Part shown: one piece after another, positions 1 through 64,000 of the stretch | Layout: each line of letters begins with the position of its first letter | How positions within the stretch are numbered: the stretch's first letter is position 1 | IMG/VR virus record: IMGVR_UViG_3300014202_000478 | Location: 27,464-91,463 of that record | Reading direction: 5' to 3' (one strand) | Source of the DNA: a virus | DNA length: 64,000 bases | The notes under the pieces: model-generated | Databases searched by the model: none | What the model was told of the DNA's origin: nothing | Seen by the model: only the letters and a program-made list of their open reading frames with translations | Made by a program: the position numbers and the translations under genes

Positions 1-274
1 TGAACTTAATGTTGGATTTCTTTTCCTGATCGGTCAAAGAACGCTTCGGAAACTTATCCTGATGACAAATGCCGCATTTAGGATTGCCGCAGTCCCACGC
101 ATCCTTTTTGCGGAATCTGCCTACCTGATCGTCACATGCGCAATCAACGACGTATGGATCAACCCCGATTTTGTCGGGGCGACCGCCACGATCCTTGTTG
201 CTGTCAACGTGTGACTTCCTATGAATCTTCCACTGACGATAGAATACGTTGTATTCTTCGTGCCATCTTTTCAT
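1..274 (-). CDS. hypothetical protein with Cys/His motifs (runs off window start)
   Basis: GGAGG-N5-ATG at 274; hand translation MKRWHEEYNVF...DCGNPKCGICHQDKFPKR is open to the window edge; not in ORF track. Confidence 0.75.
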   Translation of the reverse strand, partial: MKRWHEEYNVFYRQWKIHRKSHVDSNKDRGGRPDKIGVDPYVVDCACDDQVGRFRKKDAWDCGNPKCGICHQDKFPKRSLTDQEKKSNIKF

Positions 275-340
275 GAGAACCTCCGTAGTGAAAAAAGTAC
301 CTAATACTGAGTTCACTACTGCGAGTCTTAAATAACGTTC

Positions 341-877
341 TCATTTGACCACCTCTTTAACTTCTTTGTCTATATCAAACTCTTTCCTTCGATAAAGCAC
401 CGCCGCCTTATCGTTGTAACGATCTTTCTCTATATATAGACCGCCCCAATCCAGAGGCTCCCAATTATTTTTATGGAATGTGCTGTAATACACCGACAAA
501 TTAACTTTGCTGTATTTCTCCGCAATCGTCTTAATCTGTGGTAGTATGTAGGTGTTCAAGGCGCTCCGTAGAGCATATCTGATCCTAGCTGGAACCGAAT
601 AGACCGATATGTGCGTATCGTAGTCCATGATGGTTCCAGGTTCTCCCCATCGCTTAGCATACTTAGCATACGACAAAAGATTGATCTTGGTAAAAGAAAA
701 ATCTCGGAGTCTTCTGATTTTCTTGGGATTGCCTGGACTGTAACTATAAGTTAAAGCCAGACCATCTGTACTAAGAACAGAAGTTATGTCCGTAGTCTGG
801 AGAACATAACTTAAACCCTTCGGCAATTTGTTTTTAGATATTCGATCTTCGAATTTACAGACGTATAAATCACTCAT
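341..877 (-). CDS. hypothetical protein
   Basis: 178 aa ORF coupled to upstream ORF. Confidence 0.65.
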   Translation of the reverse strand: MSDLYVCKFEDRISKNKLPKGLSYVLQTTDITSVLSTDGLALTYSYSPGNPKKIRRLRDFSFTKINLLSYAKYAKRWGEPGTIMDYDTHISVYSVPARIRYALRSALNTYILPQIKTIAEKYSKVNLSVYYSTFHKNNWEPLDWGGLYIEKDRYNDKAAVLYRRKEFDIDKEVKEVVK

Positions 878-1409
878 ATTTCACTACTATTACATCAGGT
901 TTAATGTTATAAACACCACGATAAGCAATAATGTCTTCCGCAGTGATGCGGGGCCGAAGTTTAAACCAATCCGTGTGGTCAGTATCAGAGATATGATCCA
1001 CCGACAACTGGATTTCTTCGGTCTTTTGTGGGTGGTTATATCCTTCAAAGCGGTATTCCGCATCAAGGTATTTCCAACTGTTTTCCTGGCCAACTGTACC
1101 CTTGATAAACGTCACATTTTCAAGGACACAATAACCATAACTGGCCCAATATCCAAGCTGTCTCTTGTTAGATATACAGTCGGGTGCCGTCCACGTCTCC
1201 AAAGTCACCTTGTCGTACTTTTCGCCAATTAAATCCAGATGCTCAGGCAGTGGATTCCAAAAGCGAATGGCAACTCTGTTAGGATCGTCGTAAAACGGGT
1301 GCGATCCCTCAATGTCTGATGGCCTTGGGGACTTATACCAGTAGCAAGGAATAAGTTTATATTCCCCGCCAACTTCTATCCCAAAGAATCTACGGGTTGG
1401 GTGGGCCAT
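870..1409 (-). CDS. hypothetical protein
   Basis: Start moved to ATG 1409 (MAHPTRR), which overlaps the rplL stop as TAATG. Confidence 0.7.
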   Translation of the reverse strand: MAHPTRRFFGIEVGGEYKLIPCYWYKSPRPSDIEGSHPFYDDPNRVAIRFWNPLPEHLDLIGEKYDKVTLETWTAPDCISNKRQLGYWASYGYCVLENVTFIKGTVGQENSWKYLDAEYRFEGYNHPQKTEEIQLSVDHISDTDHTDWFKLRPRITAEDIIAYRGVYNIKPDVIVVKYE

Positions 1410-1801
1410 TACTTCATTGTGACTGTGCCGCCACAATCCTCCAAAAGTGCCTTCAATTTCTCAGCTTCCGCCTTTGGCATATTTTCCTTAACAGTCGCAG
1501 GGCAGGCATTAATTGCTGCCATTGCATCCTTCAAGCCAACACCTGTGGCTTCACGGTAGCTCTTAACCAACGAAATTTTCTTCGCCTGGTCATAGCTCTC
1601 CAAAACAAGTGTAAACTCAGTTTGTTCTGGAGCCTTTTCAACCTGCTTTTCCTTTGGCTGTTCTTGGATCGGTGGCGCACCGAATGGCTCGATGTTGTAA
1701 GTCTCTTTCAAGTAGGTGAGCAAGTCACCTGCTTTGGAAGGACTAAGAGCCGCAATCCTATCGCCAATTTCTACCACCGAAGCCGAATATTCTGCGCTCA
1801 T
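1409..1801 (-). CDS. rplL: 50S ribosomal protein bL12 (L7/L12)
   Basis: N-terminal dimerisation helices (EIGDRIAALS...LLTYLKETYNIEP); CTD KKISLVKSYREATGVGLKDA...KAEAEKLKALLEDCGGTVTMK; GAGG RBS before ATG 1801. Confidence 0.95.
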   Translation of the reverse strand: MSAEYSASVVEIGDRIAALSPSKAGDLLTYLKETYNIEPFGAPPIQEQPKEKQVEKAPEQTEFTLVLESYDQAKKISLVKSYREATGVGLKDAMAAINACPATVKENMPKAEAEKLKALLEDCGGTVTMK

Positions 1802-1949
1802 ATTAACCTCTTTCAAAAGAAAGCCCTACAAAGTAAATATAGCGTTAGCACTAACATTGCCAACGCTACTTTTGCTGCGTACCTACTGTATAATCCTATT
1901 AGCACACCATACAGTGCATAACAAATCATGAACAAATGTGCTAAGAATG

Positions 1950-2141
1950 CTACCATGCGCCGCGTTTTTCGTCTTCTGTTCTATAGTCCACCGATGGATA
2001 TTCCCGAAGGACTTTGCCACAATTCTGACATATCAAACAGTCGTGGCTAAAGCCGCCACTGCATTTATATTCTTTTACTGGAAAACAGTTATTGCAACAA
2101 CCCCAATTAGGTCTGTCCCAAAACTGCGGTAGTTGTTCCAT
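1950..2141 (-). CDS. small Cys-rich hypothetical protein (possible Zn ribbon)
   Basis: CCNNC, CSGGFSHDC, CQNC motifs; within minus-strand operon. Confidence 0.55.
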   Translation of the reverse strand: MEQLPQFWDRPNWGCCNNCFPVKEYKCSGGFSHDCLICQNCGKVLREYPSVDYRTEDEKRGAW

Positions 2142-2328
2142 TTGGCTCCTTTATAACAACAATCGGTTCTCGGCAAGTGTTAAGCTTCTTTTTAAGCTCG
2201 TCTGCTTTCTCATTCAACTCTTTATATAATTTTTCACTGCACATCAACCACTTCCACTCTTTGGTGTCTGCATCTTGCACGGGCACCATATAACGCTTCG
2301 GTCCCAATTGCTCACAGGTTAAGCCCAT
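2107..2328 (-). CDS. hypothetical protein
   Basis: 73 aa ORF in coupled minus-strand run. Confidence 0.55.
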   Translation of the reverse strand: MGLTCEQLGPKRYMVPVQDADTKEWKWLMCSEKLYKELNEKADELKKKLNTCREPIVVIKEPNGTTTAVLGQT

Positions 2329-2882
2329 GACAATCCCTTACCTTTTACGAGTAGATCATACAGGTTATTCACGAAAATGTCGAAATTCCCGTCCTTGCCA
2401 GGAATACCAACGTGAGTATGCATTTTACCCTTTGTGATGGTCGCTGTCCAGCCACCCCAATCTTCCTCAAAACCGATCTTTTCGCCCTTGTTAGCAAGTT
2501 CTATGATCTTCTCCAGAATGACTTTGCACTTCTCTTCAATTGTCACTTGGACACCGTGTTTCTCTTTAGCTAACAAATATTCCGTGTCCGTACAGCCAGG
2601 GTCACGAATTAAACAGACACAGCTAATTTGGGGAGGTTCGCTCCAAGTTATGCTAATCTTGGGAACATCAGGACACGTCACGCTAATCGTGAAGGGCGGT
2701 AAGTCCTTGCTTATTGGCGTTCCACAAATTATTGGTGGAAAGTTAATGTCACAAGGCGGAAAGCTTATAAACTGTGGAATGTTTGGTGTCGTGAACGCAA
2801 GAGGCGGAAAACAAATATCATGTGTTCCGCTGGGTATATTGCCAACATCTTCTAAATTAATCTTGCTTGGTATTTCCATCAC
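2319..2882 (-). CDS. hypothetical protein, Pro/Cys-rich N-terminus
   Basis: 187 aa ORF. Confidence 0.6.
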   Translation of the reverse strand: MMEIPSKINLEDVGNIPSGTHDICFPPLAFTTPNIPQFISFPPCDINFPPIICGTPISKDLPPFTISVTCPDVPKISITWSEPPQISCVCLIRDPGCTDTEYLLAKEKHGVQVTIEEKCKVILEKIIELANKGEKIGFEEDWGGWTATITKGKMHTHVGIPGKDGNFDIFVNNLYDLLVKGKGLSWA

Positions 2883-3198
2883 ATTTCCTTATAAATTGAA
2901 CTATATCTTCCACTATATGATTATTTTTTCTATCGTCGTCAATAGTTATACTAATCTCTTTGGAATCCTTGTCTAGTATGACGTAGATCATCGTCTCGTC
3001 ATTTGCTTCAGACCAACCTTCTTCATCCCATGCAATCTTAGCAGCTTCGTCTTTGTATAGGAATAAGTCGATGCTGCCGTTTGAAGAAAAAAGCTCATGC
3101 ACCATATTCGGCCAATGGTCTTGAACCAATAATCTAATTAGATTTTCAGCTATTGGGATTGAGCTTGTAAGTAGCGTATCAGAACCATGAATTTCCAT
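2857..3198 (-). CDS. hypothetical acidic protein
   Basis: 113 aa ORF; TATATA just upstream of ATG. Confidence 0.65.
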   Translation of the reverse strand: MEIHGSDTLLTSSIPIAENLIRLLVQDHWPNMVHELFSSNGSIDLFLYKDEAAKIAWDEEGWSEANDETMIYVILDKDSKEISITIDDDRKNNHIVEDIVQFIRKCDGNTKQD

Positions 3199-3210
3199 TC
3201 TATATATTAG

Positions 3211-3471
3211 TTATTTCTTCTCTCGTATTGAAAGTTCTTTTTCAAAATCTTCAATGCACCTGACTATCTTTTGCATTCGTTCTTTGTAGACTCTGGCTTC
3301 TTCCGCGTTATTGATTTCAACAGTAACAGAAGACCCAGCATTCGCATGTCGTATTTTCAACTTCACCGTGTTATTACTGCTTACATAAGTAGTAATTTCT
3401 TCCTGTGGTGCCGTGCAACCAATCAGAACGAACAGGCTAAGGGAAAGCAAAATGCCAGTAAGTTTTTTCAT
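3211..3471 (-). CDS. putative lipoprotein
   Basis: AGGAG RBS then MKKLTGILLSLSLFVLIGC: signal peptide with lipobox. Confidence 0.7.
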   Translation of the reverse strand: MKKLTGILLSLSLFVLIGCTAPQEEITTYVSSNNTVKLKIRHANAGSSVTVEINNAEEARVYKERMQKIVRCIEDFEKELSIREKK

Positions 3472-3490
3472 GATTATACTCCTATAGGTT

Positions 3491-3685
3491 ATGCAAAAAC
3501 TTATTACTCGTATATGTTGGACAAGGCATGGCGTCGATCTTTTTACCGATGAAATTAACAATTATTTGGATGAAGGCTGGAATATCTCTGCTCTTAACAT
3601 CGAGAAAAAGGGTCTAAGGTTTGTGTGCTTTGCAATATTAGTTGATCTTCCACTAGAGCCTGGTCTTGAAATAGCGGGCGAATAG
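3491..3685 (+). CDS. small hypothetical protein
   Basis: 64 aa ORF with protein-like composition (FTDEINNYLDEGW). Confidence 0.5.
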   Translation: MQKLITRICWTRHGVDLFTDEINNYLDEGWNISALNIEKKGLRFVCFAILVDLPLEPGLEIAGE

Positions 3686-3914
3686 CATCCTTCATTAACT
3701 CCCAGGTTTCATAGTCGGGCACACAACCACCGTCAATAAACATTGCGGCAATTGCTGGGTCTTTATATTTAAACCCACCAATGGTGAAGCTCCACTCTTT
3801 GTTATCGAAACACTGCCAGCATCGGATTTTGCGGCCTTCTACCCATAAATCCAATGAAGAAACAGGCTCTCGATTTACAATTGTTGTTGATCTACAGATG
3901 ACTGTGACGTGCAT
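3594..3914 (-). CDS. hypothetical protein
   Basis: GGAG RBS before ATG 3914; the track's longer start runs through a tRNA. Confidence 0.6.
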   Translation of the reverse strand: MHVTVICRSTTIVNREPVSSLDLWVEGRKIRCWQCFDNKEWSFTIGGFKYKDPAIAAMFIDGGCVPDYETWELMKDAIRPLFQDQALVEDQLILQSTQTLDPFSRC

Positions 3915-3926
3915 CAAAGACTCCAG

Positions 3927-4010
3927 TGGCCGAGGCGAGACTTGAACTCGCACGCCCTTACGGGCACTAGCTCCTAAGGCTAGCGTGTATGCCAATTTCA
4001 CCACTCGGCC
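3927..4010 (-). tRNA. tRNA-Leu(UAG), class II
   Basis: GGCCGAG/CTCGGCC acceptor, CTAGC-CT TAG GA-GCTAG anticodon arm, long variable arm, GTTCAAGTC T loop. Confidence 0.95.
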
Positions 4011-4108
4011 TATTTCCCAAAAACTGATTTCACTACTTCTACTAGGAATCTCCAATAGAGTGTTGCTTTAATTGCGGCGGTGAAAATCCATCTTCTTACT
4101 GTATCCAT
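4010..4108 (-). CDS. small hydrophobic/basic peptide (32 aa)
   Basis: TAAATA-N4-ATG; MDTVRRWIFTAAIKATLYWRFLVEVVKSVFGK; stop overlaps tRNA 5' G. Confidence 0.5.
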   Translation of the reverse strand: MDTVRRWIFTAAIKATLYWRFLVEVVKSVFGK

Positions 4109-4135
4109 ACTTTATTTAGTAATCCACACCAATTT

Positions 4136-4732
4136 TTACGAAGGCAATGGACTAAAAGCAACCGTGATTGTGTCGTTAGCACAAGGTCCACAAGCACAGG
4201 TTCCAGTTTGGCTAAATATAATTGCCGCCGTACCCGTCATGGTATCACAGTCTAATGGAAAATTCAAGTGGTTTCCGTCAACACAGGTGAACCCTATTTC
4301 GTTTTTTAAGGCAAGATAGCACACCCAATTACTGCCCGAACAGTATAGTTCAGCATGAAAAGTGACGCAATCACAGATTCCAGGGTAATCAAATTCATAT
4401 TTTTGATTTGCGACGTTCCACGGCAAAATATAAGCTTCATTGACTAAGCAACTACAACCTGCATTGGTATCGCTAATAGTCAACAACATCACGCTCGGCA
4501 GACATTGTGAACAACAAGGCTGTACTATTAGGCACAGGTTTGGAATTATTGATTCAGCATCATCTAATTGTAAGAAAGTTATAAAACAACACCCATCTAC
4601 CCAAATCTGGATAGGATACTGAACATCCAATGGATCGTAATGTAATATGCCTTCGTAGATTTGCCCTGTATAATCAACAATCGCTACGTTTTGACCATTA
4701 TATAATTCTAATTGTTCAGGAGTAACACCCAT
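4136..4732 (-). CDS. Cys-rich hypothetical protein, possibly virion-associated
   Basis: 198 aa with many Cys (PCCSQC, CDC, CACGPC). Confidence 0.65.
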   Translation of the reverse strand: MGVTPEQLELYNGQNVAIVDYTGQIYEGILHYDPLDVQYPIQIWVDGCCFITFLQLDDAESIIPNLCLIVQPCCSQCLPSVMLLTISDTNAGCSCLVNEAYILPWNVANQKYEFDYPGICDCVTFHAELYCSGSNWVCYLALKNEIGFTCVDGNHLNFPLDCDTMTGTAAIIFSQTGTCACGPCANDTITVAFSPLPS

Positions 4733-4739
4733 ATATGCC

Positions 4740-5540
4740 TTATGCTTGCTGTGGCTGCATCATTTGTTGTTGCGGCTGCTGTCCTAATCCCGTCACGCCT
4801 TGCCAACCTTGCTGCTGTTGTTGTTCCTGTGCTTTCCTCTTAACTACCTTGCTGGAAATAATGTTTAACGCCTTTATCACTTGCCAAAAACCTTGACGTA
4901 TAATATGTCCGTCTTCAGTTATAAACAATGGCACGCTAAACCTTTTAGCCAGGTATTCACTGTCAGCTATTGGGACTTCTCTATCATTAATACCATGAAC
5001 GATAATACTTTCAGGGTTCAAATGATTAGGTTGAACGTGGAATATCTTCCATGCTGGGCACAGAAGCAACATCGGAACTTCAGGGTGTTCTGCCGCTAAA
5101 GACAATGCAATAGCTCCACCTTGACTGCTGCCAATGATTATATCAGGAGTTCCATCTACTTTATTACGATACAATTCTTTGTTTTTCTCAATATGAGCCT
5201 GCCCAAAGTTTTGCAATGCTTTAGGGACGTTGAATCCATGAGCCAATCTACCAGCACCAGCAGCGAATATGTTAGCCTTGGTGTTGACTGTCTTGATATT
5301 ATACCCTAATGGCTTTAATAACGCCCCGTAGTTACCAGTTCCAGGTATACGTCCACTCCACATACCTGTAATCCAGACAATGTTTAGATCGCTTACACTC
5401 GGCGCAGACGCAGCGAAGCTCCTGATGGGGTCTTTTGGCGCAACCAATCCTTGCTTTCGCATCGCAAGGTGGTACGGGTTCTGTCCTTGCAATTTAGCTA
5501 TATCAGCAACTTGGGCTTCGAAAAACTCCTTAAAGTTCAT
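4740..5540 (-). CDS. alpha/beta hydrolase with capsid-targeting-like N-terminus and Gln-rich tail
   Basis: GSSQGG nucleophile elbow, HGINDREVP (Asp), EDGH (His); starts MNFKEFFEA. Confidence 0.8.
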   Translation of the reverse strand: MNFKEFFEAQVADIAKLQGQNPYHLAMRKQGLVAPKDPIRSFAASAPSVSDLNIVWITGMWSGRIPGTGNYGALLKPLGYNIKTVNTKANIFAAGAGRLAHGFNVPKALQNFGQAHIEKNKELYRNKVDGTPDIIIGSSQGGAIALSLAAEHPEVPMLLLCPAWKIFHVQPNHLNPESIIVHGINDREVPIADSEYLAKRFSVPLFITEDGHIIRQGFWQVIKALNIISSKVVKRKAQEQQQQQGWQGVTGLGQQPQQQMMQPQQA

Positions 5541-5730
5541 GCTAACCATACTGTAGTTAGTTTAGCTACAACTAATTTTGCGGGCGAATTGCAATTGTAC
5601 CAAGATGGGTAGAGGAAGCCCCGCCCCCGCTTATTCTAGCCAAGAATAAAGAGGTCGCTTACCAAACGAAAGAAAGCTAGTAAACTGATGGTAGGCGGTA
5701 AAAGATGCACCAGAAGCACTATATAACTCC

Positions 5731-6480
5731 ATGAATTTCAGACAATGGACAGAAGCGGCTGCTGAGTATAATCCCTACGCCTTTCATGCTATCATTCTAG
5801 CTGGCGGGCCTGGAAGTGGTAAAAGCCGTGTAGGACGCACAATCGCTGGTGCTTTCGGCTTCAATATCTCTGATAGTGACCGCCTTCTTGAACTAATGGC
5901 AGCCCATAGAAAAGAAGAATATCTGCTGGGTTTAACCAGCGGTCAGCCAGGTTACGACCAGAAAATGTCCAATACCAACAAAGCGGTAGAACTAAACGTA
6001 AAAAGAACCGCTCTGTGGCGACAGCAAGGAATACCTTACATTGTTGACATAACTGGAAGAGACGTTGGCTTAGTCTCCAAGATTAAAGAAGAACTAGAAC
6101 AAGAAGGATACGACGTATTCATGGTCTTCATTAATACTCCCCTTGAAACCGCCCGAAAAAGAAACAAGGGAAGAAGTAGAATCGTGGATGATGATTTTTT
6201 GGTAGATGCTTGGAACAAATCGAGAAAGTCTATTAGTGCCTATATCAACATCTTTGGTAAGAAGTTCTTGATGATAGACAATGACGATGATATTAATAAT
6301 CGAGCTTCTCTGCCAGCAGTTGAAGCAAGAATCCCAAGGATGATGACTCATCTGCTTACCCCAAATCAAATAGAGAACCCAATCGGGGAAAAAAAGCTCC
6401 AAGACATGAAGGGCAAACCGATTAACCAAATCTCGACAGACAAACCATTACCGCAGGTGGCCAATGTTGGACTATATTAA
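5731..6480 (+). CDS. P-loop kinase (zeta-toxin/AAA_33-like)
   Basis: LAGGPGSGKS Walker A, VDITG, FINTPLETARKRNKGRSR; starts MNFRQWTE. Confidence 0.8.
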   Translation: MNFRQWTEAAAEYNPYAFHAIILAGGPGSGKSRVGRTIAGAFGFNISDSDRLLELMAAHRKEEYLLGLTSGQPGYDQKMSNTNKAVELNVKRTALWRQQGIPYIVDITGRDVGLVSKIKEELEQEGYDVFMVFINTPLETARKRNKGRSRIVDDDFLVDAWNKSRKSISAYINIFGKKFLMIDNDDDINNRASLPAVEARIPRMMTHLLTPNQIENPIGEKKLQDMKGKPINQISTDKPLPQVANVGLY

Positions 6481-6691
6481 AAACAGAATCAAAGCTAGGA
6501 AATGGTTTAAGGATGTAGTTGAATCCAAATTGACTCCTGACTGTAACCGCGATGAAGTAGAAAATAAAGCACTAGAATGCGAATTTTATTTCTATCTCAA
6601 AGAAGGTCTGCTGTACTATAAGGCACATGATGATACTATCCCGTGCGTTATAGATGAATCAACTTGTCGTTGTAAAATCTGTGGTCTATAA
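6464..6691 (+). CDS. hypothetical protein
   Basis: 75 aa ORF overlapping upstream stop. Confidence 0.5.
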   Translation: MLDYIKNRIKARKWFKDVVESKLTPDCNRDEVENKALECEFYFYLKEGLLYYKAHDDTIPCVIDESTCRCKICGL

Positions 6692-6717
6692 ACAATTGAA
6701 TTGAAAGAGGTTCAATC

Positions 6718-7080
6718 ATGTGGATGTTCACGAAGTACGGGTTCTTCGCTTCTGCCAACGCACGTCAGGGCGAGGGAGAGCCTTGGCAACCCGTCGATAA
6801 GGACCGCATCGCGGTCAGGGCACGGGATAAGCAACACCTTGCTAATCTCGCGGGACGATTCCCAGCGTTGGCCAGCGTGCCGATTCACGATGACACGCTT
6901 GCAGACTATCGTTATAGGATTTTTATTCCCAAAACACAATGGGCAGAGATTGTTTCTGAACTTGCCGATGAAATGGATTATGACCGCTTTAAGCCTTCCG
7001 TAATCCCATTTGAAGGCGACAAGGACTATAAGCATACTCTTCTCGACGTTTGGAGCCTGATGTATGCTACTCAAAAGTGA
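6718..7080 (+). CDS. conserved phage hypothetical protein
   Basis: GAGG RBS; MWMFTKYGFF...VRAR...DYRYRIFI pattern recalled from phage proteins. Confidence 0.75.
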   Translation: MWMFTKYGFFASANARQGEGEPWQPVDKDRIAVRARDKQHLANLAGRFPALASVPIHDDTLADYRYRIFIPKTQWAEIVSELADEMDYDRFKPSVIPFEGDKDYKHTLLDVWSLMYATQK

Positions 7081-7552
7081 TCCAATCAAGAAAAAAGAAG
7101 CTAAAGTCCTGTTTTTGCACGGGTTGTTCTCAAACGGAGAACAAAGCTGTAAGTGTCATTCAATGCGTTGTGACGGCTATGAAGTAACCGCGCCGCCTCT
7201 CAATAACTGGTTTTTGTCTTGGGCTATAAGCTCAGTAAATCTCAACAGAATTAAACCAAATGTTATTGTTGGATCGTCCAGAGGTGGTGCGGTTGCTTTA
7301 AGCCTGAAAACCAAGCTGCCGCTTATCCTGCTCGCTCCCGCCTGGAAGTATTATGGTGTTAAATCCAAATTTACGAACAGATGCGTCGTGATTCATGGTG
7401 TTAAAGACACCCTGATCCCATATCAAGATAGCATTGAGCTAGTAAATAAGAATCCAAATGCCGAACTACTTCTAGTTGACGATGACCACAGGCTAAATTC
7501 TATTTTCACCCACAGGTGGCTAATTAAGAAACTTGCTGAAGTAACCACTTGA
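7064..7552 (+). CDS. alpha/beta hydrolase (YqiA/UPF0227-like)
   Basis: LFLHG, GSSRGG, LLAPA, HGVKDTLIP, DDDHRL catalytic motifs. Confidence 0.85.
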   Translation: MLLKSDPIKKKEAKVLFLHGLFSNGEQSCKCHSMRCDGYEVTAPPLNNWFLSWAISSVNLNRIKPNVIVGSSRGGAVALSLKTKLPLILLAPAWKYYGVKSKFTNRCVVIHGVKDTLIPYQDSIELVNKNPNAELLLVDDDHRLNSIFTHRWLIKKLAEVTT

Positions 7553-8501
7553 CGCCTTCTTGCCCCAATGGTGGTGCATTTGGCATCTTACTCTGAAGAG
7601 TCTTGTTGACCATATTCACCACCATTGGTGGCAAATCGCCGCTCGTATGAGCATATTGAGCAATCATTGGCTTCATCATCGGGTTGGCCATTACACCCTG
7701 ACCCAAAGCATTCTGAAGCTGTTTCTGCCACAAATGCTTATTCGCGTAGATGTATTTATCTCTTAGTCCAGAACCACTTAGATTGAACTTAAATGCTCCT
7801 GTTTCTGGATTGTAACCCTGCCACTGTCCACTTCCTTGTGCCAAATTGCTCTTAGATATTAAGTCATAAAGCATCGGCATGACCTCTTTAGGCGGCTGAG
7901 CAATATTCATCTGCGGCGACGGAACTGCACCCTTCTGATGTAGTTTTGGCATCAGTTTCTGTGAAGAATCCAACATGTCTTTTAGCTCTTTATCGACACC
8001 CAAGAAGATTTGCAAACCCTGCTGATCCGCTTCGTGGGTTAAATGTGCCATTGCGGTCATTTTTGGCATTTTTGCTTGGCCGTAACTACCAGTTATCTTA
8101 ACCCCGTCATCTTTTATTCTATAGGTAATTCCACCTACGTTACTTAATAACGTGGGATTGCTCTTTAGCAGACTGTTTATGGTAGCTTCGACGTTCCCAC
8201 CATTGTTTTGAAGCTCTTGGTTGACGACATTCAATTCTTGTTCCGTTGGGAAAGTCCCATAGAAAGTCCAGGCTGGCGCTCTAGTACCACCAGATGCTGG
8301 CCGTGTCCACTCGCCGTGGGACCAGGAGGTAGCATTAGGGTCTTTATTATCTTTTTGGGCTATTGGGTCGTATGCTGATCGGTAAGCCATATACATAGCA
8401 GCTTCCATTGCTGGGTTTGAAAAAATTTGCTTGCCCGTCATTTTTTGAATTTGGGTTTCTCCAATTTCTTTTAACACTAACCAGTCCTGAAATCTTTGCA
8501 T
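7524..8501 (-). CDS. hypothetical protein, putative capsid-internal protein
   Basis: 325 aa; starts MQRFQDWLVLKE; divergent from next gene across a TATATATA element. Confidence 0.75.
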   Translation of the reverse strand: MQRFQDWLVLKEIGETQIQKMTGKQIFSNPAMEAAMYMAYRSAYDPIAQKDNKDPNATSWSHGEWTRPASGGTRAPAWTFYGTFPTEQELNVVNQELQNNGGNVEATINSLLKSNPTLLSNVGGITYRIKDDGVKITGSYGQAKMPKMTAMAHLTHEADQQGLQIFLGVDKELKDMLDSSQKLMPKLHQKGAVPSPQMNIAQPPKEVMPMLYDLISKSNLAQGSGQWQGYNPETGAFKFNLSGSGLRDKYIYANKHLWQKQLQNALGQGVMANPMMKPMIAQYAHTSGDLPPMVVNMVNKTLQSKMPNAPPLGQEGVKWLLQQVS

Positions 8502-8519
8502 AAACTATATATATTTTAC
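8502..8519. promoter_or_regulatory. bidirectional late-promoter-like TATATATA between two ATGs 18 bp apart
   Basis: aaactatatatattttac separates ATG 8501(-) and ATG 8520(+); no room for a Shine-Dalgarno on either side. Confidence 0.6.
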
Positions 8520-11500
8520 ATGTTAAACTTTCGTAGTTTTTTGGAATATAGTGACCCGTTCTTCTTAGAGACGATCCTCCATCATCCCCAGCAGTGGAGC
8601 TACCTAAACCCTGAAACGGGCAAGAAATGGCGTCATGAAGACAAATATAAGCAATTAGCTAGAATTGTCAAAGATCAATCTAGGATGGGCGTCCACCCCA
8701 ATAGACTTTGGGTTACATTCAGCGATGTGCCTAGAATCAACATTACAACGAAAGTTAAAAAAGATAAAAATACTCCACACGGTATATTCGCCTATCCAGT
8801 CAGCTATGTTTTGAAGAAAGAAGGTGCTGATTACGCTTCTGACCGTGCCTATATGATTGTTTTCAAAGTAAAAGGCAACGTGATCGAAGTAGGTCGAGAC
8901 GATACCAAACCAAAGGACAAGAATCTAAACGCTCTTGTTAATAAAGATGATTTTCCAAGTGAACTTGATTACAGAAGAATCTCTTCTAAGTTCTATGATC
9001 TATCATATGACACATATGATGCAACAAAAAAGAAACTTTATAGAGACTTTTCAGAGATTTTATCAGATGTAAGTAGCCATATTGCTGAAGCTGAAAGCGA
9101 CGGCAGGGATTTGAAAAAACTTACCACCATTGAAGGACTCGCTAAAAGCTATACCGAAAGTGGATTCGCCACTTATTTGAAAGATTATTACGGCGGTACG
9201 ATAGAAGGCGACAATGTAATAATCAACAAACCATATCAGTATAACGATAAAGTAACGGTTGGCACCCATCCAATCCAGTATATGTTGGATAATGATGGTG
9301 ATGCTGCGTATTACATCAATGACATGAAGGCCAAACAAATCAAAGTAGCCAAAGCATTAGAAGATGAAGAGTTTAAAACGGCTTTGAGTAAAATGGCCTC
9401 ACAGGTGCAGGGTAGAATAGACCATAAAAACAAGAAAGCAACCGACACAACCAGACCAATTATTAACAAGGTAGCGGAATTAGCCAAAGAATATGGCATT
9501 GATGATATTAAACCACATATAAAGCGAATTAGCGCCAACAATACCTTCCATCGTGGCACGCAGTTTGTATACTTGCTACTCAAAGACATTGCTGGTGAAG
9601 TAGCCAACAAAACAGGCAGAAATAGAGCTATTATTTGGGCTGGCATGTTGAAGAAAATAGGTTATACCCACGTTGTAGACACCAAACATAGTTCCGTTAT
9701 CCATGCTGGCGAACCAACTCAAGGTGTCTTTATGGACACCACACAAATCGAACCAGTCAGCGTTATCTTCAACAAGAAAAATGCTGATCCTAGAATGGTC
9801 CCACCAGGATTTCCTTGGACTGATGCAGATGCTGACCAACATTGGCAGAGCAGCGTAGGTCAACATTCTCGCACTGGATTAAAAACCCTAAAAGCTGGTG
9901 ATGCGATTAGTAGCGGCGTTGACAAAAAGAACATTGTTTCCGTTCTTTCAAAGCGAATAGAACAGGTTAAAAACAGTGCTGGCTCTGATTTTTATGGCGA
10001 TGAATTTCAGAAGAAAATATCCATATTAGTCAAGCTTACCAAGCAACTGAAAAGTTCTGTTGATCCAAATAACTTTGTGCAAAAGGATGAAGCTGAACGC
10101 ACTCTCAAAAGACTTAAATCACATGTTGAAGTCTTAAAAGATAAGTTGCTGTCAAATACTAAAGACAAGCAAATATCGCCAGCTATCCAAAAATATAATG
10201 ATGACTTAAATTCTCGGTTTGACATGCTGGATAAGGTCATCAGTGAGCCTGGATTCAAAACTGGCACTGTCAAAAAGTTAGATGGATTCAACATAGAAGA
10301 TTTTGTTACAGATTTGCTAAAGAATAAAGGTCCATTAACCGCAGATGCGGTTAAGAAAGAGTTTATCAATTATGGCATTGGCAACCCATATGGCATGTGG
10401 GGGAATGTTGAAAGTCTTGTGTCAGATGGAAAGATTTCAAAAAAGTATTCCGACCTTTATGGCGGATATGTTTACTATTTATCAGGCCAAAAAATACCTT
10501 CTGTCGAAGATTATGCTCCATATGTTATAAAAGCATTACAGAATACTTATAAAACCACAGAGGAGCTTGAAGAGATTCTTCAGGATAAGGTTCCCGCAGA
10601 CATGTTGGAACCAATCCTGAGTAACATGGAATACGGCGTGTTTAGCGGTGATAACCAAATATCAAAAAGCAAGAAAGCAAGTGGTGAATGGGCTTGGCAC
10701 ATTGCTGGCCACGACGTTGAAGGTAAGGAAACCGAAATCTACAAGGTAGCAATCCTTAATAAGCTTGAGGAAATGCAGAAGAAAGAAGCCACGTCTGCGA
10801 TTCCAGCTAGAAATATCATATTCTATTTTAAACATAATGAAAACGCTGATATCAAAAAAATACTTACCAAGTTAATTCAAGACAAAACAATCCACGTCGA
10901 AGAAGGAACATTTGGAAAAGACGAAATAGGAACATTGCATATAACAACCAACCCTGTTGCTGAATCCAGACCGCTGTATTATACAGACGTAAGGGATTTT
11001 ATATACAATTTATTTAAAAACGATGATGACAATGCCCTTGGAGACGATCCAATTAAAACTCAGGAAGGCATGAAGACCGCCCAAATAGCTAATAAAATAG
11101 CTTATGATTACAGTGTTGATTCAATTAGGGTGCAGTCAATACTTCAATACATGATTAAACATGGTGAACTTCATATTATTGAAGACCATCCAGAAAACTT
11201 TTGGGCAAAGAAAGTTAGTATTCATAAGCCAAAACCAGTTGCCGCGACAGCAACACCAGCCGTTACCCCTACAGTACCAGCCGCGACAACAACACCGACT
11301 CCAGCAGCGGCACCACACCCTGGAACTACACCAGCGGCATCAGCCCATAAAGTCGCAGATGCTTATGGACATGACATTAAGGTGGGTGACACAGTTAAAA
11401 AGGTGGGGGAACCAACCAAAGTTGGCACTGTTACAACTTTATCAGCAGGCAATTCGGTTGCTATTAATTGGGAAGATGGTGCGTATAGTGGAAATTATTA

Positions 11501-12095
11501 CTATGGCACTTCCCTTATTGTGGTGAAGTCAGCACCAGCTGCACCTTGGCATGGTCTTGGTGCAGCACCAGCCGCACCAAAGGCTGCTTGGGCGGCTCCA
11601 ACTCCAGAAGAAGTCAAGCAGACGACTTCTACAAAGGCTTTGGGTATTTTCAGTGGATTGCCAAAGGTTGCAAAACCTCTTCAATACGCAAGAGTTATTC
11701 GTGGTTTACACACAATGCTTTCTTTCGATAATATTCTAAATGAATTGGAAGGTGTATTTGGAATCAAATTCAACCCTAGTGATCGTGAAGCAATTAAAAA
11801 TGCTTATAACGAAGAAACCAATACAATTAATTACTATAAAGCTAGGGGACACTTGAAATTTCCGAAGGGTTTGTCAGCGGAACAAGCGTATTCTTCACAA
11901 TTGGAGAAGTTCCCAAACCCACCGTATGTTACTATGGACGCTGACACTAATAAGGCGATTGATGATTTATTAGTTAAACATGAAGATGTGGCTGCCGTGA
12001 ATTTAGTAAAGAAGGCTACACAGTTTGATACTGGTGCGGCTACTGGTGTTGTTATTTTGAAAAAGCTTGAATTGCATATAGAAGGCAAACTTTAA
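8520..12095 (+). CDS. large multidomain protein, putative capsid-internal protein
   Basis: About 1190 aa from MLNFRSFLE; TPHGIFAYP and GYTHVVD...IHAGEPTQGVF motifs; Ala/Pro/Thr linker; SH3/KOW-like DIKVGDTVKKVG segment. Confidence 0.8.
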   Translation: MLNFRSFLEYSDPFFLETILHHPQQWSYLNPETGKKWRHEDKYKQLARIVKDQSRMGVHPNRLWVTFSDVPRINITTKVKKDKNTPHGIFAYPVSYVLKKEGADYASDRAYMIVFKVKGNVIEVGRDDTKPKDKNLNALVNKDDFPSELDYRRISSKFYDLSYDTYDATKKKLYRDFSEILSDVSSHIAEAESDGRDLKKLTTIEGLAKSYTESGFATYLKDYYGGTIEGDNVIINKPYQYNDKVTVGTHPIQYMLDNDGDAAYYINDMKAKQIKVAKALEDEEFKTALSKMASQVQGRIDHKNKKATDTTRPIINKVAELAKEYGIDDIKPHIKRISANNTFHRGTQFVYLLLKDIAGEVANKTGRNRAIIWAGMLKKIGYTHVVDTKHSSVIHAGEPTQGVFMDTTQIEPVSVIFNKKNADPRMVPPGFPWTDADADQHWQSSVGQHSRTGLKTLKAGDAISSGVDKKNIVSVLSKRIEQVKNSAGSDFYGDEFQKKISILVKLTKQLKSSVDPNNFVQKDEAERTLKRLKSHVEVLKDKLLSNTKDKQISPAIQKYNDDLNSRFDMLDKVISEPGFKTGTVKKLDGFNIEDFVTDLLKNKGPLTADAVKKEFINYGIGNPYGMWGNVESLVSDGKISKKYSDLYGGYVYYLSGQKIPSVEDYAPYVIKALQNTYKTTEELEEILQDKVPADMLEPILSNMEYGVFSGDNQISKSKKASGEWAWHIAGHDVEGKETEIYKVAILNKLEEMQKKEATSAIPARNIIFYFKHNENADIKKILTKLIQDKTIHVEEGTFGKDEIGTLHITTNPVAESRPLYYTDVRDFIYNLFKNDDDNALGDDPIKTQEGMKTAQIANKIAYDYSVDSIRVQSILQYMIKHGELHIIEDHPENFWAKKVSIHKPKPVAATATPAVTPTVPAATTTPTPAAAPHPGTTPAASAHKVADAYGHDIKVGDTVKKVGEPTKVGTVTTLSAGNSVAINWEDGAYSGNYYYGTSLIVVKSAPAAPWHGLGAAPAAPKAAWAAPTPEEVKQTTSTKALGIFSGLPKVAKPLQYARVIRGLHTMLSFDNILNELEGVFGIKFNPSDREAIKNAYNEETNTINYYKARGHLKFPKGLSAEQAYSSQLEKFPNPPYVTMDADTNKAIDDLLVKHEDVAAVNLVKKATQFDTGAATGVVILKKLELHIEGKL

Positions 12096-12775
12096 CTAAA
12101 CTCTCCAGTGCCCATTGCATAAATGGCAATTAAAACTTGTTCGTAATCACCCTGCTCAATAGCATAACGGGGTGTTTTACGAAACGATGGGCTTGGTGTG
12201 TCTAGCCACATGTCTACATTCTTTTCGTTGATTACCGTTGCACAGGCTTTCTTGATGTGTTCCATGTCGTCACGACCCCAAGTAAATCCCCAAGGTTCTG
12301 TGCAATCTTTCTCCATGTTGTATGCGCCAGTTTCGTTTAGCTTCTTCCACAAATCTTTGTAGTCACTGCCTTCGATATCTTTGCAATCCTGACAATAAAC
12401 GTAATACTTTGTTTCTTCGAATAATTCGATATCTGGATGGTGGTTGTATTCCAAATTTTCAACCTTGAAGTCTTTGTGGCAAAACTCACACTTGTCCATG
12501 TAGCCAGTGTTTGCTTGTTTCACTGGCTCCTGCTTCATGTATGTGCCCCAACTCACTAGATCGGATTTGTGGTATACATGAGTGCGATGATGCTCTGTGA
12601 AAATGAAAATGTGATCTTTCCACTCTCTAACGAAAGCGGATTTGAAGTTAAGTATCGTGCCTTCTTCATGGACTACTTCCACCATGCTATAAGGATGGAA
12701 GTCGTAGGCGGTTAGAGTCTTATCAACTTCCCTGGCAACTTGTTCCGCTTCACGGTAATTAGTGAAATTATCCAT
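12092..12775 (-). CDS. hypothetical protein with CxxC motifs
   Basis: 227 aa; CEFC and CQDC; GGAG RBS. Confidence 0.7.
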   Translation of the reverse strand: MDNFTNYREAEQVAREVDKTLTAYDFHPYSMVEVVHEEGTILNFKSAFVREWKDHIFIFTEHHRTHVYHKSDLVSWGTYMKQEPVKQANTGYMDKCEFCHKDFKVENLEYNHHPDIELFEETKYYVYCQDCKDIEGSDYKDLWKKLNETGAYNMEKDCTEPWGFTWGRDDMEHIKKACATVINEKNVDMWLDTPSPSFRKTPRYAIEQGDYEQVLIAIYAMGTGEFS

Positions 12776-13061
12776 TATACTTCTCCAGATACTCAGTGAG
12801 TTCCTTTAGCCTGTTCTTCTGAAATTCTAATTGATCTTCATGTGCTTTCTTTTGGCCTTGCATATATTCGAGCAAACTACTAACTGCCTCTTCCTTGGTT
12901 GCACTGCCTTTGGAAGAATAATGCCAACCACCAACACTTGTAGTCGCTAGCCACGGTTTGTCCAGTGGCCAAGACTCTACTTCACAGTCATTCCAATATG
13001 TCTTTCGACGGACATATATGCCATTAGGAAGGGTTTCATCATCTGTGAATGCTTCAAGCAT
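12768..13061 (-). CDS. hypothetical protein
   Basis: 97 aa ORF coupled to aceA. Confidence 0.6.
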   Translation of the reverse strand: MLEAFTDDETLPNGIYVRRKTYWNDCEVESWPLDKPWLATTSVGGWHYSSKGSATKEEAVSSLLEYMQGQKKAHEDQLEFQKNRLKELTEYLEKYNG

Positions 13062-14287
13062 CAGAATTGCTCCGCTTCGGTTGACTCTTTAAGAGCCGTT
13101 AGTTTGGACCCTATGGTTTCCGCAACCATATCAAAATACCCTACGCCAACTTCCCTTTGGTGCTTAACCGCTGTATATCCTTGATCTTGTAAATCAAACT
13201 CCTTCTCCTGCACATCCACATAAGCTTCCATATCTCTACGGTTGTATTCATAAGCCAAATCAAACATACCTTGATTTAGAACATGGAACCCAGCCAATGT
13301 TATAAACTGGAACTTATAGCCCATCGCCCCTAGCTCTTTCTGGAAATCGAATATTTGTTTTTCATTTAGCTTTTTCTTCCAATGGAAACTTGGAGAACAA
13401 TTATAGGCTAATAGCTTGCCAGGATACTTGGCGTGAATGCCTTCTGCGAACTTTTTGGCTTCTTCCAGGTCAGGATGGCTGGTTTCACACCACAGCAGAT
13501 CGGCATAAGGAGCGTAGGCTAACCCCCTGGCAATAGCCATGTCAATGCCGCCAGTGATATTACAAAATCCTTCTTCGGTTCTCGCACCCTTGACGAAAGG
13601 TTTATCAATATCATCTATATCTGAAGTTAGAAGTTTAGCTGAGTCAGCATCTGTGCGTGCGATAATGACTGTTGGCACATTGAGAACATCAGCGGCAAGA
13701 CGTGCAGCTACTAGGGTTTTAATGAAATGAGAGGCAGGTATTAGTACCTTGCCTCCCAAATGTCCACACTTTTTGGCCGATGATAATTGATCTTCAAAGT
13801 GTATGCCTGCTGTTCCTGCTTCTATCATCGCCTTTGTTAGTTCAAAGGCGTTTAGCGGTCCACCAAAGCCAGCTTCAGCGTCTGCCACGATTGGCACCCA
13901 ATAGTCAGTGGTAATTTTGCCTTCCATCCACTGAATTTGGTCAGCACGTCTTAAACAGTTATTGATTCTACGCACTAGATTGGGAACACTATTGACAGCG
14001 TATAGAGATTGGTCTGGATACATTTGCATTGAGTCATTATTGTCGGCGGCGACTTGCCAACCAGAACAATAGATTGCTGGTAATTTAGCTTTGGCCATTT
14101 GCATAGCCTGATTGCCTGTTACCGCTCCCAAAGCATGAACATAAGGCTTGTCATGCAACCTTTCCCAAAGTTTCTCTGAAGTTAATCTCGCTAAGCTGTG
14201 TTCTTCGACAAAAGAACCTTGAAGTTTTCTAACCTGATCTATATTGTAAGGACGCTCAACACCATGCCAACGGGTTTGTGTTTCCAT
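13061..14287 (-). CDS. aceA: isocitrate lyase
   Basis: [38 protein letters not shown] catalytic loop, [17 protein letters not shown]. Confidence 0.97.
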
Positions 14288-14343
14288 AAACTATCTACCC
14301 CTGAAAAGTTATATTAAAATATAAAAGTATTGATAAATATTAT

Positions 14344-14775
14344 ATGATAAACTTTATCAGATGGATTAAAATAAGAGAAGCATGGAATCAAAGCACCGTA
14401 TGGACACCAGAACGTGTTGCTCAACAAAATGGTGGTCGTAGTCTTAACCAACCAGAAGATACCAATAAGGTAATTGGCAGATTTAATCCAGTTTTTCCAG
14501 AATCCCGTGGAAAAGCTGAAATTTTGGCAGACCTTGTTTCTAAAGCTACAGGCATACCAACACCAGATTTACTTTCTAGCAGAAAACAAGGGACGGCTGA
14601 CGCAAGATGGATACTTTATGCTTTATTATTAGACGCTGGTAAAATATCTGGCGCAAAAGTTTTACAAATGATGGGTCAAAGAAATTTAATCCCAAGAAAA
14701 TTACTAGCTGCTCGTAATAGCCCATTATATCAAAACCTACTAGCACAATCTCATGCCGCTTTAGTCGCACGCTAG
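14344..14775 (+). CDS. protein with degenerate DnaA domain IV-like HTH and capsid-targeting-like N-terminus
   Basis: VSKATGIPTPDLLSSRKQGTADARWILYALL resembles the DnaA C-terminal pattern; starts MINFIRWIKIRE. Confidence 0.5.
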   Translation: MINFIRWIKIREAWNQSTVWTPERVAQQNGGRSLNQPEDTNKVIGRFNPVFPESRGKAEILADLVSKATGIPTPDLLSSRKQGTADARWILYALLLDAGKISGAKVLQMMGQRNLIPRKLLAARNSPLYQNLLAQSHAALVAR

Positions 14776-15347
14776 ATTATATTTCTAAATGTCAAATTAA
14801 TCCTTGGACCTACAACTGTAGTAGTCTTTGGAACACAATGCTGCCAGTGATGTTGCATTGTGCCATCCATGATTAATAGACTACCGTGTTTGAGTAGATA
14901 TTCCTTCTTTTCACGGGATTTGATATGTCGAATCTGGAACAGTCTCTCAGCCCCTAATGAGATTGATGGCACTGTTGGATTCTGTCCTAGCTCGCGTTCA
15001 TTATCGGAATGCCAGCCAATAGAATCCTTGCCATATCTGTAATAATTGAGGAGAAGACTGTTAAACGGTTTGCCTGTTTCTTTTTCGACTCGCTTTTTAA
15101 CTTCCTCTAAATACCAAGGCCAAGGAAGTGAGTCGTGAGATACGCCCGAATAAGCGTAATTAACGCCTGGATCGGAGTAGTAAGCGGTCATGCGTGGAAA
15201 GAAGTTACCATAAAAGGTCTTCTCTTGTTTCCAAGTGGTTTTTAATTTTAATACCTGAAATAGCTTATCAGCAATTGGCTGTGTGAAAAAGTCAGGTATG
15301 TAAAGTAAAATTCCGCCGTCAGTTAGTTCTTCTTGCGTAGTTTCCAT
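14772..15347 (-). CDS. alkB: AlkB-family 2OG-Fe(II) dioxygenase (ALKBH2/3-like)
   Basis: NSLLLNYYR, IGWHSDNE (HxD), SISLG, HGSLLIM, WQHCVPK, RINLTFR. Confidence 0.93.
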   Translation of the reverse strand: METTQEELTDGGILLYIPDFFTQPIADKLFQVLKLKTTWKQEKTFYGNFFPRMTAYYSDPGVNYAYSGVSHDSLPWPWYLEEVKKRVEKETGKPFNSLLLNYYRYGKDSIGWHSDNERELGQNPTVPSISLGAERLFQIRHIKSREKKEYLLKHGSLLIMDGTMQHHWQHCVPKTTTVVGPRINLTFRNII

Positions 15348-15403
15348 AGTAGTTTTATAGCTTCGGTAAGTCCGATAGCCTTGAAAAAGTCAGTCCAACT
15401 CAT
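15323..15403 (-). CDS. possible 26-aa amphipathic peptide
   Basis: ATG 5 nt after tRNA 3' end; MSWTDFFKAIGLTEAIKLLWKLRKKN; overlaps alkB start. Confidence 0.3.
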   Translation of the reverse strand: MSWTDFFKAIGLTEAIKLLWKLRKKN

Positions 15404-15408
15404 AGTAG

Positions 15409-15492
15409 TAGCCAAGGTGGGAGTCGAACCCACACACCCTTAACGGGTACTGGATTTTGAGTCCAGCGCGTCTGCCATTCCGCCACTTGGCC
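15409..15492 (-). tRNA. tRNA-Leu(CAA), class II
   Basis: GGCCAAG/CTTGGCT acceptor; CTGGA-CT CAA AA-TCCAG; long variable arm. Confidence 0.95.
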
Positions 15493-15496
15493 ACGA

Positions 15497-16099
15497 TCAT
15501 TCCACATATAATGAAATGTTCTTTCTGCAATTGTCACGCTTATAACAGCCTTCCAATGCAGCCTTTACTTCATCATAGTTTGTTCCATCCCATTTGATGC
15601 ACCTTGGATGGGAATAATTCTTATTCGTATCATTAACAGGCATAATCCCTACGCCGCGTGGCCGTGCTTTTAACCAATTATCCATGTAGTCAGGAAAATC
15701 ATCATAAAGGAATTTTCCATAAACCATTGCCTTGTTTGAAGTTATGTGAACATCTATCAACTCGCCTAAATGAGTCTGACACCATTCTACCTTTTCTTTC
15801 CAGGCACGGGGATAGCGTTTTGGACCTTTTGTTAGAATGTGATTTTTAAACCCGATGGTTTCAGCGAGAGTAAAAATCTTCATTCCTGCGGTCAGAACGG
15901 GTAGATTGCGCCACCAACAAGGCTGTTTCTTGATTAAGCGAATCAGCGATTTGAAAGGCTCCTGTTCATCAGCCTGCCACATGCCAAGTTCGTCAAACCT
16001 TTTTAGGTCACTTTCGCTGACAAGTTTGCGAATGTCGGTTCGCAATTGTCCTTCATAGTCAGCGAGGCTACCATCCATATCAAACAGGCCGATGTTCAT
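15497..16099 (-). CDS. HAD-family 5'(3')-deoxyribonucleotidase
   Basis: LFDMDGSLAD motif I, ILT, KVEWC, LYDD motif IV. Confidence 0.85.
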   Translation of the reverse strand: MNIGLFDMDGSLADYEGQLRTDIRKLVSESDLKRFDELGMWQADEQEPFKSLIRLIKKQPCWWRNLPVLTAGMKIFTLAETIGFKNHILTKGPKRYPRAWKEKVEWCQTHLGELIDVHITSNKAMVYGKFLYDDFPDYMDNWLKARPRGVGIMPVNDTNKNYSHPRCIKWDGTNYDEVKAALEGCYKRDNCRKNISLYVE

Positions 16100-16169
16100 T
16101 GTATGCTCCTAAGCCATTCTCCAAATGCTGAGGCTGGTTGTGGTTGACCCTGAATTGTATCAATTTCTG

Positions 16170-16349
16170 TCATTTGCCACCACTATATTTTTTCATATTT
16201 TCTGTCTTGCAGTTTCCGTAATCCATGTCCTTTTCAAAGTGGGTTTCATCAGGATTTTGCATTAAATCCTGTTTCAGCCTTTTGCGAGCTTTCTTATTAC
16301 CTTCTTTTTTAAGCTTGCTTTTTAGCTGTCTGTATTCGCGTTTATCCAT
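16170..16349 (-). CDS. small basic hypothetical protein (59 aa)
   Basis: GGAG RBS; MDKREYRQLKSKLKKEGNKKARKRLKQDL...; below the track length cutoff. Confidence 0.65.
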   Translation of the reverse strand: MDKREYRQLKSKLKKEGNKKARKRLKQDLMQNPDETHFEKDMDYGNCKTENMKKYSGGK

Positions 16350-16362
16350 GTTTACTCCGTTG

Positions 16363-16370
16363 TATTTATA
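16363..16370 (-). promoter_or_regulatory. T4-type late promoter TATAAATA
   Basis: Exact TATAAATA upstream of the RBS of ORF 16170..16349. Confidence 0.55.
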
Positions 16371-17394
16371 TCATTTCAGCTATCATTGTTTCTAATGTAT
16401 GTTCGCACTTCCAAGCAGGAAAATGACTCATGAACTTTCTGGTATCGCTGATCCACCAGCGATGATCCCCAATCCTACTCTCATTCACAAGCTCATAGTT
16501 TAGCTTAGAGTTTGTGATTCTTTCAGCTAAGGATATTGCTTCAACCACGGAGCAACTGTTCTTCCTGCCTCCCCCTATGTTATACGCTTCACCTGGACGT
16601 GGGTTTTGGTAAAACTCGAAAAAAGCTGCAACCAAGTCATCTGCGTGGATGTTATCCCGAACTTGTTTCCCTTCGTAACCATATATTATGTAAGGGGTTT
16701 GGTTTATTATACATTTCGTCAAGTAGGAAAGAAAGCCATGAAGCGGAACGCTTTGGTGTTCTTTTCCAGTAATACAACCACAGCGAAACACGCCAGTTTT
16801 TAACCCGTTAAATTTTGCGTATTCTTGGGTTAAAAGATCGGCTGCGGCCTTTGACACTCCAAAGAAAGTGTGGAGTGAATTGTCAATCGACATGGACTCA
16901 TCAATTCCGTTATAGAATGGATGGTCAACTGGCAAGTCGCATCTTGTTTCCAGGTCTATTAGCGGTAGATGATTTGGAGTATTCCCATATACTTTGTTTG
17001 TTGACGTGAAAATGAATACAGCTTCGGGAGAGTATCTTTTAGTCAAGTCAAGGACGTTAAGAGTCCCATTTGCATTGATGTTAAAGTCAGTTATTACATT
17101 TCTGGACCAATCGTGTGAAGGCTGTGCCGCCGTATGAATCACTAAGTCTATTTTGTGGGTTCTAAAGACGTTCTCAACGCTGTTATAATCCCTTATGTCC
17201 AAATCATAATTGTAGAAATTCTCAACACTGTTCTGTATAAGAACTAGGTTATTCTTTATAGATGCATTTTTACCAAAGAAAGTTTCGCGGCTATTGTTTT
17301 CAATGCCTATTATTTGATCGAATTTGGTTCCCAAGAGCCTTACGCTTGCACTACCAACCAAGCCGCCCGCCCCTGTGATGAGAGCTATGGACAT
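16366..17394 (-). CDS. NAD-dependent epimerase/dehydratase (CDP-tyvelose/paratose epimerase-like)
   Basis: ITGAGGLVG Rossmann motif, HTAAQPSHD, STNKVYG, FRCGCITG, KQVRDNIH; the YxxxK position reads FGVSK. Confidence 0.9.
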   Translation of the reverse strand: MSIALITGAGGLVGSASVRLLGTKFDQIIGIENNSRETFFGKNASIKNNLVLIQNSVENFYNYDLDIRDYNSVENVFRTHKIDLVIHTAAQPSHDWSRNVITDFNINANGTLNVLDLTKRYSPEAVFIFTSTNKVYGNTPNHLPLIDLETRCDLPVDHPFYNGIDESMSIDNSLHTFFGVSKAAADLLTQEYAKFNGLKTGVFRCGCITGKEHQSVPLHGFLSYLTKCIINQTPYIIYGYEGKQVRDNIHADDLVAAFFEFYQNPRPGEAYNIGGGRKNSCSVVEAISLAERITNSKLNYELVNESRIGDHRWWISDTRKFMSHFPAWKCEHTLETMIAEMI

Positions 17395-17397
17395 GCA

Positions 17398-18084
17398 TTA
17401 TTTATGGTTATGAATAGCGAAATAATGGTAGAACCCATATTCTCTTGGCATTATTTTAGGTTTAACCCCTGTTTTCCATAAAGCATAAACTAAACAAGCT
17501 TGGCTACAAGGCCAAGCTGCTTTTGTTTCGTTTATATCAGTCCACCATGTTTCCGCTAGTTCATTTGAGAATTTATGCATGTTGTAAACAATGAATCCGT
17601 CCCAATAAAGACCCAGCTTAGTCGGCATCCCTTCTTTTTGATACTTTTCAATTCTGCTTGTCAGGGCTTCACGACCAGTTTCTACATATTTACCTATGCT
17701 AAGAACGTGGGTGAGTTCTTCGATAGGGCAATGTCTGTCACCGTGAACACTTAAAGCAAGATTGTAGTCAAAAATGTTCGACTCAACAATTTCTTTAACG
17801 AAATTCTTATTAATGATTTGATCTTGAGCGTCAAGGTGTATGACTAAATCATAACCTTCTAGTTTCTTACACTTGTTAGGAAATACTCTGTAGGCTTTAG
17901 CCTGCATACACCAAGGCCATCTAACCAAGTGAGGTGGTCGAGGATCGGTTAAAGGCATTAGGTTTTCTTCGTCATGAGTGTAATAAACGAAATCGCAAGG
18001 ATATGTTTGTGGCTCATGAGTGTCTTGGATTTCTGGTCTATCCCAGCCACCAAGGTTAGCAGAATAAATACATACAGATGTCAT
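17398..18084 (-). CDS. putative glycosyltransferase (DUF616-like)
   Basis: Starts MTSVCIYSANLGGWD; IHLD, HGDRHC, SQACLVYALW; track start lies inside tRNA-Tyr. Confidence 0.65.
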   Translation of the reverse strand: MTSVCIYSANLGGWDRPEIQDTHEPQTYPCDFVYYTHDEENLMPLTDPRPPHLVRWPWCMQAKAYRVFPNKCKKLEGYDLVIHLDAQDQIINKNFVKEIVESNIFDYNLALSVHGDRHCPIEELTHVLSIGKYVETGREALTSRIEKYQKEGMPTKLGLYWDGFIVYNMHKFSNELAETWWTDINETKAAWPCSQACLVYALWKTGVKPKIMPREYGFYHYFAIHNHK

Positions 18085-18096
18085 ACTGTATATAGG

Positions 18097-18180
18097 TGCG
18101 TAGGGCAGGATTCGAACCTGCGAAGAACTAAGTTCGCCAGATTTACAGTCTGGTGCAATTGGCCACTCTGCCACCTACGC
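18097..18180 (-). tRNA. tRNA-Tyr(GUA), class II
   Basis: GCGTAGG/CCTACGC acceptor; CCAGA-CT GTA AA-TCTGG; long variable arm. Confidence 0.95.
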
Positions 18181-18363
18181 ATAGAGCATTTGTTCTTGTA
18201 TTTTAATCCATGCTAAAGTTTCGATTTCAAGTTCTTTGATAAGAAAATAACTTCTTGGAAACACCTCTTCGATTTCTTCGATACTATCCGCTTGGACATA
18301 ACGGACAGGGCCGTAAAGATCATCGTCGTCTTCGCTTTCATATCTATAAATTGCATATATCAT
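18175..18363 (-). CDS. small acidic hypothetical protein
   Basis: MIYAIYRYESEDDDD...; the track's longer start overlaps a tRNA. Confidence 0.55.
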   Translation of the reverse strand: MIYAIYRYESEDDDDLYGPVRYVQADSIEEIEEVFPRSYFLIKELEIETLAWIKIQEQMLYA

Positions 18364-18446
18364 TGTATTATAATCCTCGATTCTGTGTTCGTCAGGGCTT
18401 TCACCCTGGCATGGCCCTGGCCTTTCGGCTGTTCCATGACTAACAG

Positions 18447-18521
18447 TGACCACCGTGGGATTCGAACCCACACATTCCACGTTCTGAGCGTGGCGACTCC
18501 TGCCAATTGGTCTAGGTGGCC
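18447..18521 (-). tRNA. tRNA with Leu anticodon CAG and short variable loop
   Basis: GGCCACC/GGTGGTC-A; CCACG-CT CAG AA-CGTGG; variable loop AATGT; 75 nt. Confidence 0.9.
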
Positions 18522-18787
18522 CTATTTTTCTTCATCGAATCACCCGTTGCATTACGATGATCCTTAATCTGCTTGTGATAATCTGGAATATCATCGTCGG
18601 CATGACAAGTAGTGCTTACACTAATTACTTTCCAACCATCATCCCACACACCTTCGCTGTCACGCAGTTTGAGGAACTTATTCAAGACAGCAAATTCCTC
18701 TGGAATATAACTAACTTGTTCTGAGTACGATGTTTCAGAATGCTTTTTCCGCATCTTGCATTGTCTGTAATAAACTGTCTTGCTCAT
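18512..18787 (-). CDS. hypothetical protein
   Basis: 91 aa; stop lies inside the 5' end of the tRNA. Confidence 0.65.
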   Translation of the reverse strand: MSKTVYYRQCKMRKKHSETSYSEQVSYIPEEFAVLNKFLKLRDSEGVWDDGWKVISVSTTCHADDDIPDYHKQIKDHRNATGDSMKKNRAT

Positions 18788-19448
18788 ATATTCTCAATTC
18801 AATCTTCCCGTTATCTACTACTAGGTATGTTGGCGAAGATTCAGTCCAACAGCCACTATTATAATAATCTTTATCCTCTTCCGCAAGATGAGTGTGCCCA
18901 CAACACACAAAATCGCATCTTTCTTTTTCTTTATGCTTACGGGCCAACCCTTTAATTCGGTCAGCACACCGCAGGAACGTTTTGGAGTTGTGTTTGGCTA
19001 ATTTAGCCAGGTAAAAACTCCCATCTAGTTTCTGTAGGAACCAGTATATCACATCTCCAAACCATGTTAGGATTGGATGTTCACTCAAGAAATCATCGTA
19101 TATGTCTCCGTGGAAACATAAAACCTGTTTCCCACCTGATTCGAAAATAAATTCGTCAGTATAATGAACCCCTATCAAATGGGCGATGTATTGTGCTGGT
19201 CCATGAGCATCATGGTTGCCCCTAATCCAAATTACTTCAATGGTGTCGGAAACTTTCCTTATAGTAGATAGGATTTTCCAGTGCCACTTGTGTAATCGGG
19301 AGTCGAAATTCTCGAAAACGTCACCGTTCAGGATCAGTTTCTTTGTTTCTATTTCTTTGTTTTGTATTTTTTCTAGGAAATTAACCAGCGACTTTGCTTG
19401 ACAGTTATCAGCACCAATATGTAAATCGGAAATAATGATTGCATCCAT
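18735..19448 (-). CDS. metallophosphoesterase (LpxH/UDP-2,3-diacylglucosamine hydrolase-like)
   Basis: SDLHIG, NGDVFE, RGNHD, FHGD, GHTH, YNSGCW. Confidence 0.88.
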   Translation of the reverse strand: MDAIIISDLHIGADNCQAKSLVNFLEKIQNKEIETKKLILNGDVFENFDSRLHKWHWKILSTIRKVSDTIEVIWIRGNHDAHGPAQYIAHLIGVHYTDEFIFESGGKQVLCFHGDIYDDFLSEHPILTWFGDVIYWFLQKLDGSFYLAKLAKHNSKTFLRCADRIKGLARKHKEKERCDFVCCGHTHLAEEDKDYYNSGCWTESSPTYLVVDNGKIELRIYEQDSLLQTMQDAEKAF

Positions 19449-19506
19449 ACTAAGTATTTACATTATTAGTCCCTTCGTATATGTTAATTTTCAGAGAAGA
19501 TTTCAG

Positions 19507-19587
19507 TGGCCAAGGTGGGAGTCGAACCCACAATCCCGAAGGAACAAGTTTCTAAAACTTGCGCGTATACCGTTTCGCCACAAGGCC
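19507..19587 (-). tRNA. tRNA-Leu(UAG), class II, with two U.U acceptor mismatches
   Basis: GGCCTTG/CTTGGCC; CAAGT-TT TAG AA-ACTTG; long variable arm. Confidence 0.85.
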
Positions 19588-19696
19588 ATAAAGATCGACT
19601 AGCAGGTGTCACGCCTTTTGATACCGCCGATCAGAATATCCGCCGCTCATTCTGGTTGTCATAGCTAGATGAACTTAAACCTCTTTGGGTAGCCAC

Positions 19697-20188
19697 TTAC
19701 ATATCCATATGTAAAGGAGGATCGCTCACCGCTCGCTCGACCAGCCCTTCGTTCGCGGAACTTGCGTTTTCGCCCCTGCAATGCTCACTGTCCGCTACGA
19801 CCGTTCCTTTTAAATCTCTTTTTTGGGAAGGACTTAACCTTCTAATTTTGGTGTCAGAAGTTAAACAAATTGAAGCTCCATCATTCCAGATTTTCGAATT
19901 TGTCTCAAAAGCTTCAACAATTTTTCTTTCTTCTAGCTCCGCATTACCAAAAACTGCAAATTTTCCACCAAAACTACCAGCTACTATAAATGGGTTATTT
20001 CGGTCTATTTTAACTTTTGTGCGTCTTATTTCCAAGTGAGCAAAGTCGAGTGTGGTCCAAACGTACTTCCACGGCTGGTCATTAAGCCGAGTGTACTTTT
20101 TAGGCCATTTTATAACTTCAAGCCCACAGAAATGCCACTCCTGTAGTGGCATTTTTAAGAGCCAATAGTCCAATTCTTCGAAAAACAT
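19697..20188 (-). CDS. hypothetical protein
   Basis: Starts MFFEELD 3 nt after the tRNA-Ser 3' end. Confidence 0.6.
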   Translation of the reverse strand: MFFEELDYWLLKMPLQEWHFCGLEVIKWPKKYTRLNDQPWKYVWTTLDFAHLEIRRTKVKIDRNNPFIVAGSFGGKFAVFGNAELEERKIVEAFETNSKIWNDGASICLTSDTKIRRLSPSQKRDLKGTVVADSEHCRGENASSANEGLVERAVSDPPLHMDM

Positions 20189-20191
20189 AAG

Positions 20192-20278
20192 CGGAGGGTG
20201 TAGGATTTGAACCCACGGTCCCCTTGCGGGGACTCTAGTTTTCAAGACTAGCGCAATCGGCCACTCTGCCAACCCTCC
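20192..20278 (-). tRNA. tRNA-Ser(UGA)
   Basis: GGAGGGT/ACCCTCC-G; CTAGT-CT TGA AA-ACTAG; long variable arm. Confidence 0.95.
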
Positions 20279-20313
20279 AGCAATTTCACACCCCGTTAGA
20301 CATATATAACAGT

Positions 20314-20904
20314 ATGCTAAACTTTAGGGGGTGGTTTATGGAGACTTTCAGCGTACCAAAGTCGCATATAAAAGTCAAGTTGCCTTCTGCTAAACAACCC
20401 AAAAACTTTTCCTGTGGGGCTTCCGCTTTAAGGGCTATCGCAGTCCATTTTAACGTCGGTCCTAACAACGAACAATTCTATATAGACAAGTGTAACACAA
20501 CTTATAAAGATGGTACACACCCAAAAGATATTATTCGTGTTGCCCGTGAACTTGGCCTAACCGTAAGGTCTAAGTCCAAAATGTCCATCAAAGACCTACA
20601 TGAGTATCTTGATGACGGTATTCCTGTTGTCTGCTCCATCCAAGCATGGGGCGATCAGAAAAAATATCCCGACACCGACCACAGCGGGCATTATGTCGTC
20701 GCCATCGGCTACACCAATGACAAAATCTATTTCATGGACCCGTCAATTAAAGGCCACCGTGGATTCCTGCCTAATGACGAATTTATCGAACGCTGGCACG
20801 ATGAAGAAGCTGATGGCACCAAACTCAATCGCTATGGAATCGCCATCTGGAATCCCACAGCAATTAAAAAACAACATTTGAACAAAGTCAAAAAGATTCA
20901 ATGA
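20314..20904 (+). CDS. C39-like cysteine peptidase with capsid-targeting-like N-terminus
   Basis: QPKNFSCGASAL (Cys), GHYVVAIGY (His), FMDPS (Asp); starts MLNFRGWFME. Confidence 0.85.
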   Translation: MLNFRGWFMETFSVPKSHIKVKLPSAKQPKNFSCGASALRAIAVHFNVGPNNEQFYIDKCNTTYKDGTHPKDIIRVARELGLTVRSKSKMSIKDLHEYLDDGIPVVCSIQAWGDQKKYPDTDHSGHYVVAIGYTNDKIYFMDPSIKGHRGFLPNDEFIERWHDEEADGTKLNRYGIAIWNPTAIKKQHLNKVKKIQ

Positions 20905-21134
20905 TAGTGTTCGGGCTTACGTCGATCCGAACGCTTTAACTTCATGATGGCCGACCTATAGCAATCCAACCAATATTCGTGTTGGAAGTTGTCAGGATTC
21001 CAGCCACTGAGAATCTTTTTGATGTAATCGTCCCACTTCATCTTGTTCTTGGCACAATTATCATCCAAAACTCGTTCTTCAAAAACCGTTGTTAGTTCAT
21101 CAAGGATATCAACTAGGGGTATTTTCTTGCTCAT
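20898..21134 (-). CDS. hypothetical protein
   Basis: MSKKIPLVDIL...; in array run. Confidence 0.55.
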   Translation of the reverse strand: MSKKIPLVDILDELTTVFEERVLDDNCAKNKMKWDDYIKKILSGWNPDNFQHEYWLDCYRSAIMKLKRSDRRKPEHYH

Positions 21135-21375
21135 TTTTATTTCCAATATAATTACCGTCGTCGTCCCAATCGTCATCGTTTCTTGGCTTGACTATCATCA
21201 ATACTAATTTGTCTCCGCACCACACAGGAGCGCGAAGCGTCGTCCATTTTTCATGTGTGTATTTTGTGTTCAATTGAAGGTATAAGTCTTCTAGGGAATC
21301 TGCACAAAGCACTTCTGAATCTATGCGTTTTCCTAGTTCTTTCAATTCTTTAAGTGTAATTGGTTCCCAACTCAT
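21109..21375 (-). CDS. hypothetical protein
   Basis: TAATG coupling to upstream ORF. Confidence 0.55.
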   Translation of the reverse strand: MSWEPITLKELKELGKRIDSEVLCADSLEDLYLQLNTKYTHEKWTTLRAPVWCGDKLVLMIVKPRNDDDWDDDGNYIGNKNEQENTPS

Positions 21376-21647
21376 TACCAACAATCCTCTTCATATTCAT
21401 TGCGCTGTGAAGCATAGTAGTCTTCCCATGCTTCCTTTTCGTATTTCGCTTCTAGCTCTCTATCTCTGATTTCTTGCAGTGATGGATAGCCATTGGCTTT
21501 CCTGTCCCTGCCAGGGTTAATCAGTTTTGAAAGCTGTCGTTCTGGATCGGTTGCATGAGCGTCCCCGTAGTAGAACTCATATTTGCATTCTGGACAATAA
21601 TCTCTGCGGGGGTCATTACCTAAATTCGGATGGTCGCAAAAATCCAT
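21375..21647 (-). CDS. small Cys-motif hypothetical protein
   Basis: AGGAG RBS just after tRNA; MDFCDH...YCPEC. Confidence 0.65.
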   Translation of the reverse strand: MDFCDHPNLGNDPRRDYCPECKYEFYYGDAHATDPERQLSKLINPGRDRKANGYPSLQEIRDRELEAKYEKEAWEDYYASQRNEYEEDCW

Positions 21648-21661
21648 TATTAAACTCCTAG

Positions 21662-21736
21662 TAGCACGGAAGGGATTCGAACCCTTACTGCCCACGTTTT
21701 AAATGTGGTGACTCCTGCCAGTTGGTCTACCGTGCC
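21662..21736 (-). tRNA. tRNA with Leu anticodon UAA and short variable loop
   Basis: GGCACGG/CCGTGCT-A; CCACA-TT TAA AA-CGTGG; variable loop GCAGT; 75 nt. Confidence 0.9.
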
Positions 21737-21752
21737 ATAAGTGGCCCTAGTC

Positions 21753-21929
21753 TTAACTCAGTATTACTAAATCGTTGCCCATATTGTCAGGTTTTGTATC
21801 CTTTTTAGTCGCGTCGTTAATTGCCTGGAAAAATCCTTGCATCTGCTCGTTAATATGTTCAACAGCTTCAATCTCTTCCTGACTCCAGCCAGCATCTTGA
21901 TACATTTTCCGCAATTCGTCTTTTGTCAT
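21753..21929 (-). CDS. small hypothetical protein (58 aa)
   Basis: ATG 2 nt after tRNA discriminator; MTKDELRKMYQDAGWSQEEIEAV... Confidence 0.55.
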   Translation of the reverse strand: MTKDELRKMYQDAGWSQEEIEAVEHINEQMQGFFQAINDATKKDTKPDNMGNDLVILS

Positions 21930-21931
21930 AG

Positions 21932-22019
21932 TGGCCTTGGCGGGATTCGAACCCGCACCCTCTTACGAGGACAACGTTCTCAACGTTGCGCGTTTACCTG
22001 TATGTTACACCACAAGGCC
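21932..22019 (-). tRNA. tRNA-Leu(GAG), class II, enlarged D loop
   Basis: GGCCTTG/CAAGGCC-A; CAACG-TT GAG AA-CGTTG; D region TAACATACAGGTAA. Confidence 0.88.
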
Positions 22020-22023
22020 ATAG

Positions 22024-22104
22024 TGTGGTAGGTGGGACTTGAACCCACACCCCTTTCGGGACACGCCCCTCAAGCGTGCGCGGCTGCCATTACGCCACTA
22101 CCAC
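22024..22104 (-). tRNA. tRNA-Leu(GAG), class II
   Basis: GTGGTAG/CTACCAC-A; CACGC-TT GAG GG-GCGTG; long variable arm. Confidence 0.93.
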
Positions 22105-22420
22105 ATGTTTTTCTTCGCTTCGTCAAAAAATATCTTCGAGCATTCAGACAGGTGCGTTTTTGTATATCTTTCTCCTGTCTTTATCCAGAAGAAATTGTAA
22201 ATTTCTCTAATGGCTTGCACCAAGCCATCCTCGGTCAACTCACCTCTGTAAGCTGCCAAGCGAAAACTTGGTCAGCCATATTCAGGGCATTGTAGTCCTT
22301 GAGTTAAAGGAAGCCTATAGCCATCCCTCCAAGCCCAACATCGCGGATTGTTCCATTCCTGAATCCGCTTTCCAACTACAATTAGTTCTGTAGGTGTCAT
22401 TTAACCTCCATAGGAAAAGG

Positions 22421-22600
22421 TTATATATCGTATGCTTCCCATTTCTTGTTATATTCTGCTCGCCATACTGAGTATCGTTGTTTTGGACCACGATATCCTA
22501 GTCGCTCTTTATTACGGATTTTGAATCCACATTCTGTGACCATTTTCCTGCGAACGAACTTATAGAACCCAGGATGGTCTAATATTCCATATTTATTCAT
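22421..22600 (-). CDS. small basic hypothetical protein
   Basis: ATG 2 nt after tRNA discriminator; MNKYGILDHPGF... Confidence 0.55.
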   Translation of the reverse strand: MNKYGILDHPGFYKFVRRKMVTECGFKIRNKERLGYRGPKQRYSVWRAEYNKKWEAYDI

Positions 22601-22602
22601 AG

Positions 22603-22677
22603 TAGCACGGGTGGGATTCGAACCCACACTGTCCACGTTCTAAGCGTGGCGACTCCTGCCAATTGGTCTACCGTGCC
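22603..22677 (-). tRNA. tRNA with Leu anticodon UAG and short variable loop
   Basis: GGCACGG/CCGTGCT-A; CCACG-CT TAG AA-CGTGG; variable loop ACAGT; 75 nt. Confidence 0.9.
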
Positions 22678-22852
22678 GTTCTTCTTCTAACTGCTTGCGT
22701 AATTTCGCAATTCTTAACCGCAAGCAATCCACACAAGTCACCTGTTCATCGACATAACTAAGCACTACTTGATCGTGGCCACTAATACCATACATTTTAC
22801 CGCAAAGAGCCATCAAGTCACTGCCCATGCCAGCATGAACTAATCCGTCCAT
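22640..22852 (-). CDS. small hypothetical protein (CxxC)
   Basis: 70 aa; 3' end reads 38 nt into the tRNA. Confidence 0.5.
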   Translation of the reverse strand: MDGLVHAGMGSDLMALCGKMYGISGHDQVVLSYVDEQVTCVDCLRLRIAKLRKQLEEERHGRPIGRSRHA

Positions 22853-23229
22853 ATTCTATACCCCGTTGGTTTACCGTGCCGATCATACTTCGTCCAACCT
22901 ACCTGCCTACAAAACCAATTCCAAACCTTTTTTCTCCAAGGACGCGAGAAATCCATAGGATAACCGTCTGCGTCCAAAGTTGCTCTATACCTTTCTGTCT
23001 CACGGTTATGTTCTGCTAGTTCTTCTGGATGCGTTTCCCAATATTCTCTTGACCGCTTTATATTCTCTGACTCGGCTTCCACCATTACTTTGACACACTC
23101 GCTGTCACGATTCTTTTCACATTCAGGACAGAAAGTAAAACTAAGGTGGCCATCCCACCAGGACCAACTTTCGCCTTCTAGTTTAACTCTCTTGCATAAA
23201 TCGCAATTCATTGTCCATATATCTTCCAT
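22840..23229 (-). CDS. hypothetical protein with CxxC pairs
   Basis: CDLC and CPEC; TAATG coupling. Confidence 0.65.
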   Translation of the reverse strand: MEDIWTMNCDLCKRVKLEGESWSWWDGHLSFTFCPECEKNRDSECVKVMVEAESENIKRSREYWETHPEELAEHNRETERYRATLDADGYPMDFSRPWRKKVWNWFCRQVGWTKYDRHGKPTGYRIWTD

Positions 23230-23393
23230 TAATACCTCATGTCACTCTTGTCGCCGCCCTTATTCAAACGAGCAAGTATTGCTTCTGGAAATTCCTTGGT
23301 AGGTTTACCCCACCATTTATTCATTTTGCGATCCCATATTTGCCAGCCCTTGGGATTAGTTCTTACGCAATATCTAGCGTTTCTTTTGCCCAT
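23229..23393 (-). CDS. small basic hypothetical protein (54 aa)
   Basis: MGKRNARYCVRTNPKGWQIWDRKMNKWWGK...; TAATG coupled to next ORF. Confidence 0.55.
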   Translation of the reverse strand: MGKRNARYCVRTNPKGWQIWDRKMNKWWGKPTKEFPEAILARLNKGGDKSDMRY

Positions 23394-23541
23394 AATCAAA
23401 GTTGCGATATTTGATCCTATAGTATACCTTTCTAGCCTTCTCTTCCAGGTAATTGTATCCTTTAATTACCCAATACATCGCTAAAAGAGAATAGAGATAG
23501 AATATACTACGCCACGTCATTCGTTCATATCTGTTTTCCAT
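23374..23541 (-). CDS. small membrane-associated hypothetical protein
   Basis: ATG 2 nt after tRNA-Ser; hydrophobic stretch IFYLYSLLAMYWVI. Confidence 0.5.
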   Translation of the reverse strand: MENRYERMTWRSIFYLYSLLAMYWVIKGYNYLEEKARKVYYRIKYRNFDYGQKKR

Positions 23542-23543
23542 AG

Positions 23544-23627
23544 CGGTAGGTGCGAGAGTTGAACTCACAAAACCTTTCGGTTTGTCCCGCTTCAAACGGG
23601 GTGGGCCTGCCAATGCCCAAACCTACC
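23544..23627 (-). tRNA. tRNA-Ser(UGA), atypical D arm
   Basis: GGTAGGT/ACCTACC-G; anticodon loop TT TGA AG; long variable arm. Confidence 0.88.
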
Positions 23628-23630
23628 AAG

Positions 23631-23717
23631 CGGAAGGTGTCGGAGTCGAACCGACAAGCCCCTTTCGGGACTACTCGTTTTCGAAACGAGCCGACTTGCC
23701 AATGTGCAAAACCTTCC
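23631..23717 (-). tRNA. tRNA-Ser(CGA)
   Basis: GGAAGGT/ACCTTCC-G; CTCGT-TT CGA AA-ACGAG; long variable arm. Confidence 0.9.
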
Positions 23718-23720
23718 AAG

Positions 23721-23801
23721 TAGTCTAGGTGGGAGTCGAACCCACAATCCCGAAGGAACGAATTTTTAAGACTCGCGCGTATACCGTTTCGCCACAAGAC
23801 C
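23721..23801 (-). tRNA. tRNA-Leu(UAA), class II
   Basis: GGTCTTG/CTAGACT-A (one U.U); CGAGT-CT TAA AA-ATTCG; body similar to tRNA at 19507. Confidence 0.9.
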
Positions 23802-23807
23802 ATGAAG

Positions 23808-23894
23808 CGGAAAGTGTGGGAGTCGAACCCACAAGCCCCTTTCGGGACTACTTAGTTTCCAACCAAGCTGACTTGCCAATGTGCAAAACTTTCC
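23808..23894 (-). tRNA. tRNA-Ser(GGA)
   Basis: GGAAAGT/ACTTTCC-G; CTTGG-TT GGA AA-CTAAG; long variable arm. Confidence 0.9.
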
Positions 23895-23895
23895 G

Positions 23896-24054
23896 TTACT
23901 TATCCTTACAAAAATACCATATTACAAATCCTATAGCAACAAAAACTAATGTAAAAGCCGCTGCCTGCAAAAACATTTCTGGTGTAATCGGCGGATTATC
24001 ATAATGGTTCTTACCAGGCCCGCTTAATGCCTGATTTATAATTACAGTATCCAT
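23896..24054 (-). CDS. small single-pass membrane protein (52 aa)
   Basis: ATG 2 nt after tRNA; TM segment AAAFTLVFVAIGFVIWYF. Confidence 0.6.
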   Translation of the reverse strand: MDTVIINQALSGPGKNHYDNPPITPEMFLQAAAFTLVFVAIGFVIWYFCKDK

Positions 24055-24056
24055 AG

Positions 24057-24131
24057 TAGCCACCGTGGGATTCGAACCCACACTGTTACCCTTTTGAGAG
24101 GTACGACTCCTACCAGTTGGTCTAGGTGGCC
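24057..24131 (-). tRNA. tRNA with Leu anticodon CAA and short variable loop
   Basis: GGCCACC/GGTGGCT-A; TACCT-CT CAA AA-GGGTA; variable loop ACAGT; 75 nt. Confidence 0.9.
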
Positions 24132-24136
24132 ATATA

Positions 24137-24220
24137 AGCGACTGAATAAAGCTGAAAGTCACCCTTATTCACTTAAATTGAGGGCACTCCGAATTTACGC
24201 AGACTACATCAATCATCGCT
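24137..24220 (-). ncRNA. candidate three-way-junction small RNA between two tRNAs
   Basis: P1 AGCGAT/GTCGCT, P2 GATTGA/TCAATT, P3 TGAATAAGG/CTTTATTCA; G.U pairs favour the minus strand. Confidence 0.45.
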
Positions 24221-24222
24221 AG

Positions 24223-24302
24223 TGTAGCGTGCAGGAGTCGAACCTGCAAGGCTTTCGCGTCAAGGTTACAGCTTGGTGGGCCTGCCAATGCCCAAACGCT
24301 AC
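24223..24302 (-). tRNA. tRNA-Tyr(GUA)
   Basis: GTAGCGT/ACGCTAC-A; anticodon loop CT GTA AC; D arm identical to Ser(UGA) at 23544. Confidence 0.88.
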
Positions 24303-24309
24303 ATAAGAG

Positions 24310-24392
24310 TGGGTGTATGAGGATTCGAACCCCTTAGCACTTAGTACAATCGGGTTACAGCCGATTTCGCTTCCCACAGACGTAGTACACCC
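24310..24392 (-). tRNA. tRNA-Tyr(GUA)
   Basis: GGGTGTA/TACACCC-A; ATCGG-CT GTA AC-CCGAT; imperfect T stem. Confidence 0.85.
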
Positions 24393-24393
24393 A

Positions 24394-24512
24394 ATTTGGT
24401 AGCAGGCTTAAAGTGCTACTCGGACTATGACCTTGTTTTTCAGACGGAATTTCACCGCCAGGCCAGCCGTCCGCACCCTATTGCTTGCGTGCGAACCGCC
24501 TTACTACCAAAT
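24394..24512 (-). ncRNA. candidate ~120-nt structured RNA of unknown family
   Basis: Closing stem TTTGGTAGTAAGGC/GCCTGCTACCAAA; hairpin GTTCGCAC/GTGCGGAC; compound arm ending GGCGG-TGAAATT-CCGTC. Confidence 0.55.
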
Positions 24513-24513
24513 A

Positions 24514-24570
24514 ACTCGTATCCCTATTCCGTTAGACGAGTCCACTAACGGCTGAGCGGATTGCTCCACT
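24514..24570 (-). ncRNA. candidate GNRA hairpin plus H-type pseudoknot
   Basis: AGTGGA-GCAA-TCCGCT; S1 CCGTTAG/CTAACGG, L1 TGG, S2 ACTCGT/ACGAGT, L3 AATAGGGAT. Confidence 0.45.
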
Positions 24571-24579
24571 TGGGTTTAG

Positions 24580-24668
24580 CGGAAGGTGAGGGAGTCGAAC
24601 CCTCAGCACCCGTGAGGGTGCGCTAGCTTAGCAGGCTAGTGTGACGAACCGATAGTCACCTACCTTCC
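24580..24668 (-). tRNA. tRNA-Ser(GCU)
   Basis: GGAAGGT/ACCTTCC-G; CTAGC-CT GCT AA-GCTAG; long variable arm. Confidence 0.95.
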
Positions 24669-24680
24669 AAGGCAAACCGA

Positions 24681-24694
24681 ATTTTCAAAGAACA
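24681..24694 (-). promoter_or_regulatory. boxA-like antitermination element
   Basis: TGTTCTTTGAAAAT 12 nt upstream of the first tRNA; resembles rrn boxA (GYTCTTT(A/G)A(A/C)A). Confidence 0.65.
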
Positions 24695-24726
24695 GAAAAC
24701 TTTGGTACAATTGCAATTGCGGGTAT

Positions 24727-24772
24727 AAAAAAAAAGAAACCCGCCGTGACCTTTCAGCCACGGCGGGTTTCT
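24727..24772 (-). terminator. intrinsic terminator / attenuator upstream of tRNA array
   Basis: AGAAACCCGCCGTGGC-TGAAAG-GTCACGGCGGGTTTCT followed by a T run; begins about 19 nt after the leader-peptide stop. Confidence 0.9.
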
Positions 24773-24791
24773 ACCCCTGTTTCCGCTAAGC

Positions 24792-24875
24792 CTATTCGGT
24801 CCATCTTCCTGCGCTCGACAACGAGAGCGATAATGAATAATAACTGGACAGTAGGTTAACGGAGAAAGTATGCAC
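24792..24875 (-). CDS. Leu/Ser/Tyr-rich attenuator leader peptide (27 aa)
   Basis: AAAGGAAAC RBS, GTG start; MHTFSVNLLSSYYSLSLSLSSAGRWTE*; 14 consecutive L/S/Y codons; not in ORF track. Confidence 0.8.
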   Translation of the reverse strand: MHTFSVNLLSSYYSLSLSLSSAGRWTE

Positions 24876-24946
24876 CTTAAAGTTTCCTTTTAGTTAATAT
24901 ATGCAGCAAGCCGCAAATATTTTCGTGAAAATCATCAACTTCCCTT

Positions 24947-24974
24947 ATCTTACGCCGAAAATTCGGTTTGTCAA
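24947..24974 (-). promoter_or_regulatory. sigma70-like promoter for leader/tRNA array
   Basis: TTGACA-N16-TAAGAT. Confidence 0.6.
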
Positions 24975-24983
24975 GAAGATTTT

Positions 24984-25397
24984 TTATCGCCAGTAGCCCC
25001 AACGATTCCATCTGCCGTAGTTGTATGGGTTCCCATAGTATGGGTACGGGTACTGATACACTGGTGGTTGCACCGCTGGCAACGGCACTAATTGGCCATT
25101 ACCATTGTAGGCGTAACCATTTGGGACAACACGACCATACCCATCAATATAGTAGTTTGCTGGAGCCGCCTGCACTGGTGCTGGATAGTACCAGTTGCCC
25201 CATCCATATGTAGGATGCTGCCAGTAGTGCCTTCCTGGTAGTGGACGAACGTTCGGTAGCGGTACGCCAACCCTTGGCACAACCTTCACATCTACGACAC
25301 TCCTCTTCTGCTGAGGTTCACTCTTTTTTTCGTCCGCGACGGCCATGCTACCGCAAACAAGCAAACACGCAAACGCACTTACAATCATTTTCATCAT
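24984..25397 (-). CDS. secreted Pro/Gly/Tyr-rich protein
   Basis: Signal peptide MKMIVSAFACLLVCGSMAVA then YYPAPV/YGY low-complexity region. Confidence 0.7.
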   Translation of the reverse strand: MMKMIVSAFACLLVCGSMAVADEKKSEPQQKRSVVDVKVVPRVGVPLPNVRPLPGRHYWQHPTYGWGNWYYPAPVQAAPANYYIDGYGRVVPNGYAYNGNGQLVPLPAVQPPVYQYPYPYYGNPYNYGRWNRWGYWR

Positions 25398-26233
25398 TTT
25401 ATTGCCCCTTTTAACTCATCAAATACGTTATTTCCCTTTATATCCTTCATGTGTTCATCCTCTAATCCATACCACAGACCATTGTAATTTTCTTCACTTA
25501 CTGGTAGCGGCAACTCTTTACCTGTGATTTCTGAAAACTCAGAAGCATTAATTAAGTAGACCTTCATTGTTTTTGTTGGAGTTTCTTTCCATTCTTCAAT
25601 TCCATATGGATCATCGTATATCTTTTGAATGATCTTGCCACCCTTCCCTAGACCCATTTCATTCGTCAAACTAGCACAACCTGATGCGCATTGAACCAGT
25701 GAACAACACTCTAAACCCCCACCGAAAGCCAATACGTTTCTACCAACAAATTGATTTTTGAACTTTTCTGGATTCTTAGGCTCGTAAACTGAAAATACTA
25801 TCGCATGATCCTTTGTTTTGGCTAACTGCTCACCTATTGTTTTGTTTTCCCCAGCTTCTGTGGCTATAAATTGATAAACACTTCCGTCTTCAGTTTTCCA
25901 ACCGTCTAGCCAAGGCTGCGGTGGTGTCACTAAATAGTTATCCTTCTCTAGTTTCTCACCAAATGGCTTGCCGTCTAAAGCATTGACACTGCCAGCCCCG
26001 ATCATAACCGCAACTGGTGTAACTGTTTGGAAACTAATCCACATAGCTTCCTTTGAGTGCATGGCAATAAAGTATGCATCTTTATCCCAAGATTCAGGAC
26101 ACATATAATCTGACACCTTAAAAAGCTCAAAATTTCCTAAACTTGGTGGCAAATTAGCGGGTTCTTCGTTGTCAGCAACCCTTACTGTTTTGTGGAAACT
26201 AAAAGATAATGGGCCTAATTCTATATTGTACAT
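25394..26233 (-). CDS. conserved hypothetical protein
   Basis: 279 aa; SFHKTVRV, EAMWISF, NYLVTPPQPWLDG motifs. Confidence 0.75.
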   Translation of the reverse strand: MYNIELGPLSFSFHKTVRVADNEEPANLPPSLGNFELFKVSDYMCPESWDKDAYFIAMHSKEAMWISFQTVTPVAVMIGAGSVNALDGKPFGEKLEKDNYLVTPPQPWLDGWKTEDGSVYQFIATEAGENKTIGEQLAKTKDHAIVFSVYEPKNPEKFKNQFVGRNVLAFGGGLECCSLVQCASGCASLTNEMGLGKGGKIIQKIYDDPYGIEEWKETPTKTMKVYLINASEFSEITGKELPLPVSEENYNGLWYGLEDEHMKDIKGNNVFDELKGAIK

Positions 26234-26261
26234 TTTAACCTCTTTCGACTATATAACTTAA

Positions 26262-26597
26262 ATGAGAACGTTTCGCAAGTTTTTAAATGAAGTTTCACTA
26301 TTAAATGAGCAACCGCCAGGTGGCCCTCCTCCAATGGGTGGTCCACCTCCTGGTGGTTTAGGCGCTCCCGCTGGTTTACCCCCAGGTGGTCCACCATTAG
26401 GTGGTCCTCCAGGCGGTGGTTTACCTCCACCGATGCCAGGCGGCGGCGGTGCCCCGCCTATGGGCGGTCCTCCAATGGGTGGTCCACCTCCTGGTGGTCC
26501 AGGTGGCGCTCCAGGCGGTGGTATTATGAAACTGCCTGAACTTAATGTCTGGAAGATATTGGAAAAATTACTTTCAGGTGAAACTAAAAAACAGTAA
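26262..26597 (+). CDS. Pro/Gly-rich protein with capsid-targeting-like N-terminus
   Basis: MRTFRKFLNE, (GGPPP)n core, C-terminal helix LNVWKILEKLL. Confidence 0.75.
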   Translation: MRTFRKFLNEVSLLNEQPPGGPPPMGGPPPGGLGAPAGLPPGGPPLGGPPGGGLPPPMPGGGGAPPMGGPPMGGPPPGGPGGAPGGGIMKLPELNVWKILEKLLSGETKKQ

Positions 26598-26632
26598 TTG
26601 TGCTTTCGGAAGAATGTTGCTATAATCCTTTG

Positions 26633-27700
26633 ATGAGTAACATTCTTCTTTTTTCTGATGTGCATATTCATGCGCACAAAAAATCGTTCGACCGCCTGAA
26701 GGACTGTTTGACTACGCTGGATTGGGTTTTTGAAACAGCCAAACAACATAAAATCAAAGACATTGTATTCGCTGGTGATCTTTTCCAAGATAGGCAAAGG
26801 ATCGACGTAGCGACATACAGCATGACTTTTGATGTTCTTTTCAAGCATTGTGACGGCAGTATCAATCTATGGTTGTTACTAGGCAACCACGACATGTGGT
26901 ATCACGACAAATGGGATATCAGTAGTGTCCTTCCATTCTCTGCATTGCCTAATGTAACAGTAATTAACAAAGCTTGCACATTAGAAATCCTTGGTAAAGA
27001 AATTGATTTCTTACCCTATGTCCGTGACCCCATCGAACATCTTAAAGAACTAGAGAATATCGCTAAACAACGCAAGGGCTTAAAAACCTTAGTTGGGCAT
27101 TTGGCGGTTCATGGAGCAGAGTTGAATACTCTGTATCATACTCTTGCTGACGTTGTTTTAGAGCATGATGGTGACATGGTATGCGTAGGACCAGAGTTGT
27201 TCAAAGCATGGGACAAGGTGTTTTTAGGACACTATCACGGCGCTCAACAAATTGAAAATCTTGAATATATTGGTTCGCCACTCCAATTAACTTTCGGAGA
27301 AGCATTTCAGGAAAAACATATAATTGTTTATGACCTGAAAACTGGCAAACAAGAATATATCACCAATGATTTCAGTCCTAAACATTTGATATTATCTGAA
27401 AGTGATGTTCATAACCATGATGTTGAAAATAACTTTGTGAGGTTGAACGTTGAGAATCGTAAATCTATTGACATTCTTGACTTGAAGAAAGAAGTGCAGG
27501 GCAGAAAGCCAAGCACTTTAGAAGTGGTACAAAAGCCGAAGAAAGAACAGAAACAAGTTGTAGAAGATGCTAAGTCCATCTTGAATAAGGAAGACGAGAT
27601 GCTCGAAACTTATGTCAAAGAAGTGGACACAGGCGATTTGGAAAAACCGTATCTGGTTGATATCGGCAAGTACATTTGTACTCAATCGACAGTTGCATAA
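26633..27700 (+). CDS. Mre11/SbcD-like nuclease (T4 gp47-like)
   Basis: SDVH, AGDLF, GNHD, GHYH, YIGSPLQ; TTGTGC-N17-TATAAT 6 nt upstream of ATG. Confidence 0.92.
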   Translation: MSNILLFSDVHIHAHKKSFDRLKDCLTTLDWVFETAKQHKIKDIVFAGDLFQDRQRIDVATYSMTFDVLFKHCDGSINLWLLLGNHDMWYHDKWDISSVLPFSALPNVTVINKACTLEILGKEIDFLPYVRDPIEHLKELENIAKQRKGLKTLVGHLAVHGAELNTLYHTLADVVLEHDGDMVCVGPELFKAWDKVFLGHYHGAQQIENLEYIGSPLQLTFGEAFQEKHIIVYDLKTGKQEYITNDFSPKHLILSESDVHNHDVENNFVRLNVENRKSIDILDLKKEVQGRKPSTLEVVQKPKKEQKQVVEDAKSILNKEDEMLETYVKEVDTGDLEKPYLVDIGKYICTQSTVA

Positions 27701-27713
27701 AGAAGTTTAATAT

Positions 27714-29741
27714 ATGAGAAATTTACAATTTAAATACGCTAGGGCAGAAAACTTCCTTTGTTTTGGTGAAGAAGGAATTGAGATTAATTTTGAGCAATAC
27801 GGCAACATAGTATGCATTAAAGGCAAGAACCTGGACGTTAACAACGAAGATGGTTCTATTGCCAGTAATGGTAGCGGCAAAAGCAGTATACCAGAAATCA
27901 TTGTGTATGCGCTGTATGGTAAGACTATCAAGAAGCCGAAGAAATTATCTCATTCCAACATCATCAACAACAAGGCTGGTAGCTCATTGATGGTGGAACT
28001 AAGATGGGACGATTATCGTCTAGTGCGGACAAGAAGTGCTGACAATAAAGGCACTCTTAGGTTGTGGCGAAGTGATAAGGGTGAATGGAACAAAAAAAGT
28101 GAAATCACAGCTAGTGGATTACCAGCAACCCAAAAAGAGATTGAGAAGATCGTCGGACTGACCTACGAATCCTTCATCAACATATTCATCTTTAGCGATG
28201 ATAACACACTGCCATTCTTAGAGTGTGACGGCCCTACCAAGCGAGAGATAGTTGAAAATCTATTATCTCTTGAGAAATATCGTAACTATTCTCAAAGCGC
28301 TAAGGATTTACTCAAGACCTTGAAAGACAAGATCAAGGATTTAACTAAGGACTATGAATCCCTTAACTCCCAAAAGGATGCGGCTACTGTAAGGGTTACA
28401 CAGATAGAAAGACAGGAGAAGGATTGGCACGATGCGCGAAAGAAAGAGCTTGATAGCCTATTGAATGAAATTAAGAAGAAAAGAGATGAATTAGAAAAGT
28501 CAAAGACTGGTGAGGCTCTGGCTCTTTATCAAGAAGCTCAAGATCAAATTGCCGAATTGAAGAAGACAATTCCTGATTTAGAAGCAAAGAAAGATAGAAT
28601 TAATGATCTTGTTGTTGAGACTACTCCAAAACTAAGCACACTTGATGAGAAAATAAGTTCACTTGAATTGCATCTTAAAGAGATAAAGCCAGAATATCAA
28701 GAACTTGATAAAGTTGTAGCTGACAATAAGAAGATAATAGAAGATGCGAAGAAGAAAAGCGGCAAGGCTTGCCCATATTGTTTGAGCGTTGTCGATGAGT
28801 CTAGGTTCGCTGATATTATTGCTAATGCGCAAGCTGTTTTGGATGACGCTACTCCTTTGTTTGAAGAAGCTGAGAAACAATATAATGCAACTAAGGCAAA
28901 CTGCGAACACTTCATTGACTTAAAGAAGAGAATAGAGAAGGGACTTGCTGATGCCAGGAATAAGTTGAGCAAGATAAACTCCGAAATCAGTGCGGTTCAT
29001 TGTGAGATTACAGACCTGAACAAGCGAGAGAAACCTGATGCAGCGGTTACTGAGTTGTTGGCTTGTGAACAGCTTGAGTCTTTGAAAAAGCAGTCTATTG
29101 AAAAACAAGAACAGTTAGATGGGGATACGCCTTTCATTGACATTAAGCAGATTGCATTTACTGACTTAGCCCAAAAAGTAAAAGAATGTGATGATAAGAG
29201 GGAAGAAATTAAAAAGGTCGAGAAAGATGTGCCTTATTACGAATTTTGGGTAAAAGCGTTTGGTGATACTGGTATTAGAAAGTATATCATTGATGGAATC
29301 ATTCCCACCCTGAATGATCGAATTGAATATTGGTTGCAGTTCTTAATTGATAATAAGATCAAGCTCACGTTCAATAATGAATTGGATGAGACGATTGACC
29401 GTTATCCTTTCAACGGCAGACCTTACGTTTACCACGGTATGTCGGGTGGACAACGGCGAAGGTTGAATTTGACGGTGGCTGCGGCGTGGGCATTTATCTC
29501 TGCTCTCAATTCTGGCGCATCTCCATCGACTATTTTCCTTGATGAAGTTACTATGAACATGGATATCATTGGCATCCAAGGTATCTTCAGGATGATTTGC
29601 GAGTTGGCAAAAGAGAAACAAGTGTTTGTTATTGACCATAACGAGAATTTGTTACAGATGCTGGACGGCTGTGATACAGTTTATTTGGAAATGCAGGACG
29701 AAATTAGTCAAAAAGTTGTTGAAACTTCTGATGGCAATTGA
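27714..29741 (+). CDS. Rad50/SbcC-like ATPase (T4 gp46-like)
   Basis: NGSGKSS Walker A, coiled coil with CPYC hook, MSGGQ signature, FLDE, VIDH. Confidence 0.93.
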   Translation: MRNLQFKYARAENFLCFGEEGIEINFEQYGNIVCIKGKNLDVNNEDGSIASNGSGKSSIPEIIVYALYGKTIKKPKKLSHSNIINNKAGSSLMVELRWDDYRLVRTRSADNKGTLRLWRSDKGEWNKKSEITASGLPATQKEIEKIVGLTYESFINIFIFSDDNTLPFLECDGPTKREIVENLLSLEKYRNYSQSAKDLLKTLKDKIKDLTKDYESLNSQKDAATVRVTQIERQEKDWHDARKKELDSLLNEIKKKRDELEKSKTGEALALYQEAQDQIAELKKTIPDLEAKKDRINDLVVETTPKLSTLDEKISSLELHLKEIKPEYQELDKVVADNKKIIEDAKKKSGKACPYCLSVVDESRFADIIANAQAVLDDATPLFEEAEKQYNATKANCEHFIDLKKRIEKGLADARNKLSKINSEISAVHCEITDLNKREKPDAAVTELLACEQLESLKKQSIEKQEQLDGDTPFIDIKQIAFTDLAQKVKECDDKREEIKKVEKDVPYYEFWVKAFGDTGIRKYIIDGIIPTLNDRIEYWLQFLIDNKIKLTFNNELDETIDRYPFNGRPYVYHGMSGGQRRRLNLTVAAAWAFISALNSGASPSTIFLDEVTMNMDIIGIQGIFRMICELAKEKQVFVIDHNENLLQMLDGCDTVYLEMQDEISQKVVETSDGN

Positions 29742-29825
29742 TAATATCCTCCTCCCAAATTAATAACCGAAATAATTTAGTTCCTAACACTTACATATAG
29801 TCCCTCGATAGAAATAGGAGATAAA

Positions 29826-30800
29826 ATGGGCGTCTTCGATAAGCGCGTCGTTTTTAAACCGTTTGAATATCCCGAAATTTTGAAGTATAAAGACGCGATA
29901 AATCATAGTTATTGGCTAGTCAGCGAATGGAATTTCATTGGCGATACACAAGATTTCAATGTGAAATTAAATGATGTAGAAAAGCATGTTATTAAGAATG
30001 CTCTGCTCGCTATTTCACAAATTGAAGTCTCTGTAAAGAAGTTTTGGACTAAATTAGGGGACAGATTCCCTAAAGCAGAATTTGAACAAGTGGGTGTGAC
30101 ATTTGGTGAAAGTGAAGTTAGACATTCCGACGCTTATTCCCATTTACTCCAGGTTCTAGGCTTCAATGACGATTTTGCACTGCTGTTGCAGAATCCAGTT
30201 ATTCAAGGTCGTGTTGACTATTTGACAAAATACCTTAAAGGCGCATCCGATAATAGCAACGAAAACTACACTCTTACTCTCACTTTGTTTTCGTTGTTTA
30301 TTGAGAATGTTAGCTTGTTTTCACAGTTTGTTATCATTAAGTCGTTTAATAAATACAAGAACATGCTGAAGGATATAGATAACGTTGTCCAGGCTACTCA
30401 GAAAGAAGAAGTTATCCACGCGATGTTCGGCATGGCATTAATCAAGATTATTAAAGAAGAACAACCAGATTGGTTTAATGAAGAGTTTTATGCCAAACTT
30501 GCCAGAGCTTGCAAGAAGGCGTATGAGGCTGAGTGTAATATCATTGATTGGATATTTGAGAAGGGCGAGTTAGAGTTCCTGACTAAAGATGTAGTGAAAG
30601 AATTTGTAAAGAATAGATTTAACGAGAGTCTCGAATTGATCGGTGGTGGTAAAATCTTCGAAGTCGATGGCAGTAAGCTAGAACAGGTGAAATGGTTCGA
30701 TGAAGAAATTTATGCGGAAGTAAATACCGACTTCTTCCACAAGAAGCCAGTTACTTACTCCAAGAAGATGCAAGCGATTAATGCGGAAGATATATTTTAA
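29826..30800 (+). CDS. nrdB: ribonucleotide reductase class Ia beta subunit
   Basis: ESEVRHSDAY, IENVSLFSQF, KEEVIH, DFFHKKPVTYSK. Confidence 0.95.
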   Translation: MGVFDKRVVFKPFEYPEILKYKDAINHSYWLVSEWNFIGDTQDFNVKLNDVEKHVIKNALLAISQIEVSVKKFWTKLGDRFPKAEFEQVGVTFGESEVRHSDAYSHLLQVLGFNDDFALLLQNPVIQGRVDYLTKYLKGASDNSNENYTLTLTLFSLFIENVSLFSQFVIIKSFNKYKNMLKDIDNVVQATQKEEVIHAMFGMALIKIIKEEQPDWFNEEFYAKLARACKKAYEAECNIIDWIFEKGELEFLTKDVVKEFVKNRFNESLELIGGGKIFEVDGSKLEQVKWFDEEIYAEVNTDFFHKKPVTYSKKMQAINAEDIF

Positions 30801-30812
30801 GGAAATAGAACA

Positions 30813-32453
30813 ATGAGTGAATATAGATGGCTAACAGACCTTTCTCGACAGTTTTTAGAGAGGGATTACCTAGTAAATGGTCAAACTGTAGAAGATAGAA
30901 TTGATGTAATATGCACTACTGCTGAGCGGATATTGAATAAGCCTGGGTTCGCTCAAGCATTTGAGCGTAACTTAAAGAAGGGCTGGTATTCCCTTAGCAG
31001 TCCGATATGGTCTAATTTTGGTACAAAGCGTGGTCTACCCATCAGTTGCTTCGGTTCAATGATCGAAGATACGATGGAGAACATCCTCTATACTCACGCC
31101 GAAGTTGGCATGATGACCAAACACGGTGGCGGCACCTCTGCGTACTTTGGGAAGCTTCGTGGACGTGGCGAGCCTATTAAGAACAATGGAGAAAGCTCAG
31201 GCTCCGTCCACTTTATGTCCTTGTTTGAGAATCTAATTAATATCGTCAGCCAAGGAACCACAAGGCGAGGTAATTTCGCCGCGTATCTCCCAATTGACCA
31301 CAAAGACATTCCTGAATTTCTTGGAATCAGAAGCGAAGGCCATATGATTCAAGATTTGTCGTTTGGGGTATGTGTGCATGATGCCTGGATGGAAGAAATG
31401 ATCGCAGGCGATGCTGAGAAACGAAAGATATGGGCTAAAGTCCTAGAAAGCCGAACCAACAAAGGATACCCATACCTATTCTTTACAGACAATGTAAATA
31501 AGAATAAGCCAGATTGCTACAGAGATTTTCTTATTACGCATTCCAATCTCTGTACGGAGATTATGCTTCCTGACACAGTAGATGAATCATTCGTCTGTGA
31601 CCTTTCCAGCATGAATATTCTCTATTTCGATGAATGGAAAGACACCAATGCAATCGAACTATTAGTCTACTTTCTTGACGCTGTAATGACCGAATTTATT
31701 GACAAGGCCAAGAAGGTTGACTTCATGCAGCGACCTGTTCGTTTTGCAGAGAGACACCGCGCACTTGGTATTGGCTGGCTTGGTTATCACAGCTATCTAC
31801 AGAGTAAGATGATTCCATTTGAAAGCATGGAAGCGAAGTACGCTAACGTCACTATCGCCAAGAACATGAAGGAAGCTGCCTACAAAGCTTCTGCAAAGAT
31901 GGCTGAAGAATATGGTGAGCCAGAAGTCTTGAAGGGCTACGGTCGCAGGAACTCTACATTATTGGCTATTGCGCCAACAAAATCTTCGGCGTTCATCATG
32001 GGTCAGGTTTCAGAGAATACAGAGCCTAATCGTGCCAATATTGTCATTAAGGATTTGCAGAAGGGTAAGTACACAATGAAAAACACTTACCTTGAGGCTT
32101 TGCTTGAAAGCAAGGGTAAGAACGATGAATCAACGTGGTCCAGCATATTGAAAAACTCTGGCAGTGTTCAACACTTAGATTTCCTTACTGACCATGAGAA
32201 GGCTGTATTTAAGACTTTCGCTGAGATTACGCCTAGAGAGATTATCATTCAGGCGGCTCAGCGTCAGAAATACATAGATCAGGCACAATCTATTAACATA
32301 ATGATTCATCCATCTATACCAATTAAGGATGTGAATGCTTTGATTATAGAAGGGTGGCAAATGGGTATCAAGAGTTTCTACTACCAATACTCAGTCAATG
32401 CCGCCCAAAATTTTGCTAGAAATATATTAGCGTGTTCTAGTTGTGAGGCTTAG
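30813..32453 (+). CDS. nrdA: ribonucleotide reductase class Ia alpha subunit (short, no ATP cone)
   Basis: ISCF, GGGTSA, SNLCTEI, FVCDLSS, AIAPTKSS, C-terminal CSSCEA. Confidence 0.95.
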   Translation: MSEYRWLTDLSRQFLERDYLVNGQTVEDRIDVICTTAERILNKPGFAQAFERNLKKGWYSLSSPIWSNFGTKRGLPISCFGSMIEDTMENILYTHAEVGMMTKHGGGTSAYFGKLRGRGEPIKNNGESSGSVHFMSLFENLINIVSQGTTRRGNFAAYLPIDHKDIPEFLGIRSEGHMIQDLSFGVCVHDAWMEEMIAGDAEKRKIWAKVLESRTNKGYPYLFFTDNVNKNKPDCYRDFLITHSNLCTEIMLPDTVDESFVCDLSSMNILYFDEWKDTNAIELLVYFLDAVMTEFIDKAKKVDFMQRPVRFAERHRALGIGWLGYHSYLQSKMIPFESMEAKYANVTIAKNMKEAAYKASAKMAEEYGEPEVLKGYGRRNSTLLAIAPTKSSAFIMGQVSENTEPNRANIVIKDLQKGKYTMKNTYLEALLESKGKNDESTWSSILKNSGSVQHLDFLTDHEKAVFKTFAEITPREIIIQAAQRQKYIDQAQSINIMIHPSIPIKDVNALIIEGWQMGIKSFYYQYSVNAAQNFARNILACSSCEA

Positions 32454-32480
32454 AGTAGTTTTGATATTGGAATTATTTAC

Positions 32481-32705
32481 ATGATTGATTATTCTGTCTT
32501 GCAGAAACATTTTGGTGTCAACAATGCCGAGGCAGCAGCGAAGTTGTTGTTCCGCTGCGTAGGATCAAACGCGGAATCTCACGTTAAGGGTGTCTCTGCG
32601 GAAATCTATGGCGAGGCTGATCTGTCTAGCTATTTTGATCTTATAAAAGCTGGCGATAACGACAAAGGTAAAAGGTACGATTATGAGATTTTCATTAAGG
32701 GTTGA
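32481..32705 (+). CDS. hypothetical protein
   Basis: 74 aa ORF in plus-strand run. Confidence 0.5.
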   Translation: MIDYSVLQKHFGVNNAEAAAKLLFRCVGSNAESHVKGVSAEIYGEADLSSYFDLIKAGDNDKGKRYDYEIFIKG

Positions 32706-33096
32706 AACTAAGGTTGCTAACGTTAAGGGTGAAACTAATATAGGTTTTAGGGACAGCCGTACAATCGTACTATCAAATGGGGAGCTTATCAAATCTAGCA
32801 AATTAAGAAATGTTTTAAATGAAGGGTTTGATGTATTGCAAATTTGTCTCTGCAATATTACTGGTAGTTGGGAAGACTTTGCTTATGTCTTATCCAAGGA
32901 CTTGCCGCTACACGAAATCAATAATATGAATTTAAGATATTATAAACATTTGAGTGAGGCGGCTAAAAAAGAGTTAGAACACAATTACTTTAAATCTATT
33001 GTCAAATATCAAGATTGCAAGTTGACAGATAAGGCAGAATTGGCTAGTATGTTAATATCAAAGAATATTCAAATAGAAAAGGACAGGTACTTCTAA
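32683..33096 (+). CDS. hypothetical protein
   Basis: 137 aa ORF, TAATG coupled to methyltransferase. Confidence 0.55.
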   Translation: MRFSLRVETKVANVKGETNIGFRDSRTIVLSNGELIKSSKLRNVLNEGFDVLQICLCNITGSWEDFAYVLSKDLPLHEINNMNLRYYKHLSEAAKKELEHNYFKSIVKYQDCKLTDKAELASMLISKNIQIEKDRYF

Positions 33097-34184
33097 TGGT
33101 TATGAATGATACATATTTGAATCAAAAATTCAATATCTATTGTGGTGACAGTAAGGACTTGGTAAAAGAAATTGAATTAGTTCATTGTGTTGTTACTTCA
33201 CCACCGTATTTTCAAAAGCGACAATATGGTGAAAGTGAGAAGGAAATAGGCAATGAAGACAATATTAATTTCTATGTAAATGCTCTTTGTGATTTGTTTG
33301 ATTCTATTAATCTTCATCCACAAGGAAATATTTGGGTTAATATTGGAGATAAGCGCAACAAAGATGGCGGATTGTTGATGGTGCCTGAACAGTTTGCTCT
33401 AGCCATGATTGCTCGTAAGTGGCGACTGGTTGATAACGTCATATGGGCCAAAGTGTTCGATGAGGTTAATGGAGAAACAGAAGGCCATTGTATGATCGAG
33501 CCAGCCACCAAACGGCTGAATGGTAATGGTTGGGAGTATTTCTATCGCTTTACCAAGAGTAAAGATGCTTATTGCGATCATTGTGCTGTAAGGATTCCTC
33601 GTCATGGTGGGGAGCATATAAGATATATGCCCAAAGAGCTTATGGAACTAGAAACATCTACAGATGGCAGGGTTGCTCACAATGTATGGAAAGTCCATAT
33701 GGGACAAACCAGTAAGAAGCACTATGCAGTGTTCCCGACACAGCTATGCGAAAGACCTATTGCCATGACCTGTCCGATGCGAGTCAAAGCTAATGGTGAT
33801 CCTATTGAACGTATCGTAGAAATGGTAGAATATGATGAAGGCAGAAATGCCAAACGAGTTTTTGGCAAATACAAAAGTCTAGGCAATGAATATGATGAGG
33901 AACAGAGCAAAGCAATTACTGGAAGAGTAGATAGTGGTAAACAATATATACCTAGAAAACCAGCCACCAAAGGATGGACAAAGGCTGATGATTATGCTGC
34001 TGGGATAGTTTTAGACCCATTTTGTGGAACTGGAACTACTGGCGAGGTGGCCTTGAAACTTGGTAGATCATTCATAGGAATAGACCTCTATGAGGAGTTC
34101 CAAAAAATTGCTTACGACAGATGTAAAGATGTTTTTACCAACTTGAATAAACAAAAGTTAAATCCTTGGGAACTAGAAAAATAA
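33096..34184 (+). CDS. DNA amino-methyltransferase (N4-C/N6-A, beta class) with insertion
   Basis: VTSPPY, HYAVFP, VLDPFCGTGTT, FIGIDL. Confidence 0.9.
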   Translation: MVMNDTYLNQKFNIYCGDSKDLVKEIELVHCVVTSPPYFQKRQYGESEKEIGNEDNINFYVNALCDLFDSINLHPQGNIWVNIGDKRNKDGGLLMVPEQFALAMIARKWRLVDNVIWAKVFDEVNGETEGHCMIEPATKRLNGNGWEYFYRFTKSKDAYCDHCAVRIPRHGGEHIRYMPKELMELETSTDGRVAHNVWKVHMGQTSKKHYAVFPTQLCERPIAMTCPMRVKANGDPIERIVEMVEYDEGRNAKRVFGKYKSLGNEYDEEQSKAITGRVDSGKQYIPRKPATKGWTKADDYAAGIVLDPFCGTGTTGEVALKLGRSFIGIDLYEEFQKIAYDRCKDVFTNLNKQKLNPWELEK

Positions 34185-34234
34185 ATATTGACAAAAGTTG
34201 ATTTATTAGCTAGCTTGTGGTTAAGGAGATATCA

Positions 34235-34399
34235 ATGTATTCATTATTAGGAATCGGGTCAATTTTTGTGCTAGATGGCACCCATCATCGTATCACTGCG
34301 GTTGAGAGCGACGAAAATGATGTGCAGCAAGTGTTTGAATATGATTTTAGGCATCGTGTTTATGCTGAAGATTTATATGCATCACTGGATGGAGAATAA
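34235..34399 (+). CDS. small hypothetical protein
   Basis: TTGACA-N17-TAGCTT promoter and AAGGAG RBS before ATG 34235. Confidence 0.6.
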   Translation: MYSLLGIGSIFVLDGTHHRITAVESDENDVQQVFEYDFRHRVYAEDLYASLDGE

Positions 34400-34402
34400 T
34401 TT

Positions 34403-34528
34403 ATGGATTACTTAACTTTGTATATTAAAAGTCTCGCTGAGATAAACTTGTTAGTATCTCGGCGGCGTGGTATTAAACGTGCCATTGCTCGGTCAAAAAA
34501 ACTTGGAAAATTAGCTGGTGTTTTATAA
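34403..34528 (+). CDS. small basic peptide (41 aa)
   Basis: GGAG RBS; MDYLTLYIKSLAEINLLVSRRRGIKRAIARSKK... Confidence 0.45.
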   Translation: MDYLTLYIKSLAEINLLVSRRRGIKRAIARSKKLGKLAGVL

Positions 34529-34531
34529 CAG

Positions 34532-34565
34532 AAAAAGGCGAGTCTTTAAAGACTCGCCTTTTTTT
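34532..34565. terminator. bidirectional intrinsic terminator
   Basis: AAAAAGGCGAGTC-TTTAAA-GACTCGCCTTTTTTT between convergent units. Confidence 0.9.
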
Positions 34566-34574
34566 AATTTCTTT

Positions 34575-35336
34575 TTATTCTACAAATGTCGCTGTCCAGA
34601 AATCATCTGCTAATTGCATATTGCACAAATATGCGTATGGCATGTAGCAATAACCTTTATCACCCCACATGCCCCAACTATTGCGGACTATGAATCTTTG
34701 TTTAGTATCATCATAGCCAACAATCATGATCGCGTGGCCACCAAGCATTCTTTCACTGCGGGCAGGCATTGGAACCATGCCAGTGCGGGCGACCGCTGGA
34801 GTTTCAAATGAACTATAAACCGCAAACCCACCCACAATTGGAAAACCATTTGCAAGGCAGGATCGCATGTCTTCCAATCGGGAATTGTTTACGCGAGTAT
34901 AACGCAAAACTTGATAATTCAATCCATCTTTGTAGACATTTGCATTTGGCTTAACTGCGAACTTTTTGATATCATACCACCAGAGATTTTCATTCGGATT
35001 GCCCAACTGAGATACTACTTTGAAACCACTTCTGATGGTAGCACCTGCGTCTACTCTCACAGTGCCTTCCAAAACTCTCTCATTGTAATAAATGAACAAT
35101 CTCGATGGAGTAAATGTCGTTTGGTTTTGTTTCTTCTTCAAGTATTCAACTAACCCAGCAATAGCTTGGGCTGTGCAAGACCCTAAACTACCCTGATCGT
35201 AAACCTTTGGGCAGCCAGGTCTTAAGTCAATTAATGGTGGTGATGCCGCCAATGTCATAGGTGGCGCATAATGGAAATCTCTAAAGTCGGGTACGCTATT
35301 CTTCCAGCCGTAACCCTTTTTTGTTACTTTGCTCAT
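34575..35336 (-). CDS. papain-family (C1A) cysteine peptidase
   Basis: DQGSLGSCTAQA, SRLFIYYNER, GGHAIMIVGY, RNSWG. Confidence 0.93.
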   Translation of the reverse strand: MSKVTKKGYGWKNSVPDFRDFHYAPPMTLAASPPLIDLRPGCPKVYDQGSLGSCTAQAIAGLVEYLKKKQNQTTFTPSRLFIYYNERVLEGTVRVDAGATIRSGFKVVSQLGNPNENLWWYDIKKFAVKPNANVYKDGLNYQVLRYTRVNNSRLEDMRSCLANGFPIVGGFAVYSSFETPAVARTGMVPMPARSERMLGGHAIMIVGYDDTKQRFIVRNSWGMWGDKGYCYMPYAYLCNMQLADDFWTATFVE

Positions 35337-35365
35337 ACAATAATTATAGTTTGTTTTGGGGATTT

Positions 35366-36022
35366 ATGAATAAAATAACATGTGGTAATTGTATAGAATT
35401 AATGAAAGCAATGGATGCCGATTCTGTAGAAATGACTCTAACGGACATCCCTTACGATGTTGTTAACCGTGACTCAAATGGGATTAGAAACTTCGATAAG
35501 ACTGATGCCGATGAGAAGACGTTTAATTTGGATGTTTTTGTTGCGGAAGTGGCAAGAGTGACAAAAGGAAGTGTTTACATCTTTTGCTCAACTGAACAGG
35601 TAAGTTTCTTGAGAGCAGAACTAATCAAATATGGATTGTCAACAAGGCTATGTATATGGGAAAAAACGAACCCAAGCCCTGTAAATGGGCAATATATATG
35701 GCTTTCTGGCGTGGAATGCTGTGTTTATGGCAAAAAGAAGAAAGCGGCGTTCAATGAACACTGCAAAAACACAGTATGGCGTTATCCAGTGGTAAGAAAA
35801 CAATTGCATCCTACACAGAAACCACTTGATCTATTTCGCTATCTTGTTAAAGTAAGTAGCAATCAGGGAGATACTGTTTTCGATCCATGTGTCGGTAGTG
35901 GGACTACTCCGCTGGCGGCAGCACTGGAAGGGCGTAAATACATCGCTTTTGATCTTAGTGAAGAATATGTGGCAATAGCTAAAAAGCGCATTGAGGAAAC
36001 TCAATTAGTGCATGAAGTATAA
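35366..36022 (+). CDS. DNA amino-methyltransferase (beta class)
   Basis: TDIPY, HPTQKP, VFDPCVGSGTT. Confidence 0.9.
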   Translation: MNKITCGNCIELMKAMDADSVEMTLTDIPYDVVNRDSNGIRNFDKTDADEKTFNLDVFVAEVARVTKGSVYIFCSTEQVSFLRAELIKYGLSTRLCIWEKTNPSPVNGQYIWLSGVECCVYGKKKKAAFNEHCKNTVWRYPVVRKQLHPTQKPLDLFRYLVKVSSNQGDTVFDPCVGSGTTPLAAALEGRKYIAFDLSEEYVAIAKKRIEETQLVHEV

Positions 36023-36254
36023 TTCAATTTGTTGCATTTGCGGTCGAAAAACCCCTGAATGCGAAAGCATCTCAGAGCATGGCTACATGAAAAATAAGTT
36101 AGGGTTTTCGGAAGTTACTATTATAAGCGGTTATTATCCTAATGGATATCATTATTCAATACGCAAGATAGATTTTTGCCCTTCTTGTTCCAAGAAATCT
36201 TATACGATAGAGGATTTAAAGACTATCGGCAACTACAATCAGTGGAGCTACTGA
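36012..36254 (+). CDS. small Cys-motif hypothetical protein
   Basis: CCIC and CPSC; overlaps both neighbours. Confidence 0.55.
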   Translation: MKYNSICCICGRKTPECESISEHGYMKNKLGFSEVTIISGYYPNGYHYSIRKIDFCPSCSKKSYTIEDLKTIGNYNQWSY

Positions 36255-37894
36255 TGGCAAAGTATATTGCAATTTTAGGTGGTGTAATTAGTGGCACTGG
36301 AAAGGGTATTTCCGCTGCTTCTATTGGTTTTCTATTGAGTTTGCGTGGTCATAAGGTTCAACCTATTAAGTTTGATCCTTATTTCAACACAAACGCAGGA
36401 GTCCTTGCACCTAGAGAACATGGCGAAGTGTTCCTCTGCGATGACGGCAGCGAAACGGATTTAGATTTAGGACACTACGAACGTATTATTGGCGTACCAG
36501 TTTCAGGCAAGAATATCATGACCAGCGGTACGCTCTACAAGGAACTTCTCAATGAAGAAGAAGAGGGTAAATATCTTGGTCAGACTGTCCAGGTTATTCC
36601 ACATCTTACAGATAAAATACAAGCCCGTCTAACCGAATTAGGAAAGGACACAGAAATTGTAATTTGTGAGATTGGTGGCACCGTTGGCGACCTGGAAAGC
36701 GGCCCCTACCTAGAAGCTATACGCCAATTCAAACAAAAGAATTGGGACGATGTTTTGATTATGTTGGTTGGCCCTATTCTATGGATTCCAACAATCAAAG
36801 AGTTTAAGACCAAACCACTGCAAAACAGTGTCAAGGAAATGCAGTCATTCGGCTTGCAGCCTGATATATTGCTTTGCCGTATTGATCGTGAAATGCCAAC
36901 GAAGATGTTAGACAAAATCGCCAATCTAACCAATGTGCCCCGTGAAGCGGTCTTTGATGCTCCTGACGTTAAGACCATTTACCAAGTCCCAATCGAGTTT
37001 TATAACCGTCATATTGACGACCTTATCGCTGATAAGTTCCACTTAAAGCGTAATGGCTGTCGCATCCACAAGTATCGTGAGCTAGTAGAAAAGTATGTAG
37101 ATCATGAGGATATGCCTGTAGTGACCATAGCCATTGTAGGCAAGTATGATAACTGCGACGAAGCTTATCTTTCTCTAAAAGAAGCTGTTTATCATGCTGC
37201 GGTCGAACATGAAGTAAGGGCCGATATCAAGTGGATTAATGCCAAAGAACTTGAGCAAGCCAAGGATATGCGTGGTGTATGGAAGTATTTCGAAGACGTG
37301 GATGGCGTAATCGTTCCAGGTGGATTTGATTCATCTGGCGTCGAGGGTAAGATTCGTGCCATTAAGTATGTCCGCGAGAAAAAGATTCCTTTCCTGGGCA
37401 TTTGTTTAGGTTTGCAATGTGCTGTTATTGAAATTGCTCGCAATCTGTGCCACTTGGAAGGTGCCAATAGCGTTGAGTTCGATAAAGAAACCAAGCATCC
37501 TGTTATTCACTTTGTAGAAGGGCAGGAGAAGATTAGGAAGAAGTCAGGGACAATGAGGTTGGGTGCTTTTGATTGTGAATTAGTCAAGGGCAGTATTATA
37601 CATGAATTGTATAAGAAGTCTTTAATTAGTGAAAGACACCGCCATCGTTATGAAGTTAATTCTGAGTATGTTAGTTCTCTTGAGAAAGCACAATTTATAA
37701 CTTCTGGAGTAAATCCTGACACCAAGTTAATTGAAATGATGGAGTTAGAGCGTGGTACTAATCAGTTCTTCGTAGCTACCCAGGCTCACCCTGAGTTTAA
37801 GAGTAGATTAGGGAGTCCTGCCCCACTGTTTATTGGTTTAATTCAGGCGGCTATTAAATCAAAAGGCGAAAAAGCTCCTGCTAATACTACATAA
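36254..37894 (+). CDS. pyrG: CTP synthase
   Basis: GGVISGTGKG, DLDLGHYER, GGTVGDLE, GICLGLQ, ERHRHRYE, QAHPEF. Confidence 0.97.
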   Translation: MAKYIAILGGVISGTGKGISAASIGFLLSLRGHKVQPIKFDPYFNTNAGVLAPREHGEVFLCDDGSETDLDLGHYERIIGVPVSGKNIMTSGTLYKELLNEEEEGKYLGQTVQVIPHLTDKIQARLTELGKDTEIVICEIGGTVGDLESGPYLEAIRQFKQKNWDDVLIMLVGPILWIPTIKEFKTKPLQNSVKEMQSFGLQPDILLCRIDREMPTKMLDKIANLTNVPREAVFDAPDVKTIYQVPIEFYNRHIDDLIADKFHLKRNGCRIHKYRELVEKYVDHEDMPVVTIAIVGKYDNCDEAYLSLKEAVYHAAVEHEVRADIKWINAKELEQAKDMRGVWKYFEDVDGVIVPGGFDSSGVEGKIRAIKYVREKKIPFLGICLGLQCAVIEIARNLCHLEGANSVEFDKETKHPVIHFVEGQEKIRKKSGTMRLGAFDCELVKGSIIHELYKKSLISERHRHRYEVNSEYVSSLEKAQFITSGVNPDTKLIEMMELERGTNQFFVATQAHPEFKSRLGSPAPLFIGLIQAAIKSKGEKAPANTT

Positions 37895-37916
37895 TTGTAG
37901 TTTTAGAAAGGGAATT

Positions 37917-38384
37917 ATGGAGTTTAAGAATTTTTTGCTTACAGAACAGAAAGGTTATCTAGCTCATAAGGTTAATGATGTATTAACTGGCATCCACGAA
38001 TTGCTTGCGGCAAAGAAGCAAATGGGTGCAAAACAGATGGTTAGAAACGCGGAAGACGTTGCGAACCAGATTCGCAAAATTCTTCATTCAGCTTGGCCAC
38101 GCTCGGAACATAAGTATTTAAAGGTCTTGCAACAATGTGGAGTTGCACTGATGAAAGCCATTGAGGACAAAGGCGACTTGCCCGACGTGTTTAATAGCGT
38201 AAGATCAGAGTTGGAAAAGCTGAGTCACAGGTTCCGAGTTCCAGCGAACAAGCTAGGCACAGGCAAGGAAGACACGCCAAAGCGTCCAGAAGGCCCACCA
38301 CCTGGACAGGAACAGGCACCGCTGCCTCCGACACAGCAGCCAACGATGCCACAACAAGGCGGGCCACCACCAATGGGAATGTAA
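37917..38384 (+). CDS. hypothetical protein with capsid-targeting-like N-terminus and Pro/Gln tail
   Basis: MEFKNFLLTE...GPPPGQEQAPLPPTQQP. Confidence 0.75.
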   Translation: MEFKNFLLTEQKGYLAHKVNDVLTGIHELLAAKKQMGAKQMVRNAEDVANQIRKILHSAWPRSEHKYLKVLQQCGVALMKAIEDKGDLPDVFNSVRSELEKLSHRFRVPANKLGTGKEDTPKRPEGPPPGQEQAPLPPTQQPTMPQQGGPPPMGM

Positions 38385-38825
38385 ATGAGAATTGCTTCTG
38401 AAGTACATAAATTAACCGTTTTAATCGAGAGATATTGGGTTGGGTGTAAGAAACAATTTCTCCACTATGGAGATTGTGAAATATACTCAGCCCATCGCCC
38501 TTTTTGTAGCTGTGGCTTACTCCACCAACTAAGATATTTAGACTATACACTTGCAGAGATAGTTTTTCCTAGATTCACCGATGATCTATATTACCAAGAT
38601 ATGGGGACCAGGAAAAAGAAAAGAAACAAGAAAGAAACAGCCGAGGCCATGAAACTACTAGAAAGTGTATTTGGACCTATACAAAAGCCTAACTACGAAG
38701 ACTTAAAGATGGATTATGAAGACATGAGTAAGATTCTTAATACTGTGTTTACCAAGAAAATGTTCCCAGGTGCTTTTAGAAGATTGGATAAATGGATTGA
38801 AAAAGAAGTCACTCATCAGGAATAG
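38385..38825 (+). CDS. hypothetical protein (HxxxCxxxxxxxxxCxCG motif)
   Basis: 146 aa ORF. Confidence 0.65.
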   Translation: MRIASEVHKLTVLIERYWVGCKKQFLHYGDCEIYSAHRPFCSCGLLHQLRYLDYTLAEIVFPRFTDDLYYQDMGTRKKKRNKKETAEAMKLLESVFGPIQKPNYEDLKMDYEDMSKILNTVFTKKMFPGAFRRLDKWIEKEVTHQE

Positions 38826-39318
38826 GCTTTTGTTCTTCATGCTCATCTTCCAAATGTTCTAACACTTCTGCAACACCTTCGCTAGTCAACTGACCCAACG
38901 TAACCGCATGATGCAATGCTTCCAACAATTTATTTTGTGTGGCTATTAATCGCTCCAGATCAGACTGTAGTTGTCTTTGAAGTCCTTTAATCTCTTCTTC
39001 GTGTGCGATATCCTGTTCTACTAGCTCTTTTAACTCTATAAAAATAGCACGATATGCTATATCTTGTTTCTTTTCAGAACGGTTTTGGCTCATCATAATG
39101 AATGGAGCCTGAAATGCGGCGACAAAACTGAGCAATAGATTGAGTAGAATGTAGGGGTAAGGATCAAAATGGTATGGCTGGAACATCTCTAATGAATTGA
39201 ATATAATCCAACACGCCAGTAGAGAACCGAATAGAATAATGAACTTCCACGATCCTGCAAACTCGGCTACATCATCTGCTATTCTTTCTCCGAATGTCCT
39301 ATCATCATTTTTCACCAC
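38809..39318 (-). CDS. DUF1003-like membrane protein
   Basis: RTFGERIADDVAEFAGSW, FDPYPYILLNL, QAPFIMMSQNR; exact TATAAATA 4 nt upstream of GTG. Confidence 0.88.
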   Translation of the reverse strand: MVKNDDRTFGERIADDVAEFAGSWKFIILFGSLLACWIIFNSLEMFQPYHFDPYPYILLNLLLSFVAAFQAPFIMMSQNRSEKKQDIAYRAIFIELKELVEQDIAHEEEIKGLQRQLQSDLERLIATQNKLLEALHHAVTLGQLTSEGVAEVLEHLEDEHEEQKPIPDE

Positions 39319-39375
39319 CAATTATTTATAGATTGACAAAACTTTTTAATATTGATAATCTTACTAAATAACTTC

Positions 39376-39912
39376 ATGGATGATGATTTTATTGTGGATG
39401 ACAGCTTTCTTATGCCAAAGAAAAAAAAGATTAATACAGGCCGCAAGGGTAAGCGACGTGAGCGTGAAGTAGCCAAGATTTTCAATGAGCGATTTGGCGG
39501 CGGATTCTCGCGGTCAGTAGGCTCTGGCAACCGTTGGTCACAGGTAGCCAATTTACCAAAGCACGCGCAGGATACGTTCTCTGGCGACTTAGTGACACCA
39601 GAAAACTTTGCTTTCACGATTGAAAGCAAAGGCGGCTATGATGACATAGATTTGGTGTCTGTTTTCGACGGTGGCCATTCGCAAATTGACGAATTTTTAG
39701 AACAGGCTCAATTCGACGCTGATAGGTGCGGTCGCAAACCTATGCTCGTCTGGAAGAAAAGCCGCAAGCCTTTATTGGGCATGATAAAAACAACCGATAT
39801 TCCCCATGAAAATTGGGAATATCGGTTGTTTTATAGAGAATGGTCTATGGTCAATCTTGAAGAACTTCTTAAGGTTGACAACGCATTCTGGTTTAAGTCG
39901 GACTCCCACTAA
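39376..39912 (+). CDS. Holliday junction resolvase-like PD-(D/E)xK nuclease
   Basis: KGKRREREVAK, GDLV, IESK motifs. Confidence 0.8.
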   Translation: MDDDFIVDDSFLMPKKKKINTGRKGKRREREVAKIFNERFGGGFSRSVGSGNRWSQVANLPKHAQDTFSGDLVTPENFAFTIESKGGYDDIDLVSVFDGGHSQIDEFLEQAQFDADRCGRKPMLVWKKSRKPLLGMIKTTDIPHENWEYRLFYREWSMVNLEELLKVDNAFWFKSDSH

Positions 39913-40480
39913 GCGCATCTTCCACATCAGCCTGAATTGCTTCATCGGTTTGTCTGGTGTCAGACTTTGAGCTAACAGACGTATGTTGATTTCTCTTTGG
40001 TCGATACATTGTGCGATAGTTATTCTGCCACTCGAAAATGTCATCCAAAGCAGGACGTAGGTGTGTCCTGAACTTACCTCCCCGTAGAAAGATACGAATG
40101 GCCGCGACCGTGCGACGGTAAATTTCCTCGGTGTTATTGCGCTTGTTATGACGAATGAGCCATTCCCACAGCGCCAGGCAAGGATCACCGTGGCCTTTAA
40201 ATTCACGCTTAGCAACCGCTTCTACAAACGGCTGCATCTTCTTTTTGCCTTCCCATAGGATTGCCTTACCAAGTGCGCCAGCGACCGCACTACTCATAGT
40301 TTTTGGCAACACTTCTTCAAGGTACGCGATTGTTTCGCCATAGACTCTCTTGAAGTCTTCCATGTCCCTGTCGCTTGCGGCAACGTTGTTGGCTTTGATT
40401 ATGCCGTTACATCCTTTCATCATTTGATTGGCGATACTATCGAATCTGTTGCCACGGGCGCGAGTTCGATCAGAAGACAT
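39893..40480 (-). CDS. hypothetical protein, paralogue of C-terminal half of 43331..44560
   Basis: GDPCLALWEWL...YRRTVAAI...DIFEW vs GDPAKALYLWL...YKKALAAI...DIFEW. Confidence 0.7.
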   Translation of the reverse strand: MSSDRTRARGNRFDSIANQMMKGCNGIIKANNVAASDRDMEDFKRVYGETIAYLEEVLPKTMSSAVAGALGKAILWEGKKKMQPFVEAVAKREFKGHGDPCLALWEWLIRHNKRNNTEEIYRRTVAAIRIFLRGGKFRTHLRPALDDIFEWQNNYRTMYRPKRNQHTSVSSKSDTRQTDEAIQADVEDALSGSPT

Positions 40481-40489
40481 TAGACCCTC

Positions 40490-41725
40490 CTATTCAAAAT
40501 TATCGAGTTTATAAGTCTTGCTTGTCGCTGGGATATAGGCAGACGAGGCGTTCCTAGTCATGAACCAATGCCATCGGTCGGGAATTTGCGGAGTCACTGG
40601 ACCTCCCTTGCCATCCGTAATCAGAAATACCCCTTCTGGATAGGCTGATTTTTCGCTACGGATGATCTTCTGAATGTTCCGCTCGATAATGTCGAATGCA
40701 GTCCCGCCGCCGCCGTAGATTTTTTTGGACGCCAGACTCGTTTCCTCTACCCGCGTGTCGAAGCAGAATAATCTTACTACGAAACGATCCTTTGGCAAGG
40801 ACAGCGCAGCGCGGAAAAACCGTTCCTTGTACTTTATACAAGAACCAGATGTGTCCATATACAAATGAATAGGTATACGGTCAAAGTCCTTGGATTCATC
40901 CTCCATTTCACTTGGAAGGAAAATGTCTTGTGGAAGTAGCTCAAAACGGCGGGCCATCTTAGCCCACTGTTCATGTTCATCCAATCCATCCTTCATATAC
41001 TTCAAGCTCCACTTGAAGATAACACTCTCCCATTTCTTCTTAGCGGCAACAGGTTCTACCTTAACGAAAGACCATCCCCCATAGCCACTCCCACCAACAT
41101 CATCGTCTGGTGGTGGTTCTTCAAAGTGCTTCTTAATTATGTCCTTAATCGTATCTTTTTCTTCTGGAGACAGTCTACCATCAAGCTTACCAATGATCTT
41201 ATCGACTTGGCCTTTCATCATGGAATGATCGTCAATCGTGAACACTTCGATCACCATTGTTTCTGGAATCTTCTGATAGTAGTATTCATATGATTCATCC
41301 GTTGGGATTTCCGCCACAGCAGGATCATCTTTGAACACAGTATCAGTCCAGCATAAAACATCTTCATCCCTGATTCGCGTGCGGTCAAATCCGAATGAGC
41401 TTACCAACAGATGGTTTACGACAATATCCAGTGCGGTGTTGATCCGTCTTGCATCAGTGCCCTTAGTAGTGCGGGTGCCGTGGTTCAAAACGACGTGCAG
41501 ACATTCGTGCGCAATTACGAACAGTCGTTCATAGGGTGTTAGATTGTTCCAATAATCAGGATTAAACAAAAACTCTACAAACTCGCCACCGTTGGCAAAA
41601 CGGACGGCAGCGGTTTCAATTTCGTCAGAGAAGAATGGACGACCCATATGCCATAGTTCATAGAACAAAGCATGATGGCTTTCTAGCTCAAGACTAATTT
41701 CCATCCAATCCGCTTGGCTAATCAT
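40490..41725 (-). CDS. metallopeptidase-like + VWA domain protein (DUF2201-like)
   Basis: AHECLH (HExxH), DTSGS MIDAS, GGGGTAF, ITDG. Confidence 0.85.
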   Translation of the reverse strand: MISQADWMEISLELESHHALFYELWHMGRPFFSDEIETAAVRFANGGEFVEFLFNPDYWNNLTPYERLFVIAHECLHVVLNHGTRTTKGTDARRINTALDIVVNHLLVSSFGFDRTRIRDEDVLCWTDTVFKDDPAVAEIPTDESYEYYYQKIPETMVIEVFTIDDHSMMKGQVDKIIGKLDGRLSPEEKDTIKDIIKKHFEEPPPDDDVGGSGYGGWSFVKVEPVAAKKKWESVIFKWSLKYMKDGLDEHEQWAKMARRFELLPQDIFLPSEMEDESKDFDRIPIHLYMDTSGSCIKYKERFFRAALSLPKDRFVVRLFCFDTRVEETSLASKKIYGGGGTAFDIIERNIQKIIRSEKSAYPEGVFLITDGKGGPVTPQIPDRWHWFMTRNASSAYIPATSKTYKLDNFE

Positions 41726-43203
41726 TAATTGACCTTCCTTAAAGGACAATAGATTCTCTTGTCCATACCACTGTCCTTCATCTTCCCTAAGAGTTTGTCG
41801 AACTTGTCGCCATAGTTCGTCAAAATCTCATTCCAAGAAAGACTGCTGGCCTTGTTAATTTGGTCAATACAATGATTGAAGATCGGCACAAGCTTTCTAA
41901 ATTGTTTGAGCGTACCCGCATGGGTGCGTGCCGCAAGCATGTTAACCAATTCCAACGATCCTTTGGCTTCTTCCAGGGTCATAGTCGCTGGAATCCAATC
42001 CGCAAGTTCATCATAAATCTTCATTCGCTGTGGAGTGGTATCCATTGGCTCAGTAAGCCAATTTGCTATGCGAGTTGACCACGGCGTTCCTGATACACGA
42101 CCGCTATGCCAGGGCTTTTCAAAGCCGACTGGTGCCGCATTGGTGCCAAAGGATGCCGCCAACAGTTTATTAGAGTCTATTTCTTTCCTCAGTCTTCGGA
42201 CTAGCACCTTGTCTGTGTTAGTCCTTAGAGCATCTTTAACTAGACGCTGAAACAAGGGTACGGTATCACAGTTTGCAACAATGAATTTATAAGCCGATTC
42301 ATTAGTGGCCATCATTGATGCTAATTTTTCTGTAGACACTGCCTGTAGAAAGAACATCATCCAAGCGTTCTCTTCTACATCGTCTGGAATATGACTACTG
42401 AGCAGCTTGTACGCCGCCGCGTAGTTATTCTCAACCGCAAGATACTTCTTAGCGGCCTCTAGATCGGCACCCTTAAACAAATCCTTCAACCGTTCGTCAA
42501 TAGGACCAGTCTTTAATAGACCACTTAGCTTAGAAGGACCAGAAGAATGCGGCAGTACGTCTTTGATATCACCAGACAAATTGTAGACTTTCAGCGCATA
42601 TTCGAGACGGCGCGGACTTACTTCCATCTTTTGTTCGTCTGAGAGAGCTTCCCACCAACTGACCGCTGCTTTCGCCTGGCGCTGGTCAAATCTCTTAATG
42701 AAATAGTCCAAGCTAACGTCATATGGAACGCCGATTTGGATTTCAAAACGATCCTTTTGTGTTTTGTCTAATGCTTCAACCTGATAATCCCCCTCTTCTT
42801 CGGGATTAATTGAAGCCCAAATCATGCGGAGATTATTGAATGGCCTGCCATTCATGCTCTTGAATTGGAGCAATTCCATGACCGCGTTGCGCACCTTTTT
42901 GTGCGAGCGGTTAAATTCATCCATGTAGATCACTTCAACGTCGCCATCCCGCATATCGCGTGGCAGAACGTATTCGAGATATGGACCACGTTCATCGGTC
43001 ACGACTTTAGGAACACCGATGAAGTCACACCACGGGTCCATTGTGGCTGCGCTGAAGTATTTGAATTTTAGATTGTGTCTTTTGAAAGCGTCGATAATGC
43101 GAGTTGTTTTACCTACGCCATAGTGCCCTACCAACATGACATTGAGATTGTTCTTAATCCAGAAATCAAGTTTTTCGTCTCGCAACTCTCGAATGACTTG
43201 CAT
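41725..43203 (-). CDS. MoxR-like AAA+ ATPase
   Basis: GHYGVGKT, YMDEFNR, ASINP, DRF; AGGAG RBS before ATG 43203. Confidence 0.88.
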   Translation of the reverse strand: MQVIRELRDEKLDFWIKNNLNVMLVGHYGVGKTTRIIDAFKRHNLKFKYFSAATMDPWCDFIGVPKVVTDERGPYLEYVLPRDMRDGDVEVIYMDEFNRSHKKVRNAVMELLQFKSMNGRPFNNLRMIWASINPEEEGDYQVEALDKTQKDRFEIQIGVPYDVSLDYFIKRFDQRQAKAAVSWWEALSDEQKMEVSPRRLEYALKVYNLSGDIKDVLPHSSGPSKLSGLLKTGPIDERLKDLFKGADLEAAKKYLAVENNYAAAYKLLSSHIPDDVEENAWMMFFLQAVSTEKLASMMATNESAYKFIVANCDTVPLFQRLVKDALRTNTDKVLVRRLRKEIDSNKLLAASFGTNAAPVGFEKPWHSGRVSGTPWSTRIANWLTEPMDTTPQRMKIYDELADWIPATMTLEEAKGSLELVNMLAARTHAGTLKQFRKLVPIFNHCIDQINKASSLSWNEILTNYGDKFDKLLGKMKDSGMDKRIYCPLRKVN

Positions 43204-43260
43204 GTTCGCGCCCCATGTTTTTTGATGCTTCTCTCCTATTAGTATACTACGAATTAACGG

Positions 43261-43311
43261 AAAGTAAAAGAACCAAAGTAGGTGGATAAATGTCCACCTA
43301 CTTTGGTTCTT
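43261..43311 (-). terminator. 19-bp perfect hairpin, probable terminator
   Basis: aagaaccaaagtaggtgga-taaatg-tccacctactttggttctt; T-rich tail on minus strand. Confidence 0.75.
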
Positions 43312-43330
43312 AAAGACTATACAACCTCTT

Positions 43331-44560
43331 TTATTCGGTTGGTTCGTTTTCATCGCTGTGGATGAAGACTTTACCCTTGCACAGCGCATTCTCTGGCACG
43401 TTCCATCCTGGCAACCATTCGAAGATATCCTGCTCTTTCGCTGTGATTCGCTTGGCGTCACGCTTAGCCGCGTGTGCATGAATCGCGGCCAATGCCTTCT
43501 TATAGTAGATCACAGGGGAGACATAGGCGGTACGCCGTCCCTGTTGCTTGGCGTTTTGCAGCCACAAATACAACGCCTTAGCGGGATCACCGTCACCGCA
43601 GAACTGAACCGTCCGCAACCGTTCTATGAACGGGCCGCAGACCTCTTCGCCCCACCACAAAAGGCTCTTGCCAACCACGGCTTGCAGGTCAGCACGATAA
43701 GCCTTCATATGATCCAGGGTCCAGTTAATGACCCGCTTGTGCTTGAACATAAACGCGGCAACTTCGCTTTCGGTATAACGAATGCCACGATTGCTCAAAC
43801 CCCACATCATAGAACGGCAGACCGCCGCCGTCTTTTGGGTCATCTTCAATTCGGGGAACAAGAAGCCCAGCTTCTCGTTAATACCACGCTTATCGCCCGA
43901 ATCCGTGGCATAGATGCCTTCTGGCGGTACATTCCAGGTGCAATAGAACGGCCAGCCAGAACCCGCCTTAATGACGGCCACGGCACGGTGTTGCCCATCG
44001 TGCATGTTGCCGAGCTTATTAATGGCGATGGATTCGTGCGTCTGGAGCCAGCGGTGATTCTGAATATCCCGCTTTAGCCCCTCAACGTGGGTCATCTTGA
44101 TCTTGCGGTTCAGCGGGTTGAAGTCTAGCAGCCGCTGCGCCATTTCAGGCGTGATATAGACGAACTCACTATACTGGTGGCCCAAACGCGGATACTGGAA
44201 CCACGGCTTGACGTTGCCTTCCTTTGCGGCACAATCCAGGTAGTAATCGTGATTCTCCATCGCACGACGCCATTCATCAGCGTCACAGGAGCTAGGACAG
44301 GCAGGCCAGTGTGCGGGATGGACCACAGGTGGCACAGAAGGTGCGATGGCCAAAGGCAGATTAGACGTGGGCATGACCGCGAGTGTCGGCGGTGCAGTAC
44401 CATTACCCATCTTTTTCATCGTCAATCGGTTAATAAGATCACCGATGGTATTCTCAGTCATTTCTCCCGCCCCAGCATCCTGTTGCAACGCAACCTGTTC
44501 ATCCTTGCGGCGCTGGGAATCAATCCTACGGTACTTCCGCTGCCGTGACTTCTTGGACAT
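43331..44560 (-). CDS. ParB/DGQHR-like N-domain protein
   Basis: ITPEMAQRLLDFNPLNRKI...RDI...RW...HDGQHRAVAV. Confidence 0.75.
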   Translation of the reverse strand: MSKKSRQRKYRRIDSQRRKDEQVALQQDAGAGEMTENTIGDLINRLTMKKMGNGTAPPTLAVMPTSNLPLAIAPSVPPVVHPAHWPACPSSCDADEWRRAMENHDYYLDCAAKEGNVKPWFQYPRLGHQYSEFVYITPEMAQRLLDFNPLNRKIKMTHVEGLKRDIQNHRWLQTHESIAINKLGNMHDGQHRAVAVIKAGSGWPFYCTWNVPPEGIYATDSGDKRGINEKLGFLFPELKMTQKTAAVCRSMMWGLSNRGIRYTESEVAAFMFKHKRVINWTLDHMKAYRADLQAVVGKSLLWWGEEVCGPFIERLRTVQFCGDGDPAKALYLWLQNAKQQGRRTAYVSPVIYYKKALAAIHAHAAKRDAKRITAKEQDIFEWLPGWNVPENALCKGKVFIHSDENEPTE

Positions 44561-44676
44561 ATTTCCCCCAAAAAATAGGCTGATCGGTTTAGGTCTACGT
44601 TAACTTACTACCTTTTTCAGCAACCGCAAATGGAATTTTAGTTTCAGTCGAAAAGGAGGCAACCCACATAAGATAC

Positions 44677-44713
44677 GACAAAATCCGCCCTTGGTAAGTG
44701 CCAGGGCGGATTT
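44677..44713 (-). terminator. intrinsic terminator
   Basis: AAATCCGCCC...GGGCGGATTT stem followed by T residues. Confidence 0.7.
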
Positions 44714-44739
44714 GACATAAGTTGTTTAAAACAAACGGT

Positions 44740-45195
44740 TTAGTTCACGTTGACTTGATTGATTCTGCTGGTTTTGTAGTAGGACAGTACGACCTTGTTG
44801 GTCAAAACTTCGCTACTTCCGTAATCATATTCGGTCAAATGTTCTTCGATTTTCAATCCGACGAAATTAATTATGGTGATTGGCGTACCTGCACCGTCAA
44901 AATGGGTTAGTGTGGCGGTAGATGCGTTCTTATTTTTGTCTACTAAAGCCTGAAGCCAATCAAAAACAGTGCCTTTGGCATCGTCCATGACTTCGAGAAT
45001 GATTTTCTTGTTTACATAATCGGTTTTCATGGTCCTCATCCAATAATGAATTTCTGGATGGTTCTCATTGGTGAATGTCCAACGAAATGCTCTAGGTATA
45101 ACTATTGTAGGGGAATGCGCTGGATGACCCTGCATATCCATTTTTGGTTTTTCACTTCTTTTCTCTCTAATCTTACACTTTACGTCCTGATCCAT
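44740..45195 (-). CDS. tail tube (gp19-like) paralogue
   Basis: FRWTF..., VFDWLQ, LTHFDGAG, YDYGSSEV..KVVLSY pattern. Confidence 0.65.
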   Translation of the reverse strand: MDQDVKCKIREKRSEKPKMDMQGHPAHSPTIVIPRAFRWTFTNENHPEIHYWMRTMKTDYVNKKIILEVMDDAKGTVFDWLQALVDKNKNASTATLTHFDGAGTPITIINFVGLKIEEHLTEYDYGSSEVLTNKVVLSYYKTSRINQVNVN

Positions 45196-45203
45196 TAGTC
45201 TCC

Positions 45204-45950
45204 TTAAGAATAAATTTGCAATTGGTTTGTGTCTGATATATAAACGTTGCCGCCAAAATCTAGCTCAAACCATATATCATATAAACCGCAATCAAATAGA
45301 TTTGTGTCAATCTTATAAAATCCCCTATTTTTCTCTCTATAAAAAGTAGGTTCCCTATCTACGATTAATCGTAAATCGCTTTCGCACGGTAAGCAATCAC
45401 CACATCTTTGTGCAATATATACGAAAAGTTGTGCTGAGATAGCTAGATTTTCATAATATGCACAAAGGTCAGTTGCCCTTGGCACGTTAGGTATGATTTC
45501 TATTTCAATAGACTTAATCTCGCCCATTCTCATTTTATTTGGCTGGAAATAGAAACTAAAATCATAAACTATAGGAATTGGTGTCGTATACCACAATTCA
45601 GGGTAAATTTGGAACAATTGTGCGTGATTAGCTGGCAGATCGCCTGGCTGGAATACAACTTCCCACTCATCAATATAACGTCCTGTTTTAGTATAAATTA
45701 CAGGGTCTAAGTATAAATCATAATAGTATTCACCTTGTTGTGGATTCAGTACACTGGCCCCTGGTATAGTCTGAACTAATACCATGCCTGATGGATTCAC
45801 TACAGTCACTGCCGCTGGGTCCAAATAGTATATTCGAACCACGTTAATTGCTGCAACTTCTGCGGTCATATTGGAGTTTAAGACAAAGAATTTAAGTCTT
45901 ACCGTGTCTCCAATGGTGGGATTCTGATATCTGTCTTTTAATGCTGCCAC
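45204..45950 (-). CDS. probable virion structural protein
   Basis: 248 aa beta-rich protein in tail module. Confidence 0.6.
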   Translation of the reverse strand: MAALKDRYQNPTIGDTVRLKFFVLNSNMTAEVAAINVVRIYYLDPAAVTVVNPSGMVLVQTIPGASVLNPQQGEYYYDLYLDPVIYTKTGRYIDEWEVVFQPGDLPANHAQLFQIYPELWYTTPIPIVYDFSFYFQPNKMRMGEIKSIEIEIIPNVPRATDLCAYYENLAISAQLFVYIAQRCGDCLPCESDLRLIVDREPTFYREKNRGFYKIDTNLFDCGLYDIWFELDFGGNVYISDTNQLQIYS

Positions 45951-45954
45951 TTAT

Positions 45955-46179
45955 TTACCCCTTATCATGAGCTTTCCTGCTGTTGATATATTTAGTGACA
46001 AATCTGGCAATCTCATCAAGTTTAGCATCATGTTCTTTCAGTTGATCCTTACTCTCTTTCTTTTGAAGCCAGAAGTTCTTTAGACTTGCCTTTTTCTCGG
46101 CATATTGAAGTAATTTGTTAATCGTGGTTAAGTCCCAATGCAAGTGATATGCTAACATAAACCTAAGTTCAATTAGCAT
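45955..46179 (-). CDS. gp51/T-like small chaperone paralogue
   Basis: MLIELRFMLAYHLHW resembles FFFLYHLH of the upstream ORF. Confidence 0.5.
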   Translation of the reverse strand: MLIELRFMLAYHLHWDLTTINKLLQYAEKKASLKNFWLQKKESKDQLKEHDAKLDEIARFVTKYINSRKAHDKG

Positions 46180-46180
46180 A

Positions 46181-46408
46181 TCACTTTCCGCGTTTCGCCT
46201 TCTCGATATATTCATTTTCTTTTTCTTTCTGATCTATGAATTTCTTTATTAAGTATTTACGCTCGTTAATAGGATATTGTAGAAATTCAGGACGCCCAAC
46301 ATGAAGATGGTACAAGAAGAAGAATTGTTCATCCATTAAGTAGTACCAGAATCCGAGTCCGTCGTCATCGGTTCCTTCTTTTTCTTGTGCCGTGGGAAGA
46401 AAAAACCC
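46181..46408 (-). CDS. gp51/T-like extension reached by -1 frameshift (own ATG at 46336 also possible)
   Basis: -1 frame open from slippery GGGTTTTTTC to TGA 46181: ...FWYYLMDEQFFFLYHLHVGRPEFLQYPINERKYLIKKF; not in ORF track. Confidence 0.7.
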   Translation of the reverse strand, partial: GFFLPTAQEKEGTDDDGLGFWYYLMDEQFFFLYHLHVGRPEFLQYPINERKYLIKKFIDQKEKENEYIEKAKRGK

Positions 46409-47427
46409 GCTTCAAGTGGTAGCTCAACCTCAAAATCATGATAACACAGCGAGCAAGTAATTCCACACTTCGTATCAACGCCAAATGGTGGATCAAGAGC
46501 TAAACCTCTTAAATAACTAACGTCTTGAATCGGCAGCTTCTTAAGAAGGATCATTAACTCAGTCTTATCTTTGACGCCTTCAATATTCTCTACCATCAAC
46601 GCAATTCTGTATAACAGACTGTCATCTACACTCGCGTCATTGTATTCCTTAACTCGCTTTTCTCTGTATTCTGTTACCAAATTCTCATCTTTGCCCTTTG
46701 GCAGATGCCAAGTGAAATTAAGACCAGATTTCGGCAGTACGTCTGTTAAAGGAGCCGCAAAATCAGGTGGACAATAATCAACCATCAATTGATCCAAACG
46801 GATTGTGTGGGAGAATTTCTTGTCACAGTCTGGACATTTAATTTCTACTTCATATTCATGACCATAAGAAATGCTTCGTAATGCAATAAGGAGATAGGTT
46901 CTGTCTACAGAAAGAAGCTCGTCAGGCTTGATTGTTTCTCTAATACATCGCTGGAATATCATGTTGATAGCTGCACCCTTCTTGATGTAGCGAGGCGTAG
47001 CTAGAATTTGTTCTTCTTCGCCAGTCATGGGGCGAAGATGGAGAACGCCGTCCTGTGGAGCGTCATTACCATTGTAGAATACACCCAATGATGGAAGTTT
47101 AATTTCATCATATGTGTAAGCCCCTGGTCGTAACTGCGCAAGCAATTCCTCTAGCTGTGGACTACCTACAGGACGTGGCCTGCCTTGTGGTCTTTGTGGT
47201 TGCGGCTGCGGCTGCTGTTGCTTCTTTCTTGGCTGTGGCTCAGTCTCTTCTTCCGCTCCTAAGTCAGCGAATGGGTCTTTCTGAGAAGCTAGCTTTGCTT
47301 CTACTGATTCAGCCTGCTTTTCTTGCTTCATTTGCTTCATTGCTTCATAAAATTGTGGTGGGGCTTTGCCCATGAATTTGATTGCATTATCATTAACCTG
47401 ATCCTGACGAATAATTTCTTCCGACAT
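46336..47427 (-). CDS. T4 gp26-like baseplate hub / tail assembly chaperone
   Basis: IKLPSLG, LRPMTGEEEQIL, DRTYLLIALRSISYG, CPDC, CSLC. Confidence 0.8.
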   Translation of the reverse strand: MSEEIIRQDQVNDNAIKFMGKAPPQFYEAMKQMKQEKQAESVEAKLASQKDPFADLGAEEETEPQPRKKQQQPQPQPQRPQGRPRPVGSPQLEELLAQLRPGAYTYDEIKLPSLGVFYNGNDAPQDGVLHLRPMTGEEEQILATPRYIKKGAAINMIFQRCIRETIKPDELLSVDRTYLLIALRSISYGHEYEVEIKCPDCDKKFSHTIRLDQLMVDYCPPDFAAPLTDVLPKSGLNFTWHLPKGKDENLVTEYREKRVKEYNDASVDDSLLYRIALMVENIEGVKDKTELMILLKKLPIQDVSYLRGLALDPPFGVDTKCGITCSLCYHDFEVELPLEAGFFFPRHKKKKEPMTTDSDSGTT

Positions 47428-47456
47428 AATTTCTCCTTTAACTTAAATAATTGAGT

Positions 47457-47828
47457 ATGATTACAATAAATATTAGAAACATAGAAGAGTTAATATTAAA
47501 GAATTTAGAAGCTAAAGCTTTATTCCCCGATTTGCGACCGTTGTTCGATCAATGGGCATTTAGCTACCGTTTTTCCGCTCTATCCGCCATTCGAAAACAA
47601 GCTGTCTTAGATTTGTTAAACTCTCTCAATGGCCCGCATGTAGAGAAACTAGCGAGGTTGTTTGGTGATATGGTTTTTATCGAAAAACTAGACCACCATA
47701 TTGTGAGGAATATAAATTTCCCTACTGATAGCGATGCCATCGAGAGAGAATTGACAAATCATTCCAGTTATACTAATATTGCTTTGAGTAGAAGTGCGGA
47801 CAAAGTTTATATAACCATGTGGAGATGA
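47457..47828 (+). CDS. hypothetical protein
   Basis: TAAATA upstream; 123 aa. Confidence 0.6.
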   Translation: MITINIRNIEELILKNLEAKALFPDLRPLFDQWAFSYRFSALSAIRKQAVLDLLNSLNGPHVEKLARLFGDMVFIEKLDHHIVRNINFPTDSDAIERELTNHSSYTNIALSRSADKVYITMWR

Positions 47829-48154
47829 TTTTTATGGAAATTCTTTTGTTTATTTTGGGCGTCATAGGAATGACGCATATCATTGTTGATGCATCTATTT
47901 TTCAGTGGCTGCGTAACGCTATTGACAAGTATCTGCCTGAAAAGGTAGCCGCTGGCATCCATTGCTATCAATGCACTGGCTTCTGGTGTGGCTTGTTCTG
48001 TGGTTGGATCATGCTTTCTGATAGTCCTTTGAAAATGTTCGTCGCTGGTTGTGCTGGTAGTGTACTTGCTAACTTTGCAGCACTATATATGAATTACTTG
48101 GAAGCGAGAACGATAATATCATTACCAGACATTAAGGAGGAAGATGGCAAGTAA
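47819..48154 (+). CDS. small membrane protein
   Basis: Hydrophobic segments; CYQCTGFW motif. Confidence 0.7.
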   Translation: MEMIFMEILLFILGVIGMTHIIVDASIFQWLRNAIDKYLPEKVAAGIHCYQCTGFWCGLFCGWIMLSDSPLKMFVAGCAGSVLANFAALYMNYLEARTIISLPDIKEEDGK

Positions 48155-48452
48155 ATATTACAGACTGCATTGCGAGATATGTGGATACAACACGATCACT
48201 GATGGAACCAATATGAATTTAGTTGAGTACAAACGTTCCAAGGTGCAGAAAGAAATACCGAGACTAGACCCAGCTACAAACAAGACAATTCCTTCGACAT
48301 GGTTGACATTGCCAAAGAAGTATAAGTGCCCCAAATGCGGCAGATTAATCTCTGCTAGGAAGTTTAAGGAACCAGAAATTGAAGATAAAGCCAAAAATAA
48401 TGATGACCAAAATCTCGATCCAAGAAGTCAAGGAGGCTTTGAGAGACTCTAA
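48144..48452 (+). CDS. Zn-ribbon hypothetical protein
   Basis: CEIC and CPKC. Confidence 0.65.
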   Translation: MASKYYRLHCEICGYNTITDGTNMNLVEYKRSKVQKEIPRLDPATNKTIPSTWLTLPKKYKCPKCGRLISARKFKEPEIEDKAKNNDDQNLDPRSQGGFERL

Positions 48453-48774
48453 GTTTAGACTCTCTTTGCCACCTGAATTAAAAGACGATATCAGGAAGTA
48501 TGAACAAAACCCAAATTGCCCATGCAACTTGGACGTTTATCGTAATATCCTGAAACTCGGTGCCAAGCAACTCAAAGAGTATTATCCCGACAAGGAGGTG
48601 GTTAATCCTGATACGGAGTTGCCACCTTTGCAGGAAAATTACTGGACTGTCATCAATTGTCCAGTAACCGAAATTGAAGCTCATTTGAAGAAAGCAGGAC
48701 CAGGCCGCAAACAAGTTTTCGTTGCACGCTACGAAGATCAAGCAACCGTTATTATCAATGACCTAGACGTTTGA
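48400..48774 (+). CDS. hypothetical protein
   Basis: NPNCPCN motif; coupled to upstream ORF. Confidence 0.65.
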   Translation: MMTKISIQEVKEALRDSKFRLSLPPELKDDIRKYEQNPNCPCNLDVYRNILKLGAKQLKEYYPDKEVVNPDTELPPLQENYWTVINCPVTEIEAHLKKAGPGRKQVFVARYEDQATVIINDLDV

Positions 48775-49701
48775 TCGGTATGTTTCAGCACTTGTTAGAG
48801 CCTTTTTGCATTTCGTAATCATTTCATTGGGGTAGGCGTCATATTTGGATATATGCATGGGCCACAGGTCCAGATTCAGCCGTCTACTGCCCAAGATTAT
48901 TGCATTTTCGTAAAAGGCGATAGCATCCTCAAGTTTCTCCGCTTTTACGAAAATGTCTCCTAATAGACACCAGAACTCAGCCATTAAAGGATTTTCCGAA
49001 AGACAGAGTATTATGTTCTTGATAGCTTCATTTGTATTGTTTTCAACCACACCCTGGACCAATGCCAAATAATAGCGAGCTAATACACTTGGTATGTCCG
49101 CTTTACTAACATTGAAAAGATATTGTGCCATAATCCTTTTGAAATCCATGAAGTTCTTATCAGCCAATGCATTAAAAGCTTTATAATATGATGCATCTAC
49201 AGACAGCGGCATAGCCCTTTTCCATGCTTCCAGTTTCTTTATAATTGTTGGATCGTCCACCTTGTTTTGATATAACATTACGTCTACGATCTTAGTCGGG
49301 TCTATATTTGGTTTCTCAAATATTGGATTCTTAAAAATCACTTTATTACTTTTTTTGTTCCAAAGTCTAGGTTCTTTCAGGATAACATCGTCTTGCAGGA
49401 TTTGAAAACCATATATTTCTTTGTCTGTAATGAACAGGTTGGTTAGATTTTCGTTGAAGCTAAGCATAGTTTCGTTGTCTTTGAGGTATAAAATCCAGTC
49501 TGTTTGAGCAATGTCTTGTAATTGGTTCAATGCATCGCTATAATTGTTACTCTTAAGCTCTATGACCGAAGTAATCTTGGAATCTGTTTGCAAGGGATGG
49601 TAAGTCCCTAAAAGGATTTGCTGTGGTTGGAGCGACAGCACTGACTTTAGCGTGTTAGTCGTGCTGGTCTTGTTTATCATGATTATTGTGAATGGGAGCA
49701 T
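48763..49701 (-). CDS. degenerate GT2-like + TPR protein
   Basis: MLPFTIIMI, TDWILYL, EPRLW; TPR-like AEFWCLLGDIF...AIAFYENA. Confidence 0.6.
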   Translation of the reverse strand: MLPFTIIMINKTSTTNTLKSVLSLQPQQILLGTYHPLQTDSKITSVIELKSNNYSDALNQLQDIAQTDWILYLKDNETMLSFNENLTNLFITDKEIYGFQILQDDVILKEPRLWNKKSNKVIFKNPIFEKPNIDPTKIVDVMLYQNKVDDPTIIKKLEAWKRAMPLSVDASYYKAFNALADKNFMDFKRIMAQYLFNVSKADIPSVLARYYLALVQGVVENNTNEAIKNIILCLSENPLMAEFWCLLGDIFVKAEKLEDAIAFYENAIILGSRRLNLDLWPMHISKYDAYPNEMITKCKKALTSAETYRSNV

Positions 49702-49840
49702 ATTTTTTCTCAAGTAAATGAGCGAACGCTTCAGCAAGTTGCGGCATATTATTTTGGGCGAAATATGCTCTTAATTCATCGTAATTTTTAGAAGACTTAG
49801 GGTTTTCTACTATTTTATATAAGATTTGAATTATCTGCAT
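49655..49840 (-). CDS. small hypothetical protein
   Basis: 61 aa. Confidence 0.5.
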   Translation of the reverse strand: MQIIQILYKIVENPKSSKNYDELRAYFAQNNMPQLAEAFAHLLEKKYAPIHNNHDKQDQHD

Positions 49841-49847
49841 AGGCTAA

Positions 49848-50732
49848 GTGAGTAAAATTATGAAAGAAGATATTGCACCCATTCGTGGCGATGACATGAT
49901 CGGCCAAATCGCTTGGGAAGGTAGCGAAAAGAAAAAACCCTGGCATTACAGGGTTACTGCCGCGATACCTGTATTAGATACCTACGAAATTCTTGAAATT
50001 TGTCTAGAACTACTAAAACTACAAACTGAAAAACCTTATATCATGGTAATCGACACGGGCAGCCGTGGCGAACAACTGGAGAAGATGAGAAAGCTGCAAG
50101 CGTCAAACATAGAAGTCCACTTCCTACAACTGAATGGCGTTCACCACCCGTCTGATTTCCCCGCAATGGCAATGGAAGTAGCATTTGCCGTTTGCAGAAC
50201 AGAGTTCATTTTTGCTACTCATGCAGACTGCTTCCTTCGTAAAAGAACATTTTTGGCTGAGATGATGGAGATGACACAAAAAGTCTCACCTGTGGTTGGC
50301 TATGAAATGTCTCCGAGGGCACACAGCGATTGGGTTGGTATGGTTTCACACACTGCATCCATGTATCACATGCCGACAATGGACAAGATTAACTTCGGTT
50401 GGAGTCTACGCAAATTATGCAATATGTATAATATCAGAGATTATAAGCCTAATCCAATGCGCCCGAACTGGCCAGACACTGAGATTCTAGGAAATTACGT
50501 TCTGCGACACAACAAAATCAAACCACACCTTATTGGCTCTGAAAAAAACTTCACAAGACAAGTTGACGATAATATTGACCACATAAGAAGCTACACTTCT
50601 GGCAAGCTCTATAGTCCACCGTATTTTGAACAGGCACAGGAATGGCTGCAAGAGGCAAAAGAAGAAGCACTTGAAAGAATAGATGAATGGCGAATAGAAG
50701 ATTATAAAAATTCTTTGGAACAGTTTACATAA
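49848..50732 (+). CDS. GT-A/GT2-like glycosyltransferase
   Basis: AAIPV, MVIDTGS, FATHADCF (DxD-like). Confidence 0.7.
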   Translation: MSKIMKEDIAPIRGDDMIGQIAWEGSEKKKPWHYRVTAAIPVLDTYEILEICLELLKLQTEKPYIMVIDTGSRGEQLEKMRKLQASNIEVHFLQLNGVHHPSDFPAMAMEVAFAVCRTEFIFATHADCFLRKRTFLAEMMEMTQKVSPVVGYEMSPRAHSDWVGMVSHTASMYHMPTMDKINFGWSLRKLCNMYNIRDYKPNPMRPNWPDTEILGNYVLRHNKIKPHLIGSEKNFTRQVDDNIDHIRSYTSGKLYSPPYFEQAQEWLQEAKEEALERIDEWRIEDYKNSLEQFT

Positions 50733-50756
50733 ATAGATTTCTAATAAAGGAGTGCT

Positions 50757-51293
50757 TTGAGTACGGAGTATTTAAACAATAAGATTTTTGAGGAAGTAAT
50801 CGCCAGATTTCAACAGTCCAAGAGGGAAAAAAGCAAATACGAGATTTGTATAGAAGATTTGAAGGGTGCGATTGACCGTGGTAACGATTGTGTGGATTTC
50901 ATTTTGCGACTTGATAGGTTCGCAAACATGCACAAAAATGCCAGTTTGCTGTTTGTGGAAACACAACAACAACTAGCAATCGCGTTCTTGACGTTATCAG
51001 AAAATATAGTCAGATATGCAAAATTCAATTTAATTGACATAGATGACGCCATTCAGGAAGGGGTAATGATTTGTTTTGAGAAGATTGATCGCTTTGATCC
51101 ACTGAAGGGCAAAGCGTTCAATTATATGACTACCTGCATACTTAATCACTATCGACAACTCTATCGAACCGCCAGAAATTATAATGAACTAAAGAAAAAA
51201 TACCATGACTTCTTACAAAGCCAAGTGGAGAAGGTTTTGTTAAGACACAAACCACAAAATCCTAATAATTATGTTGTAAAAGGGCAATCTTAG
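50757..51293 (+). CDS. phage sigma factor, T4 gp55-like
   Basis: DAIQEGVMICFEKIDRFDPLKGKAFNYMTTCILNHYRQ (sigma region 2); AAGGAG RBS, TTG start. Confidence 0.8.
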   Translation: MSTEYLNNKIFEEVIARFQQSKREKSKYEICIEDLKGAIDRGNDCVDFILRLDRFANMHKNASLLFVETQQQLAIAFLTLSENIVRYAKFNLIDIDDAIQEGVMICFEKIDRFDPLKGKAFNYMTTCILNHYRQLYRTARNYNELKKKYHDFLQSQVEKVLLRHKPQNPNNYVVKGQS

Positions 51294-51310
51294 TAATATA
51301 ATTCTAAACT

Positions 51311-51544
51311 ATGAGTAAAAATCTGACGGAAGTTTTAGAGCAACAGGAAGTTATTCAAAAACTTATTGATAAGGGTCACGGCCCATTAATTGATGCCCTC
51401 TTGATGAATGAATCAAAGGTTTATACAAAAAAGGGCAGACTCAATAAGAGCGGAGCATGTCGCGTACTAGGATGGAAAACCAAACAACTAGAAGACGCTA
51501 TTGAAGAATGCCGCTGCATCTTTCCAGACCTCTTTGAAGGTTAA
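51311..51544 (+). CDS. small HTH-like protein
   Basis: NKSGACRVLGWKTKQLEDAI; follows sigma factor. Confidence 0.6.
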   Translation: MSKNLTEVLEQQEVIQKLIDKGHGPLIDALLMNESKVYTKKGRLNKSGACRVLGWKTKQLEDAIEECRCIFPDLFEG

Positions 51545-52245
51545 ATTATCATCATAAAATCAGGCGTGTTAGGGTCAATCGCATTGAAGGTATTAGGTGA
51601 TAAAAACGTCATGCTAACTATAGGCCCACCGCCCTGATTTGGCGTACAATTTGGTGGATCAGTACAACTTACACAGGCTGTTGTTGTATACAGAGCATGA
51701 TCCCCCGTTGGGTACGTCTGAAATGCCCTATCATATCTCAATGAAAAATCAACAGTAACGTATTCGTTACTATTCATGTCTAAGTCACCCCAATCAATGT
51801 TCTGCGGGTAACAATGTTCCAATGTCCAACTTTCTAGGATGTTGCCGCAACCATCAAGTAAGACCAAGCTACAACATGCTTTGAACGATAATGGATCAAT
51901 GCACGGATACCAGGCACTACAACCAGTTGGCGTTGGATCATACTGCTGTTTTAACCACGAAAATATAGGATTTTGAGCTGCAATGCAACGATCATATAGT
52001 GATATAGGAATTGGTTGCCATTCTGGTTTACTTGGATAGGAAATTGTTTCATTCAAGTGTTCAGCTTGCATTTCTCTGAAGTTAAGCTTAGGACGAGAAG
52101 CTTTGAAGCAAGGTAGAGCAGCGTTATTACCAAGAGTAATGTTTTCAATATTAAACAGCCATCGGAACTTTCTTTTTATAGTTCCAACGCTTCCAGTGCC
52201 GCCCCACTCAGGACGGAAAAACCCCATAGGTACAGTACAAGCCAT
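51541..52245 (-). CDS. tail tube protein (gp19-like)
   Basis: KRKFRWLF, ASRPKL, EWQPI..LYD, LDGCGNILESWTL, WGDLD, FSLRYD. Confidence 0.85.
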   Translation of the reverse strand: MACTVPMGFFRPEWGGTGSVGTIKRKFRWLFNIENITLGNNAALPCFKASRPKLNFREMQAEHLNETISYPSKPEWQPIPISLYDRCIAAQNPIFSWLKQQYDPTPTGCSAWYPCIDPLSFKACCSLVLLDGCGNILESWTLEHCYPQNIDWGDLDMNSNEYVTVDFSLRYDRAFQTYPTGDHALYTTTACVSCTDPPNCTPNQGGGPIVSMTFLSPNTFNAIDPNTPDFMMII

Positions 52246-52263
52246 AAATCCCCTTAACTATAT

Positions 52264-52298
52264 AAAAAAAGAGGGGTTAAAAACCCCTCTTTTTTTTT
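52264..52298. terminator. intrinsic terminator, A and T tails on both sides
   Basis: aaaaaaagagggg-ttaaaa-acccctctttttttt. Confidence 0.85.
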
Positions 52299-52312
52299 CA
52301 TTTTTATTTTGT

Positions 52313-53020
52313 TTACCCTTGCACAACTGGACATGGACCGCATGGGCACTTCTCGAATGGCTGCTCTGGACAGTAAGACTTGTAACTTACTTCACTATAA
52401 CGCAATGTAAGTTCAACAGTACACTCTTCAGAACTTGACATATCCAAATCGCCCCAATTGACTGACTGAGGCCAAACGTGACGTAGTATCCAACCTTCAA
52501 GAGGATTACCGCAACCGTCCCACAAGACAAGTCTAGCAATGCCTTCATACTGCTCAGGCACACTGTTCATTTGCAAACAGATCGGGTCTTGGAAATCATA
52601 AATTGTTGCTATCCAAGCTAAAACAGAAGTTGTGTTCAAACCCGCGTTAGTTGCACCAGCAACATCATAATATGTTACTGTCATTGTCTGCCATGTGCCC
52701 TTACCAGGAATAAACATCTTGCCGTTCAAATAGTTAATTTCGACTTCTTCGAAATCAATCTGTGGACGGGCACCTATCTTGACGAACTCCTTAGCTACAC
52801 TCTTCGAAGCTATAGGATTTCCCTGTTCGTCTACCGCATTACAGCAATATTCAATTTCAAAAGTCCAACGAAACTTCCTTTTGAAAATAACTTTACCGTT
52901 GCCTAACGATCCAAGACCCATTGCTAAACGCTGTGGGTTTCCGTCTAGGTCTAGATCGCAAGTTTCCAAGTCTCTAATACCGCCGAAAAAAGTGTTATCT
53001 AGATTTAAATTGCAGGCCAT
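52313..53020 (-). CDS. tail tube protein (gp19-like)
   Basis: KRKFRWTF, PGKGTWQTMTVTYYD, WDGCGNPLEGWIL, WGDLDMS, LTLRY. Confidence 0.88.
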   Translation of the reverse strand: MACNLNLDNTFFGGIRDLETCDLDLDGNPQRLAMGLGSLGNGKVIFKRKFRWTFEIEYCCNAVDEQGNPIASKSVAKEFVKIGARPQIDFEEVEINYLNGKMFIPGKGTWQTMTVTYYDVAGATNAGLNTTSVLAWIATIYDFQDPICLQMNSVPEQYEGIARLVLWDGCGNPLEGWILRHVWPQSVNWGDLDMSSSEECTVELTLRYSEVSYKSYCPEQPFEKCPCGPCPVVQG

Positions 53021-53048
53021 TCTACTTCTCCTTAAATTTATTTATTCT

Positions 53049-54287
53049 CTACTTTGTAAATTTGAAACATATATTTACAAATTCGACACTATCCTTAATT
53101 GTCAATTCTATATCAACCTCAAACTCTTCGGGTTTACAAAATTCATTCACGCGGATTACATAGTTATTAATCCCCTGATCGTCCTTTATCGGTTGAAGTA
53201 TATATTCACTGCATTCGATAAAATTATTCCTAAAGTTATTACTCACAGGATTATGCGCACTTAATAGCTCTCTGCCAAGCTTACTTATCTTGTTCTTGAT
53301 ATAGCCTAACAATCGTCTATCGGATAGTTTACTTCCACCAAGCGTCAAAACTTTAGTGTCTAAAATTAAAGAATCATTCTTTTTATTTGCGATATTAATA
53401 AAATGCTCTTTCTTAGACAAATAAACCAACTCGTCATGATGAATGCTAAATGCAGCATCAGAGACACCCGCCAGCTTCGTCCTGACTGGATTCCAAACGA
53501 ACGGCCAACTGAGAATTGCGGTAAGAACTGGACCCGATGGGGGCACACTCTTCTTGTCATAATTCATCCAAGGCCAAAACATAACGCCTTGGTCCGAAGG
53601 CACTAACTCTTTACACCATTTGTAAGTCTGAAGAAGATCACATTCCCAAGGCGGATCAATTGCCAGCATTACATCTGGTCTTTCTTCTTCCAAATACTGT
53701 AAAACTTCGTTAATTACCCCCGTAGAGTCACAATCTGGAATTGAAATAAACTCAATGTCACTGTCTTCCGTTGACTTGACAGCATTAAGAATTGCTCCTA
53801 TACGTTTTTCCGCCTTTTGTTTGGGCGCAAAACGTAAATCAACCTTACAGGCTGTTGGCAAATTGGACTTTTTAACCGATAAGACAATCCACTTTGATGC
53901 TAAATTGACCGTATCTTCAGCTTCATGAGGAGTTAAATTGCCCCAAAATTCCACCATCTCGCCATTATTCATGACAAGAAGATTGAATTTATCCGCTTCC
54001 CTTGTAACTTCGACTATCGTTGAATTGCCACTAACACCTGGAGAATCAGCCTGAATAGTCATGCAAATTGTATCATTATCGTCTAGCAAGTAGGCGGAAG
54101 CCGTAGGCACGTCTTCTTCTACTCTGACTACCACTGGACTAAAATCACCAAACAGCAGTTGTTCCGCTACTGTTGTTAGCTTTGATTTCTTTCCAAAATT
54201 TGTATGTAAATCCTTTACACTTTCTATTTTTGTAGGCGTATTGAACAAACCTTTCCCTGCATAGCCTATTATTGCTGCTAATCTCAT
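53049..54287 (-). CDS. tail sheath protein (gp18-like, divergent)
   Basis: AIIGYAGKG..NTP..I, ADSPG..GN, LAIDPP, FWPW, VPPSG, RRLL; next to tube genes. Confidence 0.7.
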   Translation of the reverse strand: MRLAAIIGYAGKGLFNTPTKIESVKDLHTNFGKKSKLTTVAEQLLFGDFSPVVVRVEEDVPTASAYLLDDNDTICMTIQADSPGVSGNSTIVEVTREADKFNLLVMNNGEMVEFWGNLTPHEAEDTVNLASKWIVLSVKKSNLPTACKVDLRFAPKQKAEKRIGAILNAVKSTEDSDIEFISIPDCDSTGVINEVLQYLEEERPDVMLAIDPPWECDLLQTYKWCKELVPSDQGVMFWPWMNYDKKSVPPSGPVLTAILSWPFVWNPVRTKLAGVSDAAFSIHHDELVYLSKKEHFINIANKKNDSLILDTKVLTLGGSKLSDRRLLGYIKNKISKLGRELLSAHNPVSNNFRNNFIECSEYILQPIKDDQGINNYVIRVNEFCKPEEFEVDIELTIKDSVEFVNICFKFTK

Positions 54288-54289
54288 AA

Positions 54290-55336
54290 TTATTTCTTCA
54301 TTGATTCTTCTAGTTCCATTACACTCTTCTTAAGCTCCTCAATAGAATCCTTGATTTCATCATCACTCATGGTCCCTGCCATGAAGTTAGGTCTTTCTAT
54401 AGGTGCCGCTGGGTCACGCTCATCACAAATGCGATTCGGCAATTCTTTGAGTCTATAAATAGGTTGAGCGATATAACTTTTAGCTGTCATATTGAATTGA
54501 TACTTCAAAACTCTGACCTTAGCATCACCAGGCTCAAGATCAATATTGTTCTGAGTGCTGTCTAATGTAACAATAACCTCCCACCATATGCCTTTTACCT
54601 GTAAGTATGCAACTGGTGAGAATTTTTGGAACGCCTGCTCTAATATCTGATTCATGTCCTCTTCGTATAGAGTCCACATATACAATGTATAACTGATATT
54701 GACTGGAATGCCTCTAGTAACACCAAAGAACGTGTCTTTATAGTATTTCTCTTGCTTCCAAAACCCGACAACATCATCTGGTGCTAACCACGGCAATAAC
54801 GAATAAGCCTTCTGATAAGTAAAACGACTCTGATCGAACTGCATCCCAGCATTCCAAATCGCTATAATCGGAAGCCTAATGCGATCAACAACCAATGAAT
54901 TGTCCTTGCGGACGTTATCCTGAAGAATTGCCGCTACCGCCTTCTCCTGACTAGCCCATATAATCGGCACCGTATGCTGTTTGCCCTGCTCATCAAGCAC
55001 CATGACATTCCTAAACATATCCAACATAGCTTCATCACAAGCGCGTATCGACCTGGAATAACGGTAAATCACTTCCCGATTGGGCGTATCCAGGTCATTA
55101 ATAATCTGGCCAGTTTGAATTGGGTCACATAGCCAATGTTGGCCTAAACCAAGCTTGTTGAAGGTTTTCCGTTTGTACCAGTCCTTCGGCGGCTGAATAG
55201 GAACTCGTTTTTGCGATGGCCAACCATCATCACAACATTGTGGTGGAACAGGGTCTATGTTTACTGAGTTCTTGTTGTCACGCGGATTGCAGTCCACTAA
55301 TGACTTCTCAGCATTTACATCCTTCATATTTGTCAT
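54290..55336 (-). CDS. tail terminator / sheath stabiliser (gp15-like)
   Basis: VPIIWASQEK, RLPIIAI, PVNISYTL...DMNQILEQ. Confidence 0.75.
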   Translation of the reverse strand: MTNMKDVNAEKSLVDCNPRDNKNSVNIDPVPPQCCDDGWPSQKRVPIQPPKDWYKRKTFNKLGLGQHWLCDPIQTGQIINDLDTPNREVIYRYSRSIRACDEAMLDMFRNVMVLDEQGKQHTVPIIWASQEKAVAAILQDNVRKDNSLVVDRIRLPIIAIWNAGMQFDQSRFTYQKAYSLLPWLAPDDVVGFWKQEKYYKDTFFGVTRGIPVNISYTLYMWTLYEEDMNQILEQAFQKFSPVAYLQVKGIWWEVIVTLDSTQNNIDLEPGDAKVRVLKYQFNMTAKSYIAQPIYRLKELPNRICDERDPAAPIERPNFMAGTMSDDEIKDSIEELKKSVMELEESMKK

Positions 55337-55362
55337 AATTGTATCTCCAATAACTATTTAAG

Positions 55363-55956
55363 TTATTGCTTGCAAGCTTTAGTATCATTACCACCCAATA
55401 AAGCACCTTCATTAACATTAATCTGCCTTTGTAGATTTGATGTATTCTGTGTAACTCGGCCTTCACCTGTAGTAACAGACTCTTGGAATCTCTGAGCAAT
55501 GATAGTCAATCTTAGCTCACCCCAAAGGAAGAAATCGCCAACATTACGCTGAATAACCACCCAATTCTCCCCCTTATGAGGAGTGTAAAGTCTAGAACCT
55601 ATCTTTGGTGGATGCCCAATAGCTTTTAATACCGCCCTATAGTTAAATTGAAACTGCACTTCATCAGGAGCATCTATACCAAACATGTTCATGTAGTTTT
55701 GAGATGGTATTGGCTCATAATAACCACTTAGGGTAATAGGATTGTTTGAAAACAACTTGCCACGGTCTTCACGATAAAGCGGGTCGATTGTCTGCCTTTG
55801 TATGAATACTTCAAAGTATAGTATGGGCGTACCCGCTATTTCTATCAACTCAGCATCAAAAGAATTAAGCAAAGCATGTTCTGGATTAGTCGGATCAAAG
55901 GTGTCTAACGATCCTGAAAGCTTGTAAGGTGTTCCATCACAATTCCTAATAGTCAT
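55363..55956 (-). CDS. neck protein (gp14-like)
   Basis: ELIEIAG.PILY, LYRED, MFGIDAPDE; TAAATA-N5-ATG start. Confidence 0.75.
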   Translation of the reverse strand: MTIRNCDGTPYKLSGSLDTFDPTNPEHALLNSFDAELIEIAGTPILYFEVFIQRQTIDPLYREDRGKLFSNNPITLSGYYEPIPSQNYMNMFGIDAPDEVQFQFNYRAVLKAIGHPPKIGSRLYTPHKGENWVVIQRNVGDFFLWGELRLTIIAQRFQESVTTGEGRVTQNTSNLQRQINVNEGALLGGNDTKACKQ

Positions 55957-56008
55957 GATATTATTTATGCACGATGGAATAGATAAATGAAATAAGGGAG
56001 AAATAAAT

Positions 56009-56878
56009 ATGCCAGGTTTTACAAGCCAAGATGACCTAACAGCCGAAATGAGCGTAGCTGGAAAACGCCTTATTTGTCCATTTAACAAAACAGCAACAAC
56101 CGCTCCTGTAGCTGCAAACTGGTATCACCTATGGCCAGTCGGCGGTATGCCAGGTGCTGGTGCCCTTTATACTGGCACAGCTTTAGCATTTCAGCAAACG
56201 ATGGATACGACTCCAGGCTCCCTTTACACAGGCGGCGATAAGCTTCCTGATTTTAAAGATTTGATTTATATGAACGGTGCAACTACCGCTGGTGCCGTTC
56301 CGCCTACTATATGGTTAGTTGATATGGTTGGTTATTATCCTTTAACGCAGGCCGCAGTCCCACAAGTATTTGATAATACAACCCCTCCTAACCGATACCA
56401 AACTAACGGAGGCTTACAAATGTCGTTAGTAGGTGCCGCCGCTGGTGGTGCAACTGCAAGCAACATCACAACATTGACTTACGTTGACCAAGACGGAAAC
56501 CCTGGCGCTACAATGCCAACCTCTCCTGCCGTAGCTGTCACTGTTTCCGTTGCCGCCCCAACCGCAACATTAGGTGCCCGTGTTCTAACAACCGTAGGTG
56601 GCCCATTTCTTCCATTGATGGCTGGGGACAGTGGAGTTCGAGAATTAACCAACATTACATTCTCCGCTGCTAACACTGGCTTGGAAGCAATAGCCTTGGT
56701 AAGACCATTAGCCGTTTTGCCATGTCCAACAGCTTTAACATACGGCGAGCGTGATCTGGTTAACCAGATTTCTAGCTTGGAACGTGTCTATGACGGTGCT
56801 TGCTTGATGTTTATGGTATATTTTGGCTCAGCCACAGGTGCTAACATTATGGGGGAGGTGGATGTTGCATGGGGTTAA
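56009..56878 (+). CDS. probable virion structural protein
   Basis: 289 aa Gly/Ala/Thr-rich; in head-tail module. Confidence 0.6.
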   Translation: MPGFTSQDDLTAEMSVAGKRLICPFNKTATTAPVAANWYHLWPVGGMPGAGALYTGTALAFQQTMDTTPGSLYTGGDKLPDFKDLIYMNGATTAGAVPPTIWLVDMVGYYPLTQAAVPQVFDNTTPPNRYQTNGGLQMSLVGAAAGGATASNITTLTYVDQDGNPGATMPTSPAVAVTVSVAAPTATLGARVLTTVGGPFLPLMAGDSGVRELTNITFSAANTGLEAIALVRPLAVLPCPTALTYGERDLVNQISSLERVYDGACLMFMVYFGSATGANIMGEVDVAWG

Positions 56879-57663
56879 TAGTTAGGAAAGTCCTTGGAAG
56901 AATAATAGGTGGTGGAACCGCTGGCGTACTAGGCAAGGACAATCTCCCTGTCTGGTGGGATAGCCAATTTGCGCGCGGTACTATCAACCAAAATGGTAGA
57001 CCAGCCGCTGGTGGTTCACCTAAAAATTCGATGAGAGTGATGACCACTCCCCAATTCGCATCAGGCTTTACACTTGATAGCGATAGAGATTGGGCTGCAC
57101 CCTACCAAGATATTACCGTGCATTTTGATGCTATGATGGAAGACCCTGCTTTGGTTGTAGATGGTGCAGCCACAGGACATACCATCAAAGTCAACGCTGT
57201 AGCCCAAACCACCACTTACAGAAGTGGTTCTGGAGATAATAAATGGGTTTTTCGCATACCAACCTTGGTTCATAAAGACGATGTAATCACTTGGTCCTAC
57301 GATTCGTCCATTGGTTCTACAGTAACTGTGTTCCTGCCAGCAGTAGAGTTGGCGACCGAAGTTGATAGACAAGTAGAGAATTTCTTATTCAAATACATAA
57401 GATTCATTCTCATGGACTCCAACTGCTCTACTGTCAATAGTGAAACTATTAAAATAGCAATAGACGCTTATGATAGCGGAATAGCGACAAACAGTAATTG
57501 GATGTTGCGTCGTCAGTTTGGCACTACCACAACAGATGGGGTTGGACAGATTTCCTTGCTTTATACTGGTGTTGAGAATTATGGCGATACTGTTTATGTA
57601 ACAGTAATTAGACCTAATACACTGCCGACCCAAAGCATGGTCTGGACAACAACGGTGCAATAA
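56869..57663 (+). CDS. probable virion structural protein
   Basis: 264 aa beta-rich; coupled to neighbours. Confidence 0.6.
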   Translation: MGLIVRKVLGRIIGGGTAGVLGKDNLPVWWDSQFARGTINQNGRPAAGGSPKNSMRVMTTPQFASGFTLDSDRDWAAPYQDITVHFDAMMEDPALVVDGAATGHTIKVNAVAQTTTYRSGSGDNKWVFRIPTLVHKDDVITWSYDSSIGSTVTVFLPAVELATEVDRQVENFLFKYIRFILMDSNCSTVNSETIKIAIDAYDSGIATNSNWMLRRQFGTTTTDGVGQISLLYTGVENYGDTVYVTVIRPNTLPTQSMVWTTTVQ

Positions 57664-58688
57664 TGGCACATTTACTTACTCATGACCCCACAAGTTGTGG
57701 CGTCGGAACTTTACATACCAATAGTCCCCCAACACAAGATTGCAGTAGCGCAACCCTAGCTTGCGTCTCCACCCTTACCGCCAATGGTACTGTTACCCGT
57801 GGTGGTCGAGCCAATTTATTATGCGTAGCAAATGTAGATGCCAGCGCCATGAAATCAGCTAACGCCCAAGCTAACTTACTCTGTGTAGCCAATGTCGATG
57901 CTAGTGCCATGAAAACTGTAGCTGGTGTTGCAAACTTACTCTGTGTAGCCAATGTAAACGCTAGTGCCATGAAAACTGTAGCTGGTGTTGCAAACTTACT
58001 CTGTGTAGGAAATGTAGACGCAAACGCTATGAAGGTTGCCAATGCACATGCTGATTTACTTTGCGTGGTGAATGTAAACGCTAGTGCCATGAAAACTGTA
58101 GCTGGTGTTGCAAACTTACTATGCGTAGGAAATGTCGATGCCAACGCTATGAAGGTTGCCAATGCACATGCAAACTTGCTCTGTGTAGCCAATGTCGATG
58201 CCAACGCTACCAAAACAGTTAATGCTCAGGCCAATATTATATGTGTGGCCAATGTCGATGCTAGTGCCATGAAAACTGTAGCTGGCGTTGCAAACTTACT
58301 CTGTGTAGCCAATGTCGATGCCAACGCTATGAAGACTGTTAGTGCGAGTGCGGGTTTAAGATGTATTGCTAATGCCTCTGCCAATGGTGGTAAATTTAAA
58401 TTTGGTTCTGCTAGAATCACAGTTCGATCTGGCATCTTCGTTGGAAGAACGACGATCACCAGGATAATTCACGGTCCTGGCAAACCAGCGAATGCTTGTG
58501 CTAAGTCTGGCGGGTCTATACCAAGAACTGGCGGCTCCACTAGAGTACCTAAGCTTAACTCATCAACCAATGTCCCAACAACTGGAGGAACTACCAATAT
58601 ACCAAAGACTGGTGGTACTGTTAATGTTCCAAAGGTTAACTCGGCTAAGCCGATAGTATTAAGGATTAATAATGGCCGTAAGTGTTAA
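57663..58688 (+). CDS. 20-aa tandem repeat protein
   Basis: Nine ANLLCVANVDASAMKTVAGV-type units plus degenerate flanks. Confidence 0.75.
   Translation: MAHLLTHDPTSCGVGTLHTNSPPTQDCSSATLACVSTLTANGTVTRGGRANLLCVANVDASAMKSANAQANLLCVANVDASAMKTVAGVANLLCVANVNASAMKTVAGVANLLCVGNVDANAMKVANAHADLLCVVNVNASAMKTVAGVANLLCVGNVDANAMKVANAHANLLCVANVDANATKTVNAQANIICVANVDASAMKTVAGVANLLCVANVDANAMKTVSASAGLRCIANASANGGKFKFGSARITVRSGIFVGRTTITRIIHGPGKPANACAKSGGSIPRTGGSTRVPKLNSSTNVPTTGGTTNIPKTGGTVNVPKVNSAKPIVLRINNGRKC
57810..58349 (+). repeat. 9 x 60-bp coding tandem repeat
   Basis: Near-identical units such as gcaaacttactctgtgtagccaatgtcgatgctagtgccatgaaaactgtagctggtgtt. Confidence 0.9.
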
Positions 58689-59125
58689 GGACATACGCCG
58701 TCAATCTGTATATCAAGCTGGCTAATTGCAAAGGCAAATATGTCTTGATCGTCTATGGTCTTAGGAGTGGTTAAAACTCCGTAGAATAGCATATTACCAG
58801 CACCATAAGTGGCACTGTCTACTATTGCAACGTAAGTGATTGTACCCCAGCTACCGCCGCTGGCTTGAGGGAATGTTATAGCTGTAACGTTTTGGGTTGT
58901 GCCATCACCAGCGATAGGGGCTGACCAATTAGCGTCGGCAGGACCAAATACAACTCTTGAATAACCAAAAGCGTTTGCTACTTCTGGTATCGTTGCGCCT
59001 GTACTGGCGTCTGTAGGGGCAGCGGTACAAAGAGCAATAGCTATGGTTGCTGGCTTTGAGTAGGTTGCTGTACGGAAAATAAGGTTTATAAGTTCACCTT
59101 CAAGATAATTGCTCATTGCGGCCAT
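58685..59125 (-). CDS. conserved virion/tail-associated protein (MSNYLE family)
   Basis: MSNYLEGELINLIF, AIALCTAAPTD, YSRV, ITFP.A..GSWGTI, GNMLFYG.L. Confidence 0.75.
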   Translation of the reverse strand: MAAMSNYLEGELINLIFRTATYSKPATIAIALCTAAPTDASTGATIPEVANAFGYSRVVFGPADANWSAPIAGDGTTQNVTAITFPQASGGSWGTITYVAIVDSATYGAGNMLFYGVLTTPKTIDDQDIFAFAISQLDIQIDGVCP

Positions 59126-59177
59126 AAAAATCCCCTTTCTTTATATATATTTTCGTACTTCATATTTAAATACTGAA

Positions 59178-59753
59178 ATGGCTATTAAAAATAAAGACGG
59201 TTCAGCATATGGTTTCACTAAGCCCGCACCCCAAATGGAACAACAAGTTTTTTGGGATAAAAAAGAAAAAATTGTATTCCATAACAAATTTGGTGAAAAA
59301 CATCATCGAGAAGACATGAAAATTGTCGAGCCTGAACCTGTCCATAGGGAAATTAAAGTCGTAGACTTCAAAGAAGTTGCCAAACAACACGATGACGAAA
59401 TTAAGATCGTTCAGGCAATAGAAGAGTCAAAGCCAAAACCAATTAGTGAAAGTATTGTGGAAGTGTGGTGTTTGCCCTGTCTTCAATACTCAGAAAATGT
59501 CGATCCTCTTTATGACGAAAGCTATGCCAATGTTACATATGGAGAGAAATTCACGTTTAGAGCTAAATTGGCAGAATTAGAAGACCTTTATATTAAGTTC
59601 GTCACTGAAATTGATGTTAAATTAACCGAGGAATCAGTCATCTACCCTAAAATAAAGAACCGAAGATGGTGGAAAATTAAAGGCGTAAAAGAAGTGCAAG
59701 GCTACAATCTCTATCTAGGTATGATTAGTGACTACCAACCAGCCTTCGTTTAA
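59178..59753 (+). CDS. hypothetical protein
   Basis: MAIKNKDGSAY; TAAATA-N5-ATG. Confidence 0.7.
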   Translation: MAIKNKDGSAYGFTKPAPQMEQQVFWDKKEKIVFHNKFGEKHHREDMKIVEPEPVHREIKVVDFKEVAKQHDDEIKIVQAIEESKPKPISESIVEVWCLPCLQYSENVDPLYDESYANVTYGEKFTFRAKLAELEDLYIKFVTEIDVKLTEESVIYPKIKNRRWWKIKGVKEVQGYNLYLGMISDYQPAFV

Positions 59754-60016
59754 TCTTTGGTTAATAAACTAACCTCTATGCCAAGCTTATTGAGTTGGTC
59801 CCTATAATCATCAACCGCTTTTTTATATCCAGTGCCTAAAATGTCATTAATCATTTCGCCAAATATCTTTAGGTCGTTGTCTGTTACGAGAGAAGCTGAT
59901 ATGCGGGTAAGAAGTTCATCATACACGCCAACTTTTGGCCCCATGACTTGGGACATGAATTTTTTAAGTGCAATACCCTTTGGGTTTTGCATGAATTGTG
60001 CCCACTGATTGTTCAT
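59750..60016 (-). CDS. hypothetical protein
   Basis: 88 aa. Confidence 0.65.
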   Translation of the reverse strand: MNNQWAQFMQNPKGIALKKFMSQVMGPKVGVYDELLTRISASLVTDNDLKIFGEMINDILGTGYKKAVDDYRDQLNKLGIEVSLLTKD

Positions 60017-60177
60017 TTTTTAGATTTCTTTCTAGGTTTTAAGTCGGTACAAGCACCTTGTACTTGAAAATCGGGACCACCTTTACAGCTACCGACTATG
60101 GCACCTGTATAGCCAGTCCCCATTTCATATAGTTTCTTGCACCATTCTTTAAAAGAAAGCTTAGGAATGGTGTGCAT
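60013..60177 (-). CDS. small protein (54 aa) with capsid-targeting-like motif
   Basis: MHTIPKLSFKEWCKKLYEMGTG...PRKKSKK; overlaps both neighbours; not in ORF track. Confidence 0.55.
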   Translation of the reverse strand: MHTIPKLSFKEWCKKLYEMGTGYTGAIVGSCKGGPDFQVQGACTDLKPRKKSKK

Positions 60178-63100
60178 GTTCTAGCTCTCCCAATATTTCT
60201 GGCAATTGCTTGTTGAATAGCAAATACTCTTCCTTTGGCGGTAAACCTTTAGCAAACAACGGTCTACGCTGCTTGATTGTGTTTAACACCTGACGGAGTT
60301 GTTGTGCCGAACCTGGAGTCGCCAACATCTCAGCCTTCTTACTTAATAAAGCATTACCAAGCTTTAACATGTCCTCTGTGCTGTTGATGGTGTTAGCCAT
60401 GCCAAACAACTCAGGTAGAGGTTGTGAAAGAGCCTTCGCAGCCTGTGCCTGTGGCTGTGCCACCGCCTGTGGTTGTTGCGGCATTTGGGTTGGCTGCTGT
60501 TGCTGTTGTTGAGCCATCTTGCTCTCTTGTGAGAACTTAGATTCCCATTTCGACATTTCTGCTTGCCAATCAGCCTGTAGTTCCTCGTCTGTCTTGTCAA
60601 TTTCGTCATGTATGTCAACAACTTTTTGATAAGCCTGGAATCCCCACTGCTTCAATGCTCCCAATATTAATTTTGGCTCCTCAAAGAGCATGGCAATCAT
60701 TTGGGCAACCGCATGTGCAGTAGGTGGCAACTTCGATGGACCTACTTCGCCGCCAGTTTGAACCGCTTGCATCATTTGTGGATTCCATACTACAGCCTTC
60801 ATAGATTCCTTGCTTGACAAGTGCATAAAGTCATCCATCCACTTATCCATAGTTTCTTTAAGCTTGATATCATGGGCACTTGGCTTATTGACTGAAGCAA
60901 GTGTCTTGGTTCGCTGTACTACGTCTTCAATTTCCATATCGCTAAACGAAGCGTGCTTCTTTAATGCTTCTGCAACATGCTTAAGCACTTCTGGCTCTCT
61001 CTTTTCTTCGTTAGGAATAGTGGCCTTTAATTCATCATCGTATTTCTGATATACTTCAATCGACAGTTCTATCGCATCTTGAATCTTTTTCTCCGCACTC
61101 TTTAGGTCAGCTTCTACTTGTGGGACTTTTCCAAGTCTCTGTAGAATCTGCCTTCTTCTCAAAGTGAAAAACTCAGGTGCCTGTGCCGACACCTTATGCA
61201 ATTTCTGCCCACGTCTTGCAATAGAAGTCTGGTCGGAGTGAAGCCAACGTCGTTTTGCGGGAAGGTCTATATGTTGAACCTTACCTTGAAGTTTTTGCGC
61301 ACCTTCTTCTACTTCACCTTCAGAACTTTTGCCCGATGCATTTGCTGCACTAAGTTCAGCAGTTGTACCGACACCGAAGTTTTTGCGGTGTCTTCTGGAA
61401 AGAACGTCATTAAAACCGATCTGTGCAGCACTTAACAAGAACCATTCGACTTTTTGACCTCTTCGAATGGCATTGCCTTCTTCGTCAATGTCCTCTGGTT
61501 TGTAATCTTTTAATAGATTAAACCTATCGTCTTTGATGCCGTAACGTGGATCGTTAAGCCATGTAAGCAAATTATAAGCGGCAAACGTTGCTAACTCCGT
61601 GTCTTTGGCCCTTAGTGCCTTGATTACTTGCGGAGGATGCCTCCCGTTCCTTTGCATAGAATCTAGGAATCTATCTATCTTGCCCTTAGATTCATACCCT
61701 TCACCCGCACCTTCTGTTCTATCGCCAATTAGTTCGAACATCATTTTTGGATAGTATTCCTTAATGAACTCGCCCATCTTGTCTTCTGGAACATTCAAGG
61801 CACCTTGGCCTTGAGTTAGGAAGTTTGGACGAGGACCAGCCGCGTAAGTACGCAAAGGATCAGCATATGGATCATCTGTTCCATCTGACTTACCAAAGAC
61901 GTGCCTCGCAACATGATGTAAACTTCTAGCATTCGCTTTAATGAAATCTTTCTGCTCCTGTGTCCACAAATCCCAATTTTTTAGGAAAGTCTTAAGTTCG
62001 CCTGGACGTGTTGCGTCCACGAAAGATGCACCTAGTTTTGGGCTTATTTTATTAAACCTAGCTTCCGCTTCATCCATTGTTTCCGTATCTGGATTCCAGT
62101 CGAAAGCAGGATTGGTTCTTTTAGCCAATGCTGCTCTTTGAGCGTTAGTAAGATCAACAGGACTGCCCTTATGCAATTGTGGCAATACCTTTTGTGGGTT
62201 TAAGAAAGGAATCGTATACTCTCCAGACTTATCCGTAATAGTATTGTTCTTATTATCAAGCTCAACAAAACTTAACTTCCTTTTAATGGTTGGGATACTG
62301 TGCTTTAGAGTATATGTGCCTGGCTCTAAATGATCTTTCTTGACAGTAAGGCCATAGCCTGGATGTTTATTCAATTCTTCAGGCTTTGTTGAACCAATCA
62401 CATGTACTCTTGGCTTCTTTGTTATGGGGTCTATATCCAGAGGATCAGCATAAGTAGGTGGATGAGTTCCAAAAAGCTCAAGTGCATTCGCAGTGATCCA
62501 ATCCGACATATTCTTCTGTGATGTTGGTGTCTGTGGCACTGTATAAGAACTGAAAGTATGCTTTTTTACATCTTTCATCTTGCCACGGATTCTCTTGATA
62601 GCCGCCTGAACCTCGTCGCTATCAACAGGCGCATCAGCTAGTTTACCACCAAGATATGCTTGAATGTCCTGATCTGGAATGTTGTCAATATCCTCATCAG
62701 TAACTTCTGCCATATCATTAAGGTCAAAGTTGTATAAACCATGCTTGTACTTGCTTGGGTGTGCAGGATGTTCAGGGTCAGTATGGCTTGGATCAATTTC
62801 CGACAAGCTTGGACCATCCCCAGCCCAATGAGGGTGTAATTCGTCTGATCCTGGCTTTCTAGGATCATATGTTTTGGAATGTGGCTGGCCTTTCGGTGGG
62901 CTAGTAAGCTTTTTGGCCAAGTCAGTTAACCCTATGTAAATATTTCTTGGCCCGCCCTGCTTGCCAAAGATGTAAAATTTATGCTTTCTTGAACCTGGCA
63001 ACACTAGCTTATCTGTCCAGTTCCACCCATCAGGTATGTGAGTAATGTCTGTTGGGTCTTTTGACCGCATCATCTCTCGCAAACCTGCATTATATCTCCA

Positions 63101-63328
63101 GTTAATAGCATCTGACCACACATTGTATGGAAACTGGCTTAGAAATTTATAGTCATCGGCATCGTGCAAAATTGGCTGTTTCGGGTCATCCACTTCTTGC
63201 GTACCCATTGCCATTTCAGAATAATTTTTATACAAATTATCGTAAAAATTTCTTCTTGCTTCAGCAGCTAATAAGTGGCAGAAGTTCTTGGCGTCCCAGG
63301 TTTTGTCAACGTATTTGCTAAATCTCAT
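60161..63328 (-). CDS. large hypothetical protein, possible capsid-internal protein
   Basis: 1055 aa; starts MRFSKYVD; Gln-rich linker near C-terminus. Confidence 0.75.
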   Translation of the reverse strand: MRFSKYVDKTWDAKNFCHLLAAEARRNFYDNLYKNYSEMAMGTQEVDDPKQPILHDADDYKFLSQFPYNVWSDAINWRYNAGLREMMRSKDPTDITHIPDGWNWTDKLVLPGSRKHKFYIFGKQGGPRNIYIGLTDLAKKLTSPPKGQPHSKTYDPRKPGSDELHPHWAGDGPSLSEIDPSHTDPEHPAHPSKYKHGLYNFDLNDMAEVTDEDIDNIPDQDIQAYLGGKLADAPVDSDEVQAAIKRIRGKMKDVKKHTFSSYTVPQTPTSQKNMSDWITANALELFGTHPPTYADPLDIDPITKKPRVHVIGSTKPEELNKHPGYGLTVKKDHLEPGTYTLKHSIPTIKRKLSFVELDNKNNTITDKSGEYTIPFLNPQKVLPQLHKGSPVDLTNAQRAALAKRTNPAFDWNPDTETMDEAEARFNKISPKLGASFVDATRPGELKTFLKNWDLWTQEQKDFIKANARSLHHVARHVFGKSDGTDDPYADPLRTYAAGPRPNFLTQGQGALNVPEDKMGEFIKEYYPKMMFELIGDRTEGAGEGYESKGKIDRFLDSMQRNGRHPPQVIKALRAKDTELATFAAYNLLTWLNDPRYGIKDDRFNLLKDYKPEDIDEEGNAIRRGQKVEWFLLSAAQIGFNDVLSRRHRKNFGVGTTAELSAANASGKSSEGEVEEGAQKLQGKVQHIDLPAKRRWLHSDQTSIARRGQKLHKVSAQAPEFFTLRRRQILQRLGKVPQVEADLKSAEKKIQDAIELSIEVYQKYDDELKATIPNEEKREPEVLKHVAEALKKHASFSDMEIEDVVQRTKTLASVNKPSAHDIKLKETMDKWMDDFMHLSSKESMKAVVWNPQMMQAVQTGGEVGPSKLPPTAHAVAQMIAMLFEEPKLILGALKQWGFQAYQKVVDIHDEIDKTDEELQADWQAEMSKWESKFSQESKMAQQQQQQPTQMPQQPQAVAQPQAQAAKALSQPLPELFGMANTINSTEDMLKLGNALLSKKAEMLATPGSAQQLRQVLNTIKQRRPLFAKGLPPKEEYLLFNKQLPEILGELEHAHHS

Positions 63329-63397
63329 ATCTTCTTTACCTTTTAATTATATATTACCAACTTTAAAGTTTTAGCACTGGTTTGAATAAATAGAATT

Positions 63398-64000
63398 ATG
63401 TCAACTGTATGTAGTAATAACACTCTCTTTCTTAACCGTCCCAGCCAACAAGCCGCAAACGCCTGTTGTGCCAACAGTGGATGCTCCGATAACGGTTTAA
63501 TAGCCCCACCTCCAGGCTGTTGTGGTAAAATTGGCAAGCGTCCCTGTCGTGAAAAAATTATAGAACAAATCAAAGACCTAGTGCTGCTAAGACTTGGCGC
63601 TCCCGTAATTAAAATAGAATTAGATGAACAGAATCTTAATGCCGCTGTAGAGCTTGCACTACTAGAATTTGAAGAGTTCGCTGGACGTGAGCATTTCACA
63701 TACTACGTTTTCAGTACCCAAGCGGGCAAGAGCGTTTACACGATGCCACCTGACGTTGGCTTCATTCGTATGGTTTATTACCGCGAACAGCCACAAGTCA
63801 CCTTCAATGGCTCTGACTTAGGTGGTGTTCTCCCTATCGAATATTATTACCCAGGTGGTAGCTATTCTTCTATCCAGGGCGGTATGATGGACCCAAATAC
63901 ACCAATCTATGGACGTGCAGGCGAATGGGTTCTTTATAAGCAATACGAACAAATGTATAACCGATTGTCTAGTCAACTAGGTGGCTGGGAATGGATTGAC
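63398..64000 (+). CDS. neck protein (gp13-like), partial
   Basis: Hand translation: ...LLRLGAPVIKIELDEQNLNAAVELAL.EF; Cys-rich N-terminus; TAAATA-N5-ATG. Confidence 0.8.
   Translation, partial: MSTVCSNNTLFLNRPSQQAANACCANSGCSDNGLIAPPPGCCGKIGKRPCREKIIEQIKDLVLLRLGAPVIKIELDEQNLNAAVELALLEFEEFAGREHFTYYVFSTQAGKSVYTMPPDVGFIRMVYYREQPQVTFNGSDLGGVLPIEYYYPGGSYSSIQGGMMDPNTPIYGRAGEWVLYKQYEQMYNRLSSQLGGWEWID

Follow-up and report, generated by a model that had tools for sequence, protein, structure and literature searches.

Why should a phage carry a long series of tRNA genes serving leucine, serine and tyrosine and nothing else? The usual explanation of phage tRNA genes is codon usage; a more recent one takes them as replacements for single tRNAs destroyed by host nucleases. 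The stretch of DNA analyzed here (the window, 64,000 nucleotides of an IMG/VR virus record, termed the contig below) contains 18 minus-strand tRNA genes, of which ten are Leu, five Ser and three Tyr, with no other isotype. ARAGORN found 17 of them between 3926 and 24668, and Rfam model RF00005 supplied one further gene, at 21932-22019, with the anticodon loop TTGAGAA and hence the anticodon GAG. The Leu anticodons are UAG (three genes), CAA, UAA and GAG (two each) and CAG (one); Ser is represented by UGA (two genes), CGA, GGA and GCU (one each), and Tyr by GUA throughout (Table 1). An earlier note, made from the sequence, had listed exactly these genes and anticodons. A nineteenth gene, Leu-UAA, lies outside the window at contig positions 17117-17200, giving a redundancy of 19 genes for ten anticodons, and about 410 nt before the window (contig 26927-27050) there is a tRNA with a class I body, interrupted by 52 nt, which ARAGORN assigns to Arg-UCU.

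Table 1. Positions of tRNA genes and leader elements in the window, with the evidence for each.
Feature	Position	Strand	Evidence
tRNA-Leu(UAG), long variable arm, 85 nt, dispersed copy	3926..4010	-	ARAGORN; Rfam 56.9 bits
tRNA-Leu(CAA), long arm, 85 nt, dispersed copy	15408..15492	-	ARAGORN; Rfam 59.3 bits
tRNA-Tyr(GUA), long arm, 86 nt	18095..18180	-	ARAGORN; Rfam 61.5 bits
Short-arm tRNA, Leu anticodon CAG, 76 nt, A73; contig's only CAG gene	18446..18521	-	ARAGORN; Rfam 52.9 bits
tRNA-Leu(UAG), long arm, 82 nt	19506..19587	-	ARAGORN; Rfam
tRNA-Ser(UGA), long arm, 88 nt, G73	20191..20278	-	ARAGORN; Rfam
Short-arm tRNA, Leu anticodon UAA, 76 nt	21661..21736	-	ARAGORN; Rfam
tRNA-Leu(GAG), 88 nt, enlarged D-loop; not found by ARAGORN	21932..22019	-	Rfam 51.6 bits; sequence reading
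tRNA-Leu(GAG), 82 nt	22023..22104	-	ARAGORN; Rfam
Short-arm tRNA, Leu anticodon UAG, 76 nt	22602..22677	-	ARAGORN; Rfam
tRNA-Ser(UGA), 85 nt	23543..23627	-	ARAGORN
tRNA-Ser(CGA), 88 nt	23630..23717	-	ARAGORN
tRNA-Leu(UAA), 82 nt	23720..23801	-	ARAGORN; Rfam
tRNA-Ser(GGA), 88 nt	23807..23894	-	ARAGORN
Short-arm tRNA, Leu anticodon CAA, 76 nt	24056..24131	-	ARAGORN; Rfam
tRNA-Tyr(GUA), 81 nt	24222..24302	-	ARAGORN
tRNA-Tyr(GUA), 84 nt	24309..24392	-	ARAGORN
tRNA-Ser(GCU), 90 nt; first gene downstream of leader terminator in three phages	24579..24668	-	ARAGORN; Rfam
Intrinsic terminator, 17-bp stem + T run, between leader ORF and array	24735..24772	-	Top terminator-like site in 15000-25200
27-codon leader ORF MHTFSVN-LLSSYYSLSLSLSS-AGRWTE	24792..24875	-	ORF reading; comparison with relatives
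Sigma-70-like promoter TTGACA-16-TAAGAT (10/12)	24947..24974	-	Joint-top promoter-like match, 10-kb scan

Judged by their sequences, the tRNA genes look real, because, across three phages and 16 long-arm Leu genes, paired two-sided changes maintain 18 of 24 predicted base pairs, and because the discriminator follows bacterial rules in all 19 genes (A73 in Leu and Tyr, G73 in Ser). Leu, Ser and Tyr tRNAs make up bacterial class II, and all 18 of the 18 window genes have an anticodon for one of these three amino acids; 14 of them have a long variable arm (a stem-loop of more than 10 nt). The other four, 76 nt in length with a variable loop of 5 nt, carry the Leu anticodons UAG, CAG, UAA and CAA. 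The short-arm UAG gene is 97% identical to the copy in an IMG/VR relative and about 80% identical to tRNA-Leu(tag) of Streptomyces phage NootNoot, and the short-arm CAA gene matches the relative's copy at 100% identity. A chance origin of the Leu/Ser/Tyr-only set is excluded: these isotypes make up about 22% of tRNAs in the related phage LR756511, whose genome is complete, and 0.22^18 is about 1e-12, a figure inflated by paralogy, although about ten distinct lineages are represented.

The record from which the window was taken is a 103-kb piece, scored by CheckV as 21% complete and "linear", with no terminal repeat. It is collinear with positions 392,418-487,852 of the 595-kb phage LR756511 (LR756511.1, presumably from the study of Al-Shayeb et al. 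2020), with 97 of 169 ORFs matching in a single run of 95 kb, and protein identity between this phage and LR756511 is 55-85%. The window thus belongs to a fragment covering about one-fifth of the genome, which at roughly 0.5 Mb makes this a huge phage. LR756511 has some 50 class I tRNA genes at 176-291 kb, 120-230 kb from its Leu/Ser/Tyr block, where 13 Leu/Ser/Tyr genes run unbroken over 409-437 kb, with one extra at 6 kb. The adjacency observed there was equaled in 0 of 200,000 shuffles, whereas long-tRNA adjacency scored by gene length gives p=0.07 in T5 and p=0.53 in KVP40. A second relative, IMG/VR 3300037264_002724, carries 14 tRNA genes behind the same flanking gene, all but one of them for Leu, Ser or Tyr (13 genes, including four short-arm Leu); the remaining gene is irregular with a Ser-like body. 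In all, the class-pure block is present in two to three relatives, these two included.

The block is accordingly the class-sorted part of a fuller tRNA complement, whose class I set is seen in the relative LR756511 only, and not a class-restricted repertoire. The absence of other amino acids is true of the window but is not supported for the phage as a whole. The earlier note had itself recognized that a full class I set of similar redundancy elsewhere in the genome would turn its observation into clustering by class, and with LR756511 as proxy this is what the observation becomes. The recurrence of the class-pure block in relatives and the leader arrangement ahead of its core are still out of the ordinary. 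Its further proposal, that selection acts on a structural class rather than on codon usage, survives in part. The evidence supports a grouping by class that is real, conserved and unexplained by codon demand: in this phage Leu accounts for 8.3%, Ser for 5.5% and Tyr for 4.0% of codons, whereas Lys (7.7%) and Ile (6.8%) have no tRNA gene in the window. The strictly structural part of the proposal does not stand, because four short-arm Leu genes sit inside the block, so that sorting tracks the amino acid and not strictly the shape.

Upstream of the array is the layout of an attenuator, consisting of a promoter, a ribosome-binding site, an ORF of regulatory codons and then an intrinsic terminator ahead of the tRNA genes. 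The leader ORF contains a run of 14 successive Leu/Ser/Tyr codons, which between them sample every one of the array's ten anticodon species. A 27-codon ORF with 15-16 Leu/Ser/Tyr codons is found in three phages (a fourth contig stops within the ORF), and residue order and synonymous codons vary among them. The promoter is kept in the relatives, four phages in all, and the terminator is also conserved. Leader codons 4-9 are predicted in three phages to pair with an invariant segment following the stop codon, TAGGCTTAGCGG, and an alternative pairing of the same segment, with the 5' arm of the terminator, is predicted at -11.7 to -14.5 kcal/mol; this antiterminator would be far weaker than the 17-bp terminator. 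Its sequence is readable in three phages and invariant among them, so that the proposed antiterminator offers no covariation. Rfam models Thr_leader and Leu_leader gave weak, sub-threshold hits on the leader stretch. Since the conserved Leu/Ser/Tyr leader peptide lies upstream of the genes, the three amino acids are handled as one unit; leader control may not be special to class II, because the search upstream of class I arrays was coarse.

Together these findings make it probable that the locus is an attenuator-gated class II module within a full, physically sorted phage tRNA complement. The lineage would carry all tRNA classes, with class I genes in one region and the Leu/Ser/Tyr block at least 120 kb away, adjoining sbcCD-like and ribonucleotide reductase genes. 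The putative core of the block comprises 12 co-oriented genes (21661-24668) with their own promoter, and seven of the 19 genes are scattered between protein genes, outside the leader-controlled run. The core transcript would pass the translated leader and then the strong terminator, and the likely logic is that of trp-type attenuation: when charged tRNAs are scarce, ribosomes would slow on the Leu/Ser/Tyr codons, the stall would free the post-stop segment to pair with the terminator 5' arm, and read-through would yield more of these same tRNAs. Synthetase domains of class Ia, IIa or Ic were absent from this phage and from LR756511 in a domain search, and the tRNAs of the block would all depend on host synthetases for charging with the cognate amino acid, a point that weighs most for the short-arm genes. 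What has been observed is the genes, the fragment status, the sorting with its recurrence in relatives, and the conserved leader, promoter and terminator; the read-through switch and the reason for uniting these three amino acids are inferred.

A different purpose for the same leader, which sharpens the nuclease-or-toxin idea of the earlier note, is conceivable, though unlikely: a host effector may disable tRNAs through the long variable arm, in which case the phage would sense the stall via its leader and flood the cell with class II tRNAs and arm-less Leu tRNAs. The sensing and supply of Leu, Ser and Tyr as a single unit, the high redundancy of the set and a complete second Leu set lacking the arm are consistent with such counter-defense. 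Among the synthetases of class II tRNAs, LeuRS is the one that copes with a missing arm, which SerRS does not. Candidate effectors are an RNase like Schlafen-11 and a nucleotidyltransferase of the AbiEii/MenT type blocking the 3' end, and arm-dependent targeting has published precedent: the action of M. tuberculosis MenT3 on tRNA-Ser requires the long variable loop (PMC11162799), and human SLFN11 favors type II tRNAs, as cited in PMC13462974. The CCA-adding enzyme and Rnl2-type ligases encoded by LR756511 would also fit. Against this, the lineage provides every tRNA class and not class II alone, and short-arm Leu tRNAs are not tied to the block but occur also amid class I genes of unrelated Streptomyces phages. 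The prokaryotic Schlafens characterized to date lack class II specificity, cleaving Lys, Met, Ala or all tRNAs (PMC13056530, PMC13462974). As to the host, isocitrate lyase matches many phyla at 62-67% identity, Planctomycetota among them, and is a weak hint of that phylum.

Less likely still is that the block is class-pure by neutral descent, through tandem duplication, gene conversion and anticodon change in which long-arm genes beget long-arm genes, the leader later coming to mirror the genes downstream. Traces of such birth and death are evident in paralogue pairs with differing anticodons at 88-89% identity (Leu(UAA) 23720 and Leu(UAG) 19506 at 89%, Ser(GGA) 23807 and Ser(CGA) 23630 at 88%), in a D-arm identical in Tyr 24222 and Ser(UGA) 23543, and in the T-stem GTGGG common to Leu and Ser (22 of 46 array genes versus 1 of 50 class I genes); long tRNAs are partly clumped in T5 as well. 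Neutral descent leaves unexplained that three isotypes remain grouped and separate from the rest in phages diverged to 55-80% protein identity, that dispersed copies over 35 kb are also Leu/Ser/Tyr only, and that class I-shaped Leu genes lie inside the block, while the conserved leader, likewise unexplained, points to selection acting on the block as a unit. The preferred reading of an attenuator-gated module includes local duplication with anticodon change as the way in which the block probably enlarges, and it appears to contain two parallel Leu decoding sets, one long-armed and one arm-less. Compensation for a host that serves the Leu/Ser/Tyr codons of the phage poorly is very improbable. 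The anticodon set does cover all 14 of these codons, whose usage is fairly even, and the six-codon families of Leu and Ser leave the greatest room for phage-host differences in usage; but Lys, Ile, Ala, Val and Glu match Leu or Ser in frequency with no tRNA in the window, Arg is likewise six-fold degenerate yet absent, and LR756511 provides every isotype anyway.

In summary, a giant-phage lineage files its tRNA genes by structural class and keeps Leu, Ser and Tyr under an apparent switch that gauges the decoding of those codons. If the switch works, it would be leader-peptide feedback on tRNA supply with a logic known from amino-acid operons, and the leader system offers a handle for asking if class II tRNAs are a collective target in bacteria, as they are for human SLFN11. 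For the reading of viral contigs in general, a class-pure tRNA list can merely mirror a fragment of a sorted genome.

Among known systems, the tRNA clusters of T4, T5 and KVP40 are alike in having close-set, co-oriented genes and polycistronic transcripts that are processed, but in T5 and KVP40 long tRNAs (at least 80 nt) are interspersed with short ones, whereas the block here is pure Leu/Ser/Tyr and distant from the rest. The tRNA-Tyr of T5 counters retron-Eco7 PtuAB, and its tRNA-Lys counters PARIS and PrrC. These are likewise phage copies of the tRNAs that an effector removes, but they concern one isoacceptor and a known nuclease; here an entire structural class is supplied and the effector is only postulated. 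PtuAB, PARIS and PrrC are listed as tRNA-targeting nucleases (PMC13462974). SLFN11, MenT3 and the AbiEii of S. agalactiae, effectors with a preference for class II tRNAs, illustrate that the long variable arm can be a handle for Leu/Ser/Tyr-type tRNAs (PMC11162799; bioRxiv 10.64898/2026.01.19.700257), but MenT3 acts chiefly on tRNA-Ser, and a domain search of this phage and of LR756511 revealed no Schlafen or AbiEii/MenT domain, so that neither encodes an effector of this type.

Huge phages carry tens of tRNA genes with sequences unlike those of their hosts (Al-Shayeb et al. 2020, PMC7162821), and the present lineage resembles them in tRNA number and in the accompanying bL12, CCA-adding enzyme, RNA ligases and tmRNA, each of which is present in this phage or in LR756511; class sorting and leader-peptide control of a tRNA array are not described in PMC7162821. 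Nor did a full-text literature search turn up any account of a tRNA operon under the control of a leader peptide. There is a likeness with the trpL, hisL, leuL, pheL and thrL attenuators of amino-acid operons and pheST, which have the same promoter, short ORF of regulatory codons, stop beside a pairing segment and intrinsic terminator. Those attenuators control enzymes, whereas the one described here, with its antiterminator lacking covariation, would control tRNAs, and those of three amino acids at once.

The window carries 18 tRNA genes, and the list of Leu, Ser and Tyr genes that the earlier note had read from it, anticodons included, was matched exactly. ARAGORN identified 17, all on the minus strand between 3926 and 24668, and Rfam added one that ARAGORN missed (21932-22019, anticodon loop reading GAG). 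The set comprises Leu UAG (three), CAA, UAA and GAG (two each) and CAG (one); Ser UGA (two), CGA, GGA and GCU; and Tyr GUA (three). Five genes that scored under the filters of the general tRNA model in the whole-window scan were recovered in a local scan, and close orthologues of these five are present in relatives. The long-arm Leu genes (n = 16, from three phages) have a cloverleaf fold, with 18 of 24 pairs still pairing after double changes. The discriminator is A73 in all Leu and Tyr genes and G73 in all Ser genes, and CCA is encoded by none of them. Four Leu-anticodon genes are only 76 nt long with a variable loop of 5 nt; the set is therefore class II by amino acid, yet class II by shape in only 14 of 18. 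A non-tRNA stretch of about 180 nt within the array, between Ser(GCU) and Tyr(GUA), matched no family in a local Rfam scan.

Coordinates of features in the window, in its source contig and in relatives (L035, handle of the IMG/VR relative 3300037264_002724; L002, L025 and L158, locus handles)
Feature	Location	Strand	Remark
Ribosomal protein bL12	window 1409-1816	(-)	
P-loop kinase (AAA_33/zeta-like)	window 5731-6480	(+)	
Isocitrate lyase	window 13061-14287	(-)	
2OG-Fe(II) oxygenase	window 14772-15347	(-)	
Calcineurin-like phosphoesterase	window 18735-19448	(-)	
CTP synthase	window 36176-37894	(+)	
Short-arm Leu family	window 18446-18521, 21661-21736, 22602-22677, 24056-24131; L158:5997-6071		
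Non-tRNA stretch	window 24394-24570	(-)	
boxA-like motif TGTTCTTTGAAAA	window 24680-24700; L035:11705-11725	(-) in window	between terminator and first tRNA
Terminator-like site, 17-bp	window 24772-24735	(-)	strongest such site in 10 kb
Promoter-like TTGACA-16-TAAGAT	window 24974-24947	(-)	joint-best promoter-like match in 10 kb
Class I-bodied tRNA	contig 26927-27050 (L002:11928-12050)	(-)	Rfam 47.6 bits
Intronless Leu(UAA)	contig 17117-17200		
Intron-bearing Leu(UAA)	LR756511 409169-409955 (L025)	(-)	intron ~700 nt (ARAGORN intron mode)
Long-arm tRNA, Thr anticodon UGU	LR756511 234720-234802		83 nt
Short tRNA, Ser anticodon CGA	LR756511 290999-291073		75 nt
Gene in slot of Leu(UAA) 23720	L035:13553-13633		81 nt

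The contig from which the window is taken (103,371 bases, without terminal repeats) is classed as linear in IMG/VR, with a CheckV completeness estimate of 21%. The CTP synthases of the contig and of LR756511.1, an uncultured phage with a genome of 595,163 bases, are 76% identical, and 97 of the contig's 169 ORFs match LR756511 collinearly, in one run between 392,418 and 487,852. The contig is thus a fragment, equivalent to some 95 kb of a roughly 0.5-Mb genome. The Pfam and PHROG matches are consistent with a huge myovirus that brings a translation toolkit; among them are baseplate hub, tail sheath, SbcCD-like nuclease, ribonucleotide reductase, bL12, isocitrate lyase and CTP synthase. Auxiliary genes are interspersed with the dispersed tRNAs (see table). 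For the conserved gene upstream of the array (25394-26233), Pfam and PHROG gave no match, and its look-alikes in the Atlas are all hypothetical.

The complete relative carries tRNAs for the other amino acids in a different region. ARAGORN found 63 tRNAs and a tmRNA in LR756511 (60 tRNA matches by Rfam), with about 50 class I tRNAs for other amino acids between 176 and 291 kb. Its Leu, Ser and Tyr genes follow one another without interruption from 409 to 437.5 kb (first an intron-bearing Leu-UAA at 409 kb, then Leu-UAG at 427.7 kb, then 11 genes at 434.4-437.5 kb), with one further Leu gene at 6 kb; this class adjacency was reached by 0 of 200,000 shuffles. Thus, with LR756511 as proxy, the class I set elsewhere, which the earlier note had itself named as the refuting outcome, contradicts the class-restricted repertoire proposed there, although the tRNA observation on which that proposal was built stands: what the block represents is the class II part of a complete tRNA complement that is sorted. 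The further claim that codon usage is not the cause was supported, as the choice of amino acids is not accounted for by demand (Leu 8.3, Ser 5.5 and Tyr 4.0% of phage codons, versus a comparably frequent Lys at 7.7 and Ile at 6.8%). Nor is the contig strictly Leu, Ser and Tyr only, since a class I-bodied tRNA, its sole other tRNA-like gene, lies some 410 nt ahead of the window; it has a 52-nt structured insert within the anticodon arm and an unusual C33, and is read as Arg(UCU) in ARAGORN intron mode. The intron-bearing Leu(UAA) of LR756511 is syntenic with an intronless Leu(UAA) on the contig, and two tRNAs within the LR756511 class I region, a long-arm one with a Thr anticodon and a short one with a Ser anticodon, have shapes that disagree with their anticodon class.

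The arrangement is conserved in the IMG/VR relative 3300037264_002724 (protein identity 78-85%), where a run of 14 tRNA genes comes after the flanking gene seen in the window. Of these, 13 belong to Leu, Ser or Tyr, with all four short-arm Leu genes of the window among them (up to 100% identical), and the remaining one is irregular with a Ser-like body. In this relative the slot of Leu(UAA) 23720 is occupied by a gene whose acceptor stem is Ser-like and which has G73 and an anticodon loop of 6 nt; ARAGORN assigns it a two-base anticodon. At 14 metagenome loci with more distant SbcD relatives (24-51% identity) no tRNA gene was found nearby, so the block is confined to the close clade. A query with a protein from the LR756511 class I region found no IMG/VR relative.

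The short-arm Leu genes have the anticodons UAG, CAG, UAA and CAA and constitute a second, nearly complete Leu decoding set, with the CAG decoder present in this form only. Their signature is a D-arm TAGnCCAAT(T)GGCAGGAG, a variable loop ACAGT and A73; their nearest relatives outside the family are ambiguous, Glu, Pro and Leu all being at about 75%. The same family occurs in cultured Streptomyces phages such as NootNoot, where it is annotated tRNA-Leu(tag) and lies among class I genes, and is thus a phage tRNA type of wide distribution. Its placement here with the Leu, Ser and Tyr genes shows that sorting is by amino acid and not by arm. Paralogues of differing anticodon that are 88-89% identical (Leu UAG 19506 and UAA 23720; Ser CGA and Ser GGA), a D-arm common to Tyr 24222 and Ser 23543, and a T-stem GTGGG carried by 22 of the 46 genes in the three blocks versus 1 of 50 class I genes indicate that duplication and anticodon change, and probably gene conversion, act within the block.

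Upstream of the core array, between the promoter-like and terminator-like sites, lies an ORF of 27 codons with a ribosome-binding site (product MHTFSVN-LLSSYYSLSLSLSS-AGRWTE), in which 14 consecutive codons cover the five Leu anticodon targets, one codon apiece, together with Tyr and the full set of four Ser targets. In its counterparts in relatives (MHTFSASLLLSSYYSLLSLSSARRWTN, MHTFSASLRLSSYSLSSLLYSNVRRGT and MHTFSASLRLSSYSSLSLLYS..., where the contig ends) the composition is preserved, but residues are reordered and synonymous codons exchanged, which is the hallmark of selection acting on codon content. With about 75 low-complexity frames in the 595 kb of LR756511, such frames are common, so that composition alone is weak evidence; the argument is carried by position and conservation. 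Codons 4-9 are predicted to pair with TAGGCTTAGCGG, an invariant segment overlapping the stop codon; this segment is alternatively predicted to pair with the 5' arm of the terminator (-11.7 to -14.5 kcal/mol); the segment being invariant, this alternative pairing shows no covariation. The geometry, as read from sequence, matches that of a trp-type attenuator, and the tRNA block would have its own putative switch of promoter, leader and terminator. Leader BLAST and two coarse scans found no leader of this kind before the LR756511 class I arrays. An exact leader 16-mer had 11 matches in IMG/VR, of which 10 were due to chance, with no tRNA nearby. The boxA-like motif is retained in the IMG/VR relative and deleted in LR756511.

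As to why Leu, Ser and Tyr, a phage-borne class II tRNA toxin or the phage's own synthetases were ruled out by domain searches of the contig and LR756511, which found no AbiEii/MenT, Schlafen or RtcB domains and no class Ia, SerRS-type or TyrRS-type synthetase domains, thus no Leu-, Ser- or Tyr-type synthetase; LR756511 does have a CCA-adding enzyme and Rnl2-type ligases. Bacterial Schlafens studied to date cleave Lys, Met and Ala tRNAs, or all tRNAs (PMC13056530, PMC13462974). MenT3 requires the long variable loop of tRNA-Ser (PMC11162799), and the abortive-infection toxin AbiEii has been reported to have a likely preference for class II tRNAs (bioRxiv 10.64898/2026.01.19.700257). With these two precedents a class-directed host effector is plausible, and would fit both the leader and the arm-less Leu set. 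Isocitrate lyase gave no clear host call: the top two matches are MAGs of Planctomycetota, but identities of 62-67% are reached by many phyla.

In summary, four features are unusual: the sorting, the conservation of that sorting, the leader dedicated to Leu/Ser/Tyr, and the duplicate Leu set that lacks the arm. As far as the searches reach, none of the four has been described. Unlike the sorted block seen here, tRNAs of at least 80 nt are intermingled with short ones in T5, KVP40, Atu_ph07 and the huge phage LR756508 (adjacency test: T5, p=0.07; KVP40, p=0.53).

Follow-up and report, generated by a model that had tools for sequence, protein, structure and literature searches.

Short-arm leucine tRNAs of a huge phage, encoded in a class II tRNA operon under probable leader control, and the apparently undescribed phage family to which they belong

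Four of the leucine tRNA genes in the window, which is the whole stretch of 64,000 nucleotides of phage DNA that was analysed, lack the long variable arm expected of their amino acid. They very likely specify functional type I Leu tRNAs and represent a mobile lineage that circulates among phages and phage-like tRNA arrays across many bacterial phyla, and which in this phage is housed in an apparently leader-controlled operon of class II tRNAs. The set itself is real and not the product of chance.

All four genes are 75 nt long, lie on the minus strand and are found by both ARAGORN and Rfam model RF00005 (table 1), in agreement with an earlier note on this DNA, which had listed four 75-nt Leu tRNAs with anticodons CAG, UAA, UAG and CAA, a short variable loop and a shared D arm. 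Their RF00005 scores (47.3-56.6 bits; E-values from 1.6e-9 to 5.6e-7) exceed the gathering score of 29, and the match covers model positions 1-71 in each case, i.e. a full-length cloverleaf with a 7-bp acceptor stem, a 5-bp anticodon stem and a 5-bp T stem in the ARAGORN structures, and a D stem of 3 bp (GAC/GUC) with a loop region of 12 nt. The variable loop is 5 nt long throughout (AAUGU in the CAG, GCAGU in the UAA and ACAGU in the UAG and CAA tRNAs), and the stem-loop of over 10 nt in the variable region by which class II is recognized is missing from all four. The common D arm reads TAGACCAA(T/C)TGG(C/T)AGGAGTC. Each cloverleaf contains A73, U8:A14 and A15:U48, so that A73, the A14-A15 pair of residues and the U at the end of the variable loop, also pointed out beforehand, are indeed in place, and G18G19 and A20a can be read from the D-loop sequence of all four. 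G1:U72 is found in three of the four acceptor stems, including that of the UAA tRNA, and G2:U71 in that of the CAG tRNA, while the UAA tRNA carries an A31-C39 mismatch. CCA is unencoded in every tRNA of the array, the short-arm four included. Minimum-free-energy folding recovers three arms of the short-arm tRNAs but not the weak 3-bp D stem. A sequencing-run look-up places the locus in two DNA metagenomes, at small shares, and in no RNA run.

Table 1. Leucine tRNA genes and leader elements, in positions of the window.
Feature	Position	Strand	Detection and remarks
Type I tRNA-Leu, CAG	18447..18521	minus	Rfam 52.9 bits; family model R1 95 bits
Type I tRNA-Leu, UAA	21662..21736	minus	Rfam 47.3 bits; family model R1 86.7 bits
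Type I tRNA-Leu, UAG	22603..22677	minus	Rfam 56.6 bits; family model R1 96.5 bits
Type I tRNA-Leu, CAA	24057..24131	minus	Rfam 49.5 bits; family model R1 90.6 bits
Long-arm tRNA-Leu(UAG)	3927-4010		ARAGORN/Rfam
Long-arm tRNA-Leu(CAA)	15409..15492	minus	ARAGORN + Rfam
Long-arm tRNA-Leu(UAG), 81-82 nt, 12-nt variable arm	19507..19587	minus	ARAGORN + Rfam; operon of short-arm genes
Long-arm tRNA-Leu(GAG)	21932-22019	minus	Rfam only
Long-arm tRNA-Leu(GAG)	22024-22104	minus	
Long-arm tRNA-Leu(UAA)	23721..23801	minus	ARAGORN + Rfam; operon of short-arm genes
Terminator hairpin, 17 bp, T run	24735..24772	minus	Between leader ORF and first tRNA of the array
Leader ORF, 27 codons, 14 consecutive Leu/Ser/Tyr codons	24792..24875	minus	
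Best promoter-like site, TTGACA-16-TAAGAT	24974-24947		Immediately upstream of leader

The operon of the short-arm genes also encodes 15 tRNAs with a long arm, specific for Leu, Ser or Tyr. Long-arm copies had been claimed for UAG, CAA and UAA, and all three were located; a further long-arm Leu(UAA) copy lies outside the window, within the record. Both arm forms are therefore kept for these three anticodons here, as they are for UAG and UAA in the relative L018. No long-arm CAG tRNA is found in the 103-kb record, which corresponds to about 21% of the genome, and the short-arm gene is the sole CAG tRNA there, whereas the class II array of the relative LR756511.1 includes a long-arm Leu(CAG). 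The ORFs between the tRNAs encode a metallophosphoesterase and a C39 peptidase, and Pfam and PHROGs scans of these ORFs returned no tRNA nuclease, ligase or kinase.

The Leu codons of the leader ORF (CUA, CUG, UUA, CUC and UUG) correspond to all five Leu anticodon types of the array, among them the four carried by short-arm tRNAs, and homologous leaders are found upstream of the class II arrays of L018, LR756511.1 and L029/L031. The phage has a genome of approximately 0.5-0.6 Mb, of which the record represents about 21% according to CheckV, and proteins identical to those of the record occur on a 623-kb contig. A relative of 595 kb carries 48 class I-type tRNAs elsewhere in its genome, and in the relatives the class II tRNAs have an operon of their own, preceded by a leader peptide. 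The proposal that the phage encodes only class II (Leu/Ser/Tyr) tRNAs was rejected on these grounds, the apparent restriction resulting from the fact that the record is a fragment of the genome; for the same reason the remainder could contain further Leu tRNAs or a synthetase of the phage. A phage-encoded LeuRS (PF13603) and an AbiEii toxin (PF08843) are both absent from the fragment, and likewise from the relative of 595 kb.

On comparative evidence, the four short-arm tRNAs very probably still accept leucine. In Escherichia coli, Leu identity depends on A73, A15-U48, G18G19 and A20a, with the arm and the anticodon being dispensable (PMC9976931), and a type I tRNALeu(CAA) of Streptomyces coelicolor, whose variable loop reads ACAGC, is charged with leucine (Fan et al. 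2019, NAR, PMC6614811). The host LeuRS would, similarly, disregard the anticodon and the long arm, and would recognize A73 along with the core formed by the D and T loops (U8:A14, A15:U48, G18G19 and A20a); the short-arm tRNAs, which retain these determinants, would then be leucylated by the host enzyme, provided that CCA is added after transcription, as it must be. The codons read would be CUG for the CAG tRNA, UUA/UUG for the UAA tRNA, CUA and, via wobble, other CUN codons for the UAG tRNA, and UUG for the CAA tRNA. Furthermore, the short-arm genes and the long-arm Leu, Ser and Tyr genes form one apparent transcription unit, and the leader with its strong terminator may cause the short-arm tRNAs to be made once decoders of Leu, Ser and Tyr codons run short. 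Among the class II families, Leu would be the only one with a synthetase that can do without the arm, and an armless Leu tRNA, not being mistakable for tRNASer or tRNATyr, should be portable between hosts. The type I tRNALeu of S. coelicolor was not accepted as a substrate by the LeuRS of E. coli (PMC6614811), which means that chargeability is not universal. The suggestion of the earlier note that these tRNAs are armless yet chargeable is well supported on comparative grounds, by a conserved and covarying family, the exclusive presence of Leu anticodons, the LeuRS determinants and the S. coelicolor precedent.

A search for homologues, which that note had proposed, led to carriers with covarying stems in IMG/VR, in GenBank and among bacterial genomes and MAGs. 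An identical 20-nt D arm is present in 33 IMG/VR phage contigs, in 20 tRNA arrays of bacterial genomes or MAGs, and in no fewer than 170 phage records of GenBank, in which the genes are annotated as tRNA-Leu; most of the GenBank matches are actinobacteriophages, subject to a strong sampling bias, and Erwinia, Mycobacterium, Streptomyces and cyanobacteria are among the hosts of the carriers. Among 859 tRNAs, 21% of which are Leu tRNAs, all 60 carriers of the D arm have Leu anticodons, and the family comprises all six Leu types and no other. In an alignment of 28 sequences, 97.7% of the cells are paired and compensatory changes are found in 16 of 20 pairs, a result equalled by none of 500 shuffles; three positions outside the search pattern, G47, U48 and A73, show no variation in the same alignment. 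On a broader basis, the 130 unique short-arm Leu tRNAs contain A73 in 126 cases, U8 in 126, A14 in 124 and A15:U48 in 111, and the loops are invariant over phages spanning 30-71% GC. Other recurrent features are G1:U72, which is frequent, and A37 in place of G37, found in 63 of the 71 members that read CUN codons. Among the class II isotypes, the short form is essentially confined to Leu, with one odd short case among the 76 Ser and 28 Tyr tRNAs of the same loci, and in many phages it is the sole Leu tRNA within an ordinary full tRNA set.

At the level of whole genes, the short-arm UAG tRNA of the window shares 95% identity with a CAG copy from a MAG contig of 71% GC and 80-85% identity with copies in Streptomyces phages, and the short-arm CAA tRNA has an identical copy in L018. 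The earlier note presumed a PVC host, which is no more than a putative one: near-identical copies do occur in tRNA arrays of Gemmataceae, at 66-68% GC, but the GC content here is 42%. The D arm is as near to several class I isotypes as it is to long-arm Leu tRNAs, and an origin by simple deletion of the arm from a long-arm Leu tRNA finds no support in D-arm similarity. Phage T5, considered as an example of the family, was rejected, its Leu(UAG) being a long-arm tRNA of 85 nt. Literature searches and papers on phage tRNAs, tRNA arrays or unusual tRNAs gave no account of a tRNALeu of this kind from a phage, and the short-arm Leu tRNAs are a widespread phage family that is apparently undescribed.

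The closest known case, likened by description, is the type I tRNALeu(CAA) of S. coelicolor, which likewise has both a Leu anticodon and a variable loop of 5 nt (ACAGC as opposed to ACAGU, AAUGU or GCAGU here, compared by published features), depends for charging on U8:A14, also present here, and coexists with long-arm tRNALeu within the same cell, being charged by the single LeuRS (PMC6614811). The two cases differ in that S. coelicolor has one chromosomal isoacceptor, in one genus and published as rare, whereas here four members lie in a phage operon and belong to a multi-phylum family, and in that A73, which is not a key element in S. coelicolor, is near-invariant in the phage family. With the canonical bacterial class II tRNALeu, for which the E. 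coli identity set serves as reference, the phage family has in common the discriminator, the Levitt pair, the Leu anticodons, a 3-bp D stem and the loop A14 A15 Y U G18 G19 Y A, but not the variable arm of 12-17 nt. The type I tRNALeu of animal mitochondria is also devoid of the long arm, with identity conferred by A73 and A14 (PMC9976931); the mitochondrial tRNAs are, however, degenerate and served by a dedicated LeuRS, whereas in the phage tRNAs the elbow and the T loop are fully canonical, and a bacterial LeuRS has to serve them. Finally, defence-resistant phage tRNAs (PMC10264068) are similarly extra, phage-borne copies that differ structurally from those of the host, although in those cases the anticodon loop is changed at the site of a known nuclease, while here the whole arm is lost and no cognate nuclease is known.

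Two readings would deny these genes their role as Leu adaptors. That some synthetase other than LeuRS mischarges them, with partial or complete recoding of Leu codons in the infected cell, an alternative offered in outline by the earlier note, might be suspected from a class I shape that is odd for Leu and from the atypical acceptor stems with G1:U72 or G2:U71, but it is contradicted by conserved genes of the phage itself: in its CTP synthase and RNR, the codons CTA, CTG, TTA and TTG stand opposite Leu in 39 of 40 columns conserved at 80% or more, and homologue residues at these four codons are 72-87% Leu. The tRNAs lack G3:U70 as well as the long arm that SerRS would need, the anticodon is read by the majority of the other synthetases, and the restriction of the family to the six Leu anticodons and the conservation of A73, A14 and A15:U48 also argue against mischarging, which appears very improbable. 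That the genes are decaying, non-functional remnants of class II Leu tRNAs after deletion of the arm is scarcely credible. The missing CCA, the redundancy with long-arm copies and the A31-C39 mismatch of one member would fit decay; CCA is, however, missing from the whole array and not from the short-arm genes alone, the record offers no long-arm substitute for the CAG member, and both the compensatory covariation over the 28 sequences and the loops invariant across such a range of GC content speak against decay.

Why the arm was lost is a question compatible with ordinary Leu decoding, and the explanation that its loss is a counter-defence, by which Leu decoding survives a tRNA-directed toxin or nuclease, of the host or of a rival, keyed on the long variable arm, belongs here; the earlier note had suggested evasion of a variable-arm-specific nuclease. 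MenT3, of the DUF1814/AbiEii abortive-infection family, depends on tRNASer having its long variable loop, shows weak activity on the class II tRNAs of Leu and Tyr, and accepts tRNAAla as a substrate once the loop has been grafted onto it (PMC11162799). The presence of UAG, UAA and CAA in both forms (UAG and UAA in L018) hints that these are not equivalent, the conserved Leu/Ser/Tyr leader suggests a recurring shortage of class II tRNAs, and the actinobacteriophages that dominate the GenBank matches, in a strongly biased sample, infect hosts rich in tRNA toxins. Against this, the 15 long-arm tRNAs are co-operonic, and Ser and Tyr tRNAs cannot lose the arm, so that an arm-directed attack would still stall translation; the AbiEii-type gene is absent from the fragment and the 595-kb relative, in neither of which a variable-arm-specific nuclease was found, and the short form as the only Leu tRNA in the full sets of many phages fits a general-purpose adaptor. 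We know of no arm-specific nuclease for tRNALeu, which also weighs against evasion, and on balance we consider it unlikely. By an extension of the same idea, which we hold to be quite improbable, the operon as a whole would be a sensor-controlled rescue kit, whose leader detects the toxin-caused loss of charged class II tRNAs and whose type I Leu tRNAs are toxin-proof. The toxin, a host product keyed on the long variable arm, would be MenT/AbiEii-like or else a nuclease, and phages would have spread the type I Leu tRNAs across phyla. If this were true, loss of the arm of tRNALeu would be a general phage counter-defence.

As probable functional type I Leu tRNAs, the four genes make a modest contribution of their own, namely four more members, in the class II operon of a huge phage, under probable leader control. 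The family they belong to had gone unremarked in more than 150 GenBank phage records, and may be of use in engineering as a source of compact, SerRS-proof Leu adaptors. It also raises a question of LeuRS specificity, in that the E. coli enzyme rejects the S. coelicolor type I tRNA while enterobacterial phages carry only short-arm Leu tRNAs. Short-arm tRNALeu, of which the one bacterial exception, in S. coelicolor, had been published as rare, has a near-invariant D arm in this family, extends to all six anticodons and occurs commonly among phages and mobile tRNA arrays.

The seventeen tRNA genes that ARAGORN predicts in the window have exclusively anticodons for Leu, Ser and Tyr; each lies on the minus strand, and an 18th gene, a second Leu(GAG), was recovered with Rfam. 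The four short-arm (type I) tRNA-Leu genes among them score 47–57 bits against the Rfam tRNA model (threshold, 29 bits) and form cloverleaves in which acceptor stem, D stem and variable loop measure 7 bp, 3 bp and 5 nt. They share the D arm quoted in the earlier note, carry A73, U8, A14, A15 and U48, and do not encode CCA; gene predictions, model scores and cloverleaves bear out that note's description of four short Leu tRNAs in all details. Long-arm counterparts exist for UAG, CAA and UAA, and a long-arm CAG copy was not found in the 103-kb record. The four tRNAs lie outside the architectural definition of class II (long-arm) tRNAs, and every bacterial Leu identity element that can be tested in the sequence is present.

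Features of the window (window coordinates)
Feature	Position	Strand	Remark
Isocitrate lyase gene	13061-14287	-	Pfam ICL, E 2.4e-93; unusual auxiliary metabolic gene
Short tRNA-Leu(CAG)	18447-18521	-	75 nt
Calcineurin-like metallophosphoesterase	18735-19448	-	amid tRNA genes
Long-arm Leu(UAG)	19507-19587	-	two acceptor-stem U-U mismatches; short variable arm, 12 nt
C39-family cysteine peptidase	20314-20904	+	amid tRNA genes, on the opposite strand
Short tRNA-Leu(UAA)	21662-21736	-	75 nt
Second Leu(GAG)	21932-22019		Rfam
Short tRNA-Leu(UAG)	22603-22677	-	75 nt
Long-arm Leu(UAA)	23721-23801	-	one acceptor-stem U-U mismatch; short variable arm, 12 nt
Short tRNA-Leu(CAA)	24057-24131	-	75 nt
17-bp terminator	24772-24735	-	after leader ORF, before class II tRNA array
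Leader ORF, 27 codons	24875-24792	-	14 consecutive Leu/Ser/Tyr codons
Best promoter-like site of class II array	24974-24947	-	upstream of leader ORF

The window is part of a single 103-kb virus contig, which encodes a tail sheath, a baseplate hub, RNR, CTP synthase, SbcCD and isocitrate lyase, and is 21% complete (CheckV). Its CTP synthase and RNR have identical counterparts on a 623,153-bp contig, and the closest named relative is the uncultured phage LR756511.1 (595 kb; CTP synthase identity, 76%). At roughly 0.5–0.6 Mb the phage is a huge one, of which the record covers about 21%. Among the 60 tRNAs of LR756511.1, those for all other amino acids are located at 176–291 kb, while a separate array of five Leu, two Tyr and four Ser tRNAs is found at 434–437 kb, with two more long-arm Leu tRNAs at 427.7 and 6.3 kb; its class I-type and class II arrays are ~140 kb apart. 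Because the relative keeps its class II array away from the other tRNAs, the Leu/Ser/Tyr-only set of the window is a class II operon on a genome fragment and not the whole phage repertoire. LR756511.1 also encodes a class I-shaped 75-nt tRNA with the Ser anticodon CGA (290999, locus L060) and a tRNA with the amber-suppressor-type anticodon CUA (179588, locus L056), which are candidates for altered decoding.

The search for homologues showed the four tRNAs to be part of a large family. Matches to the 20-nt D-arm pattern are present on 33 IMG/VR contigs and at 20 loci of bacteria or MAGs, at least 14 of these loci being dense tRNA arrays of 5–33 genes each (taxa among the matches listed: Gemmataceae, Myxococcales, Blastocatellia and others). 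By BLAST, one window tRNA matches at least 170 GenBank phage records, from phages of Mycobacterium (76), Streptomyces (64), Erwinia (14), Acinetobacter, Gordonia, Rhodococcus and Pseudomonas, as well as cyanophages and one Microcystis phage; where annotated, the matched genes are labelled plain tRNA-Leu. Erwinia phage Hena2 has three tRNA-Leu genes, each 77–78 nt long, versus 93 nt for its tRNA-Ser. The window UAG tRNA shares 95% identity with a CAG copy from a contig of 71% GC; the module therefore either moves between very different hosts or stays constant across them. Four Gemmataceae contigs (L037, L038, L040 and L050) carry dense arrays that include 69-nt Met, Ile and Ala tRNAs, in which a GC-rich hairpin replaces the normal D arm; the adjoining type I Leu(CAG) copies are 83–85% identical to the window's.

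All 60 carriers of the pattern have a Leu anticodon, and Leu accounts for 21% of the 859 tRNAs in the carrier loci, which were selected for holding a member, so that these figures are not the type I share of phage Leu tRNAs. The alignment of 28 members has 97.7% of its stem cells paired and compensatory changes at 16 of 20 pairs, a covariation that no shuffled or register-slid alignment approaches; G47, U48 and A73, which lie outside the search pattern, are invariant. When members with diverged D stems are taken in, the 130 unique short-arm Leu tRNAs use all six Leu anticodons and retain A73 (126), U8 (126), A14 (124) and A15:U48 (111). G1:U72 is frequent (48/130, versus 7/39 long-arm tRNAs). 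A37 is present in 63 of 71 short-arm tRNAs reading CUN, which would thereby escape the usual G37 methylation; G37 is found in 12 of 25 long-arm CUN readers of the same loci.

To judge from their sequence, the four short tRNAs probably carry leucine. Escherichia coli LeuRS requires A73, the A15-U48 pair, G18G19 and A20a, whereas anticodon and long arm are dispensable and minimal arm-less tRNAs are still charged (review PMC9976931). All these elements are found in the four tRNAs, although the host LeuRS may differ. In S. coelicolor the native type I tRNALeu(CAA), whose variable loop reads ACAGC, is efficiently leucylated by the organism's own LeuRS; the E. coli enzyme does not charge it (PMC6614811), and acceptance is, therefore, enzyme-dependent. 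This type I tRNALeu is the nearest known entity to the four tRNAs, followed by mitochondrial tRNALeu. Non-Leu synthetases are unlikely acceptors, since the G3:U70 pair needed by AlaRS is absent from the family alignment, the long arm needed by SerRS is missing, and most other synthetases read the anticodon. Apart from one odd case, none of the 76 Ser and 28 Tyr tRNAs of the same loci is short, the pattern expected if arm loss needs a tolerant synthetase. The earlier note's alternative, that mischarged tRNAs recode Leu codons, is contradicted by the phage CTP synthase and RNR, aligned with about 90–100 homologues each: in columns of at least 80% agreement, CTA (11/12), CTG (3/3), TTA (15/15) and TTG (10/10) fall on Leu. 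These codons are meant to be read as leucine, and mischarging as a coding change is therefore rejected.

For the missing arm, the earlier note proposed that armless tRNAs evade a nuclease specific for the variable arm. The idea is legitimate because a toxin precedent exists: MenT3, an AbiEii-family member, recognises the long variable loop of tRNASer, being weak on Leu and Tyr (PMC11162799). The locus itself, however, lends it no direct support: 15 long-arm Leu/Ser/Tyr tRNAs of the same operon would stay vulnerable, the escape is closed to Ser and Tyr, many phages with an ordinary full complement of tRNAs have the short form as their Leu tRNA, and no tRNA-directed enzyme was found in the neighbouring ORFs, the fragment or LR756511.1. 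Both arm forms are kept for UAG, UAA and CAA in the window phage and for UAG and UAA in phage record L018, a weak hint that the two are not equivalent. The wide spread may instead reflect portability, because an armless Leu tRNA would be safe from mis-serylation or mis-tyrosylation in a new host.

The leader ORF, whose Leu codons include CUA, CUG, UUA, CUC and UUG, and the terminator that follows look like an attenuator sensing charged class II tRNAs. Homologous leaders, with the pattern xHTFSxS or FNFSVS and then an L/S/Y run, precede the class II arrays of four other phage records: L018 (2291), LR756511.1 (locus L055, about 19116), L029 (11914) and L031 (2087). Within the window, several tRNAs end in N73-C-U and run straight into the AUG of the following small ORF (...ACUAUG...), at 22598-22603, 24052-24057, 21927-21932 and 23538-23543; the junctions resemble mitochondrial tRNA punctuation, and 3'-end cleavage there would yield nearly leaderless mRNAs.

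A full-text literature search turned up no account of short-arm tRNALeu from phages or tRNA arrays, and according to a 2023 review Leu tRNAs are long-armed everywhere except in animal mitochondria; the genes themselves are already present, with annotation, in many deposited phage genomes. As a family, short-arm Leu tRNAs are moderately interesting; the explanation of arm loss as counter-defence is improbable and would be of high interest.

Follow-up and report, generated by a model that had tools for sequence, protein, structure and literature searches.

A candidate leader-peptide attenuator upstream of a Leu/Ser/Tyr tRNA array in huge phages

Introduction

In a set of related huge phages, a ribosome-mediated leader-peptide attenuator of the trp/ilv type probably makes transcription of the class II tRNA array depend on the speed of Leu/Ser/Tyr decoding. 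The same architecture is present at 15 distinct loci, including the one described here; these loci are related to each other, so their agreement does not amount to 15 independent tests. The new feature is the kind of gene under control—tRNA genes instead of enzymes. An earlier note, made from the letters of this DNA alone, had read the locus as an attenuator, and the core of that reading is now backed comparatively by conservation of the leader reading frame, covariation in the terminator, recurring predicted pairings, a boxA-like element, and the constant presence of Leu/Ser/Tyr tRNA genes downstream. What the comparison shows directly is the anatomy and its conservation, together with the covariation and the exclusive association with Leu/Ser/Tyr tRNA genes.

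Genes for tRNAs are thought to be controlled at initiation, through growth rate and the stringent response, and by boxA antitermination. To our knowledge, leader-peptide attenuation is known for amino-acid biosynthesis and for a synthetase operon, and not for tRNA genes; neither the literature that we searched nor Rfam contains a published case for tRNA genes, in agreement with the earlier note, which knew of none. If the proposed reading is correct, the virus gauges decoding speed by means of a purpose-built test message and tunes its tRNA supply for each isoacceptor set. This would explain how huge phages with ~60 tRNAs avoid needless synthesis. The element also bears on the question of why phages carry tRNAs at all—to compensate for codon usage, or to replace tRNAs that have been cleaved or degraded—and could give synthetic biology a compact, portable sensor of tRNA availability.

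Locus Anatomy and Promoter

The window is the whole stretch of DNA that was analysed, 64,000 nucleotides from IMG/VR record IMGVR_UViG_3300014202_000478 (positions 27,464 to 91,463); coordinates below count from its first letter. The source phage is an uncultured huge phage of ~600 kb. On the minus strand, promoter, Shine-Dalgarno sequence, leader ORF, terminator, boxA-like element, and co-oriented tRNA genes follow one another in that order. The individual features are as follows.

24947..24974, minus strand: sigma-70-type promoter TTGACA-N16-TAAGAT, 10/12 matches, with an A-rich tract upstream
24895..24916, minus strand: 5'-UTR element, a small hairpin (TGCGGCTTGCTGCA) followed by TGCATATATTA, conserved in alignments of relatives
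24885..24889, minus strand: Shine-Dalgarno AAGGA, 9 nt 5' of the GTG start
24792..24875, minus strand: leader ORF with GTG start, 27 codons and a TAG stop; 15 of the 26 post-start codons are Leu/Ser/Tyr
24845..24868, minus strand: region 1, the 5' strand of the long-range helix P1/P1b, covering codons 3-11 (MFE folds, 15 loci)
24813..24854, minus strand: control-codon run of 14 consecutive Leu/Ser/Tyr codons, 11 of them different (codons 8-21)
24812..24829, minus strand: inner hairpin H (CGCTC / GAGCG) within the ORF (folds and pair counts)
24775..24803, minus strand: region 2, the 3' strand of P1, including the stop codon and conserved GCTTAGCGG (folds)
24754..24789, minus strand: predicted antiterminator, in which TTAGC.G and GGG of region 2 pair with CCC..T.GCTGA of the terminator 5' arm and loop (duplex fold)
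24726..24772, minus strand: intrinsic terminator with a 17-bp G+C-rich stem (24772-24735), a GAAA loop, and nine T
24681..24694, minus strand: boxA-like element TGTTCTTTGAAAAT, 12 nt 5' of the first tRNA
24668-24579, minus strand: tRNA-Ser(GCU), the first tRNA (ARAGORN)
3926..24668, minus strand: co-oriented array of 17 ARAGORN tRNAs with interspersed ORFs

The promoter, which the earlier note had placed at the same site, has the top score among all sites in the 13 kb scanned; in the relatives that have this stretch, the -35 hexamer TTGACA is invariant and the -10 follows the pattern TA..(A/G)T. The 5'-UTR element downstream of it may serve as a second promoter with a -10 only, or else in pausing or processing. 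The sequence GCGTATATTAG, which resembles this motif, lies upstream of the class I tRNA array of LR756511, a complete 595-kb relative; no further copy is found within the 64-kb window. The ribosome binding site claimed earlier is likewise present, and AAGGA or AGGA is kept in 15/15 loci with a GTG or ATG start 8-9 nt downstream. Weak promoter-like sites occur within the tRNA array itself (for example, at 23955-23928), so some tRNAs may also be made independently of the attenuator. A TTGACA inside the boxA-like element was rejected as a promoter 3' of the terminator, since no -10 follows it and the start would fall inside tRNA-Ser.

Recurrence in Related Phages

Relatives of the locus were found beside homologues of a neighbouring 279-aa protein that are as little as 40% identical to it. 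A megablast search of 50,697 phage records with the region gave no match, and LR756511 was the only match in a distant-mode search of phage records. A 14-base pattern scan of viral contigs hit 84 loci, of which only L054 is a real relative and the others are chance matches; a protein-pattern scan of viral contigs returned the L054 contig again and nothing else. The 27-residue leader peptide found no match by tblastn against phages, a result that says little because the query is short and of low complexity.

Known RNA families were searched for as well. No Rfam leader family reaches its threshold, the best match, and the only leader family listed, being Thr_leader (RF00506) at 20.2 bits against 55 (E = 0.15), and the T-box (RF00230) has no match in 24650-25000 at E <= 10, nor in the whole window at the gathering threshold. 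Contigs from two sediment metatranscriptomes span the leader and end inside the terminator; DNA carry-over is possible, and these contigs are not counted as support for termination because contigs cannot show RNA 3' ends.

The Leader Reading Frame and Its Control Codons

The leader ORF is the part of the element that would sense decoding, and its frame and 14 listed codons are exactly as the earlier note gave them. Leu, Ser, and Tyr account for 17.5% of codons in the phage's long ORFs; against that background, 14 such codons in a row have a probability of ~2.5e-11 per position. Chance origin is excluded by this value together with the same arrangement in 14 further loci. Across all 15 loci, the leader devotes 54-63% of its codons to these three amino acids (binomial P 2e-7 to 5e-5 each), and their order varies among lineages with the composition preserved.

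The choice of codons is equally particular. Here the leader touches all 10 anticodon species of the window, as had been claimed, with P ~0.009 given the Leu/Ser/Tyr counts and phage codon usage; over the 15 loci, each leader touches 7-10 of the 10 isoacceptor classes (6.3-8.0 expected from codon usage). Rare synonymous codons are used preferentially. Because almost all Leu/Ser/Tyr isoacceptor classes are represented in the leader, down to the rare codons, shortage of any single class II tRNA species should open the gate. Some control codons (TCG, CTC) sit in the 5' arm of hairpin H, so RNA structure may also constrain these.

The frame itself is maintained. Frame 0 of the 15 loci is free of stops, and 58% of its codons are Leu/Ser/Tyr; in the other two frames, where stops occur, the share is 26% and 22%. 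Between the start codon and the invariant CGG anchor, the spacing takes seven lengths between 78 and 96 nt and is a multiple of 3 in 14/15 loci; the single off-frame locus carries a 1-nt deletion 3' of the stop codon. Composition, frame, and codon diversity are conserved in the 15 related loci, as the earlier note's reading would have it.

One alternative takes the leader to be a structured non-coding RNA—a riboregulator that binds a protein, a tRNA, or a ligand—in which the open frame is incidental and a bound factor would decide between the alternative pairings. The long conserved and covarying stem (P1/P1b/H) would suit a binding platform; however, the Shine-Dalgarno sequence and start are held at the right spacing, indels keep the frame, stops are absent from frame 0 only, and neither the T-box nor any other Rfam family matches. 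The codons that are unpaired in the MFE fold are the richest in Leu/Ser/Tyr (70%), which argues that the bias is not a by-product of the helices. We find this alternative scarcely plausible.

It is also highly improbable, in our view, that the ORF is translated without serving as a codon sensor, whether as a device for fixed partial termination, a general coupling to translation, a shield against Rho, or a source of a functional 27-residue peptide. Any translated leader before a terminator couples transcription to general ribosome availability, and within subgroups the two ends of the peptide (N-terminal MHTFS; C-terminal G-(R/T)-W/G-T-E) show fairly good conservation. Between lineages, however, the order of the central residues is free and only the Leu/Ser/Tyr composition and codon diversity are kept; that composition equals the identities of the downstream tRNAs exactly in 15/15 loci, and the preference for rare codons is the opposite of what a merely well-translated leader needs. 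Codon sensing by the leader is the reading that we carry forward.

Terminator, Leader Helices, and Predicted Alternative Pairings

The helices of the leader are marked by covariation. In the terminator, 95% of pairs across the 15 loci are standard, with compensatory changes in 12/15 pairs; the earlier note had correctly placed the terminator and its T run, but gave the stem 16 bp where our scan counts 17 pairs. Helix P1, which corresponds to the protector pairing proposed in that note, appears in 15/15 MFE folds with 94% standard pairs and double changes in 2/6 pairs (consensus fold). Hairpin H has 90% standard pairs and compensatory changes in 3/6 pairs, and is possibly a pause or spacer hairpin. 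As a control, the partner column was shifted; the pairing signal of the terminator, hairpin H, and P1 then collapses in every case.

Region 2 is the element with a predicted choice of partners, either region 1 or the terminator 5' arm. It extends ~9 nt upstream and 17 nt downstream of the stop codon, and its CGG is invariant in 15/15 loci. The stop codon falls within region 2 in 13/15 loci; in the other two, L088 and L170, it lies 12 nt upstream, so a ribosome at the stop would cover region 2 only partly.

The second pairing of region 2, which the earlier note described as a weaker antiterminator using the terminator 5' arm, is predicted to recur in the relatives by duplex and constrained folds. 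Its predicted energy is -11.9 kcal/mol here and -11 to -20 in the 15 loci, compared with roughly -30 for the terminator. The same three-helix topology is found in 13/15 loci, with some double changes. Against shuffles, single sequences do barely better (z between +0.06 and -3.1; median, about -1.4). When region 2 and the terminator arm are aligned with MAFFT, RNAalifold recovers only the GGG/CCC helix of 3 pairs, because L088 and L170 are misaligned; the antiterminator was assessed by per-sequence duplexes and constrained folds instead.

Ribosome-Position Fold Model

The position of the ribosome was modelled by constraining the folds, and the state was scored by the pairing that region 2 specifically forms with the terminator arm. 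An initial score, which took the fraction of the arm paired to any upstream segment, was dropped as uninformative because the arm always finds some partner when the 3' arm is absent. Three-state behaviour was obtained in 14/15 loci: region 2 is paired with region 1 in the absence of a ribosome (P 0.66-0.90) and with the terminator arm when a ribosome occupies codons 6-12 (P 0.33-0.88); a ribosome stationed at the stop codon leaves it without either partner. At L089, the antiterminator is predicted even without a ribosome. For the present locus, the modelled antiterminator probability is 0.56-0.60 with the ribosome on codons 9-15 and 0.00 without a ribosome or with one at the stop. In this equilibrium model P1 re-forms once the ribosome is on codons 16-21, so perhaps only the first ~two thirds of the run is sensed.

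Proposed Mechanism

Leader translation, ribosome stalling, the switch itself, and the role of boxA are what we infer from this anatomy. Transcription would begin at the strong sigma-70-type promoter, and a ribosome would load on the 27-codon leader; the pairing of region 2 would then decide among three states. Without translation, region 2 and region 1 (codons 3-11) would form P1, leaving the 17-bp terminator to form and transcription to stop. With fast translation, the ribosome would reach the stop codon and cover region 2, and the terminator would again form. With slow decoding, when charged Leu/Ser/Tyr tRNAs are short, the ribosome would linger (roughly on codons 3-15, by the fold model) and cover region 1, and region 2 would be free to pair with the emerging 5' arm of the terminator. 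RNA polymerase that reads through would pass the boxA-like element, probably become termination-resistant by way of host Nus factors, and go on into the tRNA genes. The net effect would be a negative feedback in which class II tRNAs are made on demand.

The boxA-Like Element

A boxA had been proposed between the terminator and the first tRNA, and a boxA-like element is indeed present there and conserved in relatives. Compared with the published consensus GYTCTTTAANA (PMC5725501), it agrees at 10/11 positions; position 8 is G, not A, in all copies. The core TCTTTGA(A/C/T)AA is found in 14/15 loci and, in 12 of them, ends 13-16 nt before the first tRNA. By its likeness to the consensus, the element may be a NusB/NusE-dependent antitermination site. 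A second exact copy at 8663-8674, the only other one in the window, lies antisense inside a 1199-aa ORF and was set aside as a chance match.

The tRNA Array and Its Specificity

The genes downstream of the leader match its control codons in identity. Every tRNA of the window lies downstream of the leader on the minus strand and is specific for Leu, Ser, or Tyr; the anticodons are Leu UAG, CAG, UAA, GAG, CAA, Ser GGA, GCU, UGA, CGA, and Tyr GUA. The first nine tRNAs (24668-23543) are tightly packed. The earlier note had counted 12 co-oriented tRNAs: the co-orientation holds, but ARAGORN gives 17 in the window, and Rfam adds one extra tRNA match at 21932-22019. The association extends to the relatives, in which every assignable tRNA within 12 kb downstream of the 15 leaders (115/115) is Leu, Ser, or Tyr. 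Among the ORFs of the array and its surroundings, Pfam scans detected neither a synthetase nor a tRNA-repair gene that would alter the reading.

Class I tRNAs are organised separately. LR756511 carries 47 class I-length tRNAs at 140-200 kb from its class II array, among them one 75-nt gene called Ser and one without assignment. The main block of these has a similar promoter, no leader ORF, and no strong terminator; a search of the class I region for equivalent attenuators gave nothing beyond weak hairpins, most of them tRNA arms, and a single candidate that lies within coding sequence. The class II array, for its part, also contains, next to its long-arm tRNAs, some that are class I-shaped, with a short arm and a Leu anticodon. 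The proposed gating of the Leu/Ser/Tyr set alone in this lineage, together with these co-resident short-arm tRNAs, raises the question of why long-arm tRNAs should be controlled separately.

One answer, favoured by the earlier note, is that counter-defence is the main selective reason for the switch: cleavage of class II tRNAs by a nuclease of the host or of a rival element would stall ribosomes on the leader and so switch on replacement tRNAs. Rescue of infection by phage tRNAs from tRNA-cleaving defences is known (PMC10264068, PMC11555353, PMC11464382). Bacterial Schlafen nucleases act as tRNases against phages, and cleavage of type II (long-arm) tRNAs is reported for human SLFN11, so that class-specific nucleases of this kind have a precedent (PMC13056530 and its reference 2). 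In this lineage only the class II array has the proposed attenuator, and the short-arm Leu-anticodon tRNAs of the array could escape an enzyme that recognises the long arm. On the other hand, the sequence itself says nothing of defence; the literature searched contains no report of a bacterial nuclease with specificity for the Leu, Ser, and Tyr tRNAs; and the studied bacterial Schlafen is not described as class II specific (PMC13056530). A supply-and-demand homeostat explains the same anatomy without an attacker, and the class II grouping may have other causes, such as shared processing or ancestry. We regard counter-defence as plausible, but unlikely to be the main reason for the switch. The narrower proposal, that array and attenuator form an inducible answer to long-arm-tRNA nucleases (for example, Schlafen-like enzymes) by which the short-arm Leu-anticodon tRNAs go unrecognised, strikes us as quite doubtful; were it true, the circuit would be a sensor and effector in one, with the ribosome itself detecting an immune attack on tRNA. 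The counter-defence reading is a special case of attenuation by Leu/Ser/Tyr decoding speed, the reading that we prefer.

Comparison with Known Systems

The closest models are the amino-acid leaders of enterobacteria, which include trpL, hisL, leuL, and pheL as well as multivalent leaders—that of ilvGMEDA senses Ile/Leu/Val and that of thr senses Thr/Ile. Common to these and, on the proposed reading, to the phage element are a short translated leader with a run of control codons for several amino acids, alternative 1:2, 2:3, and 3:4 pairing (2:3 being predicted here), a stop codon placed so that a ribosome can block region 2, and a terminator before the regulated genes; the distance from control codons to terminator is also similar, at ~85 nt here. 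There is, however, no sequence relation, Thr_leader in Rfam scoring 20 bits against a 55-bit threshold. The phage element differs further in being phage-owned and in targeting tRNA genes, not biosynthetic enzymes, so that slow decoding would be answered with more decoder and not with more amino acid. What it would sense is a structural group, the class II tRNAs, and not a metabolic pathway; it also adds a hairpin inside the ORF and a boxA-like element after the terminator.

Two further systems report on tRNA. The pheST operon of E. coli has a leader-peptide attenuator (pheM) for phenylalanyl-tRNA synthetase, and shares with our proposal the attenuation of a component of the translation apparatus through sensing of cognate tRNA charging; it regulates a synthetase and senses one amino acid, whereas the phage element would regulate tRNA genes and sense three amino acids through about ten isoacceptors. 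T-box elements resemble the proposed switch in making a terminator/antiterminator decision in a 5' leader that reports tRNA status, and they control genes for aminoacylation. In contrast to the phage element, which has a conserved ORF and no T-box match, they bind uncharged tRNA directly, with no translation involved. Finally, boxA/Nus antitermination of the rrn type resembles the phage locus in having a boxA-like site directly upstream of stable-RNA genes. In the phage, however, this site lies downstream of an attenuator, and it would therefore act only on transcripts that have already passed the checkpoint.

Anatomy of the leader locus

The elements that the earlier note had placed at this locus are all found on the minus strand of the window, and the anatomy it described is confirmed; the terminator is present too, with a 17-bp stem by scan instead of the 16 bp first given. 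Leader codons 8-21 form the reported run of 14, every one of them Leu, Ser or Tyr. In order of transcription, the features are:

24974-24947, minus: promoter TTGACA-16-TAAGAT
24895-24905, minus: TGCATATATTA-type motif, 10-20 nt before the Shine-Dalgarno site of the leader
24889-24885, minus: Shine-Dalgarno site AAGGA
24875-24792, minus: leader GTG ORF, 27 codons plus TAG
24772-24735 (stem), minus: terminator, 17-bp stem plus nine T
24694-24681, minus: boxA-like element TGTTCTTTGAAAAT
24668-24579, minus: tRNA-Ser(GCU)

The TGCATATATTA-type motif has no second copy elsewhere within the window. A similar sequence, GCGTATATTAG, precedes the class I tRNA block of the related huge phage LR756511 (L178, about 13055-13065), and both motifs lie 3' of a consensus TTGACA promoter; the motif may act as an additional promoter or as a signal for processing.

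Genomic setting and relatives

The parent IMG/VR virus record is 103 kb long and rated 21% complete by CheckV, which makes it a piece of a ~0.5-0.6-Mb phage. Three features lie upstream of the leader:

24984-25397, minus: small secreted-looking ORF rich in Tyr, Gly and Pro, often 3' of the 279-aa protein
25394-26233, minus: 279-aa protein without a Pfam family
26600-29741, plus: SbcC/SbcD-like pair (SMC_N/AAA_23 plus Metallophos), divergent and upstream in relatives

The 279-aa protein has 205 homologues, in huge-phage-like contigs, and occurs on a 623-kb contig as well. Relatives were sought through this protein: 41 of the 205 homologues were aligned, loci were fetched from metagenomes and from Logan and JGI assemblies, and an nhmmer profile built from the first seven leaders was used to find further loci. 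The profile locates the element in 15 distinct loci, each time directly downstream of the 279-aa protein or its trailing Tyr/Gly/Pro-rich ORF—the leader is always preceded by this protein. The most distant locus, L136, has a neighbour-protein identity of only 40%.

Among deposited phage records, LR756511.1 (595 kb, uncultured) is the sole relative. It stems from a data set of the kind presented in "Clades of huge phages" (PMC7162821), where as many as 67 tRNAs are reported for such genomes. Its order matches that of the window: promoter, Leu/Ser/Tyr-rich 27-codon GTG leader, near-identical terminator and 12 Leu/Ser/Tyr tRNAs. In L130 (Ga0187855_10021462), whose homologue of the 279-aa protein is more distant, that protein sits within a dense mixed array of 20 class I and class II tRNAs, with no such leader adjoining it; keeping class II tRNAs apart is thus a trait of one clade.

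The leader is a conserved reading frame

Across the 15 loci the Shine-Dalgarno site and start codon are conserved, and leaders range from 21 to 29 codons. Frame 0 has no stops and is 58% Leu/Ser/Tyr, against 26% and 22% in frames 1 and 2, which hold 6 and 22 stops. The start codon and an invariant CGG immediately past the stop are separated by seven different distances (78-96 nt), divisible by three in 14 of 15 loci; the exception has a 1-nt deletion 3' of the stop codon. The centre of the peptide is unconserved in sequence—Leu, Ser and Tyr swap positions across lineages, and composition alone is kept.

Leu/Ser/Tyr make up 54-63% of each leader, compared with 17.5% in the long ORFs of the phage (binomial P 2e-7 to 5e-5). 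The bias is strongest, at 70%, among codons that the predicted fold leaves unpaired, so it is no side effect of the helices. The window leader uses 11 different Leu/Ser/Tyr codons and, as had been claimed, touches all ten anticodon species that the array offers (with its composition fixed, P is about 0.009). Per leader, 7-10 of the 10 isoacceptor classes are represented, where phage codon usage predicts 6.3-8.0, and the excess is seen in every leader. Conservation in relatives, proposed in the earlier note as a check, holds for both Leu/Ser/Tyr composition and isoacceptor coverage in 15 of 15 leaders. All 15 contain the rare codons CTC (6% of Leu) and TCG (8% of Ser). This codon sampling carries two caveats: the 15 loci share ancestry, and TCG CTC forms part of a hairpin arm.

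RNA structure and predicted switching

All 15 sequences share a common predicted fold. In the long-range helix P1/P1b, region 1 (codons 3-11) pairs with region 2, which takes in the end of the ORF with its stop codon and the conserved GCTTAGCGG just beyond; an inner hairpin, H, lies within the 3' half of the ORF, and the terminator follows. In the alignment, standard pairs make up 95% of the terminator, 90% of H and 94% of P1, with compensatory changes at 12 of 15 terminator pairs and 3 of 6 H pairs and double changes at 2 of 6 P1 pairs. When the 3' partners are shifted by one or two columns, all three break down.

Of the two alternative pairings proposed earlier, the protector (P1) recurs in all 15 predicted folds, and the antiterminator is a prediction. 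Region 2 (GCTTAGCGG plus GGG(T)) has the 5' arm and loop of the terminator as its alternative partner, with predicted energies of -11 to -20 kcal/mol and a three-helix layout common to 13 of 15 loci, and it shows a few double changes. Against shuffled controls the margin in single sequences is slight (z from +0.06 to -3.1, median about -1.4), and the alignment-based fold misses most of the structure; for these reasons we regard the antiterminator as only probable.

To model the states, a 28-nt ribosome footprint was masked codon by codon and the transcript folded to the terminator loop. In 14 of 15 loci region 2 is predicted to pair with region 1 rather than the terminator arm when no ribosome is present (P 0.66-0.90); to pair with the terminator arm when a ribosome occupies codons 6-12, often 15 (P 0.33-0.88); and to be covered when the ribosome is at the stop codon. 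The picture has three limits. P1 can re-form in the model once the ribosome is beyond about codon 16; for L089 the antiterminator is favoured with or without a ribosome; and two leaders, L088 and L170, have their stop codon 12 nt further upstream.

The tRNA array behind the leader

The earlier note counted 12 tRNAs; ARAGORN finds 17 in the window and Rfam one more match. Every one is a minus-strand Leu, Ser or Tyr tRNA located downstream of the leader. The 18 tRNAs of the full 103-kb record are likewise confined to these three types, and so are the assignable tRNAs in the 12 kb that follow the 15 leaders, 115 in total. The complete relative LR756511 has about 60 tRNAs, and a few untyped outlying matches are listed elsewhere in its record. 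Its 12 Leu/Ser/Tyr tRNAs (82-91 nt) lie behind the leader at about 427-438 kb; another 47, of class I length, occupy 230-291 kb (among them a 75-nt gene called Ser and one without assignment). The main class I block starts behind a promoter much like that of the leader, TTGACA-16-TAAAGT, and a TATATTA motif that is also similar, with neither a leader ORF nor a strong terminator ahead of it, and a hairpin-plus-T-run scan ahead of the class I tRNAs gave weak matches only; because of this, the proposed gate is specific to the class II set in this lineage. One stand-alone hairpin-plus-T-run candidate in the class I region was rejected as lying within coding sequence.

Individual features of the window array include:

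18446-18521, 21661-21736, 22602-22677 and 24056-24131, minus: short tRNAs with Leu anticodons CAG, UAA, UAG and CAA
21932-22019, minus: Rfam tRNA match of 88 nt (51.6 bits), uncalled by ARAGORN
22023-22104: tRNA-Leu(GAG), adjoining the 88-nt match
24393-24578, minus: 186-nt spacer between tRNA-Ser(GCU) and tRNA-Tyr, in a tightly packed part of the array
13061-14287 and 14772-15347, minus: interspersed metabolic genes

The four short tRNAs are 76 nt long and class I-shaped (short variable loop, large D loop, A73), in an array that also has normal long-arm Leu tRNAs; the type (75-77 nt) recurs in L087, L088, L168, L169, L170, L171, L172 and L175 and is absent from LR756511. Array cargo includes an isocitrate-lyase-family protein (Pfam ICL, E = 2e-93), which is unusual for a phage, an AlkB-like 2OG-Fe(II) oxygenase, an NT5C nucleotidase, an NAD-dependent epimerase and a metallophosphoesterase. 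In L136 (5750-6120) a protein-coding ORF separates the terminator from the first tRNA, so the attenuator can gate a protein gene too; the boxA-like motif is absent there.

Proposed mechanism and purpose

We consider it likely that the locus is an attenuator in which a Leu/Ser/Tyr leader gates the class II array. No translation, or fast translation, would give termination; a ribosome lingering within the control run would be the sole state giving read-through. Slow Leu/Ser/Tyr decoding would thereby be reported, and more Leu/Ser/Tyr tRNA would be the response.

The simplest purpose is supply on demand during an infection that seizes translation. The earlier note favoured counter-defence against tRNA-cleaving immunity, which we think unlikely to be the main reason. 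Phage tRNAs do overcome tRNA-cleaving defences (PMC10264068, PMC11555353, PMC11464382), and the class I-shaped Leu-anticodon tRNAs beside long-arm ones would suit such a role. Schlafen nucleases protect bacteria from phages, and one human member is reported to cleave type II tRNAs (PMC13056530 and its reference 2).

Beyond the attenuator, 14 of 15 loci share a boxA-like core, TCTTTGA(A/C/T)AA, whose end lies 13-16 nt ahead of the first tRNA in 12 of those; it matches the published consensus GYTCTTTAANA (PMC5725501) at 10 of 11 positions. Elsewhere in the window an exact copy occurs only once more, antisense within a long ORF. The element is ruled out as an array promoter, as no -10 follows it and the start would fall within tRNA-Ser. 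Transcripts that pass the attenuator may recruit host Nus factors at this putative boxA, which would serve a long, mostly untranslated array.

Two sediment metatranscriptome runs yield contigs 95-99% identical to the leader region. These stop within the terminator, none reaching tRNA-Ser, whereas one contig from a DNA run does extend to it; contigs cannot show RNA ends, and with tRNAs poorly captured in such libraries they are only compatible with the attenuator model.

Comparison with known systems

Rfam has no family match for the leader (the best-scoring leader family, Thr_leader, reaches 20 bits where 55 are required) and no T-box in the window or leader region. Full-text literature searches for phage tRNA genes or tRNA operons controlled by a leader peptide or an attenuator returned nothing relevant. 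Among known systems, those closest to the locus are the ilv and thr attenuators, both multivalent, and that of pheST (pheM), along with T-box riboswitches and rrn boxA antitermination. The switching predicted by the state model follows the logic of the trp, thr and ilv attenuators; what would be new here is the use of leader-peptide attenuation, a known control, on phage tRNA genes of the class II set.
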